Source of the DNA: Moniliella sp. 'wahieum'
Taxonomy: Eukaryota
DNA: 64,000 nucleotides
Reading direction: 5' to 3'
Assembly (NCBI GenBank): GCA_003971905.1
Contig: RSEE01000029.1
Location: 558,001-622,000 of the forward strand
Position numbers and translations under genes: made by a program. Position 1 is the first letter of the stretch. The number at the start of each line of letters is the position of its first letter. Below, one piece after another: positions 1 through 64,000 of the stretch. Under the pieces are notes generated by a model. The model was not told the origin of the DNA. It was given only the letters and a program-made list of their open reading frames with translations, and did no database searches.

Positions 1-625
1 TCCCACGCGAAAGTCGTCTACCACCCCACCCTGGCCTTCATCCCAGGCCACTGGTGTCTCCAACCCCGATGCCGACATGCCACACTCCCACCACTTCCCC
101 CCAGTCCAAATTGAAACCGTCACGACGCAGACGGCCGACCAGCTCGATGGATATGAAGCCAAGTCTGGCTCCCCCCTGCCTTCAAGTGGATTGAATTCGA
201 AACTCACACCCCTCTCGGTTGTTGATGCTTCCGATTGGGCTGTAGAGGACACTGGCAGCATCCACTCCACTGGCGAAGGAACCCCGAATTACCCCCGCTT
301 GCGGGGCGGTTACCGCGTCCCCTCTCTCAACTCAGTGCATGCTGCAATGGCGAATGGAACGTTGGGCTTTTCGCATTCGCGAGAGGATCTGGGATCACCC
401 CCTACAGGCGGAGAACAGGACCATCCCCTCTCTTCCCCGTCCCAACCCAATACGCATACCCCCACTCCGCCCTCCGGCAGTCCCACCCACGATGTCCATC
501 CCCCCGAGCGTCCGACAGGAGCGGCTGCTCTCACCCCGCAGCTTTTCTCTCCGCTTGACTTTACCCCATCAAAACCCAGCGAGGATGTAGAAGTGATACG
601 CGACCCTTTACGTCAAAGCAGTTGA
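1..625 (+). CDS. 3' end of a hypothetical Ser/Pro-rich protein (partial, begins upstream of window)
   Basis: ORF 77..625 is coding-like and low-complexity, ends at TGA 623-625 and is followed by a T-rich 3'UTR-like stretch. No recognisable domain. Confidence 0.5.
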   Translation, partial: PTRKSSTTPPWPSSQATGVSNPDADMPHSHHFPPVQIETVTTQTADQLDGYEAKSGSPLPSSGLNSKLTPLSVVDASDWAVEDTGSIHSTGEGTPNYPRLRGGYRVPSLNSVHAAMANGTLGFSHSREDLGSPPTGGEQDHPLSSPSQPNTHTPTPPSGSPTHDVHPPERPTGAAALTPQLFSPLDFTPSKPSEDVEVIRDPLRQSS

Positions 626-879
626 TCTGTTCATTATCGAGACCCTACTAATTGTTTTCTGTCCTTACTTCAACCCTCTCATGTCACTGTGCACTGCACT
701 TCCTTGTCACATGGTGTTTTACTTTATTCATGTACCGAGTTGCCATTCGTTCTCTGTGCTGTATACAAACCCTTCTCGTCCACTTATAGTAGGAGATAAC
801 CACGGTTCAGCCTCTAAACATGCCAGCGCCGCATTAACCAGCTGTCGATTTTTCAAGGTCGAATGATATGGATGTGAGA

Positions 880-1554
880 TCATACAGAAATAGGGGATCG
901 ATACGATAGCGGATTCAATTCGTCTCGAGGCATGGCCTGGTTTCCAGGACTGAACCTACCGGGATACCACAGGCTCAGCGGCCAATGTGGTCTGGTGTTC
1001 ATCTCATTCGAGCTGTTAAACTTAAGAGATCGGCTTTGGTCCTGGGGATTGACAAAAGCCGAGACAACAGGCTGCTCCATCAACACGGGATCAACGACGT
1101 CAGCAACGCTGTCGATGGTGACCACAACCTGTGTGAAATGATAGACATGGTCTCTACCTGCTGCCACACTTTGTTGGGCGACTGGTCTCAGACCAGTGAC
1201 TAGTGACCGCAGAACTGACGATTCATTGGGAGTGTGTTGCGCACTACTACGGATCCTTCGCTTGTAGCACCCCTCGACGTACACCGGCTCCATTTCTCTG
1301 TCCTGATCGTGTTGTAGTAACTTGATTGTTACCCATTCCCCCGGCCTATTTCCATCAACTAGCCAAGTTCTTGCCCTTAGTTTGTGCACTATCATAGCGT
1401 CCCACAGACTGCTGTTCACTGTTGACACTATAGATGCGGGACTGACATCCCTACTATGAAAACAAAGGAGTAGCAGCAGTAGAACAATCGTGAGGCGTGT
1501 TGCGGAAAAGAGACTCGAAGAAAGAAGCAAAAAGGGTATAAAAGCTGGGAGCAT
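880..1554 (-). CDS. Putative secreted/membrane orphan protein (~224 aa)
   Basis: In-frame ATG at 1554 within ORF 880..1785 gives a hydrophobic N-terminus (MLPAFIPFLLLSSSLFSATRLTIVLLLLLLCF) followed by an uninterrupted hydrophilic domain. No family recognised. Confidence 0.35.
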   Translation of the reverse strand: MLPAFIPFLLLSSSLFSATRLTIVLLLLLLCFHSRDVSPASIVSTVNSSLWDAMIVHKLRARTWLVDGNRPGEWVTIKLLQHDQDREMEPVYVEGCYKRRIRSSAQHTPNESSVLRSLVTGLRPVAQQSVAAGRDHVYHFTQVVVTIDSVADVVDPVLMEQPVVSAFVNPQDQSRSLKFNSSNEMNTRPHWPLSLWYPGRFSPGNQAMPRDELNPLSYRSPISV

Positions 1555-1633
1555 TAGTGCGAGGCCTGGGGATCGTTTGGAGAGGACCCAACCAAGATCT
1601 GCGTAAGTAGGGACAAAACAAAATGCGGGCCGA

Positions 1634-3389
1634 TCAGGCTTGTTCGACCTCGGAGGCAATGGACTTGCGCTCCTCCAGGTCCGACACCATTTGGTTGTCG
1701 ATGTGGGTGGCGATTTTGGAGCGTGCCCTGAGGCGAGGCCCCCAAGCAAGAAGGATAAAGGGAATTGCACCCAAGATAGTTGCAATGGCCGCCAAGATGG
1801 AAGAAGAATATTGTGGCTCCCAGCCGCCGTTGTGGGTGTGATACATCACCCACCCAAACAGCGGGAACGATCCAGCAGCCAAGTTGCGCAAAAGGGAGAC
1901 AGCGGCAATCGCACTACTGCTACTGGCCTCGTAGGCATCGCTAAGATACTCAAACGACGCAATGTAGATCAAGGCGGCGCCAAATTGGCAGAAGCCGAAT
2001 CCAGCGATCGCAGCTGCTGGATGCGCTTCTGGAATGCCAGTCCAAGCGAACCACCAGAGTCCAACAGGTAGGGCAACACCACCCACAGCGGCGTAGTATA
2101 GTCGACTCTCTGGGTTCGGGCGTCCATTTGGCGCATTCTTAGAGTCCCGGCGGTAGAGGTAGTCCTGATGGAAGTGGAATACCCATGCGACTAGGGCAGC
2201 GACCGTGGTGATCCCAAGTGCCAGACTGCAGTAGATTGGTTTCCAGTGGAAGGCGCGTTGGAAGGTAATCGGAAGACCGACCATGGCGAGGAAAAGCACG
2301 CCCCTAAAACGTAGCATATCGGTCAGTATACTCAGCCCGAATAATGGATTGTTGTAATAACATGTAGACGTACCAGGCAAACCCGACCCAGATGGAAAAA
2401 GCGGTACAAATGGGTTCAAGGAGTAAGAGACGGAAAGGGAGAACAAGAGAGCGCAAATTACGTTTAAGAAGCGAGATGCGATTTTGATCCATGCGGGAGA
2501 TGTAGATAGTATGCAGACCTTTGGCCTTGGCTTCCGCGGTCATCCGGCGAGCCCTCCGACGCAGGAGTACGTTGGCCCGCGTCTCCGAGAAGGTGAAAAG
2601 CATGAGGAAGAAGGTGATGAAAGCAAAAATGCACTGGTACCAGAAAGCCCAGTGCCACTCATGCGGTCCGGCGCCAGCCAAGACAGCAGAAGTAAGGAAC
2701 GGGCCGAGACCTTGGCCTGCATAATTGCCCACAATGAACCCGGCAATCCAGACCCCGCGACTTTGGGCAGGGAAGATATCGGCCAAGGTACCGGCAACCA
2801 TGGAGTTACCAGCACTGTTGGCGATGCCATGGAAGAAGCGTGTGACGACAAAAGCTTCAATATTCTTGCCCAGCGCTTGAGGGATCATAAGCACAGCAAA
2901 TAGAAACGAAGAGATCCAGTAGATGGGTGCACGTCCCGTCGTCTCGGACAGAGGGGCGGTTAAAAGGGCACCAAGCGCAATGCCCGTCATTAGTGTTGTG
3001 GTTCCCAAAAGAAACACGACGTTCCCGACGTGCATTTTGGGTCCGAGCACGGGGAAGAGGGGTGCATACGTGCTGGCCAGCAAGGCAAAGTCAAATGCAA
3101 TCCAGACCATCAGACAGCCCGTGTAAATCCGCTTGGCCAATGGCCACTGTTGCGGGTTTTCCGCATCATAGGGTTTGTCAAAGTCAATGAAGATCACGTC
3201 TTCCCCCGTCTCTTCAGTCTGCTGCGCCGGGGTCCCGACAGATTCGGTTGGAGCCGTGCTCTGGCGCGGCAGAGATTTCTCTTTGCTCTTACCCTCCCTA
3301 TCCTTTTCCGTGGACGCACCCCATACCAAAGAGGAATGTGAACCAGAAGAAGAAGGGGGGGATAAATGAGGGCGTTGAGGGTCTTGCAT
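1634..3389 (-). CDS. MFS drug:H+ antiporter (DHA1 family, TPO/FLU1-like)
   Basis: DAENPQQWPLAKR, APLSETTGRAPIY, GTLADIFP..RG, FSETRANVLLRRRA, PESRL, YLSDAY..SSSAIAAVSLLRN and WGPRLRARSK are typical DHA1 motifs. One intron at 2304-2373 (GTACGT...CTGAC...TAG) joins ORFs 2304..3401 and 1634..2446. Confidence 0.92.
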
Positions 3390-5837
3390 ATGCCGTAGCA
3401 AGATGAGAGAAGATGTTACGCAGGTGTGTTGATGTGGTGAGAGGGTTGGTGGTAGGTTTTACTGTAGAAGCGAAGTGATGATGCTGTGGGATGGCCAAGC
3501 CAGTTCCAAGCGTTTTATACCAAAGCACCACCCTTCATATCATGCATCCTATGTTCTGGCCTTCTCCCCCCTTCTCATCCAGCTGGTATGCCGAATTTTG
3601 CCATATTGTGAGACTTGCGGACGTGCGCGGCAAGCCCATTTTGCTCCCCCCCGCACGTTCACCCGGTACTTTGCAGGGAGAGTGTGGGAAGGACCGGGAT
3701 GGGGAACGTGGTAACGCGTTACCGTTACCGTTAATAGCGTAATGCAGAACGGCTAATCCATCAAGTGGAACGTTAAATGGGTAGCGAAATACGGCACAAA
3801 AGGTTGCGGCTCATCAGACGACGCATATGCTGTAACGCGGTAACGAAGTTCGAAGGGCTTGGTGCTTGGTGCAGTGTGGTTGCATTTGTGATCGATGATC
3901 GATTCGATGAGGCATGGGGCCTGGGGCGTGGGCAGGCCAGGGGACCGGGGATCGGTGACGCCCCCCCCGCTGAGGCTGAGGTTCAGGCCGGCGCCTCCCA
4001 TACGTATATGGGTGCGTGGGCGGACACGCGAAGGGGAGCCAGCCACCCGTCGAACTTGCCACACTTCCGATGATCGATGAGATCGAGATTCGATGAAATC
4101 GATTGAGCTGAGAGCTGCTGAGCCTCAGCGGGTTGGAGTCTGAATCTGACATGTGAGCTCACTTGTAATATACGGTGTGGGGATCGTCTGACACGGACTG
4201 TGGCCGCACGCCCCGGCAGGGCGACTCATCCGCCGTCGGTTATTTCGGCTATTCGAATTCGACCAATAATACTTCTCTCCACCGTGGAAGAGGAGGCAGG
4301 CCATGGGCAGGCCTGAGCGAGTGCTGTGGGTGGGCCTACTTACATGTTATACAGTGTCACATGCACATGCCGCCATCATTGAATCTCCATGTCATACATA
4401 CATCAAGCCTTTGGTATACGAGTACTACATGCAGGTCCCTCTCACGGATATATTACTGAGTACTAATGCATCGATGGAGCGAGGTCCTGGCAGGTCCCGG
4501 CCTTACCAGACCCTACCTCTCCGGGGAAGTCGCTCGAACATGGATGGGCCCCGGCCAGTTTGCGGAGAAGTGTGGGGAACAGGTGATATGCATTTCGGGG
4601 TATGGCCTGGTATGCTGGTCTGCCCACAGACGCCTCTCTCATTCAACACGCGCTCTAATTCAGATCTCACCACCACCAGATGGCAGAGACCGCCCATATA
4701 TGAATAAGGTCTTTTAGACCTTCAATTGGTATACTTGGGCGCATGTGAAGGAAATGGATCTAGTTGAAGTAGCTCGAAGTTTGAAGCTCGAAAAGAGGGC
4801 GGAGAGTTATAGGGGAAAGCGCGAGTGAAACGCCGCCGGCCTATGCGATTTGAGATCTGAGACCTCTGTGGCATCAAACGCCGCACACAACGGTCCAGGC
4901 TTGATAGAGAGTAAACACATCCGACTCGCATTGTTACTTTTGCGTGTGTGTCTCTGTTGAGGTGTATTATAGTTGGTGCATGATGTAGTAACGCTTGGAG
5001 GGAAGTGAGCCCATATCCGTCTTTTGATGGGAAGTAATCAAGTCGGCGATCTTCCTCGGAAAGGGGTCCGCCACAGTTAGTGTGGCCTCTTCCCATTTGT
5101 GGACACAATGGTAAGGGATAGCCGGTTGTGCGGATGGAAATGCATCATGAGTCGGAGATTTGAGAAAAAAGCATAGTAAGTGCACCCTATTTCCATAGGG
5201 AACGGATGGGGCCCGGAGCAATCGGATGATCAGGAATGGAGGTGAACACACTCTGCGCGACTTGGGAACACAGGAGGCGCAGGCCGCGTACCGGAAGGTG
5301 GTACCAAGTACCAGGGACGCACCCAAGAAAACCATTTCCCCCCTTAATTGGTTTTGACAACGAACGCGAGGATAGTATGCCACCAAGACAACAGGAAAGA
5401 TGTTTGGGAACTGGAGGGACCTGACTACTGGCTCTCAATGGAAATGGCTCCTCGCTCGGATGTCAACCACGTTCATCCGTATCCTCACGTGCTTCATCGG
5501 GTCTGGGAACGGATGGCGGGCACCAGAGGGTCTCGATTTCCTGGCGATTCTCCTGGTTCCTTTAAGCGGGGTTGGCGCTCACAAACAGCACACGCCGGAT
5601 GAACAGGTCAGTTTAGGCGCATCGTTTCTTTCTCCCAGCCTTAAGCTCTGTCAATGGTATGGTTGCAGAATATAGAGATCTGTGTGGACCACATCTTTCG
5701 TTTCACCGTGTGGTACATACCTTTTCTGGTACGACACTTGTGATCTTGTTCCCTGCTCTTCTCGTTCCATCTCTCCTGTTGCTCCGCCATAATCCTTCCC
5801 CCCCTCTACTTCCTCTCTCTGGGGCCGTTCGCGGGCG

Positions 5838-5882
5838 CGATGAGGCCTGAGGTCGATGAGGCCTGAGGTCGATAAGGCCTGA
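5838..5882. repeat. 16-bp tandem repeat (CGATGAGGCCTGAGGT) x ~2.8
   Basis: Read directly: cgatgaggcctgaggt cgatgaggcctgaggt cgataaggcctga. Confidence 0.85.
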
Positions 5883-6559
5883 AGGAGAAAAAAACATGTG
5901 TTAAGATGGACCAAGAGGAGGTTATATCCTTGGTTGTTGTTTCTCTCTCTCTTCTGGAACGGTGCCAAATTAGGCGTCCTACCACGCAGCGCATTGGCGG
6001 CTGTTCGTATCTACCTACTCGATTTCGTCACAACAACCATGTGGCCAATATCTGCGCTTGCCATGTCTCCGCGATGCGCCCGATGGCCATCGGCAGCCTT
6101 CTCGGTGGCATCGAGTATACCGCGAGTACTGACGACGCACGACGGGCGCAGTGCCGGAGCGGCGAAGCGGACCGTGCGCGACACCTGGCTAATTACCGGG
6201 GATAGGGTCCGCACGGGAGCAGTGTTGCCACCCGTTCCGGTCCCGTCCCGAGGGTCCACACGAAAGCGCCGGCACATCAGGAGAGGCGCAGCGCCAGCCC
6301 AGTGTGGGCGGAGCTCAGCGCTGATCGATCGCTGATCCGCCTCTCGTTAATTTCATTCCTTTTGTCGCCATTATGCATTACGCCCGAATTCAGCCTGCCT
6401 CAATGATGTGTCCGTGCATGAAAACAAAAACACGGGCCTGTCTGAGAGGCTCCCGAGGCCCCACAGCCGGCGAATTCTCCCGTGTGCTCCCGTGTGCTCC
6501 CTCTTGCCCCCACCCTTCGACGCTATATAACCCGCGACGGTCCAGCCCCCATCCCACCC

Positions 6560-7727
6560 ATGTTCAGCACCTCCCCACGCACATTCGCCTCGGCCTTGGC
6601 CCTCGCTGCTTCGGTATACGTTGCTGACCTCGGCCTCAATTCGGGACGCATCTCCTCCTCCCTTGCATCGCACATTGGTCTTTCTTCGACCCCCGCGCCC
6701 CTCCAAAGCTCCAGTTCTCCCCCCACCTCCTCCTCCTCCCCCCCTCCAGCTCACCCCCACACCACACCACTGTCCGACTCTCTGCCCCTCTCCTCCACCG
6801 CCACTGTCGTGCCGCGCCGCTGGAACCAGCGTGGCCATGCGGACCACGATTGGCTGAAGACCTTCCACACCTTCAGCTTTGCCGACTACTTTGACCCGCG
6901 TTTCATGGGCTTCAGCAACTTGCGCGTTATCAACGAGGACCGTATTGCTCCGGGCACGGGCTTCCCTAACCATCCCCATGCTGGCGCTGAGATCGTAAGT
7001 ACACTGCTCTACCTGCTGACCCCCGCCCTCCCCCCGCTCTTTGTTGTAACTAACATTCTCCTCAGTTCTCTATTGTCCTGGGCGGCGAGTTGACCCACAA
7101 GGACTCGATGGGCAACGTTGAGGTCCTCAAGCAAGGGGACCTGCAGTTCACTCACGCTGGTACCCGGCCTGGCATCCGTCACTCTGAGTACAATGCCAAC
7201 AAGACAGAGGAGTGCCATTTCCTCCAGATCTGGTACATGCCTGACCAAACCGTCAGCCCGCAGTACTACACTGCGCCCAAGTCGGACTGGACCAACCGGT
7301 TGGTCACGCTGATCAAGCCCTATTCCACTCTCACCAAAGAAGAGCAGGCTCGTACGGGCCTTCTTCCTTCTGGTGAGGCGATCCCTGCGCGCTCCTCTTT
7401 GGTCACCCGCACTAGCACTCTCCACCCGGGTAAGACGGTGGAGCACGCGATTGGGGTGGATACGGATGTGGCGTCGCAGACGGGCACCGAACGGTGGCTC
7501 TACGCTCATGTGGCCTCCATGTCGGGTTACAAGGACCCTGACCTGGCTGCGTACCAATACAAGAACGAGGCCAAGTTGACCGTCAAGACGGCCAACGGCC
7601 CTGTCACCTGTCAGAGGGGGATGGCGCGTTCATCAAGAAAGCCCATGTGGGGGAGAAGATTGAATTTGAGTCGACTGGCCAATCGCCGGCAGTGTTTGTG
7701 CTGTTTGATTTGGCGGCAAAGGAGTAA
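6560..7727 (+). CDS. Pirin family cupin protein (YhhW/quercetinase-like)
   Basis: [81 protein letters not shown] and C-terminal VLFDL. Intron 6995-7065. Indel frameshifts near the start of exon 2 and near 7615. Confidence 0.93.
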
Positions 7728-8482
7728 GTCCTACCTTTTCCTCTTTTCCTTACACATCCCGCTTACACGATTCAAAAGCCTGATGTGAGCTGTGCTTGAT
7801 AGGTCCTTCTTTGCTTCTGTGGCTCCTTTTCTGGTGCCTCTCGTTCGGCTGGGCTTGCTTTTCATCCTATTTTACCTGGCTTGGCACTGGCTTGTTCGCC
7901 GTCGCTGAGCTCAATCTCTCATGTACCACAACTCCTATTATGACTTTCATCCACTTGGTCCTGTGCTGTAGCACTACTATAACTTTCGGAATGATGTATA
8001 GCGCCATTGTGCATCATGTTCGCGAATGCAGCATGTTCGCGAAGGTACTGAGGGTCTGTGAATCGCCAACACACTGAGGGTGTTGGCTGATGTCCTGATA
8101 CCCTTAAACCCATAAATACACGTCGCTACAATATCTTCTGGGGTGCCCCCACCCCCACCCCACCCCCCGCTCTCCCAATCCCTCCCTGCCCTCTCGTACA
8201 GTTTGCTATGATTATCATATAGGCAAATTGGACTTGTGCGCACTGCCGTCAACCAACTTCCACTGCAGGCTGTGCAGGCACCGTAGTGTCTTTTCGCCGG
8301 TGCCCACTGACTTTCACTCCGATGCCCACATCCATCTCACCCAACAACAGTTACCCAAACGGAATGGTTGAATGCAAATCTGGAAACTAGGTTGGAGACA
8401 GAAAATATGTGAAGGGAGGGATGGGAAGAGGAGCAGATTAAGATAAGTACCGCACTTGAGAAGATAAACCCAGCATCATGAA

Positions 8483-11400
8483 TCACCAGATCCACGACGA
8501 GCGGGGAGCCGGACGACTACTCTCCTTGGGAGGAATGATCAACTCTCGTACCGGACGGGGGGCATACAAATCTTCCTCCCACCCAGTCTGGTCCTGCTGC
8601 AACGGCGGGGTCTGCAATTGAATCGTCTTGCCCGGTCCGGCAAACGCAACGAGCGGGAGTTGGGGGTGAAATGACACACCCCGGTGGCGGCGCATATTTG
8701 ATGCTCGTGCTCGCCGCCAACGGGTCCGTCTTGCGTAGCGACTCGACCGCCCGACGTAACTCTTGGGGCGACCGGGCGACCTGGGGTGCAGCGGGGGTGA
8801 AGTGTTGCAGAGGCGTACCCAGGGGCTGGAAGGGGTCCAACGTGGCGCGAAAGGCGCGACAGGTTGCCCTGCCTTCCTACGGGGTTGGTTCGTGGCTTGC
8901 TCATCGCAGCCAAAAGGGGGATGCGGTCGTGCACGGCAAACCCAGCCACGGCGGCCCGGAGAGCCGGCTGCACGGTATACTGCCCTACCGACGCCGTGGC
9001 ACGCAAATCCCATAACCGCACACCCATCCACCGCACAACTGACCAATTCACGGCCTCCAAAGGATTGAATGTGCACTCCACGAATGTAGCTCCGGTGCTC
9101 CTCCCACACTCGGACCATCGCGCTGTGGGGCGGATTGCGTCGGTCAAGGCCCGTACCGACCCGTCGTGCCCACCAGCAAAGAAGAGGTCCCCTGCGTCCT
9201 TCTCGCTCGCCAGCGCCATTACGGAGGAGTCCATCGACGTGGGCACATCCTAGCCCACATAATGGTTAGGATCCAAGACCAAACACGGAGGTGGGGGGGA
9301 GAGGAGACGTACCGAAACACAAGTTTCGCGATGTGCGTCCCAGACGCGTACCACGGGCGAGTCCCCCGCAGCAAGTAGGTGACCCGTAGCTTGGACCCAA
9401 TCGAGGTGAAGCCCAGCGGGTGAACGTTCTCGAGCGCATCAGGCAGGGCACGGAACGCAGCTAGCAGCTCGGTAGGGCGCGGGGAGAGGTACGGAACTGT
9501 TCGTCGCTCGTGGGAAGCAGACGGTCGTAGTGGCGGAAGATGCGACGTCTCCGTCTGATGAGCCCGTGACCAGCAGCGAGGCATCCGCCGCTTCGTTCAG
9601 GAAGGCCAGGGCAGTGACATGCGTCCGAGCGGATTCCCATTGGCAAACTCGTTCAGCAACTTGCCGCGACGCCAGTCCCAAATGCTCACCACATCCTCCC
9701 CACTGGCCACGGCAAGATGGTCTTCGAATTGGTGGAATGCAAGGTGGTGGGGCACCTCACTGTTTCGTAGACTCTTCAGTTGGCCCGTCCAGGGTGTGGT
9801 GGCTGTCCCAATGTCAGTTTGGCGGCTTCTTACAAAACAAGCAGACTGAAGACGACGTACCTGCCCCAGGGGCATCGGCTTTACTCTGCCGGACAATGCG
9901 GTCGTTGCGATGTTGCTTGTAGGACTGGACGTTGGACGCTACCGAACCCGGTTCATTCGGTTCTGGGTCGCGCATCTGCGGCATGGTGTACATCTCTGCT
10001 GCCCAGCCATACAGTCGGCTCATAAGAGGAAGTGTATCCGCCGCAATTGCCTCGCCCGTCACGTTTTCTGGTGGAGTCGGCTGTCCACGGCCGCGGAAGC
10101 GCAGAAGGTCCCGAGCAAGCAGGTCAGCTAGCGCGTCTACCACACCCCCTTCGGGAGGAGTGCGAGCTTCCCGTACAGGAAGGGGGGTAGCTGCGTACTC
10201 CACACCCCCACCGGGGGGCATGGGCTTACGCAACCGCATCACCGGCTCAGACGGCTCTGCAGAGTCGAGGTTTAACGCTGCAAGACGGTCCTCTGTGCGG
10301 GGCATATCGATGTCGGGAGTGGAAGGGCGGGAGAAGCCCAAACCCAACGCACGTGCCGCTTGGCCAAATCCACCCTTTGTCCAAGCGTCGGGGGTGGAGG
10401 GGACCGTTTGTGAGCCGTGGTGTGGCGCATGAGAGAAATAGTCCTGCGGTGGTGGCGAGGGTTGAGGGAAGAAGCGCGCCATCAGCGGAGGGGGAACCAG
10501 GTTGATTAGCACGCTCCCTGAGGCGACAGCCGCGTCAGACGAAAGTAGATGGGCGGTGATGTAGTCCACCTGGGTCGAGGCCAGTGCAGCCACGTCGGGG
10601 AAGGGATCGACGCTAAGGTCAAGGAGGGCATCCAAAATGCTTCTAAAGGCAGAAAGGTTGTCAATGTCCGTCTCCTCGAAAGGCGTGCGTTGGGCCAAGG
10701 CTCCCCACAAGTGATCCAAGAAGCGGTCCAGCTCGTCCGTCTCAGGATCGATCACTTTCTCCCCCATATCTTCATCGTTGCCCCCACACCAAATGTAAGG
10801 TACATGGCCAGTGCGAACCACCCCGCATACTCCCGTACCAAGGAGACATGGCGATGAGAAATTCTCTGCGCACCAGAGGCGAGGGATCCGAATGGCAAGA
10901 CAGCATTGCGACTACCAGCCCAACCTCCACGTCGCGCTGAATGGCATCCGGCAGGCCTGTGGATGAGCCCGTCCCCAGAACAACAGGACGCGAGGTACCG
11001 CCAGGAGTATTAGGATCACTTGCTGCGGCGCGCGTGGCGAGCGAATGTGTGGTGGGAGTACTGGGAATATCATCGGTTGGAGTGCGAGCTCCTAGGAACG
11101 TGCCCAGAGCATAGAGCAGGGCGGAGCGCACCTCAGGTGCCGGGTCGGACAACATGGAGACCAACTTGCCATGTGCGTCCATATCCAGTGCCTTGGTCTT
11201 GCCCACCTCAGACCGTCCCAGAGACGCGCAAGACCGCCGACCATTGCCGGAGGAGGAAATCGTCGTCGTCCAAGTGCTCGATGCAAGAGTTCATCACGTC
11301 CGTTGCTTGCAAGCACATGAGCTGTCCGAGGGGATAATCGTAGGAAAAGACAGAGAGGATAAAGGCACACATTGCCCGGTGCTCGACACATGGGGAAAGT

Positions 11401-13456
11401 CGGGTGCGCCCCAAAAGCTCGGCGGCATGCTCAGCGCAGGCTGGGCCTGATAGAAAGGGGACAATGCGTTGGAAAAATACTTAAACCCGTCGTCCCGCAC
11501 CAAGTCATACTGACAGGACCGGTCCACCGCCAGGATGCGTGCCCAAATGTAGATCAGTACAGGCTTGAGATCGAGCGCAGGGCGATTGAAGCAGCTTAAG
11601 CACATAGGGGAAAATCCCAATGCTTAGTGCTTGGTTCACCGCCCAGGGGCCCAAGTCCAAGAAGGAGGAAAGAAGGACGAGAGCACGAAGACGATGTACT
11701 TGGGAGAGGAGAACCTGAAGCACAACAGGTAGTGCTCAGGTGGCTCCGCACTGGTTCGCCCACATCGTCCTCGTACTCGAACGTTTCTGCAACTACGCCC
11801 GAGTCGCCCATGGGCCGACGGTTCATGGGAGTCCGCGACGCCCCAGCCTGTAGGATCCAGACCTCAAACGCAGATAGTTGGTCCGTGAAGAAGGATGAGG
11901 ACTTGTGCTCCACCCCTTCGAGCTCGGGTGGCATGGGGTGTTGTTCTGGGCAAGGGCCATGGCGGCGTTGGCGTGCTCACGAGCAGCGGCAGCTGCTGGA
12001 TCATCTGGTCCAAGGCCATATCCCAGTCGGCCCACATGCGGTGGTTGTGAGTTTCGGGCAGGGCCGGGTGGCTAACGGGGGTGCAGTGGTACAGCCGCAT
12101 AATTCGTTCAGCCAAGAGAAAGTTGCGCATCAAGGCAGCAACCAGCAAGTCATCTCGGAACAGGCGGCGGAACAAGGGGCGAGGGAAGGTGGACCATGCA
12201 ATCGTATCGGTGATGGAAGTGAAGATCCAGTTCAGTTCGCCCAGGGGAGTACGGCGATCTTGCAGTCGGCCCGGAATATCCATAACAAGCTGAAGATCGG
12301 TATTGGAGTTGAGCTTGCTGTTCTGGATCATGTAGACCCGCAGACTCGTCTCGATAGGCGAGGTCAGACATGAAGTGAACAGGTCGGCCGGCAGCTCTGG
12401 CGCAGTGGGGAGCGTCTCGTCTGCAGCACAGGCTGCGAGGTGGATTGACTCGCGAACGGGAACGAGTCGGTTGCACCTTGCGTACCGGACGCGCCCCCCG
12501 AAGCAGGGGCGGTGTTCGGATCCCCCGAGGCAGCGGGAGTTGTCCCGTTGGAGCCACTCTTCTCCTGCCCGGCAGCGGCGGCGGCGGCAAGGGCAGCGCG
12601 TCGCTCGGCAAGCCGATGACTGTGGTTGACAATGTTACCGGCATTGCTTGCATCCCATACATAGATGCATGGGCTACCGAGCGATGTTTGGAGTTCTGCG
12701 AGGGTGACGGGAATGTACTGGGTGTAGGCGCGGTTGAATACCCAAATCTCACCGCTGGGGGTAGGACGGGGTACGCCATACCCATTGTAGTAAAAGAGCA
12801 CACGTTCATCCTTGGCGACGCGCCGTTGATTGGCACAGTTGCGCTTCATTTCCTCAACGATCGGATCGGGAAAGACCTTGTACCTCGTTCTTGTACTGAG
12901 TGTCTCAAACTGGGTTTGCAACGCCCTGCCGATCGTATTGAGGGCCTTGGAATTATCCAGCTCGCTGGGTTCGATCCAGCAAAGCATGCTGGCTGATGGC
13001 TGGGCACGGTTCGCATCGGGAGGCTCGACACCAATGTTGAGGCACAATGTGAGGCTGGCAACAATAGTCCTGAGGCGATCCTTCATACGCCAGTCGGGCG
13101 CATCACGCGGGTCACGTGGGCGGGGAAGACCATCGGTGCGATGACGGCGGTGTGTGTAGAAGGTGATGTAGTTGATGGGGACCGGTGGGTCGGGGGCAAG
13201 GTCGTCAGCACGGAGGAGCAGGGCGCCGTGGCGGAGCTGCTCGGCCTCAGCCAGCAGGGCGGCATGATGGGCCTGAGGATCAACGGCATCAGGGGCGGCA
13301 TTGGGATCGGACGGGGGGCTGGGGCTGGGGCTGGGAGGGACCAGCGTCGGCAGCGTGCTGGGGACCGAGGGTGCCGGGCGCAGGGTGGGAGAGGCCGTTG
13401 GTGAGGGATGGGGTGGGGTGGGGGCGGCCGTTGGGGGCGGCAGAGGCGGTGGCCAT
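8483..13456 (-). CDS. KOG1: TORC1 subunit Raptor/Kog1 (RNC domain, HEAT repeats, C-terminal WD40), fragmented by indels
   Basis: [153 protein letters not shown], and WD40 segments ([10 protein letters not shown]). Confidence 0.96.
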
Positions 13457-13759
13457 GGCGCGTGACGCAGCACGCAGCACGGGCGAGCGGCAGCGGTTCG
13501 AGGCACGAGAGGAGGTGGAGGCGGAGAAAGGAGAAGCACCGTCCAAAAGGGGGATCGATTACTAGCTGGCTGCCTGTATGCCTGCTGGGCAGCTGGTGGA
13601 CCGAACAGCGCGGCAGCCAGTGGTCAGCTGACCACCCGTCAAGCAGCTCGGCGAATACGTAAGCAGCAATAAGCCCCGCTGCACCCCAACGATCATCGAT
13701 CACCGATCAAGGTTCAACGTTCAACGTCCCATTATGATATGCAGTGTCCACATCACCAA

Positions 13760-13840
13760 GGACGGCTGGCGCAATGGTAGCGCGTCTGACTACGACTGGT
13801 TGTAATCAGGAGGTTGCAGGTTCGACCCCTGCGTCGTTCG
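13760..13840 (+). tRNA. tRNA-Arg, anticodon ACG, with 9-nt intron (13796-13804)
   Basis: Acceptor stem GGACGGC/GTCGTTC. D arm GCGC-AATGGTA-GCGC. Anticodon arm TCTGA-CT-ACG-A[CTGGTTGTA]A-TCAGG. T arm GCAGG-TTCGACC-CCTGC. Oligo-T Pol III terminator at ~13860-13865. Confidence 0.95.
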
Positions 13841-14051
13841 ACCCGACAAGGGCGTCCTATTTTTTGCTTTGCAATATTTTTCTCAGAACTCCATTTCATT
13901 TCGCATCATAACTTGGGCCGAAACCGAGACGCATGCTTCATCAGGTGTGCCTCTCGTCCACCAGGCTGCCTCATCCACTTGGCTTGCCCATCCAACCAAC
14001 CCGCGCTTGCCGCAGCCTACCACAGCTCACACCCCCTCAGTATCATTCCAT

Positions 14052-15009
14052 TCACTTTTGCAGCGCAAACACTGCCGTCCAGACATCAAGTGTGGCCACA
14101 GGCTCCCCCTTGGGAGGGGTGACCTTCTGGAGCGCTTCCAGCGCCTCCGCGTACAGCTTTTCCTGAGCGTCCCCTGCCTGCTCTGCTGCGGCACGGAGGG
14201 TACGCAAATGCGCCCTCGCAGTGCCCACTTCCCATAATCCGTCATTCAGGGCTGGGGAGGGTAGTACCTTTTGCCGAATGAGCTCGTACCCATTTTGCCG
14301 CATCAGCTTCACCACCTCAGGGACAGGCAGCACGGTGCGGATGTTGCCCTCCGGAATGGGGAAAGTGCGTTGGATATTGACAGCCATGCGATGGGCTGGA
14401 GCAGTGGAGCTTCCATCCAGGTCCCACTCCGCCAGACAAATGTATGGGACACCCTTATCTTTAGCGCTTGTGATCATGGCGCGCACCGCCTCCTCGTTGG
14501 CAAAGTACCAAAGAGAGTGCAGGAGGACCAACACATCCACTTCGGGAAGGGAGGGAAGAATGCTTGCGTCGCCCTGGTGAAACTCAAGGAAGGAGCCTAA
14601 GGGTCCACTGCGGAGATGGGCTTGTGCCTGTCCAAGGGTGAAGGGACTGCCATAGTCGAGCCTGAACAAAACAACGTCAGCGCCAGCGCTTACTAGTCTT
14701 GCCTTCTCACCATGAAGAAGACGTACGAGCCAGGGTCAATGCCATAAACTTTGCCCTGCCCCTTCTTGCTCATGATCGAGGCCAAGACGGCCGTTGCGTC
14801 ACCTTGTCCGCACCCAAGCTCGGCCACCCTCTGAAATTCAGCCTCGCCAAACTGATGGAGTGGGAAGGATCGGGGGTCAGCCAGGCACGCAGGATCTCGA
14901 TCCGCTCTTGAGTCTGACGGGCTTGCTCAGTCTTCCCTGATTCGTCAGGGAGGGCACACAGGCTGGCAATTGCCTGGGCGTCCAGGCTGTCAAGAAGGGG
15001 GATCGACAT
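14052..15009 (-). CDS. Class I SAM-dependent methyltransferase
   Basis: After an indel correction, motif I reads VAELGCGQGD, followed by VYGIDPG|SLDYGSPFTLGQAQ, LHSLWYF, ICLAEW and DGLWEVG. Intron 14662-14726. Confidence 0.85.
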
Positions 15010-15577
15010 CGTGGAAGTTAAGAGCTAACTTTGGCGCCATTCCCCGAATGGGGGAGCCTTTATATCGAAGCGTTGGTGTGGCTATCACATCACACGGTTC
15101 CCAGAGCGCACGCGTTCACGGCCATAAGCTACTAGTCACTAGGTAGCTCTAGTCGACAATCGATAAATGTCGAATGTTCAACGTTCAACGTGTTCAATTA
15201 CTTAACGTGCAATTTCGTCCAATAGATTTGAACTACAATAGACTCGAACGCACTCATTCGAGTCATTCAAGTCGCAACAGCACCGCATGGTATAACCACC
15301 GCCATTCAATATTCACGACAACCCACATGAGCGATTGAGCAAGCTATCGGCTGCCATTGGGGGTCCATTTCCCTGTTCCTTGTGGTCGCCAGTAGTATAG
15401 GCATGTCCTTGTTCTTTCAATAAGGTATTAACTTGTCCAACTCATGGGCGACTGCGGGCGTGCCAGCCTGCGCCAGCCCGGACGAGAGCCTGCTGAACCA
15501 CCGCGGGTGGCTCTCGTGTGTTTTGGCCAACATCCCTTCAGTCTCTCCAGGTCCCTCCTGAACCTCAGGCCTCGCAG

Positions 15578-15638
15578 TTCCGTTGTTTTCTCGCTTCCGT
15601 TTTCGGAGTTCCGTTGTTTTCTCGCTTCTGTTTTCCGC
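15578..15638. repeat. ~31-bp imperfect direct repeat x2
   Basis: ttccgttgttttctcgcttccgttttcggag followed by ttccgttgttttctcgcttctgttttccgc. Confidence 0.8.
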
Positions 15639-16135
15639 AACCTAGCCCGGCCTAACCGCCTAACCCCTGGTGACCACTGGCTGCTTCTTGTTTCTCTGTA
15701 GGCAGTGTTGGTTGGCTTGGATTACCGCCACCACCACCACTAGTGGGATTGCATCACCCTCGAGGATCATCAGGACTCTAGGTCTCATCAGTACCATCAG
15801 TGCCGATACGCCCCCCGTGCCATCGTCTCTCTTGTGTATTGAGTTCAATGCCATGTCTACGGCAAGAGCGGGTTGGCCGTCTAACTGTTGAGCCTCAACA
15901 GCATTGTATAACTCAGGTACGCATTACGTTCCCAAAAACTATGACAAAGTGCCTGAAGCACACGACAGTCTGTAGGCTGAATGAGAGCCATAGAAGCAAT
16001 ATGCGTCAATGATCCTTGGCGGACCAAGGTTTTGGGTGTACAGGGAGCACCGCTGATGCTCAGAACGCCCACTCAAGGAGGCTACTTGAAGTAGAGCACC
16101 TCCAGACCAGAGGGGCAGGAATGGTTGAGTCCAAC

Positions 16136-16568
16136 TTAGTTCTTCGGGGCGATCTCCGAGACCTCGAGGCCGGGGGGAAGGGACTGCTTGAGCTTGGCAG
16201 CCATCTCGGCGTCCTTGAGAACAAGAGTGTAGAGGTTCTTGCTGGTGCGGAGCTTGAACTTGTAGACCTTGTTGTCCCCTTCTTGCTCTTCTTGCCCTTC
16301 TTAGCGACAACGGAGGGCTTGACCACAGAAGTCTTCAGGCGCGCCGCAGTCGCATCCTTGCGGCGGGCGAACTCGAGGAACTGCTTGATCTCAGTGATTT
16401 GCTTGGGCTGGAATCGAAGAGTAAGTCAGTACACCGCTAGCGGCCTGGTACATATCCCGGGCCAAAACAACACCTCTCCCTGATGAGAATTGCCCTCAGT
16501 GGGATAAGGTAGGGAGAGCGCAGGGATGAAGCAGCTGTGAGCAGCAGGGGCATGCGCGTACTCACCAT
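16136..16568 (-). CDS. RPL38: 60S ribosomal protein eL38
   Basis: ATG-only exon 1 (16566-16568) and intron 16408-16565. Exon 2 reads [25 protein letters not shown]...[37 protein letters not shown]. One apparent indel near 16275. Confidence 0.95.
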
Positions 16569-16945
16569 CGCGAGTAGTGTCCGAGTACTTGGCAACAAGC
16601 AAGCTGGGCCGCGCCAACTTCCTAGCAACGGCTTCGAGTGTTAACCCTACAGTGACCTAGGCGACGCCCAACCCTATCGTTTTCCTGGCGCAATAAAACG
16701 GATACCGCCAAGAGTGAAATGTTGCATTCGCTTTGCCACGGCCCGGTTTACCCCACCTTCCCTCCCCCCTATGGATCCGTCTACATCACTTGCACGAGGA
16801 TAGCCGCAGCGGTAAGGTGGCGCGGCACGTCTACGCTTCTTCCCGCGCGGTATGATACAGATGGGGCTCTATTTTCCAGATGATGAATGATGCATGATGG
16901 GAAGGGGGCACCAAGAATCGCATGCTGCCACCCGTAATTTTGACA

Positions 16946-18725
16946 TCACCTTTGCTGTCGAAGTATGAGACAAGCGAGCAAGCCGAGGCCTGCCGCACCC
17001 ACAACCCACCCAGGGTTAAAGCCAGTCGATGACTTGGTAGTGGGAGGCTCGGCTCGCTCAGACATTGCGGGCGAGGCCGGCCGGGTAAGGTGGGAAAGCA
17101 AGGTGGCATGCTGGTTAGATAAGAGCTGCCAACGTAGATCTTGTGCCTGCTCCCAGTCCTTGTGCGCAGCGGCGTCCGACGCTAGCATGGCCTCCAGTTG
17201 GGTCAGACGCACAGCAAAGTCATCCTCGTCACCCTTGTTCGCTGCATGTCCATCTGCCCGGCCATTGGATACGCCATTGGACGGAAGCAAAAGAGCTTCT
17301 AGCGCGCTCAATCGTAGCTCAAAATCCGACGGTTCCGTGGCATCCCTTTCTGGTTCCATATGCCCATTGAGTCTTGGTTCAGGTTCAGAGGTTTCAATGA
17401 AAGTATCCTCACTGGCAATGCTTGCATCATCCCCCCCGTCGTCCTTAGGAAGAGACTCGATATACTGACGCAACTCTGCCAGGTCGGATTGAAGGCGTTC
17501 CTGCTGCTCCACGGTCGAGTCAAGAATGCGCATCCTCTCGCTCTGGGCCTGGAGGGCGGTCTGCACAGCCTGTAAAGTCTTCTGCGCCCAACACCTCGCT
17601 CGAGACTTCGCTTGCCTGGGGTGAGGGGACAGACCGTGCCTCGTGTTCCGGCGCAACCGATTGGTGCGCCTGCCAACCCAGAGCGGGCCTGGTTGATCAC
17701 TGCCCCAGTTTTGCGACTTTGTTGGATCTCGCTTTGGAGTCGCACAAGGAGTCGGTCAAACGACATGGTCGCCTGCCCCCCTCCCGGCCTAACAGATTGC
17801 CGTGGGTTGCCACCCACAGCATTGGCGCATGTACATCGGCGGTCCCTCGGACGAAGGGCCGATCCCGATCCCTACACCGCCCATACCGCCAACACTCCCA
17901 TCCGAAGTATCCGTTGCGCCGGTTTGAGCGGCTACCAAGGCTGGCGGAGGACGACCGCCATGGTAGATCCGGCCAAAGTCAGAGCGAGCCAGAAGCGCCT
18001 CCTCCGCTGTGGAGAGTATCTGGACCTTGCAAGATACCTTGTGGTGGAGGATGGTGTGGTTATCCTCGCCAGCAATGTCGATTCCGAACTCGACCAAGTC
18101 ATCCGAATGGAGCGGGAAGGCATTACTCTCTTGGCCATCGCCACTCAGGCGCTCGCCATTAAGGAACGTGCCATTTGAGGACTTGATATCTTTGATCCAT
18201 ACCTACGCACCGTGTCAGCAATCTTTTAAGGAAAGGCGGAGGAGCAGGACGAACTTGGTCATTCTCCAGCCAGATCTCAGCATGCATCCGACTCAGCACC
18301 TTGGAGTCAAAGTACCCATTGGTAGGCGATGGGGAAGTTTTGTTGTTGGTTTGCCGGCCAATCCGGATTCGCCCGTTCCCGAGAGCAATCTGTTTGGGAA
18401 AGAAGCTGTCGTCTACCGAGAAGAGATGGAGAGCGGGGTAGATGAGCTCGTCGGGATAGGGATAGGCGGGGTTGGGCTGGCTTGTCGGTGGTCGAGGGCT
18501 TGCGGAGGACTCGGACGCTGGTTGGATGCGTGTTTGCTGCCGCAAGTCGGGTTGAATGGACGCCACTGGCGCAGATGATGGCGTTTGAAGGGCAGCGTAA
18601 GTTCGTTGTGCCAGAGGCAATGGTCGTGGTTGGGGCTGCGGATGTGATTGCTGTGGGGCGGGGGCGGGAGGGGGGCATGTTTCATCAGTTGGTGGAGGGG
18701 AGGGGGAAGGGTCTGCGGAGGGCAT
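16946..18725 (-). CDS. FHA-domain tail-anchored protein (Vps64/Far9/Far10, SLMAP-like STRIPAK subunit)
   Basis: FHA core IGRQTNNKTSPSPTNGYFDSKVLSRMHAEIW|..VWIKDIKSSNGT and VEFGIDIAGEDNHTILHHKVSCKV, then MSFDRLLVRLQSEIQQSR, a coiled coil and a C-terminal TM (GWVVGAAGLGLLACLIL). Start codon uncertain. Confidence 0.88.
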
Positions 18726-19809
18726 AGGTGGTGGAGAACGCGGAGGGTACGCAGTGGTGTCAGAACCTAGTGGCGCTCTGACTGTGTTTGGGGGGGAGCG
18801 GAGGCAGCAGCGACGACTGGGGGGGGGAGAGCGCATCAGAGGTTGCTGGGCCTGGGACGGGGGGAGTGAGGAGAGCGGGCATGGCATGTCCGCTTGCTGA
18901 GCGCTGGTTATGTTCGGGAAGACGAGAAGAAGAAACGTGAATGTGGTGGTGTGTATGGGCGGCAAGTGTGGTGACGTCGGAGGGGCGGTTCGGCGGGGCG
19001 TGGGTTCAAACCAGGTCAATGTGGTGGTAGCTGGGCAAACACCGCTGGCTAGGCTACACCCTGGAGCTTGGCTTGCATGCTGACGCGTGAAACAGATTAG
19101 GTAAGCTGCTAGGACGTCGTCTGTGTACCAGTCGCGTGTTCGGTGATGAGTGAGTGATGTGGATCGCGTAATGAGGCGCCTTAGCTGAATAGGCAAGTCA
19201 GTCTGACGCACCTTTGGTAGACGAACATGGGGCTTTCGGTCCCAGTCTGGGTCTGTGGGGCGGGTCAGTACTAGAGCATACTAGCGCGGGCGCAGAACGT
19301 ACCCAGCAGTAGCCATTCTCGTAGGTGTACAGCACGACGAACGAGGCCGTGGCAATAATAGACTGAGCTTTTGGGGATCGTGCTTGCGAACAACCTCCTC
19401 ATTTAGCCTTCGCCGAGCTTTCTCGTCCATCACGTTGGTTAACCGGTTGGGGGTTGGACGAACCACAGTCATTACCCAAAATGTGTCCCAGCTCAAAGTG
19501 CCTGGGGCCTGAGGCTCAGGCCTGAGGGCCTGGGAGCCAAACGATCTGTCCTGAATATATATGGACACTTATACCACTGGGGACACATACCCTGTTCCGC
19601 TTTGTTCCGCTGTCGGGGCTCCTGACGCAGGGAGGGTAGGGCTACGCAGGTCCTATCTGGTAGCTGGATTAAAGCGCATTCAATGTTCATTGACTAGTTG
19701 TGGTTGTCGGTCAGGCCGGCCAGGTCGATCGTTGGGCGGTTATGCATTATGGTCCCCAGCTTTAACCCTCCTCGTTCCACCATCGCTCAGCGCATCCAAC
19801 GTGAGCCAC

Positions 19810-22800
19810 ATGCCACCCACACCACCCTCTGCCACTGTCAACGCACTGCGCGCCATCCCGCGCGCCCAGCAGAGCGCCCAACATGGCGAACTTGTCCGCT
19901 CGTTTCAAGCTTTGGTATGTATGCAACATAGCCACTGTTACTCTTCTCCATTTTTCTCGCCAACATGGCATGCATGCTGACCTATGATCCCCTTCCCGGT
20001 ATCTGTATGTCCCCTAGCTTACTCTAACTCCCGTCAAAACGAGTAGAGAAGAAGTCTCACGACTAACTAACCCGCAGCTCCAAAAGCAAGGTGCGGATGA
20101 CCAGTTCGGCGAGGCCCTCGTGCACTCCCTCGTCACCAGCATGGGCGCGTACCTTCCCGCCGTCGTATGCCTGGGAGAGTTTATCCTTGAGCGCAAATTA
20201 AAGGCCACATGGAACGCTTGTCAGCGATCCCGCATGTCTGCCAAGCCTCTAGAGCATGTGCTCCCCCCTCATCCGCGTTTCCAATTTATGCGATGGATGT
20301 ATAGGCTGACCTCCTGAGAAGTCCTGTACAGCCCGAGTTTTATGCATGGCAGATGCTCCTTCGTATCCTGCAAAACAAGACGCTTGATGCTCTAGATGAG
20401 ATTCAGGACAAAGCACCACCATCAGTCCAAGGTGAGTTGCTATCCTTCTTTGGTCATTTCGGTGTTAAGCTCAACAGCTGACTTTTCTGCCATCATTACA
20501 TGTATAGTCCGGACCATTATCCTCACCACATTTCTCCCGCATGTAGTTCAAATTCTGCGGGTCGCCTCCGAGTACCCACATCTTATTACAACCCGGACGA
20601 CAGAAACAGTATGTTCATCTATGCACACAATACTCGGCATCTGTCTAACGAAACACTAGTGCGCCATGTCATGCATGGACCTTATGCGAGCTTTTGGAAG
20701 TAAGCAACCGTCTCAGATGGCCTCCAGGGTACTCAACCCGTGCGTATCCCTCCATGTTCTTATCAGAGCACTATTGCTATACTAATGCTGCCCATCAGAC
20801 CTGCCCTGGGGCGTCTTTTGCTGCACTGCAAGGATTTGAGTGCACTGAAGCATTTGGTGGCCATCACTCACTTTCTTCGCCCTGAGAAGAAGGATGATTG
20901 GCCACAGTACTTTCGCGATGTTTTCATTCTGGGAGGGAGGTAGTTTTCCTCTTACTCTTGGATTCCAAAGGGGACTTTTGGTGCCTCTTTCTGGAGAGGG
21001 GACGCTCGGCCTTCATTTGAAAAACAGTACGAGGAAAGCCAACGCATGCATCGCAATCCTCAATTCCCTAAAGTCCAACGAAAAGAGTTTTGAGCAGGCT
21101 GCACTCCAGCTGGCTCTAGAGTTTACAGACATTGGCGAAGGCCGGCCATTGTGCACTAGCATTGAGCACCACGGCCAACAGGGGGTCCAAAAGGGGGTCC
21201 TGTGGGTGCAAGAGAGCGGCCCACTCCTTGTTCTGGGTACAGGCGAAACGAGCCAGGTTTACTCCACGACTTGGGAAGGGGTCAAAGGCATCACATTTGG
21301 CACAACACTAGAGTTTACATCCCTCCCTTGGACGGGATGGGGGGAGGTTTCGCCACTCCAAGTTGGAAGTATTATGATGTTGAACAGGGAGGAGACGCGT
21401 CAAGCGCTCCAGTCATTCCAATCCCCTCGCCGTCTTCTTCGACCTAATGGAGGAATTGTGCGTACATTCCTTCCTAATGGATCCGATAGTCCAAATGCAC
21501 TTAAAAGTGAAGTCCCTCTCAAAAGTGCTACGCCTCTCAAGAAAACTCAACCTAGCGACCCCTGGGGACCCACTCTCCTCCCTAGTCACCAGGGGTCCAT
21601 GATTCCGGAACTCCATCTGTACCCATTGGATTTGGATATGTCTCCACTTCCTAGCCCGCACAGCTCTCCACGCAAACAACAGCTCCCCTTTAGTCCAACG
21701 CTGAAGGGATGGACAACAACCATGTTACCAAGGACCAAACCCCCAAGAATGCGCCCTTGAATGCAGTTGATGTGGCGGCAAAGCTTATAAAGACGGCCGA
21801 AGTGCAGGTGGCCACCACCATGCCCAACATGGTATCCGATGACCCCATTTCTACCTTCAATAAATCTCGGAGCATGTCACGAGAGAAGTCAGGGTCGGGT
21901 GACACGGATGAAACCCAAGTCCATCAGCCTGGCTCCTCCCCGTACAAAGCCACGGTAGATCCGAGGGTCGATATTACTTATCCTTCGCCTAAGGGTCCTC
22001 CCCCCCGGCCTTGTCCAAGCGCCCTGCGGAAGAGTCTTTCTCTCCGCGTGGGAAACACCCACGCGGACCTCTAGTACCAATTTCGAAGATTTTAGACCCC
22101 GAAACCATCCGGAAGATGCAGGTTCCTGCAATGAGGGAATCCTCGATTTCTGCGAACCATGCTCTCCCAAACCACCCTGCTCTCCCAACCCACCCTGCAC
22201 CCGTTATGCCCCAGAGTGACGTTCCCAGTCCCCGGGTGCCTCGCGGTCCTGAGAGAAAAGAGCTGCCTGCGTGGCATGAGTCTTTCAACATGCTCACCTC
22301 CCTGCAGCATTCATCATCAGCAAACTTGCACGTCCAGCCTTCCGCGGGGAAGAGATGGGTGATTCCACGGCAAGAGACGGCTACTGGAGGCTTGGTTTCT
22401 CCGTGGAACCATACGCGGGAGACAGGGGACACGGGGCAGTTTCCGGGACTGCATCGTGTGCTGTTCGTTGCTGCAGAGGTACGTTTTTCTGATTATTTCC
22501 TCTTGCATAACAAGCGCCCATATTAGGGAAGAAAGTATGTGGGTACTGACAGACAGAAACAGAGCATGTACACGTATCTTGAGGACAAGATCACATTGCG
22601 GAAGAAACACGTCCGCACTCTTTTGGAGCAGATGAATGCTTCTGTCGCACAAGAGATGAGCAAGGTGCAGAGTCTAGTGTGCGTATCCACTTCTGTTATG
22701 CCTGGAAATACCTCTGACCTATGAAGGGGATATGTGGAGGGTTTAATAGGCACGAGGCGTATCTTGCTTCCCACCGTCTAAGTCAAGTGGCAGAACAGGT

Positions 22801-22909
22801 GAACGCATCACGCCAACACACGTCCTCAGATTCGACACTCCAAATGGGACAGCTCTGTGGGCAATTGGAGAGCTGGATGGAGCGCGAGCGCCGGGCACTA
22901 CGTGAGTGA
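19810..22909 (+). CDS. Multi-exon hypothetical protein with Ser/Pro-rich middle and C-terminal helical/coiled-coil segment
   Basis: Canonical donors (GTATGT 19915, GTGAGT 20432, GTAAGC 20700, GTACGT 22479) with CTRAC branch points, and consecutive + strand ORFs 20894..21760, 21709..22074, 22011..22526, 22539..22724 and 22721..22909. Exact model uncertain. Confidence 0.55.
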
Positions 22910-23913
22910 GAAGGACTTTTGCCTAATAGTGGCGCACAAGCAAATCTCCCTGATAGGAGGAGAACTACTGTCTTCGCTTCTCTGTAGTGGTTTCAAGCAA
23001 CATTAACAAACACAAACCCGATACCGATAATACATTGAGTCAAAATGGGTGTCACCGCACAGCTATAGGGAGATCTTCTATAGCCCATCGCATCCTATTT
23101 TTCAGGGCGATTGTAAGTCTGGGGCCATCGTTGTATTTGGTGTTGGAAACGCCTGTGAGAGAGAGAAAGGGGGCGGATTATACACATAAATATAGAGGCT
23201 TTTGCGGCCGAAGAAATACGAAGTTGCTAATGGCTAACAGTGTCCTGTAGAGGACCTGTGAGTGGATTAAAAGGAGCAACATGAAATTCCCCGTTACAAG
23301 CATACCGTTCCACCCCTGTGGCAAGGAGATGGAAACAATACATCGTAGGGAGAGCGTGTTCTTTATCATGATCTCTCACTGTGCTCACCCACACGGGGTT
23401 GGTGGTACAGGTGCCCAAAGTGATGAAGAACATTTTGCTCTGACCCAGAGAGAGAAAGTGGGGCATTTGTGGTGGAGATACCATATGCATGACGGTTGGT
23501 TACTGTAGAAACCTCCACATAGCTGATGGGTTGGACTCTGGGGATGGATACCGTGGTGAATCCGGGAGACCCCTCAGCGCCTTAGCCCTCTCCCCTCGCT
23601 GAAGCTTGAAGCCCTGAGACTCGGGCCTCAGGCCCAGGATTGGGGCACGTGACCAAGTGGGGCGAGTGAGCCACTGCGGGCACTCACTACACCGCAGATT
23701 CAGCGTGGCTAGTAACGGCGTACTTACATCATCAATGCCATCTCCGAGAGTTCAGGTTCAGGGTTAACGTTGTTCAGCTTGCATGTGGCAGCTTGCGGCT
23801 GAGGTTAGCCAGGCAGATCTGCCAAAAGTCGCGCTCCTCTCTCGTCTTGCCTCCCTTCCACCACCATTCACCCCTTGCCCCAACCCCTTCGTCCATCGTC
23901 TCCCACCTCCACC

Positions 23914-24974
23914 ATGGCCAGCAAAGCAGCTGCCAAGCGTGTATGTTACCGTCTTTGTCTCTTCTTGCGACCTGACCGCTGAGCTGACCCCCGCCCCGCC
24001 AACCAGCTCGGCAAGGAGACCATCAACATGGAAACCGACCCCCCGCCCTACTGTTACGCCCGTCCCCGCGAGGATAATGTTCTCGAGTGGCACTTTATTC
24101 TCCGTGGCCCCCCCGATACCCCTATGAAGGAGGGGAGTACTGGGGTCAGCTTCTGTTCCCGAGCGACTACCCCTTCAAGCCTCCGTATGTATGCCCCCTT
24201 CCCCCCTGGCGATGTTTAGCTGACCACGGCTGTGACAGAGGCATCAAGGTCCAGACCCCAGTGGCCGTTTCAGTCCTAACACCAAGATCTGCACTTCGAT
24301 GAGCGACTTCCACCCGGCAGTTGGAACCCAAGCTGGAGTGTGACCAACATGTACGCTTCCCCCTTCCTCCTCCCCCTCCCTATCCTACCCCTTGTGCGGA
24401 CTAACATTGACTCGCGTTAGTCTCGTGGGCCTGCTATCGTTCATGACAGGCGAAGAGATGACGACTGGAAGTGTTTCGGCCAGTGCGGCCGACCGAAGGG
24501 CGTATGCACTTGCCTCGCATGCCTGGAACATTAAGCAACGCAAATTTGTCGCCCTATTTCCCGAGTACGCCCACGCTACCGCTACACCCCTGCCCAACAT
24601 GGGTCAGCGCCCCGCTCTTCCGCCGGCCAACCCTGAGCCAGCTCCTTCGGCCGAGGCTGCTGCCACGACTACCTCGACTGTTTCGCTGCTTCGACCGCTT
24701 CTGTTGCAGCACCCTCTATCGACCCTACGCCTACCGGCTCCACGGAGGAGGAGCGACCTTTGACGGGGATTGCGGCACGGCGAGCCAATCGGAAAGCCAA
24801 CCGGGGAGGCAAGGTAAATGAACTTCCGGGTACGCCCCCCCACGGGGACTACTAAACACGTTGTTCAGTCTTGGTCAACGCAAGTTGGCCTTTGCTGCGG
24901 CGGTGGTGGCGTACCTGTTTCTTAGTCGACTGGCAAGTCGGGTCGGGTCGTATGCTGACGCTCCCACCGCTTGA
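23914..24974 (+). CDS. UBC6: ER ubiquitin-conjugating enzyme E2 (Ubc6/UBE2J2)
   Basis: MASKAAAKR|LGKE, PPPYCYARPREDNVLEWHFILRGPPDTP, YEGGEYWGQLLFPSDYPFKPP, TKICTSMSDFHP..WNPSWSV, LVGLLSFM and a C-terminal TM. Four short introns. Confidence 0.95.
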
Positions 24975-26100
24975 TTAGTGATTTGTGCCCTCCTAGCCAC
25001 CTGGCCACTTTGGTCATGGGCAAACGTGTGGACCCCCTCGTTTCTCTTCAACGTACCTTTATTGTATCAAGTAAATGTGCGCAGTCAATATAGGGTAGAA
25101 GTGTGGCGAAAGGCTAGAAGGGCTGAATGGCTTCGACGCCGAGACGGAGGTTTTGACATGTGCAAATCCATCTCCCGATCCGCCCCTCGTGACTAGTGAC
25201 TGCTGTTCCTCATCCTTATTTCCGATGTCGAGTCACTCTCCCTGTTTCTGTGTCGTTCCGGTACCTCCCAGACATCGGCTCTGGGGTTGGGGTTGTGGGG
25301 GGGGGGCGCTTGGCTTGACCCTCCTTGGTTTCAGCTAGATTCAGGTGAGCTTGGGCGTGACCTCCTCCTCCTCTCTGTTTCCATCTCCTGATCATAAACA
25401 CCCATGAGGCTCTGTCGTTCCTCAGGTGCTGGTGCCGCGCGGGCTCTGCTCCACGCCGGGACGCCAATCCACATCTTGGCTGAATATGGTGGGCGCTTGC
25501 GACTGGAGCCTTCAAGTCGTCCACGTCTTGACTTACAGCTGTCGCATCAGGAAGGGATGCCTTGAATCAAGGTAGTACTTTGAGGATTGCTTGTTACATG
25601 TTACTGGAACAACGGACGAAAGATCATTGAAGTTCATTGCCACACAGGGCATCGCCACAGAGTCCCTATAGCTACGGCCTGCTACGGCTCTGGACCGACC
25701 AGCCATTGACGATGGCTTGCAGTTTGATCCGCTGTTTCCTGCAGTCATGATGATGCGTTACTTGCATGCTATAGGTTCCAACCACTTAACCGCGCGTTTT
25801 GGCTGGTTTGAGACGGCTGCTGGCGAAGCCCAACCAGGTGCTCCCGTATGCTCCCCGAAGCGTTCATCGAAGCCAGGCAAGTATGAGAGGGGAATGGGGA
25901 AGGGCAAGGGCAGAAAGGAGGAGTATAGCCGATGCAACAAGATCGAACCGGGCATCGAATATTAATCTTGAATCTTGACCCTACTACTAGTAGACGCTGG
26001 ACGCTGGGGGCTCGATGCTCCGGATGATTGTACGTCACACTTGTTGTCACATGTTCTTCGATCTTCTGTGGCCCTGCTGCCTCAGCTGATGGCCTTGGAC

Positions 26101-26290
26101 GCCTTGAAGCTTGAAGCTTCAAGCTTCAAGCTTCAAGCTCTAGCTTCAAGCTTCAAGAGTCACTCACTAGTCACTAGTCAAGCGTACTTCACATGTCACA
26201 GTGACTGTAGTCGTTGTTCAAATTCGTGTGTTCAACGTAGTTCAACATTCCTACGTTCAACACGTTCAACGTCAACATTCAACTTGAACC
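26101..26290. repeat. Composite array of 7-bp palindromic units (CTTSAAG, AGTCACT, TGTCACA, GTTCAAC)
   Basis: Read directly. Includes a perfect 28-bp palindrome cttgaagcttgaag|cttcaagcttcaag at 26103-26130. Confidence 0.9.
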
Positions 26291-26901
26291 ATCCCCACCA
26301 GGCGAATCAGGTTGACTGGTGTGAGGAACTCAAGTTGAACGTTGAGGGCGGCCCCGTGGCCAGGACATTTAGATTGTCCAGCGGTCGAGGACGGGTTCAA
26401 CGTGTTCGTCGTTCGTCCAACGTTCCACCAAGCCATTATGATAGCCTACACTCGTTCTACCCATTCGTTCTCACATTTGCGCGCAGCATTAGGCGGAAGA
26501 ATCGACTTGATGGATCGGTCCCTGAAGACGATGGACTACGCTACTACCTCTTCCTCGACCGCAGAGCTCAGCTGAGCAAACATTGAGGAGCGGGTTCGAA
26601 TCAACGACCCGGAGATACGTCCCGTATTTACATTAGCGCATTAGCACCCAACTGCATGCGAGGCGAAGGCGTATTAGGCCTTAGGCCAAAGAGTATTCAA
26701 GGCGTTCAAAGACAAGTTGCAGTGAAGGCGCATGTACATTTGAACCTACAAAAACCCCAGCGGGGGAAAAAAGAAACAAGATCGTCATAGCGGCGAAGAA
26801 CGACAATAGGGGAAGGAAGCCCGTACCGCAGATCGCAGAGCAATGCCATGGTGCAGGTGGTATCGAAGCGCTGATATACGCAGGGCAGGCGGGAGCCGGG
26901 C

Positions 26902-27491
26902 TCATGCACGGCTTAAGCTCGCGAGCTGCCGAACGTCCTTAAAGTCGCCGCCACGGAACGCGCCAGCCCCAATGGTTGCAACCACACAGAGCATAAATGT
27001 CGTCAGGACGAAGTTAATGAAACCAAAGGCAATCAACGTCTCGTTCGCAGAGCAGTACTTGAACGACGAGTGGGAGCAGTTCTGGGCACCGCCCATGGAC
27101 GCAGTCAGACGCAGCAGCCGACAGCCAGAAGACCCAGTCAAGGAAGATAAAGATGAGGTGCGAGACGATCGAGGTGAACACACCGCCAATGCCGGTGAGG
27201 AAGCAGACAACCTGGAGACCGATCAAACAAGTCAGAATGGGCTGGGAATCGGTAGTGTGGATCGTGGGCTATACGTACATAAGCCGTGGCAAATAGGAAG
27301 GAGAACCAGCCGACGAAGAGGAAGAAGCGAACGCGGGCCTTAACTGAGGACTTGACGTCCTTGGCAGCGTCCTTGGCGTTGTAGTCGTGCACCAAGACGG
27401 AGGCGATGATGGCGACGACGAGGGAGAACAATGACAGCACGCCTAGAGTGACAGGCGCGCCACGGCGAACAATAGTGCTGGCGTCAACCAT
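26902..27491 (-). CDS. MARVEL-domain four-TM membrane protein (Nce102-like family)
   Basis: Four hydrophobic helices: TLGVLSLFSLVVAIIASVL, RVRFFLFVGWFSFLF, LIFIFLDWVFWLSAAA and C..ETLIAFGFINFVL. Intron at ~27212-27277 and one indel. Confidence 0.82.
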
Positions 27492-28856
27492 TGCAGAGGA
27501 AAGAGGAAAGTAAGGGCGAGTAGAAGAAGCGGAAGTGGCAAAGGTTAGGTGGTGTGGGGGGGGGGTACGACAGGAAAAAGAGAGAGGAAGGCCGGAGGTA
27601 GTGCGTTGCCGGGCAACCTACTTATATCACCGCGACCGGCAGGGGCGCGCACAGGCCAGTGACGGCAGACGGGCAGTGTAGGATTCGATGACCTCACTTC
27701 CCCCGTCAGTGCCGTCAGTACACTGAGTTAGCGCCGAGCGCAAAAGAGCACTCGCGGCCGGCGCGCACGCATGTTGCACTGCCCCCGTGCCGGGTACTAG
27801 TCCGGTCTCGGCCGCAGTGGCCCGCCGCCGTTGCTCGAGTGCAAGTCCGCGGGGGAATGCGCAGCCTTGCACTGCCCCCGTGCGTCGCTGAACTCTAGGC
27901 GTTGGGGAGGCAGGTCGCGCGGGCAGCCCAGCGCCACTGTCGGATGTTTGCCGCCGTCGGTGGCGGCACATGCTCGCACTTTTGTTCGCTTTATTTTTTT
28001 AGCTGGGGGCACCGCGGGCACCCAAGCGGTGTGGGCATGGGGCGTGCTGCAGCCACACAAGCCAGCGGGAGCTCCTGCTGAGGGCTGAGCCTGCTCAGGC
28101 GCTGTGCCGGATGTTGCGGCGCGCAGGCACGGAGGCACTGTGCGCTAATGCGAATCGCTGGGGCGGGCTCGCACATGGCGCTGTGGGCCATTGGGAGCCA
28201 TACGCCGTGTGACAATGTGACGCAACCTGGCCGCCGATCATTTTTTTCTGTCAGCCAACTAATATAAACGCGTAACGCGTAACTGCGTAGCTGCCACGCC
28301 TGAGCCTGACACTGACCCCAACGCCGGGGGGGCAGCAGCCGCGTCCCGGAAGTGTAAGCACGGGTGGACATTGCATGGACCGGATGCAGGTTGCAGCACA
28401 GCTCTACCACCGGTCCCATCCCTTCCCTCTGAATCTGACGCGCCGTGTCATGCACGTCGGGCCCTCAGGTAATGCGTAAAGAGTAGAGTTACTAATGGCT
28501 GTGGCCCTAGCGATGACCACCTTCTGGCGCCTGTTACATGTTATTTTCAGTCTCTTGGCCCTTGAGCTCGACCGGTGACCGAGACGCTAAGTAACTCGGG
28601 GTGGTACTGGTACGCTGACTCAGTACTTCTGAGTAACTGAGTACTGAGACTGAGTACTGAATAAGGAATGCTGATTGCTGATGATCGTCAACGGGCCCTT
28701 CAATTGGGGTCAGCGTGTCAGCGAGTTCGGCCACCCAAGCATCATGTGCATGCACCTGCATGCACTCGGTAGAGAGTCTCAGCGTAACACATCCATCACA
28801 ACCACTTAGGTGTACGTACTTTATCATCGACGTTCGACGTTCGGCATCCATCGACC

Positions 28857-28986
28857 ATCTCAGATCTCAAATCCCTCAGATCCTCAGATCCCTCAGATCC
28901 CCAGATCCCCCAGATCCCCCAGATCCCCCAGACCCCACAGGCTCAGACCTCCGAGATCGCTCAGGGTCTCTTCTCAGATCTCAGAA
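28857..28986. repeat. Degenerate 8-9-bp minisatellite (CAGATCCCC / CTCAGATC)
   Basis: ctcagatctcaaatccctcagatcctcagatccctcagatccccagatcccccagatcccccagatcccccagacccc...ctcagatctcaga. Confidence 0.9.
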
Positions 28987-29045
28987 TTCATCGGTCATCA
29001 ACATCGTCGCAACCACGCTGCGTTTCGCGTTCTAGACACCACTTT

Positions 29046-29096
29046 ACGTTGAACTTGAACTTGAACGTTGCGTTGACGTTGAACGTTGAACGTTGA
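29046..29096. repeat. GTTGAAC heptamer array
   Basis: acgttgaacttgaacttgaacgttgcgttgacgttgaacgttgaacgttga. Confidence 0.9.
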
Positions 29097-32000
29097 TTAT
29101 TGATCGGCCTTTCGCACCGGTCGCAGTCTCTCGTGATCTGACGGATCTGACGGAGCCAACCTCAGTAATGCATGAACCTGTTCAGCGCTTCGACATTCAA
29201 GCTTCAAGTTCCCTCCGGCTTCCGCTTGCGGGAAAATCAACCTCCCATTCGCGTTGCATCGAACGAACGGCTGGCTGGGCCGAAGACAGAAGACGGTTCG
29301 ATGTCGAACGCTGTCATCGCAGCAACGTGTACGATGCTCGATCGGCGCAGAACAACCATCGAATCATCATGGGTGCCGTCCAGGTGTACCATCATGCATC
29401 ATGCATCTGGCATCAGATAAATCAGTGTTCAATTTGAACGTTCACTGAACGTTACTCGCGTTACTTGTGAACGTGAGAACGTGACCCATGTGAACCCCCT
29501 CTGCCCCAAGCCTGCCCCAACCAACCATTTCACGTCAGCATCACGTCATCATGCACAGGCATCATGCATCATGTGCTCATGCATCATGGGACACTTTCAA
29601 CTTTGAAGGCATTTGAAATGTTTAGGCACTACCCTCAGGCCCCATCGACCATCGGCCTCTCCTGCCCCAATAACGAATCCACCAACTCGACGATGCTCGC
29701 AAAAAAAAGCAGTCCGAAGCGAGGCTCCGCACATTGTGGAGGGTAGACAAAACCACCACACCACATATCCCTCCTTCATTCACACGTTCCATGAGCGAAG
29801 GATCTGACCACCATGACAGAGCCCCTCGGCATCTTATTATCAAGTCCATTATGTACCCTTTTGGAAGAACATTTGCAAAACTTACGCACAGAAGGATCAT
29901 GATATAAGTAGAGTAGGAAACGCTTTTTGTGTCGGCATGATGACGGATGAGAAGTCTGAAGGTCGCCCATCCATTGGCGTTTACGCTGACAGCTCGAAGA
30001 CCCCGAGTCCACATTCTACGGGAGAGTCGTTATATTAGCAGGTGAGAAAGGGCTCCCTCTGCCTCCCAGTATTCGTTTCCAAACCAGATGAACTATATGC
30101 GGGGGTGGATGTGAACGAGCACGATGGATGTGTGAGGTATGGGAACCATCCCCAATATTCTTTTCAGCTCTCGTTCTTTCCAATGATCGAAAGATCCCAC
30201 ATCTTCTTAGCAGTCTTGTTCTTGGCATAATATCATGATGGCATGCTTGCGTCGTAATGACGAAAAGGGGAAAGAACGGAAAATGGGCGGATCCCGGATG
30301 CTTTGCTTTCTTCTCGCAATCATCCTACTCGAGTAGCCACATGCGGCTCCTTCTCTCGAGGTTCCATAATAGTGAACTTCTCCTAAGACCTCTCGTTTAC
30401 CGCCTTACGGGAATGCCCCGTAGCCACCTATGAAACTGAACCCCTCAAAAGGTGTATTGGGCCATCTCCATCCCTGAGAGATCCTTCAAATGCACCTTCT
30501 GCATGATTCTACTACGGGGCAGTCCGTAAGCTTCTGTGTGCTCTTCTCCCTGGTCTTGTTCCTTGTTTCCCCCAAGACCCCAATGACAATATTCGTCCTG
30601 CTGGGCCAGCATTGCACTCAAGGTGGCATCCGATGCGTCGGTCTCGATACGGAGAAGCCGACAAAGATCAAAGTGGCAAATGGAATGTGAGGACTGAAGT
30701 GAAGGTCCGCTTCAGGTTTCGTCTAAGGCACTTTGGCGACCTATCAAAACGCTGCTGGGTCTTACGGATAAGGTCCTCAGAATGTCAGAGGGAAATGTCA
30801 AGATCGTTCGTGGGAGTAAACGACAGGCATCGGGCAGGGAACAGAAGAAGCAACAGGGAAAGGAAAGAGCGAAATAAAGACGGGGATCAGAATTGGACAT
30901 TGTAGAGTGAGCGTAGTCAATCTCAGGGGCACGCAGGCTCCCATCAATAAAAAGGACGAATAGTATGTACCCCAAGATAGTCAATCCCCCTTTAAGTGCT
31001 GTCTTTTACTTCGGTGTTCATGTATCTTCTGGGGTTGAAGCTCACCTTCGGCACCAGTTGCACTCCCAACGTATGTGAAGTTATTGCAATGCCATCTGTT
31101 CCCATCCATTCAATCCATTGATACTGATGAAAGGCGTTTTCGTTCCAGAGCACAGCTAGGGGGATTGTCTCATGGTGCCCTATACCATCCACCACGGCAG
31201 CACACTGCGCTTTTTATCTTTTGATCGGAGCGTAGTGTTCCATGGGAGTGTCCGAGTTGATGGGGCGCCAGGGTGATGTTTCCCCATCGGTTCCATGTGG
31301 GTTTTATCCCTGATTGGTTGCCTGCAGGGCATGGGTGTTTAGGGTGGTTTGGGGATGAGAGGGTTCTTCGGGAGAGGCCAGAGAGCCTTCGGATTTTGTA
31401 ACTCTAATGGCCTATGTCTCCCAGCGATTCTATTGGATAGCAGAGCTGAATGCAATGGTGGTTTAAAGACAGGATAGGGAACTTGGCCCAGCAGAAGAAT
31501 CAAAGAGGATGGGGATCATGGAGCTGCCAGGCGCTAGACAAGTCTCTGAGACCCGATCGAACACGATCGAATCTGGACTCAGCTCCTCGGCCAGACAGGG
31601 AGAGGACCAAGTTAGCATGACTTAGAGGTTTTATTGGCCCTTAGACCCCCCGGTCAACAAGAAGGAGAGACACAGCCTCGACGAACTATTAAACGGAGCT
31701 GAAGATGATCTTCAGGACGAGGAATAAGCCGCATTGACCGCAATGAACGGAGCGACGAAGCAACATTTTTTGCCCCCGTTTATAGGGTACTAAACTGGGT
31801 TCCAGATGCAAGGACCCCTCACGGTTAATCGAGCCCGAATTCTATTGGTGGGGGGTCCAAACGGAGAGCTAGGGACGAATGAAATTTCCTTGATCAGCTT
31901 GATCACTGTGTCAGCTGGCGTAGGAAGGTTGCGTAGTAGTAAGACGCGGGATAGAGCACAAGACGATATCGTTCTTCTGTAGTTCGTGGTCCCTCAGGGT

Positions 32001-33217
32001 TGGCTGAGAGAAGGCCGCACAGGCAATGAGACAAAGAGAGTCTCCTTATTGAGACGGAGAGGTCCTGTCGCAGGAGGAACTCAAATCGCTTGGGATGGCA
32101 GCACGATCCGTACGGATTGGACTGTGGATCCCAGAATTCGACGGCAATATATACTTAGACGTCCATGGAAGCAGTCGACAAAAAGCTAATGGACATTGAA
32201 AGCAATATCCTTCCTGGTAGAGTGGAGACTGCCAGGCCAATGAGTGGTTGCAGAAATGGAAAGGGACCCCAAGTGAAAGATGTATTAGATGATTGTGGAC
32301 GAAAAACGACCCGCTGAGTGGAGGGAAAGCACATGGTTCAATAGCTCTCAAGGCTCATACTACAGACAAGTTCTCTACGGGGACCAGCCGGTGGTCCTCC
32401 GAAAAAGGAACGCATACCAATTGGGGAACGCTTACCGGTTACCTACGGCTCTATTTCCGACAGCTGTTGAGCGCGTACCGCCGCTGCGAGTAGGTCCGCT
32501 GATGCGTTTCTGCCTACGTCGCCCATAAGTCATATAGACTCGACTCGTTCCTTGGTACGCAGCATGCGCCTCCGTTTCTTTCGGGCTTCAGTCGGGGCAT
32601 TTCACAGCCCAGCGAATGCCCCTCCCAGCTTTATGCTTCAGAGGAGAAGGACAAGGGGAACCAGTGGGAGCTCTCAGGGGACTGTACGTTGATTCTGCTC
32701 TTGCTTCTTCCCACGAACGATCGCCACATCCTTTTGGCCTAGTCTCGACTCTGGTCACCCTTTTTGCCTTAGCCCCGACTGCGACATTAATTATCATTGG
32801 TGGGGAAGAGGCAAGAGCGAGGACATGGTGCGAAACGCTCTGGACGTAGCACTCTCGGTGAGTGTTGAGGGTTTGAGTACTTAGGAGAGTGCAGTACCGA
32901 GAGTGGGTTTTGGTTTTCCTGGTTTTGTGTAGTTGTCTCCCTGTTATACCGTAAGCGGGACGGCAAGCAACTGGTTATCGAGAGGCTATCCATTATCGGC
33001 TATGGATTATCGCCCCAACGTGCGTGCAGCCCAAAAAGACTGCTCAACTTCCCCTTCGACGGCGGAAGAGACAGAAAGAAACGGTGGTGGGGAGAGGCGT
33101 ACAGCTTACAGGTCCACAAACCGTCTGCGTCAACGTACCGCGGTTTTAGACAAGAGGCCGGCTAGGGTTTAACGCGTTCATGTGTGTGTACGCGAGTACA
33201 TCCGAGGGAAAAGACGG

Positions 33218-33412
33218 AGTCAGCTAGTCACTAGTCAGCGCTCAGCCACTATACTAGTCCGCACAGTCAGCGATAGTCTCGCTATAGTCGTTGTACGTAT
33301 GACTAGACTGGTCACTTGCTCACTAGTCACACAGGTCACTCGCACTAGTCACTAGTGGTTAATCATTGACTGTACTGAGTACTCAGACTGAGTGCTGACT
33401 AGCTGACTATAG
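33218..33412. repeat. AGTCACT / ACTSAGT heptamer-palindrome patch
   Basis: Repeated ctagtca units, cactagtcactagtg (33343-33357) and ctgagtactcag (33375-33386). Confidence 0.85.
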
Positions 33413-34185
33413 AGTAAGATCGGTCAGAGCAACACTGGATATCGGATTATCTCATTATCGGCTACGGTGGTGGGAAAGCGGGAGGGGTGTCGGGATGGGG
33501 GGGGTAGGCGCAGGCAGCCGCTAGGCGGGTGAATCTGGAATGTCGGGCGTGGCCTGGTGTAGGCGCACTGGAGAAAGGCTGAGCGGCTGAGCGCTGATGG
33601 GGGGGTGATTATGATTTCGGAACAAAGCCGATTCGGCAGCGCCTGTCTCTGTTTGCTGTTTTTGCATTTGTGGGTTGGCAGAGAGGCACAGGAGCGCACT
33701 GCACGCGGTGGAAGTTTGACGGGTGCTGTAGGCGATCGATGACGCGAGACGACCGTACAAACAAAACACAATGACCCCGATGGGTGGCGCTGTACCAGCG
33801 CCCACCTCCAGCACCACCCTCCGAGCACCCTGGCCAGGGGCAAATAGACGGTGGCAAGACGGAGGCGCCAACCGACTGTCGAATTGGAGATCGATGTGGT
33901 GTAGAGGGGTGCGGCCGGTGGTCAGGCTGAGCTGCTGACATGGTTCCGAAGAGACCGCGGATCGAGTAGGGTGTATACCCAGAATACCCACAGAATCAGC
34001 CTCTGTGGGCCACATCGATCATCTGCCACAGACACTCACTTCAGTCACTATAGGCACTCTGTGACTTCCGACACAGCGTGCGTTGGCCTCGTCTGCTGGT
34101 GCCCATTATCCCAATAACAGGCGGAGCCATGATTTGCACCATTCCCTTGCCTGCTTCTTTGTCTTCCTCCATCTCATTACCTCCA

Positions 34186-35289
34186 ATGGACGCCGACCTG
34201 CTGCTGCGCCAGCTCCTTCCCCAGACCAACCACCGCAGCAGCAGCACCCACGCTGCGCCCCTGGCTCAGCCACAGCCGCAGTCCACTCCCCCTTTCCACC
34301 AGCCCAGCACGCCTCTATCCCATGCCCACCCCGCATCAAGCGACATGACCCCCCCCCCACCAACCGGTCCGCACAGCTCCTCCTTATCCCCGGCCCGCCT
34401 CTTCTCCGTCCGCTCGGTGGCGGACCACCGCACCTCCCCCTGCCTCCTCCGCCGCCGCCGCCGTTTTCCACCCCACCTGTGCCCTGGCTCCCAGATGCCC
34501 CAGAACGCTCCCATCTCGTCTCACCATACCCTTCCACTCCTTCCCAATGACGACGACGATAGCCACAGCGAGTTGGCACCCGAAGACGCAGCGAGCCAGA
34601 CCCCACGCCAACGCAGCTTCATCCTTCCTCTTACTAGCCACGCCCTCCCCCGCGGCCTCCTCGAGCTTGCCCCTTCCCCGCAACCCCCACCACGAGCGGA
34701 CCCAATCTGCCATCCTTGCCTTGGAGACGAGCATGGCCCAACTCCGCCTTCCCCCACGCCAAGAAGCAAGGGGAATCAGGGCTCCGCCCCAGCAGAGGGC
34801 GCGCGACGAGGGGCGGGAAAGAGGCTTGACACTGCCCTCAGGGCCCGCTAGGAAAAGGATGGGACGTCCGCGCGCACGAACGGTTGGATCGCACCTGCTC
34901 TACCACCCCTTCCCGAGGCTGGCGAGACAAGTCCCACCTACACCTACGACCCCGTGCCATGCCGACGACCCAGCGCAACAACCAACCAGACTCATGCCAC
35001 GGGGCTGACAGATCTGTTGTTTTTCAATGATCTGTCCACAGCCCTTTGGGGCACCATTGATATCGCGCCACCTTCCACCTCGCCACCATCCATCCCGCTC
35101 CCGCCGCTCCCGTCTACTCGGAGAGCGAGGGGCTTTACGATCTCCCACCCTCCACGGGGAGTAAAACACGACCTCTCTTCTCTCTCGCCCTTGCGCCCAG
35201 CCCGTGCCCGCTCTCGCTCCATCTTGTGCAACGATCAGTTGAGCGTGGGTTCGCGGTCCTCGTCCCCCAGGACACGAGCGATGTCTTAA
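34186..35289 (+). CDS. Hypothetical Pro/Ser-rich protein (frameshifted pieces)
   Basis: ATG at 34186 in ORF 34078..34851, apparently continuing in ORF 34954..35289. C-rich coding-like composition and a pyrimidine-rich downstream region. No domain recognised. Confidence 0.4.
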
Positions 35290-35607
35290 CTCTCTCGCGA
35301 CCATTCTAACCGTCGTGGTTCGCGGATGAATGTTGAACCCTCGTCCTTCCCCTTCCATTTTGTACCATCCAGGGATTCCATTCTTGCCTCATCTAAAAAC
35401 GACGCCCGCCCGCGTCTTTCGTCTGCTACGATGCACATGCCCTGCCCCCCCCCACCCCAGTGTTGCTCCCACCATCTCCACCCCCGCTTCCATGCCGCTT
35501 CCCAATTCCTTTCTCCTTCAGTTTTACCATTTCCTTTCCCTAGCCAACTGGTATGACGGTTCCCACATTCCCTTTTCGTCTACAGTAAGCGCTGTTTTTG
35601 GTTAGCT

Positions 35608-36177
35608 ATGTGTGGCGGGCCCAAGCGTGGTCGTCCTCCTCCCCGAGTTAAGCCCCACGCCGGTGGCCAGATTTTCTCTCAAGTCGTAGAAGAGCCAGTG
35701 GCCCGCCCCATCGCTGTCCTCTCGCATTATTCTGATGTTCCCAAAAGAGCCGAGCACGGGGAGCAAGCAGCGGAGTGGGCATCGTATAGTAGGGATGACA
35801 CACACGTCGGCTACATTGACCCCCGGCCGAGCTCAATATGGGGCATCACGGGTTTCCGCCAGCCGTTCCAGGGGTTCACGTTTGCGAACCGATCCTGGTA
35901 TATCTGGACAGAGGGTACTCCAGCTCTCCTAGACCTCTCATCGAAACGCGCTATAATCATGCTGTTAGACGAAGTAAGAGAATCATCGAGAGCAAAACTT
36001 ATCCATGTTTTGCGGATATCCTCCACGGAAGGCCATTATGACTGCATAAGCCCAAAGTTCCAATACTTTGTGTATACATTGCGCACCCGGTCTTACTGTA
36101 CCTTTCGTCTGTTGCGCACTGGTTATGCCAGACACAATCGCACTGAAAAAGCGTGTGAGCAGTGTTTTACCCTTTGA
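35608..36177 (+). CDS. Hypothetical protein (189 aa ORF)
   Basis: ATG-initiated ORF of normal amino-acid complexity in an otherwise ORF-poor area. Possible intron donor GTAAGA near 35974. Confidence 0.3.
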   Translation: MCGGPKRGRPPPRVKPHAGGQIFSQVVEEPVARPIAVLSHYSDVPKRAEHGEQAAEWASYSRDDTHVGYIDPRPSSIWGITGFRQPFQGFTFANRSWYIWTEGTPALLDLSSKRAIIMLLDEVRESSRAKLIHVLRISSTEGHYDCISPKFQYFVYTLRTRSYCTFRLLRTGYARHNRTEKACEQCFTL

Positions 36178-39100
36178 ACCCCATTTCAACCGTGCTGTTC
36201 TTGATGTGGCCTAAGCGGGTTGCTCCCATTCCAGAAGTTTAAGTTGTTTGAACGCAGGCACAATCATCCAAATCAGTGGCTCTCTCACACCTCTAGCTCG
36301 CGGGTCTTACGGGCTCTAAATCCTCCAAGAGGGTATACCCTTCAACTATATATTCAAGAGGGCAGGTCTCCAAACCTCAAGCGCCATGATACATGACACA
36401 CCGCGTGTAATTGGACGTGCCAAGGAGGAATAAGTGCTATCGGATGATAATCGTAGTGCCTTGGCAGCCTTCCTAGCCTTCGCTTGCTTCGACTGCTTCC
36501 CTCTGCCAACATCTATACGCCAGTGCGATGGGGCTTGACAGAGTTGTTCCGACCACGACGCTCGAAGTGCTCATCATTTCCCTTATACGTACAACGTTCT
36601 TTCACGCTGAAGGTGTAGATGTAACATGCGGAGTTGGGGGCGAAAAGCTTAAGAGTAAGAAAACGCTAGTTCGGGAGCGGACAGACCGTCTTATGGGACC
36701 CCTGGAGCGCAACTTCACCACCAGGTGCATCATGCATCAGGCCCTCAGGCCTCTCAGGTTCCTCTCAGGACATGGATAAGCAGGACTCCTAGTTGCGCGC
36801 TTCGTTCCACATACCTTTTGTGTGCCCGCGTGATTGCGTTTGTTGAGATCTCTTCGAAGGGGGGAATGGTCGATGGCAGCACACATACTCGCATCCGTGC
36901 TGGCAGTGCGTGAAGACATTGCAGCGAGGCCTGAGTCTGACAGCGCCAGCGCTCAACGTGTTCAACGTAGAACGTTCAGTTGAACGTCGAACACCACCTG
37001 TAAATGTTATAAAGTACGCTATAAACGTTAATTATTCAACACACATGCGCTTGCGCTCTTTCAACCTCAAACAAGCATGCACACAACATACTTCCTGCTC
37101 CAAAAATTAAAACTGACAGGCACACCCTCGCAGACAAAATGCTATTACTTGTTCGCTCTCTTCCTTTTTTCACGCAGTCTCGACCACAAAACGCAACAGA
37201 TTGCATGTGGAGAAACGTGGCGGCGGAGGAGGGCGGAGGTGGCGCCGTGCATGTCACGTGTCACATGTGGCGTACGTGACGTGGGGATCGATCACACAAA
37301 TCACAAATGGGATGCACTCTCCGACTGTCTAATTGCTATAACCGACGAACAAAACCGACAACTCCCGACATTAGTACTGAGACTCAGTACCATCAGTATG
37401 GAGGGCTAGGAGCCGGAGGAGAGACATTATCCGATTTGGAAGCGTCCCTATATAGTCTCTGTCGAACGAGAGACAGATCGGCTACGCTAGGGTGCTATAC
37501 AGTGTGACATCAGCATACGCTCATACAAGGACTGAGCGCGGAGCGTCGGCCGCGCGGACTAGTAACTAGAGTAAAGCTAGTAACTAGTAAAATGTAAAAC
37601 CAGAGTAACTAGGCAACTGACTCAGTAACTCAGTGCTCAGGACCTCAGGGCCTCAAGCCTCAGGTTTTGAGTAAGCCCTTGCACCCGTTTTTTGGCCCTT
37701 CCCGGCGAGCTGGATCATCGATCAAAGCTCTTGGATTATCGATTAATAGTTGCTGCGCTAGCCCCGAGCAGTAGCTGGTTGGAGACAGAAGGCTGAGGCG
37801 GTGAATGCGATGATATGGTCGATGACGATGATCGACGAGGAAGTAGTGGAGACGGCGATAGCGTTGAGTCACGTGCGAGCCGGGGGAAGCCCGCGGGGGG
37901 CTGGTCAACGTGGTCAACCACATCTTTCTCAAGTGGGTCTCAAGCAGCGCACAAAAAGTGGGGGAGAGCCGAAAAAGCGTGGGTACGTTGAGAAGCTAGA
38001 AGACTGTTGAGTGAGACGTTGAGGAATTGAGGCCCGCAACAATGTATAGTACGCACAGCAGGCCATATTCCGGATTGCGTTAACGCATCTGCCACCCAAC
38101 GTGGGCCTGGCAATGCTCCGTTCATTAGTGTGGAGCCCTACGAAGCAACCCCCATACAACTCCATCATTGATACCATCTTAGCTTCAAGCTTCAAGCTTA
38201 ACTTGTGACACTGGCTGAGCTGCTGAGTCGCTGAGGGTTTTGTTGGCCTGGGTTAGCATGTTAGCAGCTCGTGTATTGTCTTTCGAAGACCCTGGCGAAT
38301 GCGTGCTATGCCGACCGGGTGTTGCGGTGTTGGCCCATTCAATTTCAAACGAAGCTGGACGCCCCCCGACGAGGCTCTATAGCTGCCGGGCAAAATGCTT
38401 GATAGGCTCGAGGCACCTCTACTGCCGGTGCACCGCCACACTGCTGGCGGTGGACATACATATAAGGGCCCTGGATTATTTTGAAGCCTTGTGCTTTGGG
38501 CTTTGGTGGCACCTCAGGCATCGGGGCGCCTCTGCCTGCCTGCGTCTGCCCGTGGCAGAGAGTCGGAATATATATCTTTCGCCTCTGCCTCCGCTTGGCA
38601 GAACAGACTCAGTGGGTGGCGTTGCGGCTTCTCTTGTCTCACTCTCCCCCATCCTCTGGTGCAAGGCAGAAGGTGGGGGACACTGCCCTTCCGCCAGTGC
38701 GCGGCAGAGCAGCCGGCACAGATGGAGCACCCCGCCAGTGTCCAATCTCGTTCGACCATGCACAGTGCCCCCTCCCCTCTTCACGCGTAGCAAGGAAGGG
38801 AATGCAGCTTGCTTTTCAGGCGCTCAGGCTCAGTGCTCAGTTGCTCAGCCTCTGGGCCGTTCATCTCCATCTCATCTCAGCTTGGGTGCATTAGATACTC
38901 TGGCCTTCCAGCTGACATCGCTAGCAGCAACCACGCTCCGTGGGTGGAGCGGACCACCGGGCTAGAGACTCATCGATGAGTAGTGTACAGCGACACGTGT
39001 TGTTGAACCTATATGGTACTAACCGTCAACCCGACACTTGACCGTATAATCCGCACAGCACTTTCTTCCTCTTTCTCCACCTCCACCAATTCAAAAGCGC

Positions 39101-39292
39101 TTCCAGTTCACCGTCGACGCTGTCGTTGGCCACGTTATCCTTCCACACATCTCTCGCCAGTCCCTCCGCTCTCGTCTCGCATCCTTCTTCGACGAGACCA
39201 GATAAATCTCCTCGTTCCTCTTCATTACCATTACCGCATTTTTACTACATCTTCCCATCTCCCTTTTTCACTCCACTTGCCACGCCCACATC

Positions 39293-41071
39293 ATGTACGT
39301 TTGGCTTTTTTCTTTCCGTCCGGAGTTTTGGAGCTGTGCATACTGAACATTGAGATCCATTCTCCCTCTTTCGTGCTTTGCTTTTCATTCATACAACAGG
39401 CATTTGTGTAAGCTCAACTCCTCTTTTTCTTGGACTTTGGGCGAGGCATAATTCTGACTTCTGTATCCGATTCGCATTGACACAGACGGAGCAATCATAT
39501 TCACCCAAGACAAAAACACCCACCGCATCCCTCTTCTGGCCGCATGGGATCTGAGCCCTTTCAGCTGGCTGCGGAGGCAGCAGATGCAGGAGCAAATGGC
39601 CTCTGATTCCAAGGTACGTCTGCCTCTCTTTCCGGGAAATGTGTCAGCACATCTAATCTCACATGATATTCCTTTTTGCAGGAGTTGGCAGAGGCGACGC
39701 CACCCAATGGCCAAGTCCAGCTCGAATCCAGCGAATTTGTGGCCCTCTCCTCTGGCCGGCCAGGAGAAGATGAGCTGTGCGGGGTGATATTGACAGACTC
39801 GGAGTACCCACGGGATGTAGCACTAGCTGTGCTGGACAAGATGCTGGAAGAAATGGTGGTGCGAGTGCCCAAAGCTCGGTACCAAGGCCGCATCGCCCAG
39901 CTAGTCAACTCAAACCCGACCGAGTTCCTGGTAGACTATACGTCCGACGCCACTCTGCCCACACCCAATAAGGCGCCTGAGCCTGAAGATTGGACTGGAT
40001 GCATGCCACGTCTCGGTGATAAGGACATATTTGACCCAGTGCAAGCTGAATTCGAACGGAGACAAGCTGAGGGCAATCGTGTAGGGATTGATGATCCCGT
40101 TCTTGTTGCCGCCTTGGAGTTCCCTTCAGCACAAGAGTACCTGACCCGCTACCAAGACCTCAATTTGGCACGCGAGCTGGCCTTAAACCAGTTCGAATCC
40201 CGCACCACGGGGGGGAGGGCGTTTGGCGTAGTCTCGGGGCGCAAGTTGATGGATAAGAAGCGATCGTTCCTAAGTTTGGGACGGCACTCTCCCCGAGTTC
40301 TTCCCTCCGAGCACCCCGTACGGACGGTGCAGCACCAAGCATCTCTCGTCTCGACCGTGTCATCGCAAGTCAGTACGGCTGGCCTAAGCGACGGCACGAG
40401 CTGGACCAGCGAAGCGCATTCGGTCTCTGCCACGTCGGGGAACAAGGGTACCGACACTCCTTCCACACGACCTAGCACACTCCCTGCTCCCAGCGCTGCT
40501 ACTGCAAGCGCTGGCACCGACACCCGTGCTCGAAGCACAACGGTCACGCTAGGTGGCGCAGTGCCTCCCCTTGAACATGGCACCGACTTGAAACCGCCCG
40601 ATACGGGGTGCAAGCGAGTCTGAGTCAACTTCGCAAATTGCGGTCTCCTGCTACCCAACCCCGGATGTGGACGGCAGCGAGCCCGAGACGGAGGAGCAGG
40701 ATGCACGGACACCCACGCCTTTGGCCGGGTATGGTGCCATTCGTGCTGCCCTCGCCTCCTCGCCCACCTCGAACCGCACCACCTCACGGCTCCATACGCG
40801 CGCATCGCCTAATACGCCTCACAAGGAGAGCCCCGCACCGTTGCATCTGGAACGGCGAATGCCCGTTGCTCCCATACTGCCCATTGTCGAAGAACCCGGG
40901 GACTGTAGGCGCCCTGTCGACCCTACCCTGCCTCCTCCTAGTCCATCCTTGATCATGGACAGGCGCGCTTCTCATCTCTCACGCAAGGTCCATGCTAGCT
41001 CGGGCCGGCTGGCCATGCCTGGTCGCAAGCGCTCGAACACGGAAGGGGACGAGAATTGCATCGTGATGTAA
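39293..41071 (+). CDS. Ykt6-like longin-domain protein with long disordered tail and C-terminal CaaX (CIVM)
   Basis: Introns 39295-39399, 39408-39485 and 39614-39681 give MHLYGAIIFTQDK..LLAAWDLSPFSWLRRQQMQEQM..LCGVILTDSEYPRDVALAVLDKMLEE..QEYLTRYQD, which resembles the Ykt6 longin domain. One indel at GGGG ~40606 joins it to the frame ending ENCIVM*. Confidence 0.8.
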
Positions 41072-41537
41072 CTAGGCCTCCATCTGACGTGGTTTGCACG
41101 GTCTCGCCGGGAGGTCTTCGTGCAAGCCCTCCATCATGCCTTTTCTTGTTCACAATTCTCACACCATCCTCCACACTCCTTTGTCCTATCCCTCTATACG
41201 ATCTTGCTGTTCCATGAGTTGCCTTTGTACCCTCTGGCGTCCCTCTAACTCTCGATTCTTCACTTATAGGCTGTATGAGGATTAGCCTACACGCCGCTCT
41301 ACTTACAAAAACCTCTTTGCAAAATAAGTTGCCTCGGCCCAAATAACGGAGACACTGGAGACATGAAAAATGTTGCTCTACTGCAGGACAGATGGTGTGG
41401 TATGGAGGTCATCAACCACGGACGGTTGCCCCAATACATGAGTCGGCAGTGGGAGGAGAAGCCAGCCTCTCGTGCTTTGGGAATGGCGACCCACTCTCCC
41501 TCCTCTTCCCCTCTCCGTCCTACTAACGCTTCTGGTC

Positions 41538-41760
41538 CGCGTCGCCGACAATTTCAAACGGAACGCGAGACGCGCTCGGCGGCTGCAATTTGAAACGCCG
41601 CGCCCAGATCCGAATGCCGCGGGTGGGGGAGGAACAGTGGCCTGGTGCCCGGTGCAGCGCGTCGCGTCCCCGCCCTTTGCGCCTGCGCGCACTGCCGACG
41701 CGATGGGGCGCTGCGGGCAGGCTCGCGTATACAATAAAGACGGCGCGGCGCAGGGCGCGT
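41538..41760 (+). promoter_or_regulatory. Cluster of MCB-like (WCGCGW) elements upstream of POL1
   Basis: ACGCGA at 41563 and 41698, TCGCGT at 41662 and 41723, plus further CGCG cores within ~250 bp of the POL1 ATG. This fits MBF-type G1/S control, but the region is GC-rich. Confidence 0.5.
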
Positions 41761-41785
41761 CCTGTGCTCTGCCCCCACCACCCCC

Positions 41786-44700
41786 ATGTCCTCTCGAGCG
41801 GCGCGTGCTTCGGCGCTGCAGGCGCTTGCTGCGCGGCGCAAGGGCCATGCGCTCCCCGCCAGCGACTCCGACGACGACGGCCGCATCTACGACGAGGTCT
41901 CCGAGGCCGAGTACAGCAGCTACGTCCGCGGCCGCGTCCTCGCCGACACCTTCATCGAAGACGACGACGGCAGCGGCTATGTCGATCATGGCCAAGACGA
42001 GTGGGCCAGCGACGGCCCCGACAGCGAAGAAGAGTACCGTCGCCACTTTGGCACCGGCAAGAAGAAGGCCAAGCGCGCCCTTCCTGAGCAGGGCGACTAC
42101 TTTAGCTCCGCCCCCCGCCGCAAGAAGCCCGCCGCTCCTGCCCACAATCCCGCCGCTCGCGCCCGCACCCTCTTTGGCACGACCCCTGTCTCACACCACT
42201 CGAAGCAGGACGAGGAGGAGTTTATGAACAACATCCTCAACAATCTCGATGCTCAGCCGGAGGAACCTGCTGCCCCCTCCTGCGGCCCATCCAAGGCCAG
42301 AAGCGCACCCGCCCTCCTGAGTTTGGAGGATTCGAGCGCTTCCGCACCGCTCGGCGCGCTCCCGCTAGCCCCGCCAGCAGTGTCACTGGCATACCCAGCA
42401 GTGACCCCTTGATCGAAAGCCCACCCACGAACAAGCCCGCTCCCCGGGTGCGCATCATGCAGCCAGCACCGACGGACGACGATGAACTGAGCTGGCTCAA
42501 TGAGGCCCCTGTCCCTTCACTTCGCCAGTGACGAGCAAGCGGGCCAAAACCCAAGATTCCCCCGCCGCATTGGACGTGGTAGCAGCTGCGATTCAGCCTC
42601 AGATTTCCGTCTTTGACGAGGACGACAGCGAGGATGAAGGAGTGCGCGCTGTGCAACCACAAAGCAAATTTGAGCGGGCCACCGCCCAGTCCCGTACCCC
42701 TATGACTAAGCCTGCTTCTGCTGCTTCTACCCCTGCTGCTGCTCCTGTTGCTCATTCGGGAACGGCGACGCTGCACCAGCAAAGTTGGATATTGACTGGC
42801 GCCAGATCCATGAGGCGCTCATTATGGACGATGACGACTGGGAGGCCGACCTGATGGAGGAGGATGCAGCAATCGAGGCTCAGGCTAAGGCTCAGGCATC
42901 GGCACCGACACACACGACCCGCTCTCCGTCCCCTCCACCCGCGAAGAGGACCCAATGACCGACGTTGCTTTGGGCGACCGCGAGAAGAAGGTGCGTGAGG
43001 CATACTACGAGTCCGATGGAGGCGTCTACTTTTACTGGCTGGACCACTACGAACAAGGAGACAAGATCCATCTGATTGGCAAGCTCCGTTCCAAGACTAC
43101 CCAGGAGTGGGAGAGTTGTTGCGTTACGGTCGAAGGCATGGAGCGGTGCTTGTATGTCCTGCCCAAGCAGGACCCTGCAAATCAAGGTGTGTGTACCCCC
43201 TTTCCCACAAAGTTGTACAGTACTGACTCCCCTCTAGATCTTGAGGCGGCCCGTAAGATCCGGGAGGACAAGCTGGCGCGTCGTGCTAAGACGCGTCGAG
43301 GCCAGAATGTCGACGACATTGAGATTGATGATGAGGAAGAACAGCCATGGCAAGGGAAGTGTTCGATGAGTTTGATGCGCTGCGATCCAAATTTGGGATC
43401 AAGTCATTCCTGTCCACCTGGGTGTTGCGGGACTATGCATTCGAATTGCCCGACGTGCCACGGCAGTCCCGATACCTCAAGGTCCGGTATGGGTTTGACG
43501 AGACGCAACTTCCTTACGACTTGACGGGAGAGACGATTGCACAGGCCTTGGGCATGGAGGAGGGTGAAAGTAAGATCTCGTGTGTTTGGCATGGGATCAT
43601 CGGCATTTGAGCTTTTCCTGCTGAAGCGGCGGATTATGGGTCCTTGCTGGCTCAAGCTCAACGATCCTACTCCCCGTTCCGTTCGGGGCCAACCCGTCCA
43701 CACGGGCGACGAGGTTGTGAGTTGGTGCCAGACCGAGTTGTCCGTGGACGAACCCAAGGCTGTTTCGGTCGTCACGAGTTCAATGCCTGACGCCCCAACT
43801 GGTACACCGCCGCTCAAGATCATGTCCTTGAGTGCGTACTGTCGTTAACTTTAAAGCGAACCAGCGGGAGGTGTTGTGCGCGTCGGCACGAACGTGGTCC
43901 GATTATGCACTGGAAGACGACAAGCCGGTCAATGGAAAGTTCGAAGATCGTCCATTTGACAAGCGTCCCTCCACGGTCAAGAGTTTTGTCCGACCTATTG
44001 GAGGGAGTTTTCCCGATGGGTTTGACAAGTTGGTCAGTCGGCGACGATCCAAGGTTGTGGCTGTCAATTACGAGCGTGGCCTGCTTAATGCCCTCCTCGC
44101 TCACATCCAGGGACAGGACCCTGATGTTATTGTGGGCATGACATGATTGGGGTTTCTTTGGACGTGCTGCTGCACCGGATGCGGGAGCTCAAGTCGGACC
44201 AATGGTCACGCGTCGGACGGATGCGGCGGCGAGCATGGCCACAACTGACGGCGAACTCGGCTATCTATCTCATGGCCGGCCGGTTGCTGATGGACCTCTC
44301 TTCTGATTGTGGGAAGAGCATGATTGCCTCCACCTCTTGGTCGCTCACTGAGATGGCATCCACCCACCTTGGCGTATTGCGCGACGAGATTGACCCCGAC
44401 GAGACGGCGGGCGCGTTCCTGGATCCGGCCAAGATCTGCCTCTTCCTAAGCCATAGCGAGATGGACACGTGGCTCGTCATGGCGATTGCTGCCAAGTTGC
44501 AAGTACTCCCGCTCACCAAGCAACTGACCAACATTGCCGGAAACAGTTGGAATCGGACTTTGAACGGAGGCAGGGCCGAACGGAACGAGTACATTCTTCT
44601 CCATGACTTTTACGACAAGAAGTATGTGTTGCCCGACAAGGTTACTGGCGAGAGCGCATGCACGCCAAGCGCATCCGAGACAAGTTTGGCGTCCCCCAAC

Positions 44701-46797
44701 CTAAGGCAGTGACAACCCCCAAGGTCAAGCGCGACAAGTTTAAGGGTGGCTTGGTCTTTGACCCAAAGCGTGGCCTGTGTGACAAGTATGTACTGGGATG
44801 GACTTCAACTCGCTGTACCCCTCCATCATCCAGGAGTTCAACATCGACTTTACCACCGTTGAGCGGGTCAAGGGGGAGCCCAGGCCTGTGAGAACCAAGA
44901 TGGGAAGAAGCCCCGGCCGGGGAAGAAGTTCCGGAAGTGCCTTCTTCGATGTGGAGCAGGGCGTGCTCCCTGCTCTCATTGCTACCCTAGTTGACAAACG
45001 CCGGGCCGTTAAAGGCTTGATGAAGGACAAGCGGGCCACCAAGGCACAGCTAGCCCAATGGAACGTCAAACAGCTCGCGCTCAAGTTGACTGCCAACAGT
45101 ATGTATGGCTGTCTTGGGTTTGAGAACTCGCGGTTCTATGCCCGCCCCCTTGCGGCTTTGACCACTTTTAAGGGACGCGAGATTTTGCGGCAAACTCGCG
45201 AACTCGCCGAAGGAATCTCTCTCGAGGTTATCTATGGTGACACGGATTCCGTCATGATCAACACCAACAAGGTGACTTACGACGAGGCAATGCAGATTGG
45301 GCGTGAGTTCAAGAAAGCGTCAACAAGCATACAAATTGCTGGAATTGACATTGATGCCGTATTTGAGCGCATGCTCCTACTCCAAAAGAAGAAGTACGCT
45401 GCTCTCAAGGTCGAGGACGATGGCTCCCGCACCAAGGAGATCAAGGGCCTCGATATGAAACGTCGCGAATACTGCCAGCTTTCCAAGGATGCTTCGAGGT
45501 ACGTCTTCCTTACTCATTTTCTCTCTTTTTCTTCGTATTGACTCGTGTCCACAGCTCCGTCCTCTCCCAAATCCTCTCGGGCGAAGCGACAGAGACCGTG
45601 GTGGTGAGATCCATGAGCTCCTCCGCACGTTGGCGACCGAGGTGCGTGAGGGCCGCAAGACACTCGATTCCTTCATCATCTACAAGCGCCTAGGCAAAAA
45701 CCCTGAAGACTACCCCGATGCCAAGTCGCAGCCACACGTGCAAGTGGCGCTTCGGATGAAAGAGAAGGGGTTGTCCGCCCGGGCTGGGGATGTGATTCCT
45801 ACATCTTCACTGTTCCCGAGGGAGAGGAAGCGTCGACCAAGTCGGCGCAAGCGTCGCGTGCGCACCACCCAGACGACCTTCGTCGTGACGGCAGCTCACT
45901 CAAGGTGGACCTCGAGTACTACTCTCGCTGCAGGTGCTTCCCCCCATTGAACGTTTGTGCGAGAGCATCGAGGGTACGGATCGTGCCCGTTTGGCCGAAT
46001 GTCTTGGACTTGATGTTCGCCGCTACACTCAATCGAACGAGAAGGACGAGTCGCAGCCCAGGGAGGCGCATTTGCTCCACTCGACAGCCAGCTCACCCCA
46101 GAGCAGCGATATGGGCACTGTGACAAGCTCACCTTCCACTGCCCATCTTGCAACGCTGATACTGCCTTTGAGGGCTGCTTGCCGCCTTCGCCAAGGAACA
46201 GCTTGTCTCGGGTCCGACGGTCGCACCGGCCAATAGCGTGGGCATCCGCTGTTCAGGTTGCCAGCGAACCCTCGGACTGCCGTTGCTGGCGGTCCAGCTC
46301 AACCGTCGGATGCAGCAGCACATCAATCGCTACTATGCTGGCTGGCGCGTGTGCACCGACTCGGGGTGTGGGTGCGTTGCCGCCTACCGGGAGTGTACGC
46401 AATGCGCTGCCGTTCTCGCGGCTGCCCTGGGACTACAGTGGAGGAGTACACGGACAAGGACCTGTACACCCAGCTTTCGTACTACCAACATCTCTTTGAT
46501 CTCACCACCGTGGCCAACTCCGCGGAGGCACACAGAGCCCCCGGCGCGGTGCTGCAGCTGCGCATGCGCCATGCCCGACTTGCCAAGGTGCTCTACACGA
46601 CCGTCGACCGTATGCTCTCCCGCTCGGCGAGGCGGTACGTCGACATTGGCTCCCTTTTTGCTGGAATCACCCTTTCCGGCTCGGCGGCAGCACCCAAGCG
46701 GCCGGGCGCGCGTTCGCGTAACCCCCTTCTCACCATGGGTATCCTATCCCATTCCCATCCTGAGCCCACTCACGGGCCTTCCCATGTCCATATCTAA
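41786..46797 (+). CDS. POL1: DNA polymerase alpha catalytic subunit (family B), fragmented by indels
   Basis: [130 protein letters not shown] and two C-terminal Zn-finger Cys clusters. Introns at ~43187-43238 and 45499-45553. Confidence 0.97.
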
Positions 46798-46963
46798 ACC
46801 CTCTCTAGCCTTGTCCCCCTGTTCCTTGCAAGAATATGTTTCGTTTCCCAGCTCACCTTTATATCCATTAGCGACTGCTGCACTGTAGTGGAGCGATCCG
46901 GCGAGGGCTTGATTCTGCCCTGATCATTTTGTATTAGCAGGACAAGAGAAAAGTTGATTCATA

Positions 46964-49900
46964 CTAGTTTAGGCTCTCAGTATCGAGTACGTCGCTCCTT
47001 GTGCTCGACATGGCCGCGCTTGGCTGCTGGTCAAACGCTTTGCGCTTGCGCGAAGCGTGTTTTTGGTGCTGCCGATGCGCCCGTCTCCTGGCTGCTTGAG
47101 CCGGGTCAGTGATGCTTTGCATCCGCACCGCATTCTTCCTCCCCCGGCGCTTGGCTCACCTTCTTGCGGAGATCGGCGAGGACAGTGGTAAATGCAGCTG
47201 CCCCAGCTTTTACCGTGTTGCCTTCTGCAGCTCGCTCGCGGCCGCACGAATGTCCACTGCAATACTCAGGTCAGTTCCAATGCTTCTACGCGTGGGGTGG
47301 GACGTACTGTTCGACTGCCAGTCCGATACTTGAACGAAGCTTCGTCCAGGAAGAGCGAGGTGGGATGGATCAGGTGCGGCAAGTACCGTCCCACGTCCTC
47401 CTCAGAGATGGCTTGGAGTGCATCGAGTAGCGCCCCAAAGAGAACGACAGCCTGGCGAGAGATGTTGTCCTTGTCCGATCCAAAGCGGTTCCATTGAGGC
47501 AACAAGTTACGCAGTCCAAACGATAGCCGGCTGAACCACCAGGCCAGAGGGGACTTCCGATGCGCGTGGTGCGTCCTCTTGTTCGTCTCCTCGAGGGACT
47601 CGGGCTCTTCAACCTCTTCCTTCTCCGCCTCCTCCGGGGCCTCGGGCTCTTCAGCCGCTTCCTTCTCCGCCTCCTTGGAATTGGTCTCGTCCTCGTCACT
47701 AGACTCTTCCATCTCATCTTCGGTATCAGCCTCCACATCCGACTTCCTCTTTTAGCTCCGTATCTCCTCGGCATCCACCGTCGCACCACTCTTGTAAAGC
47801 AAGGTCGCGACTGGGCCAAACACGTGCGGTAAACGCTACCCAGCTCTTGAGTCAAAAAGGGGAGGATGAGGGAGTGGGTGAGCATACGGGTAGCTTCCAA
47901 GAGCGACTGAGCTGCTGAAAGAACCTGCTGCTTGGCCTGACACCTTCATCGAGCGAAGCCAAGGCATCCGAGAGCAGGTGGGACAAGAAGGTACATGCCG
48001 TTTGGTCGATGGAGCGAATGGGGCTCGCCACGCACAGCATCAATGCGTCCCACAGCTGCGATCCGGCAAACTGATGCAAGCTCGCAAGCGGCACACCTTG
48101 TCGCGGCCCCACCGTCCCAATCAACACAAGGGCATGCGACGTGGCCAATGCTGCGTCGGGGTTGCCGGATTGCGCTTCCTCGGCCTCGGCGACCAGAGTG
48201 GCCGCCGCACTGCGCAATGCCTGACCCAGCCATTCTGGCTGCTCCCCCGGTGCGAGATTCTTGGCAGCAACGAGGTAGCAGAGCATCCCCAGCTTGGCCA
48301 CATTGGGCTTGTCGGTCTGCTTGGCCCAGTTTTGGACGCAGGAGAAGCGTGGCAAACTTGTCCTCGGGCACAGCAGCCAACAGATCCTGCAGAAGCCTGG
48401 TCGACGTTTCCCGCACTTTGACGGAATCGTCGTTGGCACTCGCATGACAAGGGCAATGAAGAGCGAGTCAATGGAGCCGGCTAATGCGCCCGCATTGAAC
48501 TTGGCCACCACAGCCCGCAGCAGTTCCAGCACTGACAGCCGGCCAGCCTCAAACTCATAGCTCAAGTTGCTGATGAGGAAGCTGAGTTGGTTGGCGTGTC
48601 GAGCCTTGCCGTGGGGGTAGTCCAACAGGAACTTGAGATAAAGCGAGCGGCAGGCGTCCCGTACATGCCCCGTCTGGTTGGTCACAAGCACCTTGCCACT
48701 CGTCCATCACGTCGTAAATGATGGGCACTACGACCTGTTTGTCGAGCAACACGGAGCAAGGAAAACAGCGCCGATTGCACAGCCGGTTCTTCCAAGTCCG
48801 TCTTGGTCCATTCGAGCAGCTGGACCAGCTGTGCCTTCAGACCATGCTCTTGCTCATGCCTCATGTCGGGGATCTCCCGTAGCAAAGCACTGACCAACTT
48901 GAGTGCAAACTGAGATAGCTCAGCATGGAGGCCTCCATTGTGCTTGATCAGCTGCATCCCTGATCGATCAGGACGTGCACCCGGGACTGGCCCTCCTCCC
49001 CGGCAGAGAGCGCCGGCAGATCCATCCGTGCAAAGGCCGTCATGGCCGCAAGCTGCTTTCGACGATGGAGCTTTCAGAGGCGTATAGGGTGTTACCCACT
49101 GGATCGACAAGGCTGTTGAGACGGGAACGGTCCTCATCTTGGTCCAAATCCCATCGGCTCTTCTTGAGGTTGATCAGGAGGAGGTCCAAGCCGAGACTGA
49201 CAAAAAAGTGCGCGTTCATAGACCAGGCCTCTTGAACCGAGGCATTATCCGACTCCACTTCCTTGCGCTTGCGCATCGTAATCAGGCTCGGCCGCTCCCG
49301 CTCCGCGTTCCACCCTTTACCCGTAGGCACCGCTTCCTGGCTGAGGGAGGATGACTCCGTGATAAGCGAATAGCACAGCGTGGCCATCTCAGCTTTGCTG
49401 ATATGTGTGTTCTCAGCTAGCCCAGAGGCCAGGTGGCGAAAATGGTGTGGAATGTGGTCTTGACGTTGGGCATGGGCAGTTGCATCTGTTCTCGCAGAGG
49501 GAGAAGCAAGTCTCTTAAAGCCGGTCCCGCACAATACTTGGCCAAGAGTTCAACAGTGTTGATGCTCTTGCTCCGTTTCATCTCGCGCTGCTTGAGCTTG
49601 CCCTCGGCGGTCACTCGGTCTTCAGCACCCGGCCAAACATGTCTTCCCTGGCAACCGACATGATGAGAGCTACCGTTTCGGGCGGGATAGGGAGGGGGGT
49701 CACGCTCGACAGAGTGGAACAGAATGTCATGCACAACAAATGCCGCGGTCGCCTTCTGCGCATCTCGCGTGAGCATAGTCTGCAGCGTCTGAACCATGGG
49801 GTAAAGGGCTTCCGGACCAAACGCATCTTGGACTTTGAGCAGCATCTCGCGTCCCATGTCCCGGGTTGTCTGCGCGCGGGCACGCAACACGTTGGCCAAG

Positions 49901-52900
49901 GAACGGTAAAGACGAATGGACATTTGCGCGCGCTCGTTAGACGGGAGTTTCTGCGCAATGTACACCACTCCCATCGCGATTGGAATCCGGGTGTCATCGT
50001 CGGATTCCTTACCCGGTTCCATGTAGGCCAACAGGGTAGGGATCAACTTGCCCGTCACACGGGACAAAATCGTGGTCCGTGCTGCGCCCCCTGACTTGGC
50101 CACCGCTTTGGGTTCGTCCACGTCCATCTTGTCCTCCTTGTCTTCCTCCTCTTCCTTCCTCTGCGCCCTGCCCCCCGATTCATCGCCTTCATCATCCGTC
50201 AACTGGAAGGGGAAGCGTTGGAGAATGGCAACGATGAGCCTGACCATGATCCGCTCCTCCTTCGAGCGCTCCTTGACTTGGACAGGTAGCCGGAGAGGAA
50301 GTGATAATAGGAGCGCCAGTCCAGCCTGCCACTAAGGCCGATAGAGCGTTGAGGGAAGAGTCGAGTAGGGCAGTAGCCCCCTCGGTGGCTTCAGTGAAAA
50401 TCTTCCGCACGATGGGGAGGAGATATGCTTTGATTGCTGCAGGGGAGAAAAGGCGGGAGTCGGTGAAGCCGGCGAGACGGTTGAGGGCACGGTTGCGACG
50501 ATGTCTGGATATGATAGACGTTCTCGAAGAAGGATGCCTCGTCGTCCCCGTTGGCGCGCAGCGGACGCAGTTCGACCAATTCCGACAAATTCGACCTTGT
50601 CCACAAGAGTGGAGAGGAGCCTGAGACCCTCAGTGCGCACCAATTCGTTGTTTGACACACCTGCTTTCTTGACTGCTGGAATGACGTATGCGAGGAGCAG
50701 GCGCGCCGCTTCGCTTTCTCTCCCTCCTCCGCGGCAACGGCAATAAACTTGCGTAGAAGATTCGACGCGTTAGAGCGTACCGCCATATCATCATCTTGCA
50801 GAAGGTTGCTGCATTGGCCAGAAGAAGGAGCTGCTCAAACGTCTGCAACTCGGACCAGTCCAACTCATCAAGTTTGTCGAATGCGTCCAGACGTCGATCA
50901 ATGTCAATCTCGTCGAGGAGCTTGGGGTCGTACGCATTCAGGTCGCTCACCAGACTGGCAACGGGAGCCAGCTCTCGTCCACCGCTGCCCAGGAGGACAA
51001 GGTGGTACACGCGGCAGTGCGCAGTGAGGGAAGACGAGCGTCCATGAATGTCTGGGCCAGAAGCGTGATGAAGGAGCCAGGCGAAAGGGCGTTGTCGAGT
51101 CGAGTACCACCTTGTCCGTGGGCAACTTGGCCAGAAGACCAGAGAGGATAGATAGGACCTGAGCCTTCAGTCGTTCGTTACGACCCAAGCTTCCTGCTGT
51201 CACGAGGGCAACGAGCGCATCAAAGAGAAGCGTTGCATCGGCCGCGTCAATCTCGAAGTTGGTGGCTAATTTGATGAGCTGTTGAGTGGCACGGAGCAGA
51301 ATCTGGTGCTTTCCCTCGGCCGCATGTTTGCCTTGGTTGGCACACCACGCTGCCACATCCCGGGTAAAGAGGGTAGCAACTGATCCCACCAACGCGGAAA
51401 GTACCATCCCGGTCTGATTCGTCCTCGTCCGCTGCGGGCAGAGCAAGGTCAGTCAAATTCTCCATCACGGCCAGTACCACGCCACCGGCTCTCTTGACAG
51501 CCGGTGCAGCGAGGAGCGCGAAAAGTTGCGGTAGAGTGGCCTCGTCGGCACCCAACCAGGATGCCAGCTCTGAGCTCTTAGACCAGAGAGGAAGAGGGTG
51601 TGCAGCGCGCCCACCGAGTCAGCACCCTCGCGAGGCAGGTCCTTCAGTCGAGGGCTGACCAGCTCGGAATGATACTGGCTTGAAGGGCGACCAGTCGTAC
51701 CGCATCTCATCCACTGGAGTGTGAAGAGGTCGTTAAGCCTGCGCAAGCCCAGCTGGCGAAGCGCACGTGGGCCGGAGCTCGCCCCTCCCTCGTCCTTGGC
51801 AATCGCGGCCGAACGGGCGGCTTGAACAGTAATAGTCACCAGCAGACCGACCACCTCCTTCCAGTACGGGCCCAAACTGAGACGGAGGTAGCGCAGGACA
51901 TCGGCCAGAGCCGCGAGGAAGCCGCGCTGCTGTCGTGGAGAGGCCCCCAATGGACTAGGAGACGGACGGAAGCTTCCTGCCGTCCCGGTGAAATCAAGTT
52001 GGGCCACATCCGCCTTGAAAGGCACAGTCATCAAGTCAAAGAACGGTCGCAGTTCTTCCGGTAGACACCTGGCCAAGCTATTAAGCATGGCGATCCTCCG
52101 CGACTTGTAGCCAGACTTATTGCGGCGGCCGGTGGTAGCCGTTATCTGGCCAAAAAAGATATGCTCAACGACGGGTAGGACCATGCCACGGTGTGCCAGA
52201 TCGATTTGCCCAGCGTCTGGGGCAAGGTCGAACTTGGCCAGCTCATCACGTTGGCTGCTTTTACCCAACAAGTTCTCCAGAGACTTGGTGTACGTCGTCA
52301 GCTCAACCTCGCGGTAGGCTAGGAGGGCAGCCAAAGCACCCATTTGCACTTCCGCGTCTTTAGCCGCACAGCTTTCGAGGAACGCACTGCGCAGCTCAGA
52401 CGAACGATCGACCTTGCGCAGGTGGGGCATGCGAGAGAAGACCTTGAGCAGAGATACGTAGGTGTTTGTCCTCTGCTTCTGCCCAAGTCCAGTCCAGAGG
52501 GTTTCATGCGGGGTAGCGTAGACAGACTCGACGAGGTCACCCTTGACTTGGAAAAGAGCTGAACCATGGGCTTGTTGTTCTGCTGAACGGCTTGAGGGAT
52601 GAGAGCAAGAAGTGAAAGGATCTGCAGGCGGTAGTTCGGTAGGTCAAGACGGCCATCGGGGCGGACACTTCCGTAACTGAGTCCTCCGAAAGCGCAGCGT
52701 CGACGCTCTTCTCGCGGGCGACGAGGAAGGGATCAACCCACTCCTTGGGAGGTTGGGGAACACCCGTCTCAGCAGGGAAAAGCTCTTGCGGAATCGCCGA
52801 ATCGAGGGATGGGGTGGTTGGCGCCACTGGGCCTGCCATCTCGCGTGTTGGGGGAGGCGCAATGAGCCGGCGCGGTCAGCTCCTGATACGCCACGCCGAA

Positions 52901-55787
52901 ACCAAGTCAGGTACCGCATTCGCCACATCGGCGAGGGCCGTGTTGGCTTCCTTCCATAAGGGGCGGAGGTTGATCTTGAGTGTAGACACAAGCGCATCGA
53001 CAATCATCTTCCTTGCCTCAGCACTGCCCTCCAGTGCTGTGCGTCCCAAAGCCTTGATCTTGACTTGGCGGTTGCGCACAAGTTCGGCCTGGAGGGGATC
53101 TGCTCCATGTCCCGCAGCTCTTCCGCCAAGTGTTCCAAATCGCCAAGAGGGCTAAAAAGTAGGACCTCCCAGCGGCGGAGCGGATGCTGACGTCCGAGGC
53201 CATGGCCAGCGGGCGCAAGGCTGCGTATGTCACTTTTTCCTTAAACGCTTGCGGCAACTTGGGAGCCAAGCCTTGCCCTTGGAGGGCAATCAGCAAGTCG
53301 CGGAAAGCAAGGAAGAGCCGAGTATCGCCAGGTCCGGATTCAAGGGCAAGCTCGTAGCACTGTGGAATGAAGGATGAGGATGAGAGGGCACTAAGCTCCA
53401 CCCCCTCGACACGCTTGAACTCGATGTTACTCACAGCAGCCCCGAGGTGTGGGAGAAGGCCGGTGATGGCATCCCTATTTTCGGCAGAGACTGCACAGGC
53501 GACCAGCCTGTCTAGGACAGTGACCAATGACGGGTTACTGTTCACCAGTGCTGCGCCGAGTTGGGCAGCTGGGAGCAAGCCTACCCGAACTGAGGGATCC
53601 GACAGGTCTGCAGCCACGTAGCCCTCGAGAACAATGAGGACATACTTGGCCATAGTACGAACGAAACGGGCGGTGTTTGGGTTCGGAGTGGTGGGATGGA
53701 GGAGCGAATCGAGTTGCCCAGTTGGCATCAGCTTGGACAAGAGAAGAAGAACGTGGTGGTTGTGCGCCTCGTCATCATTGCTGGATAGCTGGAGCGCTCG
53801 TTTTGTAATGACCGGCAGAGCGAATTGGGAAACTAGTATACTCATTCACGGGGTCGGCGAGAGCAGCGAGGAGAGGAAGCAGTGCGTTGTCTGAGCCTGC
53901 GAGCGCGTCGAAAAATTTAACCACCACGGTCATCTGCTCCTGTATCCGGCCCGTCGGGATTAGGAAGACGGCGAGTTTGATGAGGGTGGTGCGGAGCGGG
54001 TCCTCAGCTTCCGTAGTGCGGTGGCGAGAGGCGCCAACATAGCGAAGAGGGGTGTCTTAATTGAGTCTAAGAATGGGTCAGTTAGTTGAATTTGGGAATG
54101 GACTCGAACGTACCATCAACGTTTGCCTTTACGGATGCCACGCAGACGCACAAAGCCTGGGCTGCGGAAACAACCTCATCAGAGGCGGCGCCACTCGTGT
54201 TGAACTCGGTGAGGGTACGGAGGAGGCGATCCAGGGTAAGCTGGATCAACTCGGTAAAAAACTTCGCCTTGGTTTCGTGTCCTAGGTTGGCAAGCATTAA
54301 GCGGGAGACAAGCGAACGGACGTCTGCATAACCCGAATGCGGCGCTGGGTCGAGCATGGTGGACGCGATGCCCACGGCATTAGTATTCAAGCCGTCGTCA
54401 ACCGACTGCAGCTGGTCAGCATCTGAAGCAGAACACGAAGAAAACAACATACCTTGCAAGCGTCTGCCCAAGCACCCGCAATGCCACGGGCAAAGGTAAG
54501 AATATTCCGGACTACCCTCCTTCCGGCTGCACTTGTTTCCCCCTGCTCCCCGCGGGCCGCAAGCATCTCGTTCAAGTCGGCCAGCATAAGTGACGCCAGA
54601 GTAGCGTTGCGGGACTTGACCACGTTGGCGGCACGGTCAGACATGGCTAGTTGATCCCCGATCCGAATAGGTGCGCGAGAGCTTCACTAGAAAAGCGACG
54701 AACGTGCGGGCTGACCTTAACCTTGCGAGCGAGATAAGAATGCGTCCGTTTCTCCTCCTCAGCGTCGTCCTCTTCTTCGTCGTCATCGTCATCATCCTCT
54801 TGTAGATCCTCCTCCTCCCCATCATTCTCCTCCTCCTCCTCGTCATCGCCACGGGCTGGCAAGGTTGTGTAGCGGGTCCAGTCGGGGGAGGGGGAACAAA
54901 TCCGAGGTACTGTCTCAAGATGCGCCAAGTGCCGGCACGACATTGGTCTGCGCTAGGCTCGGTGGATCGCAGCATCCACGGCCCCATGATCTTCAAGAGC
55001 GCTGTGGCGCACACAAACGCGCGCTCAACCAGATCGGCTGCAGCCGCTTCGTCGCCTTCTGTCCAAGTTTTCTGAACCTGACCGGCGAGGCTGAGGGCAG
55101 CCTCAAGCGCAGCAGGGTAGAGCGGGGCAAACTCTTCGCCACCGCCCAAATCAAGGGCCAAACGAGGAAAGAGGTCCAGACCAGTGTCAAAGCCATGGCG
55201 ATGGCCCGACCCCTTTCTCCGGGTGCCAGGTTTCCCACATCAGGGGGAGCGAGGAGGGTGAGCAAGGCTTGGCTAATTTCCTCGCGATGGTGAAGAAGGA
55301 GCGGGAGACTGCCGCTCCATGGGGTAACCAGGCACTGAATTCGGAAAATGCAACCGAGAGGTTCAGTTCGGCCCATCCGGCCAGAGCGGCGCCAAAGCGG
55401 GTGGATACATGTCGTCTGTGTCCGGCGGGGCGGTGAGCGGATCCAGGCCGGCGGTTGGGCGCGAAGTTGCGCCGGTGAAGCGGTCGAGCTTAATGTTGGC
55501 GAGGCGGTGGTTGAAGGAACGGTAGCGGTGGACACGAGCCAGGCTCTGATCGTCCTGGGACGCATGCGAGGGAGCCTGGGGCTTGGGCTGGCCAAGATGC
55601 GGTCGGCACGCAAGGCAGCCGAAGGCCCGGCGTGGCGCTTGGCTGCGTACCCGCCGCGCGCGGCGGCCGCCTTGGCGCGGGCCTGCTGCTCGGCCTGGAG
55701 TTGCTTGGCAAACGCAGCCTGGCGCGTCTTCTTCTTGCCCGCGTCCCGGCCCTTGGAAGCTGCCTTCTGGCCCTTCTGCACGGCCAT
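46964..55787 (-). CDS. UTP20: U3 snoRNP / SSU processome HEAT-repeat protein Utp20, fragmented by indels
   Basis: About 8.8 kb gene with SLPLLLHHREEI, VQMGALAALLAYR..LENLL..QRDEL, RQQRGFL, DLNAY...LDEIDIDRRLDAF, SFFENVYHIQ, RIPIAMG, LANVLRARAQTTRD, FLLDYP, QLSFLISNLSYEFEAGRLSVLELL and a basic C-terminus. Confidence 0.93.
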
Positions 55788-56058
55788 GGTGGGGGTCGCG
55801 GTGGTGTGGGTGGTGGTGATGGGGGGGCTGGCTGGAGACGGAGACGGCTGCTGCTGGAGCGGCGATGTCGAAGAAAAAAATTTAAACACGCCCCAGCGGC
55901 CGCTGCTCGTTTCAACGTTCAAATCGGCGGCCACCACCCGCTTTGCACCGACACCCCCCACGTGACGTCGCACGCAGGAATGCAGCATTCCGCCCGATTG
56001 CTTTTTTTTTCTGTAAAGCACCCTCGCTCAGTCTGCCATAGCCCTCCACCCATCCGCC
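55788..56058. promoter_or_regulatory. Short bidirectional promoter shared by UTP20 and KRI1
   Basis: 271 bp between divergent ATGs. Contains RRPE-like GAAAAAAATTT (~55873-55883), CACGTGAC (~55959) and a poly-T tract (~56002-56011). Confidence 0.6.
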
Positions 56059-58239
56059 ATGGCCAAGAAGGAACTGCTGGCCTCCGACTCGTCCGACTCG
56101 GACGCCGAGGTGGGCTTTACGATCAACAAGGAGTACGCCAAGAAGCACCAGCACCAGCAGGAGCTTGCCGAGCGGTTCCGTCTGGAGGCCAAGTACGGCA
56201 AGCAACCCGCCGCAGACCTGTCCGAGTCCGAGTCCGACTCGGAGGGGACGACGGAGGATGAAGACGGGGAGCAGGTCACGGCCGATGTGGATGCCGCCAT
56301 CCTACGCACGCTCATCAAGATCCGAAGGGGCGACAAGGATGTGTACGACCCTTCTGTCCGCCTGTTCGATCGGGAGCGGCAGAGCCTTGGCCCTGCCCCG
56401 ACCTCGGCCCAGCCTGCCCGAGGCAAAAAGCTCACGCTCGCCGCCATGCAGCGGGAGCGCTTCCGCGAACTGGCGACAGATGAGGCGCATGCTGCTGAAC
56501 GTCTGGCCGAGGCAAGCATCCACCCTAGCAAGCGTCTCGGAGATGAGGCCAAGCCGGCTCCGCCCACGCACGCACAGGAGGAGGAGGCGCTGCGGCGTGA
56601 AACTCGCTGCCTTCCATGCGCCCCTTGAGGATGAGGGAGAAGATGGGCTGTTCACCAAGCGCACTCATGAGGAAGGTGGGAGCTACCGTGACTATCTTCT
56701 TGAGGCCTTGGGGGGCGACCAGGCCGCTGTCGATGCGGCGTGTGAAAGAGCGCGTCGAGGAAGCACAGCGGGTTATTGTGCCTCTGGAATCCGGGAGGGA
56801 GACGAGGAGTCCAGTGCGCCTGCTGCCAACCAGGCGGAAAAGACCAGGAGTTCCTCATGAACTATATCTTGAACCGGGGGTGGGTGGAGAAGGCGACTTC
56901 AAGGGACTGGGATGCTGAGGCAGCCGAACTCGAGTCGGATGCGTCTTTGCCTCCCATGCGGACGAGTGGGAAAATGAGTTCAACATGCGGTATGAGAATG
57001 GGGACGGGACGGCGGTGCCCACGTTTAGCCGGAATGCGGCCGCTGTTAACTCGGTGCGGAGGGAGGAGAGCAAGCGCAAGCGCCAACGTGAGGAACGCAA
57101 CGCTCGCAAAGCCGCCGAGAAGCAAGAGCGGATGCAGGAGATTGAACGTTTGCAGCATCTCAAACGCAAACAGATTCTTGAGCGGGTGGAACAGTTGCGT
57201 CTTGCCACTGGAAACCAGAACATTAATGTCGAAGATTTGGATCTCGAGGGTGAGTTTGACCCGAGCGCCCACGACAAGGCGATGGACAAGGCATTTGACG
57301 AGGCGTATTATGAGGAGGAGAGCCTGCGGAAGGAGGGCTCACGTTCGATGCCGATGGGAAACCGGTATGGGAGGACGACATTGATATTGGGGATTCTGCG
57401 GGAAGAGGAAGAGTACGAGCGTGCGCACACCTAAGGAGCGCCGCCAGCAGGCCAAGGCGGACAAGAAGAGTAAGAAGGAGAGTAAAAAGGCGGGACAAAC
57501 TGCCGCTGCGCTGGATCTGAGGGGGAGGGCTACGAGGGCGAAGACGAGCGTATCGAGATGGACGCTGACTTTGTCGGTAGTGCCGCACCTACGGCGGATT
57601 CAGCGAACTTGTCCAAGAAGGAGCGCAAGAAGCTCAAGAAAAAGGCCAAGAAGGAAGAAAAGCAGGCCGCGCGCCAATCCCATCCGACGAGGCAGGGGTG
57701 GATGAGGACGAGATGGATGCAGACCGTCAACCGTCCAAGCCCATGCCACAGACGGAGGAGGACCTCGCTGGCCTTTCCCCCGAGGAGAGGAAGAAGGCCA
57801 TCAGCCGGATGCTGGATGAGTACTACCAGACCGGAGCGGAAGACGTGATTGGGGGCATGCCCACACGGTTCAAGTATGTGGAGGTACCCAAGGGTTCATA
57901 TGGTATGTCGGCCGTTGAGATTCTGTTGGCGGACGATAAGGATTTGAACGAGGTGGTGGGCGTCAAGCATCTTCAACCCTACCGTCGCGAGATTGGCAAG
58001 TCGACCCGCCCCCAGTTCCTCAGCCGCAAGCTGAAGGACTTCCGCCAAAACCTTGCGACGCGGTACGACGATGGCTCCGGTCTGGGGGTGCCTTCTCTAA
58101 GGCCACCACCTCGACCCACAACGAGGACGAGGGTACGGGGGAGAAGAAGAAGCGCAAGGGAAAGAAACAGCGCGAGCTGGAGAAGAAGCGCAAGGCCGAG
58201 CAAGATGAAGCGCGGCCCGAGAAGAAGTCCAAGCACTAG
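56059..58239 (+). CDS. KRI1: 40S ribosome biogenesis protein Kri1, fragmented by indels
   Basis: FTINKEYAKK, DVDAAILRTLIKIR, PTHAQEEEALRRE, QEFLMNYILNRGW, SVRREESKRKRQREER, DLEGEFDPSAHDKAM, EDVIGGMPTRFKY and EILLADDKDLNEVVGVKHLQPYR. Confidence 0.95.
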
Positions 58240-58333
58240 ATGCGATGTAGGCTTCTCCGAACAGCGATTATTTCGCCTATGCATTTGTGTTCCTATAAAA
58301 GTGTGTGGAGAGTCATGCAATGCGAGTTGATTT

Positions 58334-61300
58334 CTACTGTCCGATCTGGGCGTGCATCCCATAGACCACCTCACGCACCGCGACCAAGTCCTGACCTACA
58401 TTGCCCTCAACAATGATCTGGGGCGCATGCTCCGACGCTTCGTCGCCACCAGCCTTGCGAATTGTCACGGCCTCGGCCCGAGCCGAAGTACTGGTAGAAC
58501 GGTTGTTGCGCCAGCCGGCGACCAAGAGTCCGTCTCCAGCAAACTCGGCCGGCACACGGGAACGAGCGAGACGTGCCTTGAGCGCAGAGAGACGTAGGTC
58601 CCGATCAGCATCGTGACGGCACTCGTGAAGGGGCCAGCTTGATTTGAACGCTGGACTCGTCCTTCTCCTCGTCCTTAACCTCAGCGGTAGTAGACGGCTT
58701 GGCGTCATCAGGTGCGTCCTCTGGCTTTTCCTGCTTGGACGGTTGCTCCGCTCCTGCAGAGGAAACAACCTTGGGTTCGGCGCTGTTTTCGCCTTCCCCC
58801 TTGTCCTCGGTCTTGCCCTCAGTTTCGTCCTCAGCTTTGTCCTCAGTCTTGTCCTCAGTCTTGTCCTCAGTCTTGTCCTCAGTCTTATCCTCAGTCTTTC
58901 CCTCCTTATCCTGAGCGTTCGGCTGGGGTTCAGCCGGGTTCTCAGCCTCTGTTCCCGCCGGCTCCTTGTTCTCCTCGCCCTCTTGCACAGCTTCGTCATC
59001 TTCGATCCAAGCGAGGCTAGGCAGTCCATTGCGGGGTTGGTCCGGCCCACCCAGCGGGCGGTAAGACGAGCTAGTTCGTAGTCTTCAAACCTTGACCATT
59101 TGAGGTGGCCGAGCAGGCGGTTCTGAAGGTTGACACTCAAGCTCTTGGTGAGGCCATCGTCGGCGCTGGTCGTGATCACCGTTTGGGCCCCAAGAGGAGG
59201 TGCCCAGATATGGCGTGTCATTCCCTTGATGGCCAAAAGCGTGTCGCGCACTTCGGAGCGTGTAGACGCATCTCCACCAACCAAAACCAGCCGGCGCGGC
59301 TGCAGCTGCGGCAAGAGGTACGCCAACGCCTTGCCATCTCCCAGCCCAGCATTATCCACGTATCCAACCTGGCACACGAGCCGGAGCGGACAATCGTACT
59401 GCGTCCCATACTTGGCCGGCGCAAACTTCTTCGCTCTGGCCTTGGCAGCGGCACGTTTGCGTTCTTCTTCTTCGCGTGCGCGCAGTCGTTCCAGCCGAGC
59501 CAGTTCGCGGCTATCGGTCGGCTGACCTGACAGCTCCTCTGCCCGTTTGATCCAGCGCGACTTGTCGATCAATTCGCCGTACGCATCCATCCGCCTGCGT
59601 TTCTCCACGGTAGGTACCATGCGGTACCGCACCCCTGCCGCGCCCCCCGCACGACCCGACCAAAAGGAGACAATCTTGCCGGCCTCACCACGAACATACA
59701 CGTCCGAAACGAGGTCTCGTACCGAATCCTTGACCAGCGCCTGACTTGCCCGCCGTTTCTGGGGCACTACACCCACCGACGGCTGGTCCAGGTCACCCGC
59801 CAATGGCTCTGGTGTCGCCTCACCCTCCGCGTCCGAACCGGACGAATCCGAGTCGGATGCTTCCTCCTCCTTCTCTGCTTGCATCCGACGCCGGGAGCGA
59901 GCAACAAGCGAACGGCGCTGCGCTGCCTTGGCACGCGCTGCAGCCAGCGCTTCCTCGTACGCGGTCAGCTCAGCACCCCGCAACTTGATGCGAGAATACA
60001 CGTCCACATGGAGCGTGAACTCGCTGGTTGGGACGGGAGCACCCAAGGGGGGAGGCACAGCGTCTGACTCGAGGGGCAGAGCAGAGTCCTGGCCTAAAGC
60101 CACTGGCGTGCCTAACACGCCCTTTCCCCACTTGGCTTCCGGTCGCTGCCGCTTCTCCCATTCGTCCCAAAGCGCACGCAGGGGCGAGTGTGCTTCCCCC
60201 CGCGCAGTGAGCAGGATTAGGTCGCGGGTATCGCCAGCAGCTGAAAAGCGGGTGATGAGTTCCAGCGCGGGCCCATGGAAGCCAGATTGATGCACAGCCA
60301 GCACAACTTTCGGTAGACCGGGTGGCAGTTCTTCTGCATTGCCGCCACTGGGGGAACACGCGCACATTTCTAAAAAGAAAAAAAAGAGTCAGTCCTTTCT
60401 CTCTATCCACCCTGTGCAGGAAGGTGGGACGTACTTGAAATCCAGTGGAGACGACACAGCGTCCTTCTGGAGTTGGTGTTTGGACTTGGGTTACTCTCGT
60501 CGTGGCGGTCGGTTGATGCCCATTCCCTTGTAGTCCATTCCATCAGCGTCCGTGCCCGTTCCAGTGTTTCCGCTCCCGAGGGAGAGACGAAAGCAAAGGT
60601 GAGGTCGGGGGCCCGAGGCACCCCAAGCACGGTTGTCGTACGTGGTAGCCCAATGCTGGTCGAACAGCACGAGCAGCTCCATCGTCCGTGCCGAAGGGTC
60701 GACGGGAAGGATGACACTCCACTCGGTTGACAGCGTCGGTGACCCAGCCCAGCAATGCCGAGTCTCGCTCCTTGCGTTTGAGGTTGGTGATCCGTCCTCT
60801 GCCGATTGAGGTGACCAGAACGTCGGCGCGGAAGAGCTCAGCGCCTTTGGAAGCATCTCCCGAGTGGGGCATGAGAGCGGCCCCATCCAAATGGCGCTCG
60901 CGGTTATGATTCCAGTCGAGAGCAAAGAGGATGGTGCCCTGGTCGGGAGAGCGGAGTTTCCATAGAGCGCCACCCAGCGAGTGGCCCGCATTGTACGCCG
61001 TTAGCGTCGTTCCGCCAGCCCCTCAGAAGAGAAACGATGGGGCTGGAGGAATCGGAGCGCGTGATATGATCAAATGTCTCGTCCACCTGTTGCTCGTTGG
61101 CACACGCAGCCGTCGTCCACTCGCTGCTACACGTGTTCGCACCTCAGCCACGTGCACCCTGCTGGATCGCGCTGGGCAGTGATGGTAGAAAGAGCCTGGG
61201 CATGGAGCCAAGCCTCCTCGGCGTCAGGGTCAACGTTCGGCCAGTGCGGGGGAACATCCTCCTTTTTCGCACTGAGCGCACCGGGTACGCCCCGCTCAAT

Positions 61301-61825
61301 GTCCAGTTCGTCGGCGACGCGCATCTCCAGGTCGACGTCGCGCTCGGCGCGGGGGAGCGCACAGCAGAAAGAACAGTCATGCGGCCCATGGCCTGGGTGG
61401 CCATGGTGGAGAAGATGGGGGCGGTGAGGCCAGCGTGGGCGCGTGCCCAGGCGAGGGTGCCAAGATGGGCGAGGCTGCTGTGGGAGAGGAGGACAAGGTC
61501 GATGGTGGGGGCGATCTCGAGGAGGAGCTCGTCGAGGGGACGCTGGGCGGCATGGAGGATGCTCTCGGCGCCCTCCCAGCCGTGGGCGACGATGGCGAAG
61601 GGGCGCTGGTGCTGGTGGCGGGCCGCGCGCGCGCGGTGGGGGGGTCGCGGGGGCGGCGGTGGGCGGGCAAAGGAGAAGGACTCGGTGCCGCCGCAGCGAG
61701 GAGGATGCGCGTGTCGTCGAGGGGACGAGGTTACGCGTACACCGCGCCTTCGGCCTCGGCCTCGGGTGCGGCGCAGGGGCAGGCGCAGGTGCCCAGGGGC
61801 CGCTGAGCGGCGTGAGGGTGATCAT
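58334..61825 (-). CDS. CFT2: Cleavage and polyadenylation specificity factor subunit 2 (CPSF100/Cft2/Ydh1)
   Basis: Inactive metallo-beta-lactamase/beta-CASP signatures: VYATLP.QAMGRM, YNAGHSLGGA.W, VILPVDPSARTMELLVLFDQHW, MEW, PKVVLA, RRRMDAYGELI, QPRRLVLVGG, DLRLSALK and VPAEFAG.G.LV..IIVEG. Intron at ~60369-60432. Confidence 0.92.
58801..58905 (-). repeat. Coding 12-bp tandem repeat (TEDK)n inside CPSF100
   Basis: (TCAGTCTTGTCC)n on + strand, translating as KTEDKTEDKTEDKTEDKTEDKAEDETEGKTEDK. Confidence 0.85.
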
Positions 61826-62110
61826 CGGCGGTGTGGTGTGGTGGTGGTTGGTGGTGGCTGCGTGCGATGGCCCGCTGGTGCTTAGCGGTGGCCTCGATGG
61901 CGCTCACGATGGATGCGAGGTCAGCGGCTGATGGCGTGTGTTACGTAATTCTTCTGCTGCCAGGCTGGCGGATAGGGTTAGGAGGACCTTGTGGCAGCTG
62001 GTGGCTCCGGTGGCGCCTCAGGGGGGCGGATGTTGCAGCCACACTAACCCCGCCCTTCTTCTTGCCTCGGCACATTGCCGCCCAACCATCCCACCCAACC
62101 ACCACCGCCC

Positions 62111-63147
62111 ATGTCTGCCGACACCCCCCAGCACCGCCTCCGCTACATCAAGAGCAGCACCGCCGCCCTCGTCGGCTGCCCCAGCACCGCTGGCCAGGGC
62201 AAGGCCGGCGTCGAGCACGGCCCCAACGCGCTCATCGAGGCTGGCCTGCCTGCGCAGCTCGAGCAGCTTGGCTGGCACGTCGAGTTGACGGCCACCAGGA
62301 CTTTGCCACGATTGCCACCCCCGAGTTCGTTGCCAGCGACACCGATCTCGACGGCATGAAAAGCCCCGGACCGTGTCGGCGATCACCAAGCACGTGGCCG
62401 AGGTCGTTGCCGCCCACGCCACGCAGGGCAAGATTCCCGTCACCTTGGTGGCGACCACAGTCTGGTGCGTTGCTCCCCGCTTCGTTTTGTCTGAGCTAAC
62501 GCGCTAACACGGCTGTTGCTAGGGTTTGGGCACTGTGCTTGGCACCCTCACTGCCCACCCCGAGCGGGCTGATCTGGGTCGACGCTCATGCCGACATCAA
62601 CACGCCCAAGTCGACCGAGAGTGGCAACCTGCACGGCTGCCCGTTTCCTTCCTGCTTGGGCTCAAGGACAGCTGGTGCACCCGTTTGAGTGGCTCCCTGG
62701 TCCGGCAGGCAAGTTCCTCGACCCGAAGCGGCTCGTGTTTATTGGCCTACGGGATGTGGATGCGGGGGGAGAAGCAGATCCTACGCGAATACGGCATCAA
62801 GGCCTACTCGATGTTTGAGGTGGACAAGTATGGGATTGGTGCGGTGGTGGACAAGGCGCTGGACTACCTCAATGACGGCGTGCAAGGCAAACGTCAACGC
62901 CCCATTCACCTCTCCTTTGATGTCGATGCCATGGACCCCACTGTCGCCGCTAGCACGGGACCCCCGTTCGCGGAGGCCTCACCTTCCGCGAGGGCCATTC
63001 ATCTGCGAGGCGCTGTACGAGACGGGCAATTTGGTTGCCATGGACATTATGGAGGTCAACCCTGCTCTTTCTCCTGAGAACGCAGAGGCAACCGTAGCGA
63101 TTGGCTGCTCCCTTGTCCGCGCTGCGTTGGGGGAGACGTTGCTCTAA
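62111..63147 (+). CDS. CAR1: Arginase
   Basis: [64 protein letters not shown], and [22 protein letters not shown]. Intron at ~62465-62522 and indels. Confidence 0.97.
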
Positions 63148-64000
63148 GGCTGAGCGCTTACCGCAACCCGCTTTCCCCGCCTCGCCCGCCCTTGTCCGTC
63201 ATACTATTTGCAACAACTTATCAAGTTCGCAATGCATTATCAAGTACTTGTCCACCACGTGTGCCGCTGGCCCGATCCAATCCAGTTGGATGGGGGGTTA
63301 ACGGCAGCGGTGCTCGTATTCATACAACAACGTTTGAGGAGGCCACGAGAGGTGTGTGCTACGCAAACTAGAACGAGATAGCATTTGCCAGGGACGTTTG
63401 ATACCATTGCTGTCCCTATCGACTATCCCCCACCAAATCAAGCAGACCAGTAGACATTTTTGCTGTCACCATGTCATTGACATCCACCCTGCCCTCGGAC
63501 CAGACTGAGAATACTGCATGGCTACTGCACTAGCAGTCATCGATCTTGTGCCCGCTGTGGCACGATGAAAAGTAGTGCCAATGAGAGCGCAGCCTTCCTT
63601 CCACGCTGTGTCTATAGGCGGGTCGGGTGTCACGGGCGTCAGGTGTGCTGTATGCTGGGTGGCGAGTCACTGGGGGTGTCGACGCAGGAGGAAGGTGGCG
63701 CAAGGGCGGGGCGGACGGGTGGATGGCCAAGCCAGGGGCGAGATGGATAAGGAGTTGGACGCGTTGGAGGGGAGGCAGGTGCTGGGCCTGAGGGGCAGAG
63801 GCTGAGCCAGGAGCAATCGCAGTCCGCTGGCAGCTGTGGCCAGAGTGACCCGTGGCATGCGGCCGTACACTAACTCAGGCCAATTATGGTGCGCATCAAA
63901 ATGTGGGTGTGCTAGGGTGTGGATTCGCTTGCCCCAGTACGCCGTAGTACGCACATCCGTCCTATCCTCCTGGCGGCATGGGCCACCGCTGCCGCCTAGA

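Follow-up and report, generated by a model that had tools for sequence, protein, structure and literature searches.

Short tandem repeats are usually ascribed to sequence-blind slippage, and the microsatellites and cryptically simple DNA that slippage produces are head-to-tail, variable in copy number and non-coding, mix several units in one patch and decay to imperfect copies. The target-site duplications and footprints of DDE transposases (IS10/Tn10, PIF/Harbinger, hAT, Tc1/mariner) have a fixed length, two-fold symmetry, a centre flanked by T and A, and an ambiguous central base. Several of these enzymes favour T...A-symmetric targets; the IS10 target is 9 bp with a GCT-N-AGC core, PIF/Harbinger duplications are the 3-bp T-N-A, and the canonical Tc1/mariner footprint is a 7-nt odd palindrome. 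In yeast, unstable short tandem repeats upstream of genes tune expression; they are mostly AT-rich and not palindromic. Arrays of heptanucleotides are found in bacteria, including the cyanobacterial STRR and those of Xanthomonas and Nostoc (Rehm et al., 2015, PMC4692102); these are intergenic, have locus-specific units and often form inverted pairs, and the units themselves are non-palindromic because symmetry arises from paired arrays. According to the available excerpts of Murat et al. (2020, PMC7441554), eukaryotic genomes contain fewer and shorter structured short tandem repeats (unit length 1-6 nt).

Here we describe intergenic arrays in a fungal nuclear genome in which one length and one symmetry dominate; a literature search returned no description of such period-7 palindromic arrays in fungi, nor anything on the TCACGAT-type heptamer runs that the initial annotation had mentioned for smut intergenic DNA. 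They share period, location, locus-specific units and inverted pairs with the bacterial arrays, which are prokaryotic, usually longer and built from units that are not palindromes, whereas here each unit is palindromic. Their enrichment runs counter to the eukaryotic trend in the excerpted data on structured repeats. They resemble microsatellites in all the respects listed above, but unit length peaks at 7 and dyad symmetry about an invariant T-S-A core characterises most units. Unlike DDE footprints, they reach 8 copies, have outer palindromic positions of variable sequence and come without any element, transposase or terminal inverted repeat (TIR) that we could find, and we know of no fungal transposon superfamily with 7-bp duplications of this form. 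They differ from the yeast promoter repeats in the mixed composition and dyad symmetry of their units and in being absent from many promoters of the window.

Results

The evidence comes from a single 64-kb window (the whole stretch of DNA analysed) of an error-prone assembly. By homology it belongs to the nuclear genome of a member of the Ustilaginomycotina near Tilletiaria, and it carries the fungal nuclear marker genes Raptor, POL1, UTP20 and CPSF100; a Georgefischeriales-like relative of Tilletiaria is the best explanation for the host. The assembly contains frameshift errors: in POL1 (41786-46700) the frame shifts between adjacent homologue matches without a gap between them, and one such change fits a base lost in a run of G.

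Tandem Repeats Finder reported period 7 in 26 of 114 rows, all within 3857-38199 and none beyond 38850. Exact tandem duplications of period 7 spanning 14 nt or more were compared with 30 dinucleotide shuffles, the kind of control that the initial annotation had called for: 30 were present in 3700-38850 (1.9 +/- 1.4 expected) and 2 in 38851-64000 (1.4 expected). A perfect odd-palindrome rotation exists for 19 of the 32 period-7 runs, with about 3.5 expected (7/64 per random heptamer), a dependence on unit sequence that sets the arrays apart from microsatellites. Eighteen of these 19 units have a T-N-A core (15 T-S-A, 3 T-W-A). Palindromic units make up only 1/63, 0/8 and 0/6 of the runs at periods 6, 8 and 9, respectively. 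The arrays thus exist far above chance, with symmetry specific to period 7 and a T-S-A core. Every example coordinate in the initial annotation carries the unit given for it. Its picture of recurrent intergenic arrays also stands, although its roughly 20 separate patches reduce to about 10-12 intergenic clusters; the T(C/G)A centre it described is likewise present, and the T(A/T)A centre that it took to occur sometimes is rare. The arrays are listed below by position in the window, without strand.

3710-3733: 14-nt even palindrome around ACGCGT, then CGTTAC x2.8; upstream of a minus-strand MFS transporter gene
3889-3903: TGATCGA x2.1 (ATCGAT + G; palindromic rotation GATGATC)
4068-4130: loose GATSATC run, then a GCTGAGC/CTCAGC inverted pair (13-nt odd palindrome, centre 4123)
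13687-13727: GATCATC-like units, then GTTCAAC x2.3; between the Raptor start (minus strand) and tRNA-Val
15130-15197: ACTAGTCACTAG, then GTTCAAC x2.3
19505-19530: inverted CCTSAGG units; 17-nt odd palindrome, centre 19514; upstream of a minus-strand FHA-domain gene
23600-23635: CTTGAAG x about 2, then CCTSAGG-type units
26103-26157: CTTSAAG x8; a centre switch from G to C yields a perfect 35-nt palindrome, centre 26120
26164-26180: AGTCACT (ACTAGT + C) x2.4
26193-26345: TGTCACA/AGTGACT pair, then 5 loosely spaced GTTSAAC units, the last inverted
28267-28289: AACGCGT x3 (W-centred unit CGTAACG)
28629-28660: ACTGAGT x4.6
28866-28985: companion non-palindromic 9-bp array CTCAGATCC x8.6 (28866-28940), then TCTCAGA x2
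29046-29096: ACGTTGA (GTTGAAC) x8, some copies at period 6
29390-29415: CATCATG x3.7
29538-29588: degenerate CATCATG-type array x7
33218-33409: ACTAGTC arrays (33218-33239, 33307-33356), ACTSAGT inverted units, GCTGACTA x2
36726-36769: CATCATG x2, then CCTCAGG-type units
36950-36990: GTTSAAC units, loosely spaced, both orientations
37250-37268: CATGTCA (TGTCACA) x2.7
37374-37390: 17-nt odd palindrome GTACTGAGACTCAGTAC, an inverted ACTSAGT pair
37558-37664: ACTAGTA x4, then ACTSAGT units, then CCTCAGG-type units x about 4
38181-38235: CTTCAAG x2.7, then GCTGAGCC x2.8
38822-38848: GCTCAGT/GCTCAG x about 4

The same bias appears when 7-nt odd palindromes are counted irrespective of repetition. 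In 3700-38850 those with a T-N-A core number 196, against 110.7 +/- 8.9 expected (z 9.6), and the other cores are not in excess: A-N-T 111 (117.5 expected), C-N-G 148 (176.3) and G-N-C 147 (174.1). The T-N-A enrichment is absent from 38851-64000 (50 observed, 69.5 expected). It is carried by C centres (88 vs 39.0) and G centres (71 vs 36.2), A and T centres not being enriched, and by at least 8 different flank types. A tandem array of such units is dyad-symmetric and is equivalent to a repeated ANNNNT hexamer with a single C or G added; the initial annotation had offered this alternative of a 6-bp palindrome with a 1-nt spacer, and six-base palindromes of the form A....T are indeed enriched (183 vs 99.6). 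The excess is clustered: isolated T-N-A palindromes are only mildly raised (86 vs 68.1 +/- 7.6), while a centre-to-centre spacing of 7 occurs 13 times (0.12 expected) and one of 13-15 occurs 15 times (about 0.5 expected).

Arrays range from 2 to 8 copies and their runs start in any phase of the unit, with lead offsets 0-5 all represented; 1 of the 7 exact 14-nt runs begins at the first base of a symmetric unit, and 10 of the 19 exact runs hold at least two complete symmetric units, the other 9 holding one. Centre flips and inverted unit pairs produce longer odd palindromes, of which 7 have arms of at least 8 nt (0.75 expected), including the perfect 35-mer. Compared with shuffles, single-strand folding is clearly better for 3 of 7 arrays (z -5.2, -3.1 and -2.3) and lies between z 0.0 and -1.5 for the other 4. 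Arrays with a uniform centre fold poorly, and strong hairpins therefore do not seem to be common to all arrays.

None of the 18 T-N-A runs falls within the 26,571 bases of coding DNA supported by Pfam or homology. The position of many arrays is promoter-proximal, 150-500 bp before the start of a gene (MFS, Raptor, FHA, the ORF at 14055-14735), and some occupy divergent intergenic regions; the single clear convergent 3'-3' spacer (7788-8483) has none, nor do the promoters of POL1, UTP20 and CPSF100 (39-64 kb). Non-palindromic tandem repeats with periods of 6-11 and unrelated units share the array patches, as where 8-, 10- and 11-bp repeats lie close to the 9-bp x8.6 array at 28866-28940; the non-palindromic units of periods 6, 8 and 9 had no place in the initial annotation. 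In the part of 1-38850 that is not supported as coding, the number of non-palindromic runs declines smoothly as the period grows (28, 9, 6 and 5 at periods 6, 7, 8 and 9), with no spike at period 7, and the 18 palindromic runs form an extra spike at period 7 only.

Discussion

We tentatively propose, at a probability of roughly 40%, that the patches are cryptically simple non-coding DNA made by successive local tandem duplications, with an inversion from time to time and a preference for dyad-symmetric heptamers. Many small, recent, local events, mostly tandem duplications of very short units, would build the patches; some local inversions or strand switches would invert the central base, giving rise to longer perfect palindromes; and later point changes and indels would degrade the arrays to copies with loose spacing. 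The process, or else the survival of its products, strongly favours a single geometry, a 4-bp palindrome around T-S-A. Its origin would probably be tied to replication or repair and not to insertion or excision of mobile elements, with slipped or folded-back intermediates perhaps favoured where both strands share the same short self-pairing. Both this mechanism of duplication and the cause of the preference for 7 bp and T-S-A are inferred here, and the arrays are presumably selectively neutral. The presence of periods 6-11 with unrelated units in the same patches argues for a regional duplication-prone state rather than one site-specific event. Plain slippage predicts no sequence bias, yet 18 of the 19 palindromic units are T-N-A, with C or G at the centre. 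Further points weigh against our proposal: single-strand folding clearly surpassed shuffles in just 3 of 7 arrays, hairpin-assisted expansion as a general rule conflicts with the scarcity of structured repeats in the excerpted data of Murat et al. (2020, PMC7441554), and the promoter proximity of many arrays also suits a regulatory role or promoter-targeted cutting.

The initial annotation attributed the arrays to a recurrent process that cuts NNTNANN sites with a 7-nt stagger, with transposase footprints or hairpin/fill-in repair as candidates, or alternatively to chromatin-boundary or replication elements read by shape. Recurrent duplication fits the perfect head-to-tail copies and the repeats of other periods in the same patches; for staggered cutting by a transposase, the window offers no support, whereas hairpin repair and reading by shape may still apply. 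A dimeric DNA-cleaving enzyme with a 7-nt stagger centred on T-S-A would duplicate 7 bp by fill-in and rejoining or by repeated insertion and excision; a repair nuclease is one possibility, and a transposase or integrase, domesticated or not, is another. Fixed length, two-fold symmetry and an invariant T and A beside the centre are what is expected of a dimer on duplex DNA, and the preference for promoter-proximal DNA also speaks for such an enzyme. We nevertheless consider it an unlikely source, since a Pfam scan of 303 ORFs (104 + 100 + 99; 3.4-39.7 kb) turned up no transposase domain, and a search of the whole window for 3-9 bp duplications flanking 14-nt inverted termini (at least 12/14 matching) found no TIR pair with a 7-bp duplication, nor any at 8 or 9 bp. 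By this search the 64-kb window yielded no DNA transposon with 7-bp target-site duplications, which the initial annotation had proposed looking for; TIR pairs with other duplication sizes number 32 (3 bp), 8 (4 bp), 1 (5 bp) and 1 (6 bp), as raw counts without a shuffle control. Arrays of up to 8 copies, not 2, also count against cutting, as does the lack of a spike among non-palindromic period-7 duplications. Only 10 of 19 runs contain two complete units, 9 have just one and, of the 7 runs of exactly 14 nt, a single one starts in the phase predicted, although later decay could blur this signal. Assembly errors could likewise blur run phases. Base-specific recognition of T-S-A moreover leaves unexplained the outer two pairs, which are palindromic in at least 8 sequences.

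That the arrays are selected promoter elements, whether homotypic site clusters for dimeric transcription factors or sequence-independent structures that exclude nucleosomes or extrude cruciforms, also seems doubtful to us. Several lie 150-500 bp upstream of starts or between divergent genes, the convergent 7788-8483 spacer lacks them, and their units are 6-bp palindromes of the type bound by dimeric factors. However, at least 8 enriched flank types are too many for a single factor, the strict 7-bp spacing rotates each site by 240 degrees around the helix relative to its neighbour, the POL1, UTP20 and CPSF100 promoters (39-64 kb) are without arrays, and perfect copies suggest recent origin more than conservation. 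ACGCGT, the sole unit tested in this respect, which we take to resemble a known fungal cell-cycle box, is not enriched (15 vs 12.6 expected) and is absent upstream of POL1. The recurrence of a few units across patches and the inverted pairs could instead recall a decayed dispersed mobile element with sub-repeat arms, foldback-type or MITE-like, and a weak RT_RNaseH_2 match lies between two patches (30448-30711; sub-threshold at 21.2 bits, cut-off 29.8). We regard this as very unlikely: no repeat families longer than 34 nt are shared between patches, two of them (patches C and E) do not align outside the motifs, and, as T-S-A flank types number just 16, recurrence of units is expected by chance. 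Least probable of all is that the arrays are sequencing or assembly artefacts. Indel errors do occur, as the POL1 frame changes indicate, but homopolymer-type errors cannot make perfect 7-bp palindromic arrays of many sequences, and the arrays occur in a single part of the window only, in non-coding DNA. Assembly errors could nonetheless have affected copy number and the occasional copies with period 6 or 8.

If the dominance of one unit length and one symmetry extends genome-wide, it points to one identifiable molecular step, which could be cutting with a 7-nt stagger, the use of a minimal-sized flap or hairpin intermediate, or a template switch. It would then provide a eukaryotic counterpart to the unexplained heptamer preference of many bacteria and show fast rewriting of promoter-proximal DNA in a compact fungal genome. 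A stronger version, to which we give little credence, is that an endogenous activity of the lineage acts on short dyad-symmetric, T-S-A-centred DNA and lengthens it by 7 bp each time. Its agent could be a transposase or integrase that has been domesticated, a structure-specific nuclease, or peculiar lagging-strand flap processing. Such an activity would constitute a geometry- and sequence-specific mutational signature, continuously adding palindromic DNA to promoters and long intergenic regions, and could feed regulatory evolution with raw material. If the arrays are regional only, they may mark a special chromosomal domain, gene-poor and possibly containing a retroelement relic.

Palindromic period-7 arrays exceed chance expectation in non-coding DNA

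We report that positions 3700-38850 carry tandem arrays of 7-nt odd palindromes with a T-N-A core, and that this pattern is real, beyond chance and non-coding. Every example site listed in the initial annotation carries the unit ascribed to it when checked in the sequence, and Tandem Repeats Finder places all of its period-7 rows (26 of 114) within 3857-38199. In 3700-38850 we count 30 exact duplications of period 7 versus 1.9 ± 1.4 in dinucleotide shuffles, and in 38851-64000 the count is 2 versus 1.4, which bears out, within the window, the proposed excess over shuffled controls. In 19 of 32 period-7 runs the unit can be rotated into a perfect odd palindrome, while palindromic units make up 1 of 63 runs of period 6, 0 of 8 of period 8 and 0 of 6 of period 9. 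The T-N-A centre attributed to the units is found in 18 of the 19 palindromic runs, with C or G in the middle in 15 of these 18. Among the runs of 1-38850 that lie outside supported coding DNA, those with non-palindromic units become steadily fewer as the period lengthens (28 at period 6, 9 at 7, 6 at 8 and 5 at 9), and the period-7 peak is therefore due entirely to the 18 palindromic runs. Coding DNA supported by Pfam or homology amounts to 26,571 bases, and none of these 18 runs falls inside it, in agreement with the intergenic location first described.

Counted singly, 7-nt odd palindromes with a T-N-A core are also in excess in 3700-38850 (196 versus 110.7 expected, z 9.6), with no excess in 38851-64000, and the cores A-N-T, C-N-G and G-N-C do not exceed expectation. 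The enriched centres are C (88 versus 39.0 expected) and G (71 versus 36.2), not A or T; we refer to this core as T-S-A, S being C or G. Half of the possible flank types (8 of 16) are enriched at z ≥ 2.8, GCTNAGC being marginal (z 1.8). The excess is clustered: a spacing of 7 between T-N-A palindromes is seen 13 times versus 0.12 expected and spacings of 13-15 are seen 15 times versus about 0.5, while isolated palindromes number 86 versus 68.1 ± 7.6.

Organization of the array clusters

The arrays group into intergenic clusters, as the initial annotation had recognized, although its count of about 20 patches reduces to about a dozen.

Array clusters (window coordinates)
3.6-4.2 kb, upstream of the MFS gene
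13.69-13.73 kb, between the Raptor start and tRNA-Val
15.13-15.20 kb
19.5 kb, upstream of an FHA-domain gene
23.6 kb
25.9-26.35 kb
28.2-29.6 kb
33.2-33.4 kb
36.7-37.0 kb
37.25-37.67 kb
38.18-38.24 kb
38.82 kb

Arrays of differing units adjoin one another, the 7-bp phase being lost from one to the next. The densest patch, at 28.6-29.6 kb, has another small tandem repeat nearly every 50-100 bp and includes non-palindromic units of 8, 9, 10 and 11 bp. Its non-palindromic 9-bp array at 28866-28940 (CTCAGATCC x8.6, drifting to CCCCAGATC) is the longest simple repeat in the region. In some arrays the centre base flips from one unit to the next: a perfect 35-nt palindrome at 26103-26137 is made up of two units with a G centre and then three with a C centre. 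Pairs of inverted units form palindromes of 17 nt at 19514 and 37382. Arms of at least 8 are seen in 7 odd palindromes versus 0.75 expected. Comparison between patches found no common repeat longer than 34 nt, and alignment of two patches with a similar unit order shows motif-level likeness only.

Host, gene content and assembly quality

Pfam matches on long ORFs (Raptor_N, DNA polymerase family B, UTP20, CPSF100, MFS transporter and pirin) identify the window as a eukaryotic nuclear region, and the protein family of the Raptor ORF was recovered by the protein atlas. A fragment of DNA polymerase alpha (POL1) is 75% identical to its best named match, from Tilletiaria anomala, 80-81% identical to two further proteins and 61-71% identical to other Ustilaginomycotina; on these identities we place the host as a smut relative near Georgefischeriales. 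The T. anomala genome has 56% G+C, 364 genes per Mb and <1% repeats (PMC4056295), and the G+C of the window is similar to that value.

Homologue matches to the essential gene POL1 at 41786-46700 (+) show several frame changes between adjoining pieces, for example at 44727-44800. No gap, intron-sized or otherwise, separates these adjacent homologous segments; one junction resembles the loss of a base in a G run. The assembly therefore carries indel errors: it is error-prone, its ORF lengths are unreliable, and short ORFs here are no evidence of introns. ARAGORN and Rfam both found a tRNA-Val (anticodon TAC) at 13760-13840 (+), the only hit of the Rfam search. This tRNA gene starts about 35 bp past an array of GTTCAAC (x2.3), and the opposite-strand Raptor ORF begins about 220 bp away.

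Co-occurrence of many unit types is a property of this region

As a background control, a metagenome scan seeded with three GTTSAAC units returned at least 122 loci covering at least 340,703 bases. By the exact-run criterion, the seed was the sole palindromic period-7 kind in 109 of the 122 loci listed, with two kinds in 7, three in 1 and none in 5. Clustered T-S-A palindrome pairs with a non-GTT flank occur at 0.02 per kb in the metagenome matches listed versus 0.77 per kb in 3700-38850, and no relative with the same multi-unit pattern was found among those matches. Multi-unit co-occurrence thus does not accompany every GTTSAAC array and is a property of this genome region.

Origin of the arrays

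The pattern is statistically very strong, unusual and mechanistically suggestive, and comes from one window of a noisy assembly. From what is observed directly we infer, with a probability of roughly 40%, that these stretches are cryptically simple non-coding DNA arising by local tandem duplication with occasional strand switching, biased toward units that combine a 4-bp palindrome with T-S-A. Repeated local duplication would build the patches, strand switching would now and then accompany the duplications, and a strong, unexplained bias would favor the palindromic units.

One of the mechanisms first put forward, transposase footprints, is a different one, and features that define such footprints were not clearly seen in this window. 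A search for transposase domains over 3.4-39.7 kb found none in any of three ORF sets: 104 with a length of 75 aa or more, 100 of at least 45-60 aa and 99 of 52-74 aa. Scanning the window for 14-nt inverted termini bordered by a duplication of 3-9 bp gave no case with 7, 8 or 9 bp, and no DNA transposon with the suggested 7-bp target site duplication; a few cases, as a raw count, have a 3-6 bp duplication. The runs do not consist of whole copies of NNTSANN, the symmetric unit: 9 of 19 contain only one complete unit, lead offsets relative to it take every value from 0 to 5, only 1 of 7 exact 14-nt runs begins at its first base, and some full palindromes span the copy junction and are absent within a single copy. 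This phase test is weak evidence because decay and assembly errors could blur phases. That the arrays stem from an enzyme acting as a dimer, with cuts staggered by 7 nt, is unlikely: it would need many cycles at a single site to yield arrays that reach up to 8 copies, and reading T-S-A would not of itself yield palindromic outer pairs of at least eight sequences. Decayed mobile elements bearing sub-repeats are a very improbable source. An RT_RNaseH_2 match at 30448-30711 (-) has an array patch on either side, both among the densest, and sits in the stretch of lowest G+C in the window (29700-33000, 0.49-0.51); with E 3e-4 and 21.2 bits, under the cut-off of 29.8, it may be a decayed retroelement. 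That the arrays are an artefact of sequencing or assembly is barely credible.

Several arrays are found 150-500 bp ahead of a gene start, where they might act as selected promoter elements. We consider this doubtful, as the promoters of POL1, UTP20 and CPSF100 are without arrays and the unit types are too many for a single factor. The only unit resembling a known fungal cell-cycle box, ACGCGT, is not enriched and is missing upstream of POL1. When arrays were folded as single-stranded DNA and scored against shuffles, the flipped-centre array was far more stable than its shuffles (z -5.2), and two more also did better than theirs: 37366-37396, an inverted pair (z -3.1), and 29040-29100 (z -2.3). 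Strong hairpins are not predicted to be a general property of the arrays, since four other uniform-centre arrays show no gain over shuffles (z 0.0 to -1.5). The remaining share of probability falls to something other than the readings considered here.

The arrays may resemble transposase targets with T...A symmetry. They behave like microsatellites and cryptically simple DNA, except that this class is indifferent to unit sequence and the arrays are not. They share a period-7 preference and inverted arrangements with bacterial heptamer arrays, as far as these are described in the portion of Rehm et al. (2015; PMC4692102) consulted, and differ in lying in a fungal nuclear genome and in having units that are themselves palindromes. 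Structured short tandem repeats are fewer and shorter in eukaryotic genomes, according to the portion of Murat et al. (2020; PMC7441554) consulted, a trend that the enrichment of arrays here opposes. In the literature searched, arrays of this kind are not described for fungi, nor are heptamer tandem repeats for Ustilago intergenic DNA, and there was nothing relevant on heptanucleotides or microsatellites in Ustilaginomycotina or on palindromic footprints or hairpins in fungi. There, a 7-bp target site duplication in fungi matched only fish Dada elements, a PIF target motif had no match, and six two-unit array strings had an unrelated match. The arrays would belong among short tandem repeats.

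A gene-poor stretch and other repeats

About 20 kb, from 19.3 to 39.6 kb, contain very few recognizable genes, among them a MARVEL-domain ORF at 27141-27617 (-), where T. anomala has 364 genes per Mb; 19300-39600 could be a special chromosomal domain. Two further repeats, a 12-bp x8.2 repeat at 58800-58898 inside the CPSF100 ORF (-) and a 42-bp x2.1 repeat at 47587-47675 in the UTP20 region, are probably coding, as 12 and 42 are both divisible by three. Between the divergent MFS and pirin genes, a 16-bp unit (CGATGAGGCCTGAGGT) is repeated 2.8 times at 5838-5882; its CGATGAG part resembles what is presumably a ribosome-biogenesis promoter motif. Independently of the palindromic family, C/G-rich heptamers are over-represented in 3700-38850, with CCCCCCC found 32 times versus 10.2 expected and CTCCTCC 28 times versus 7.1.
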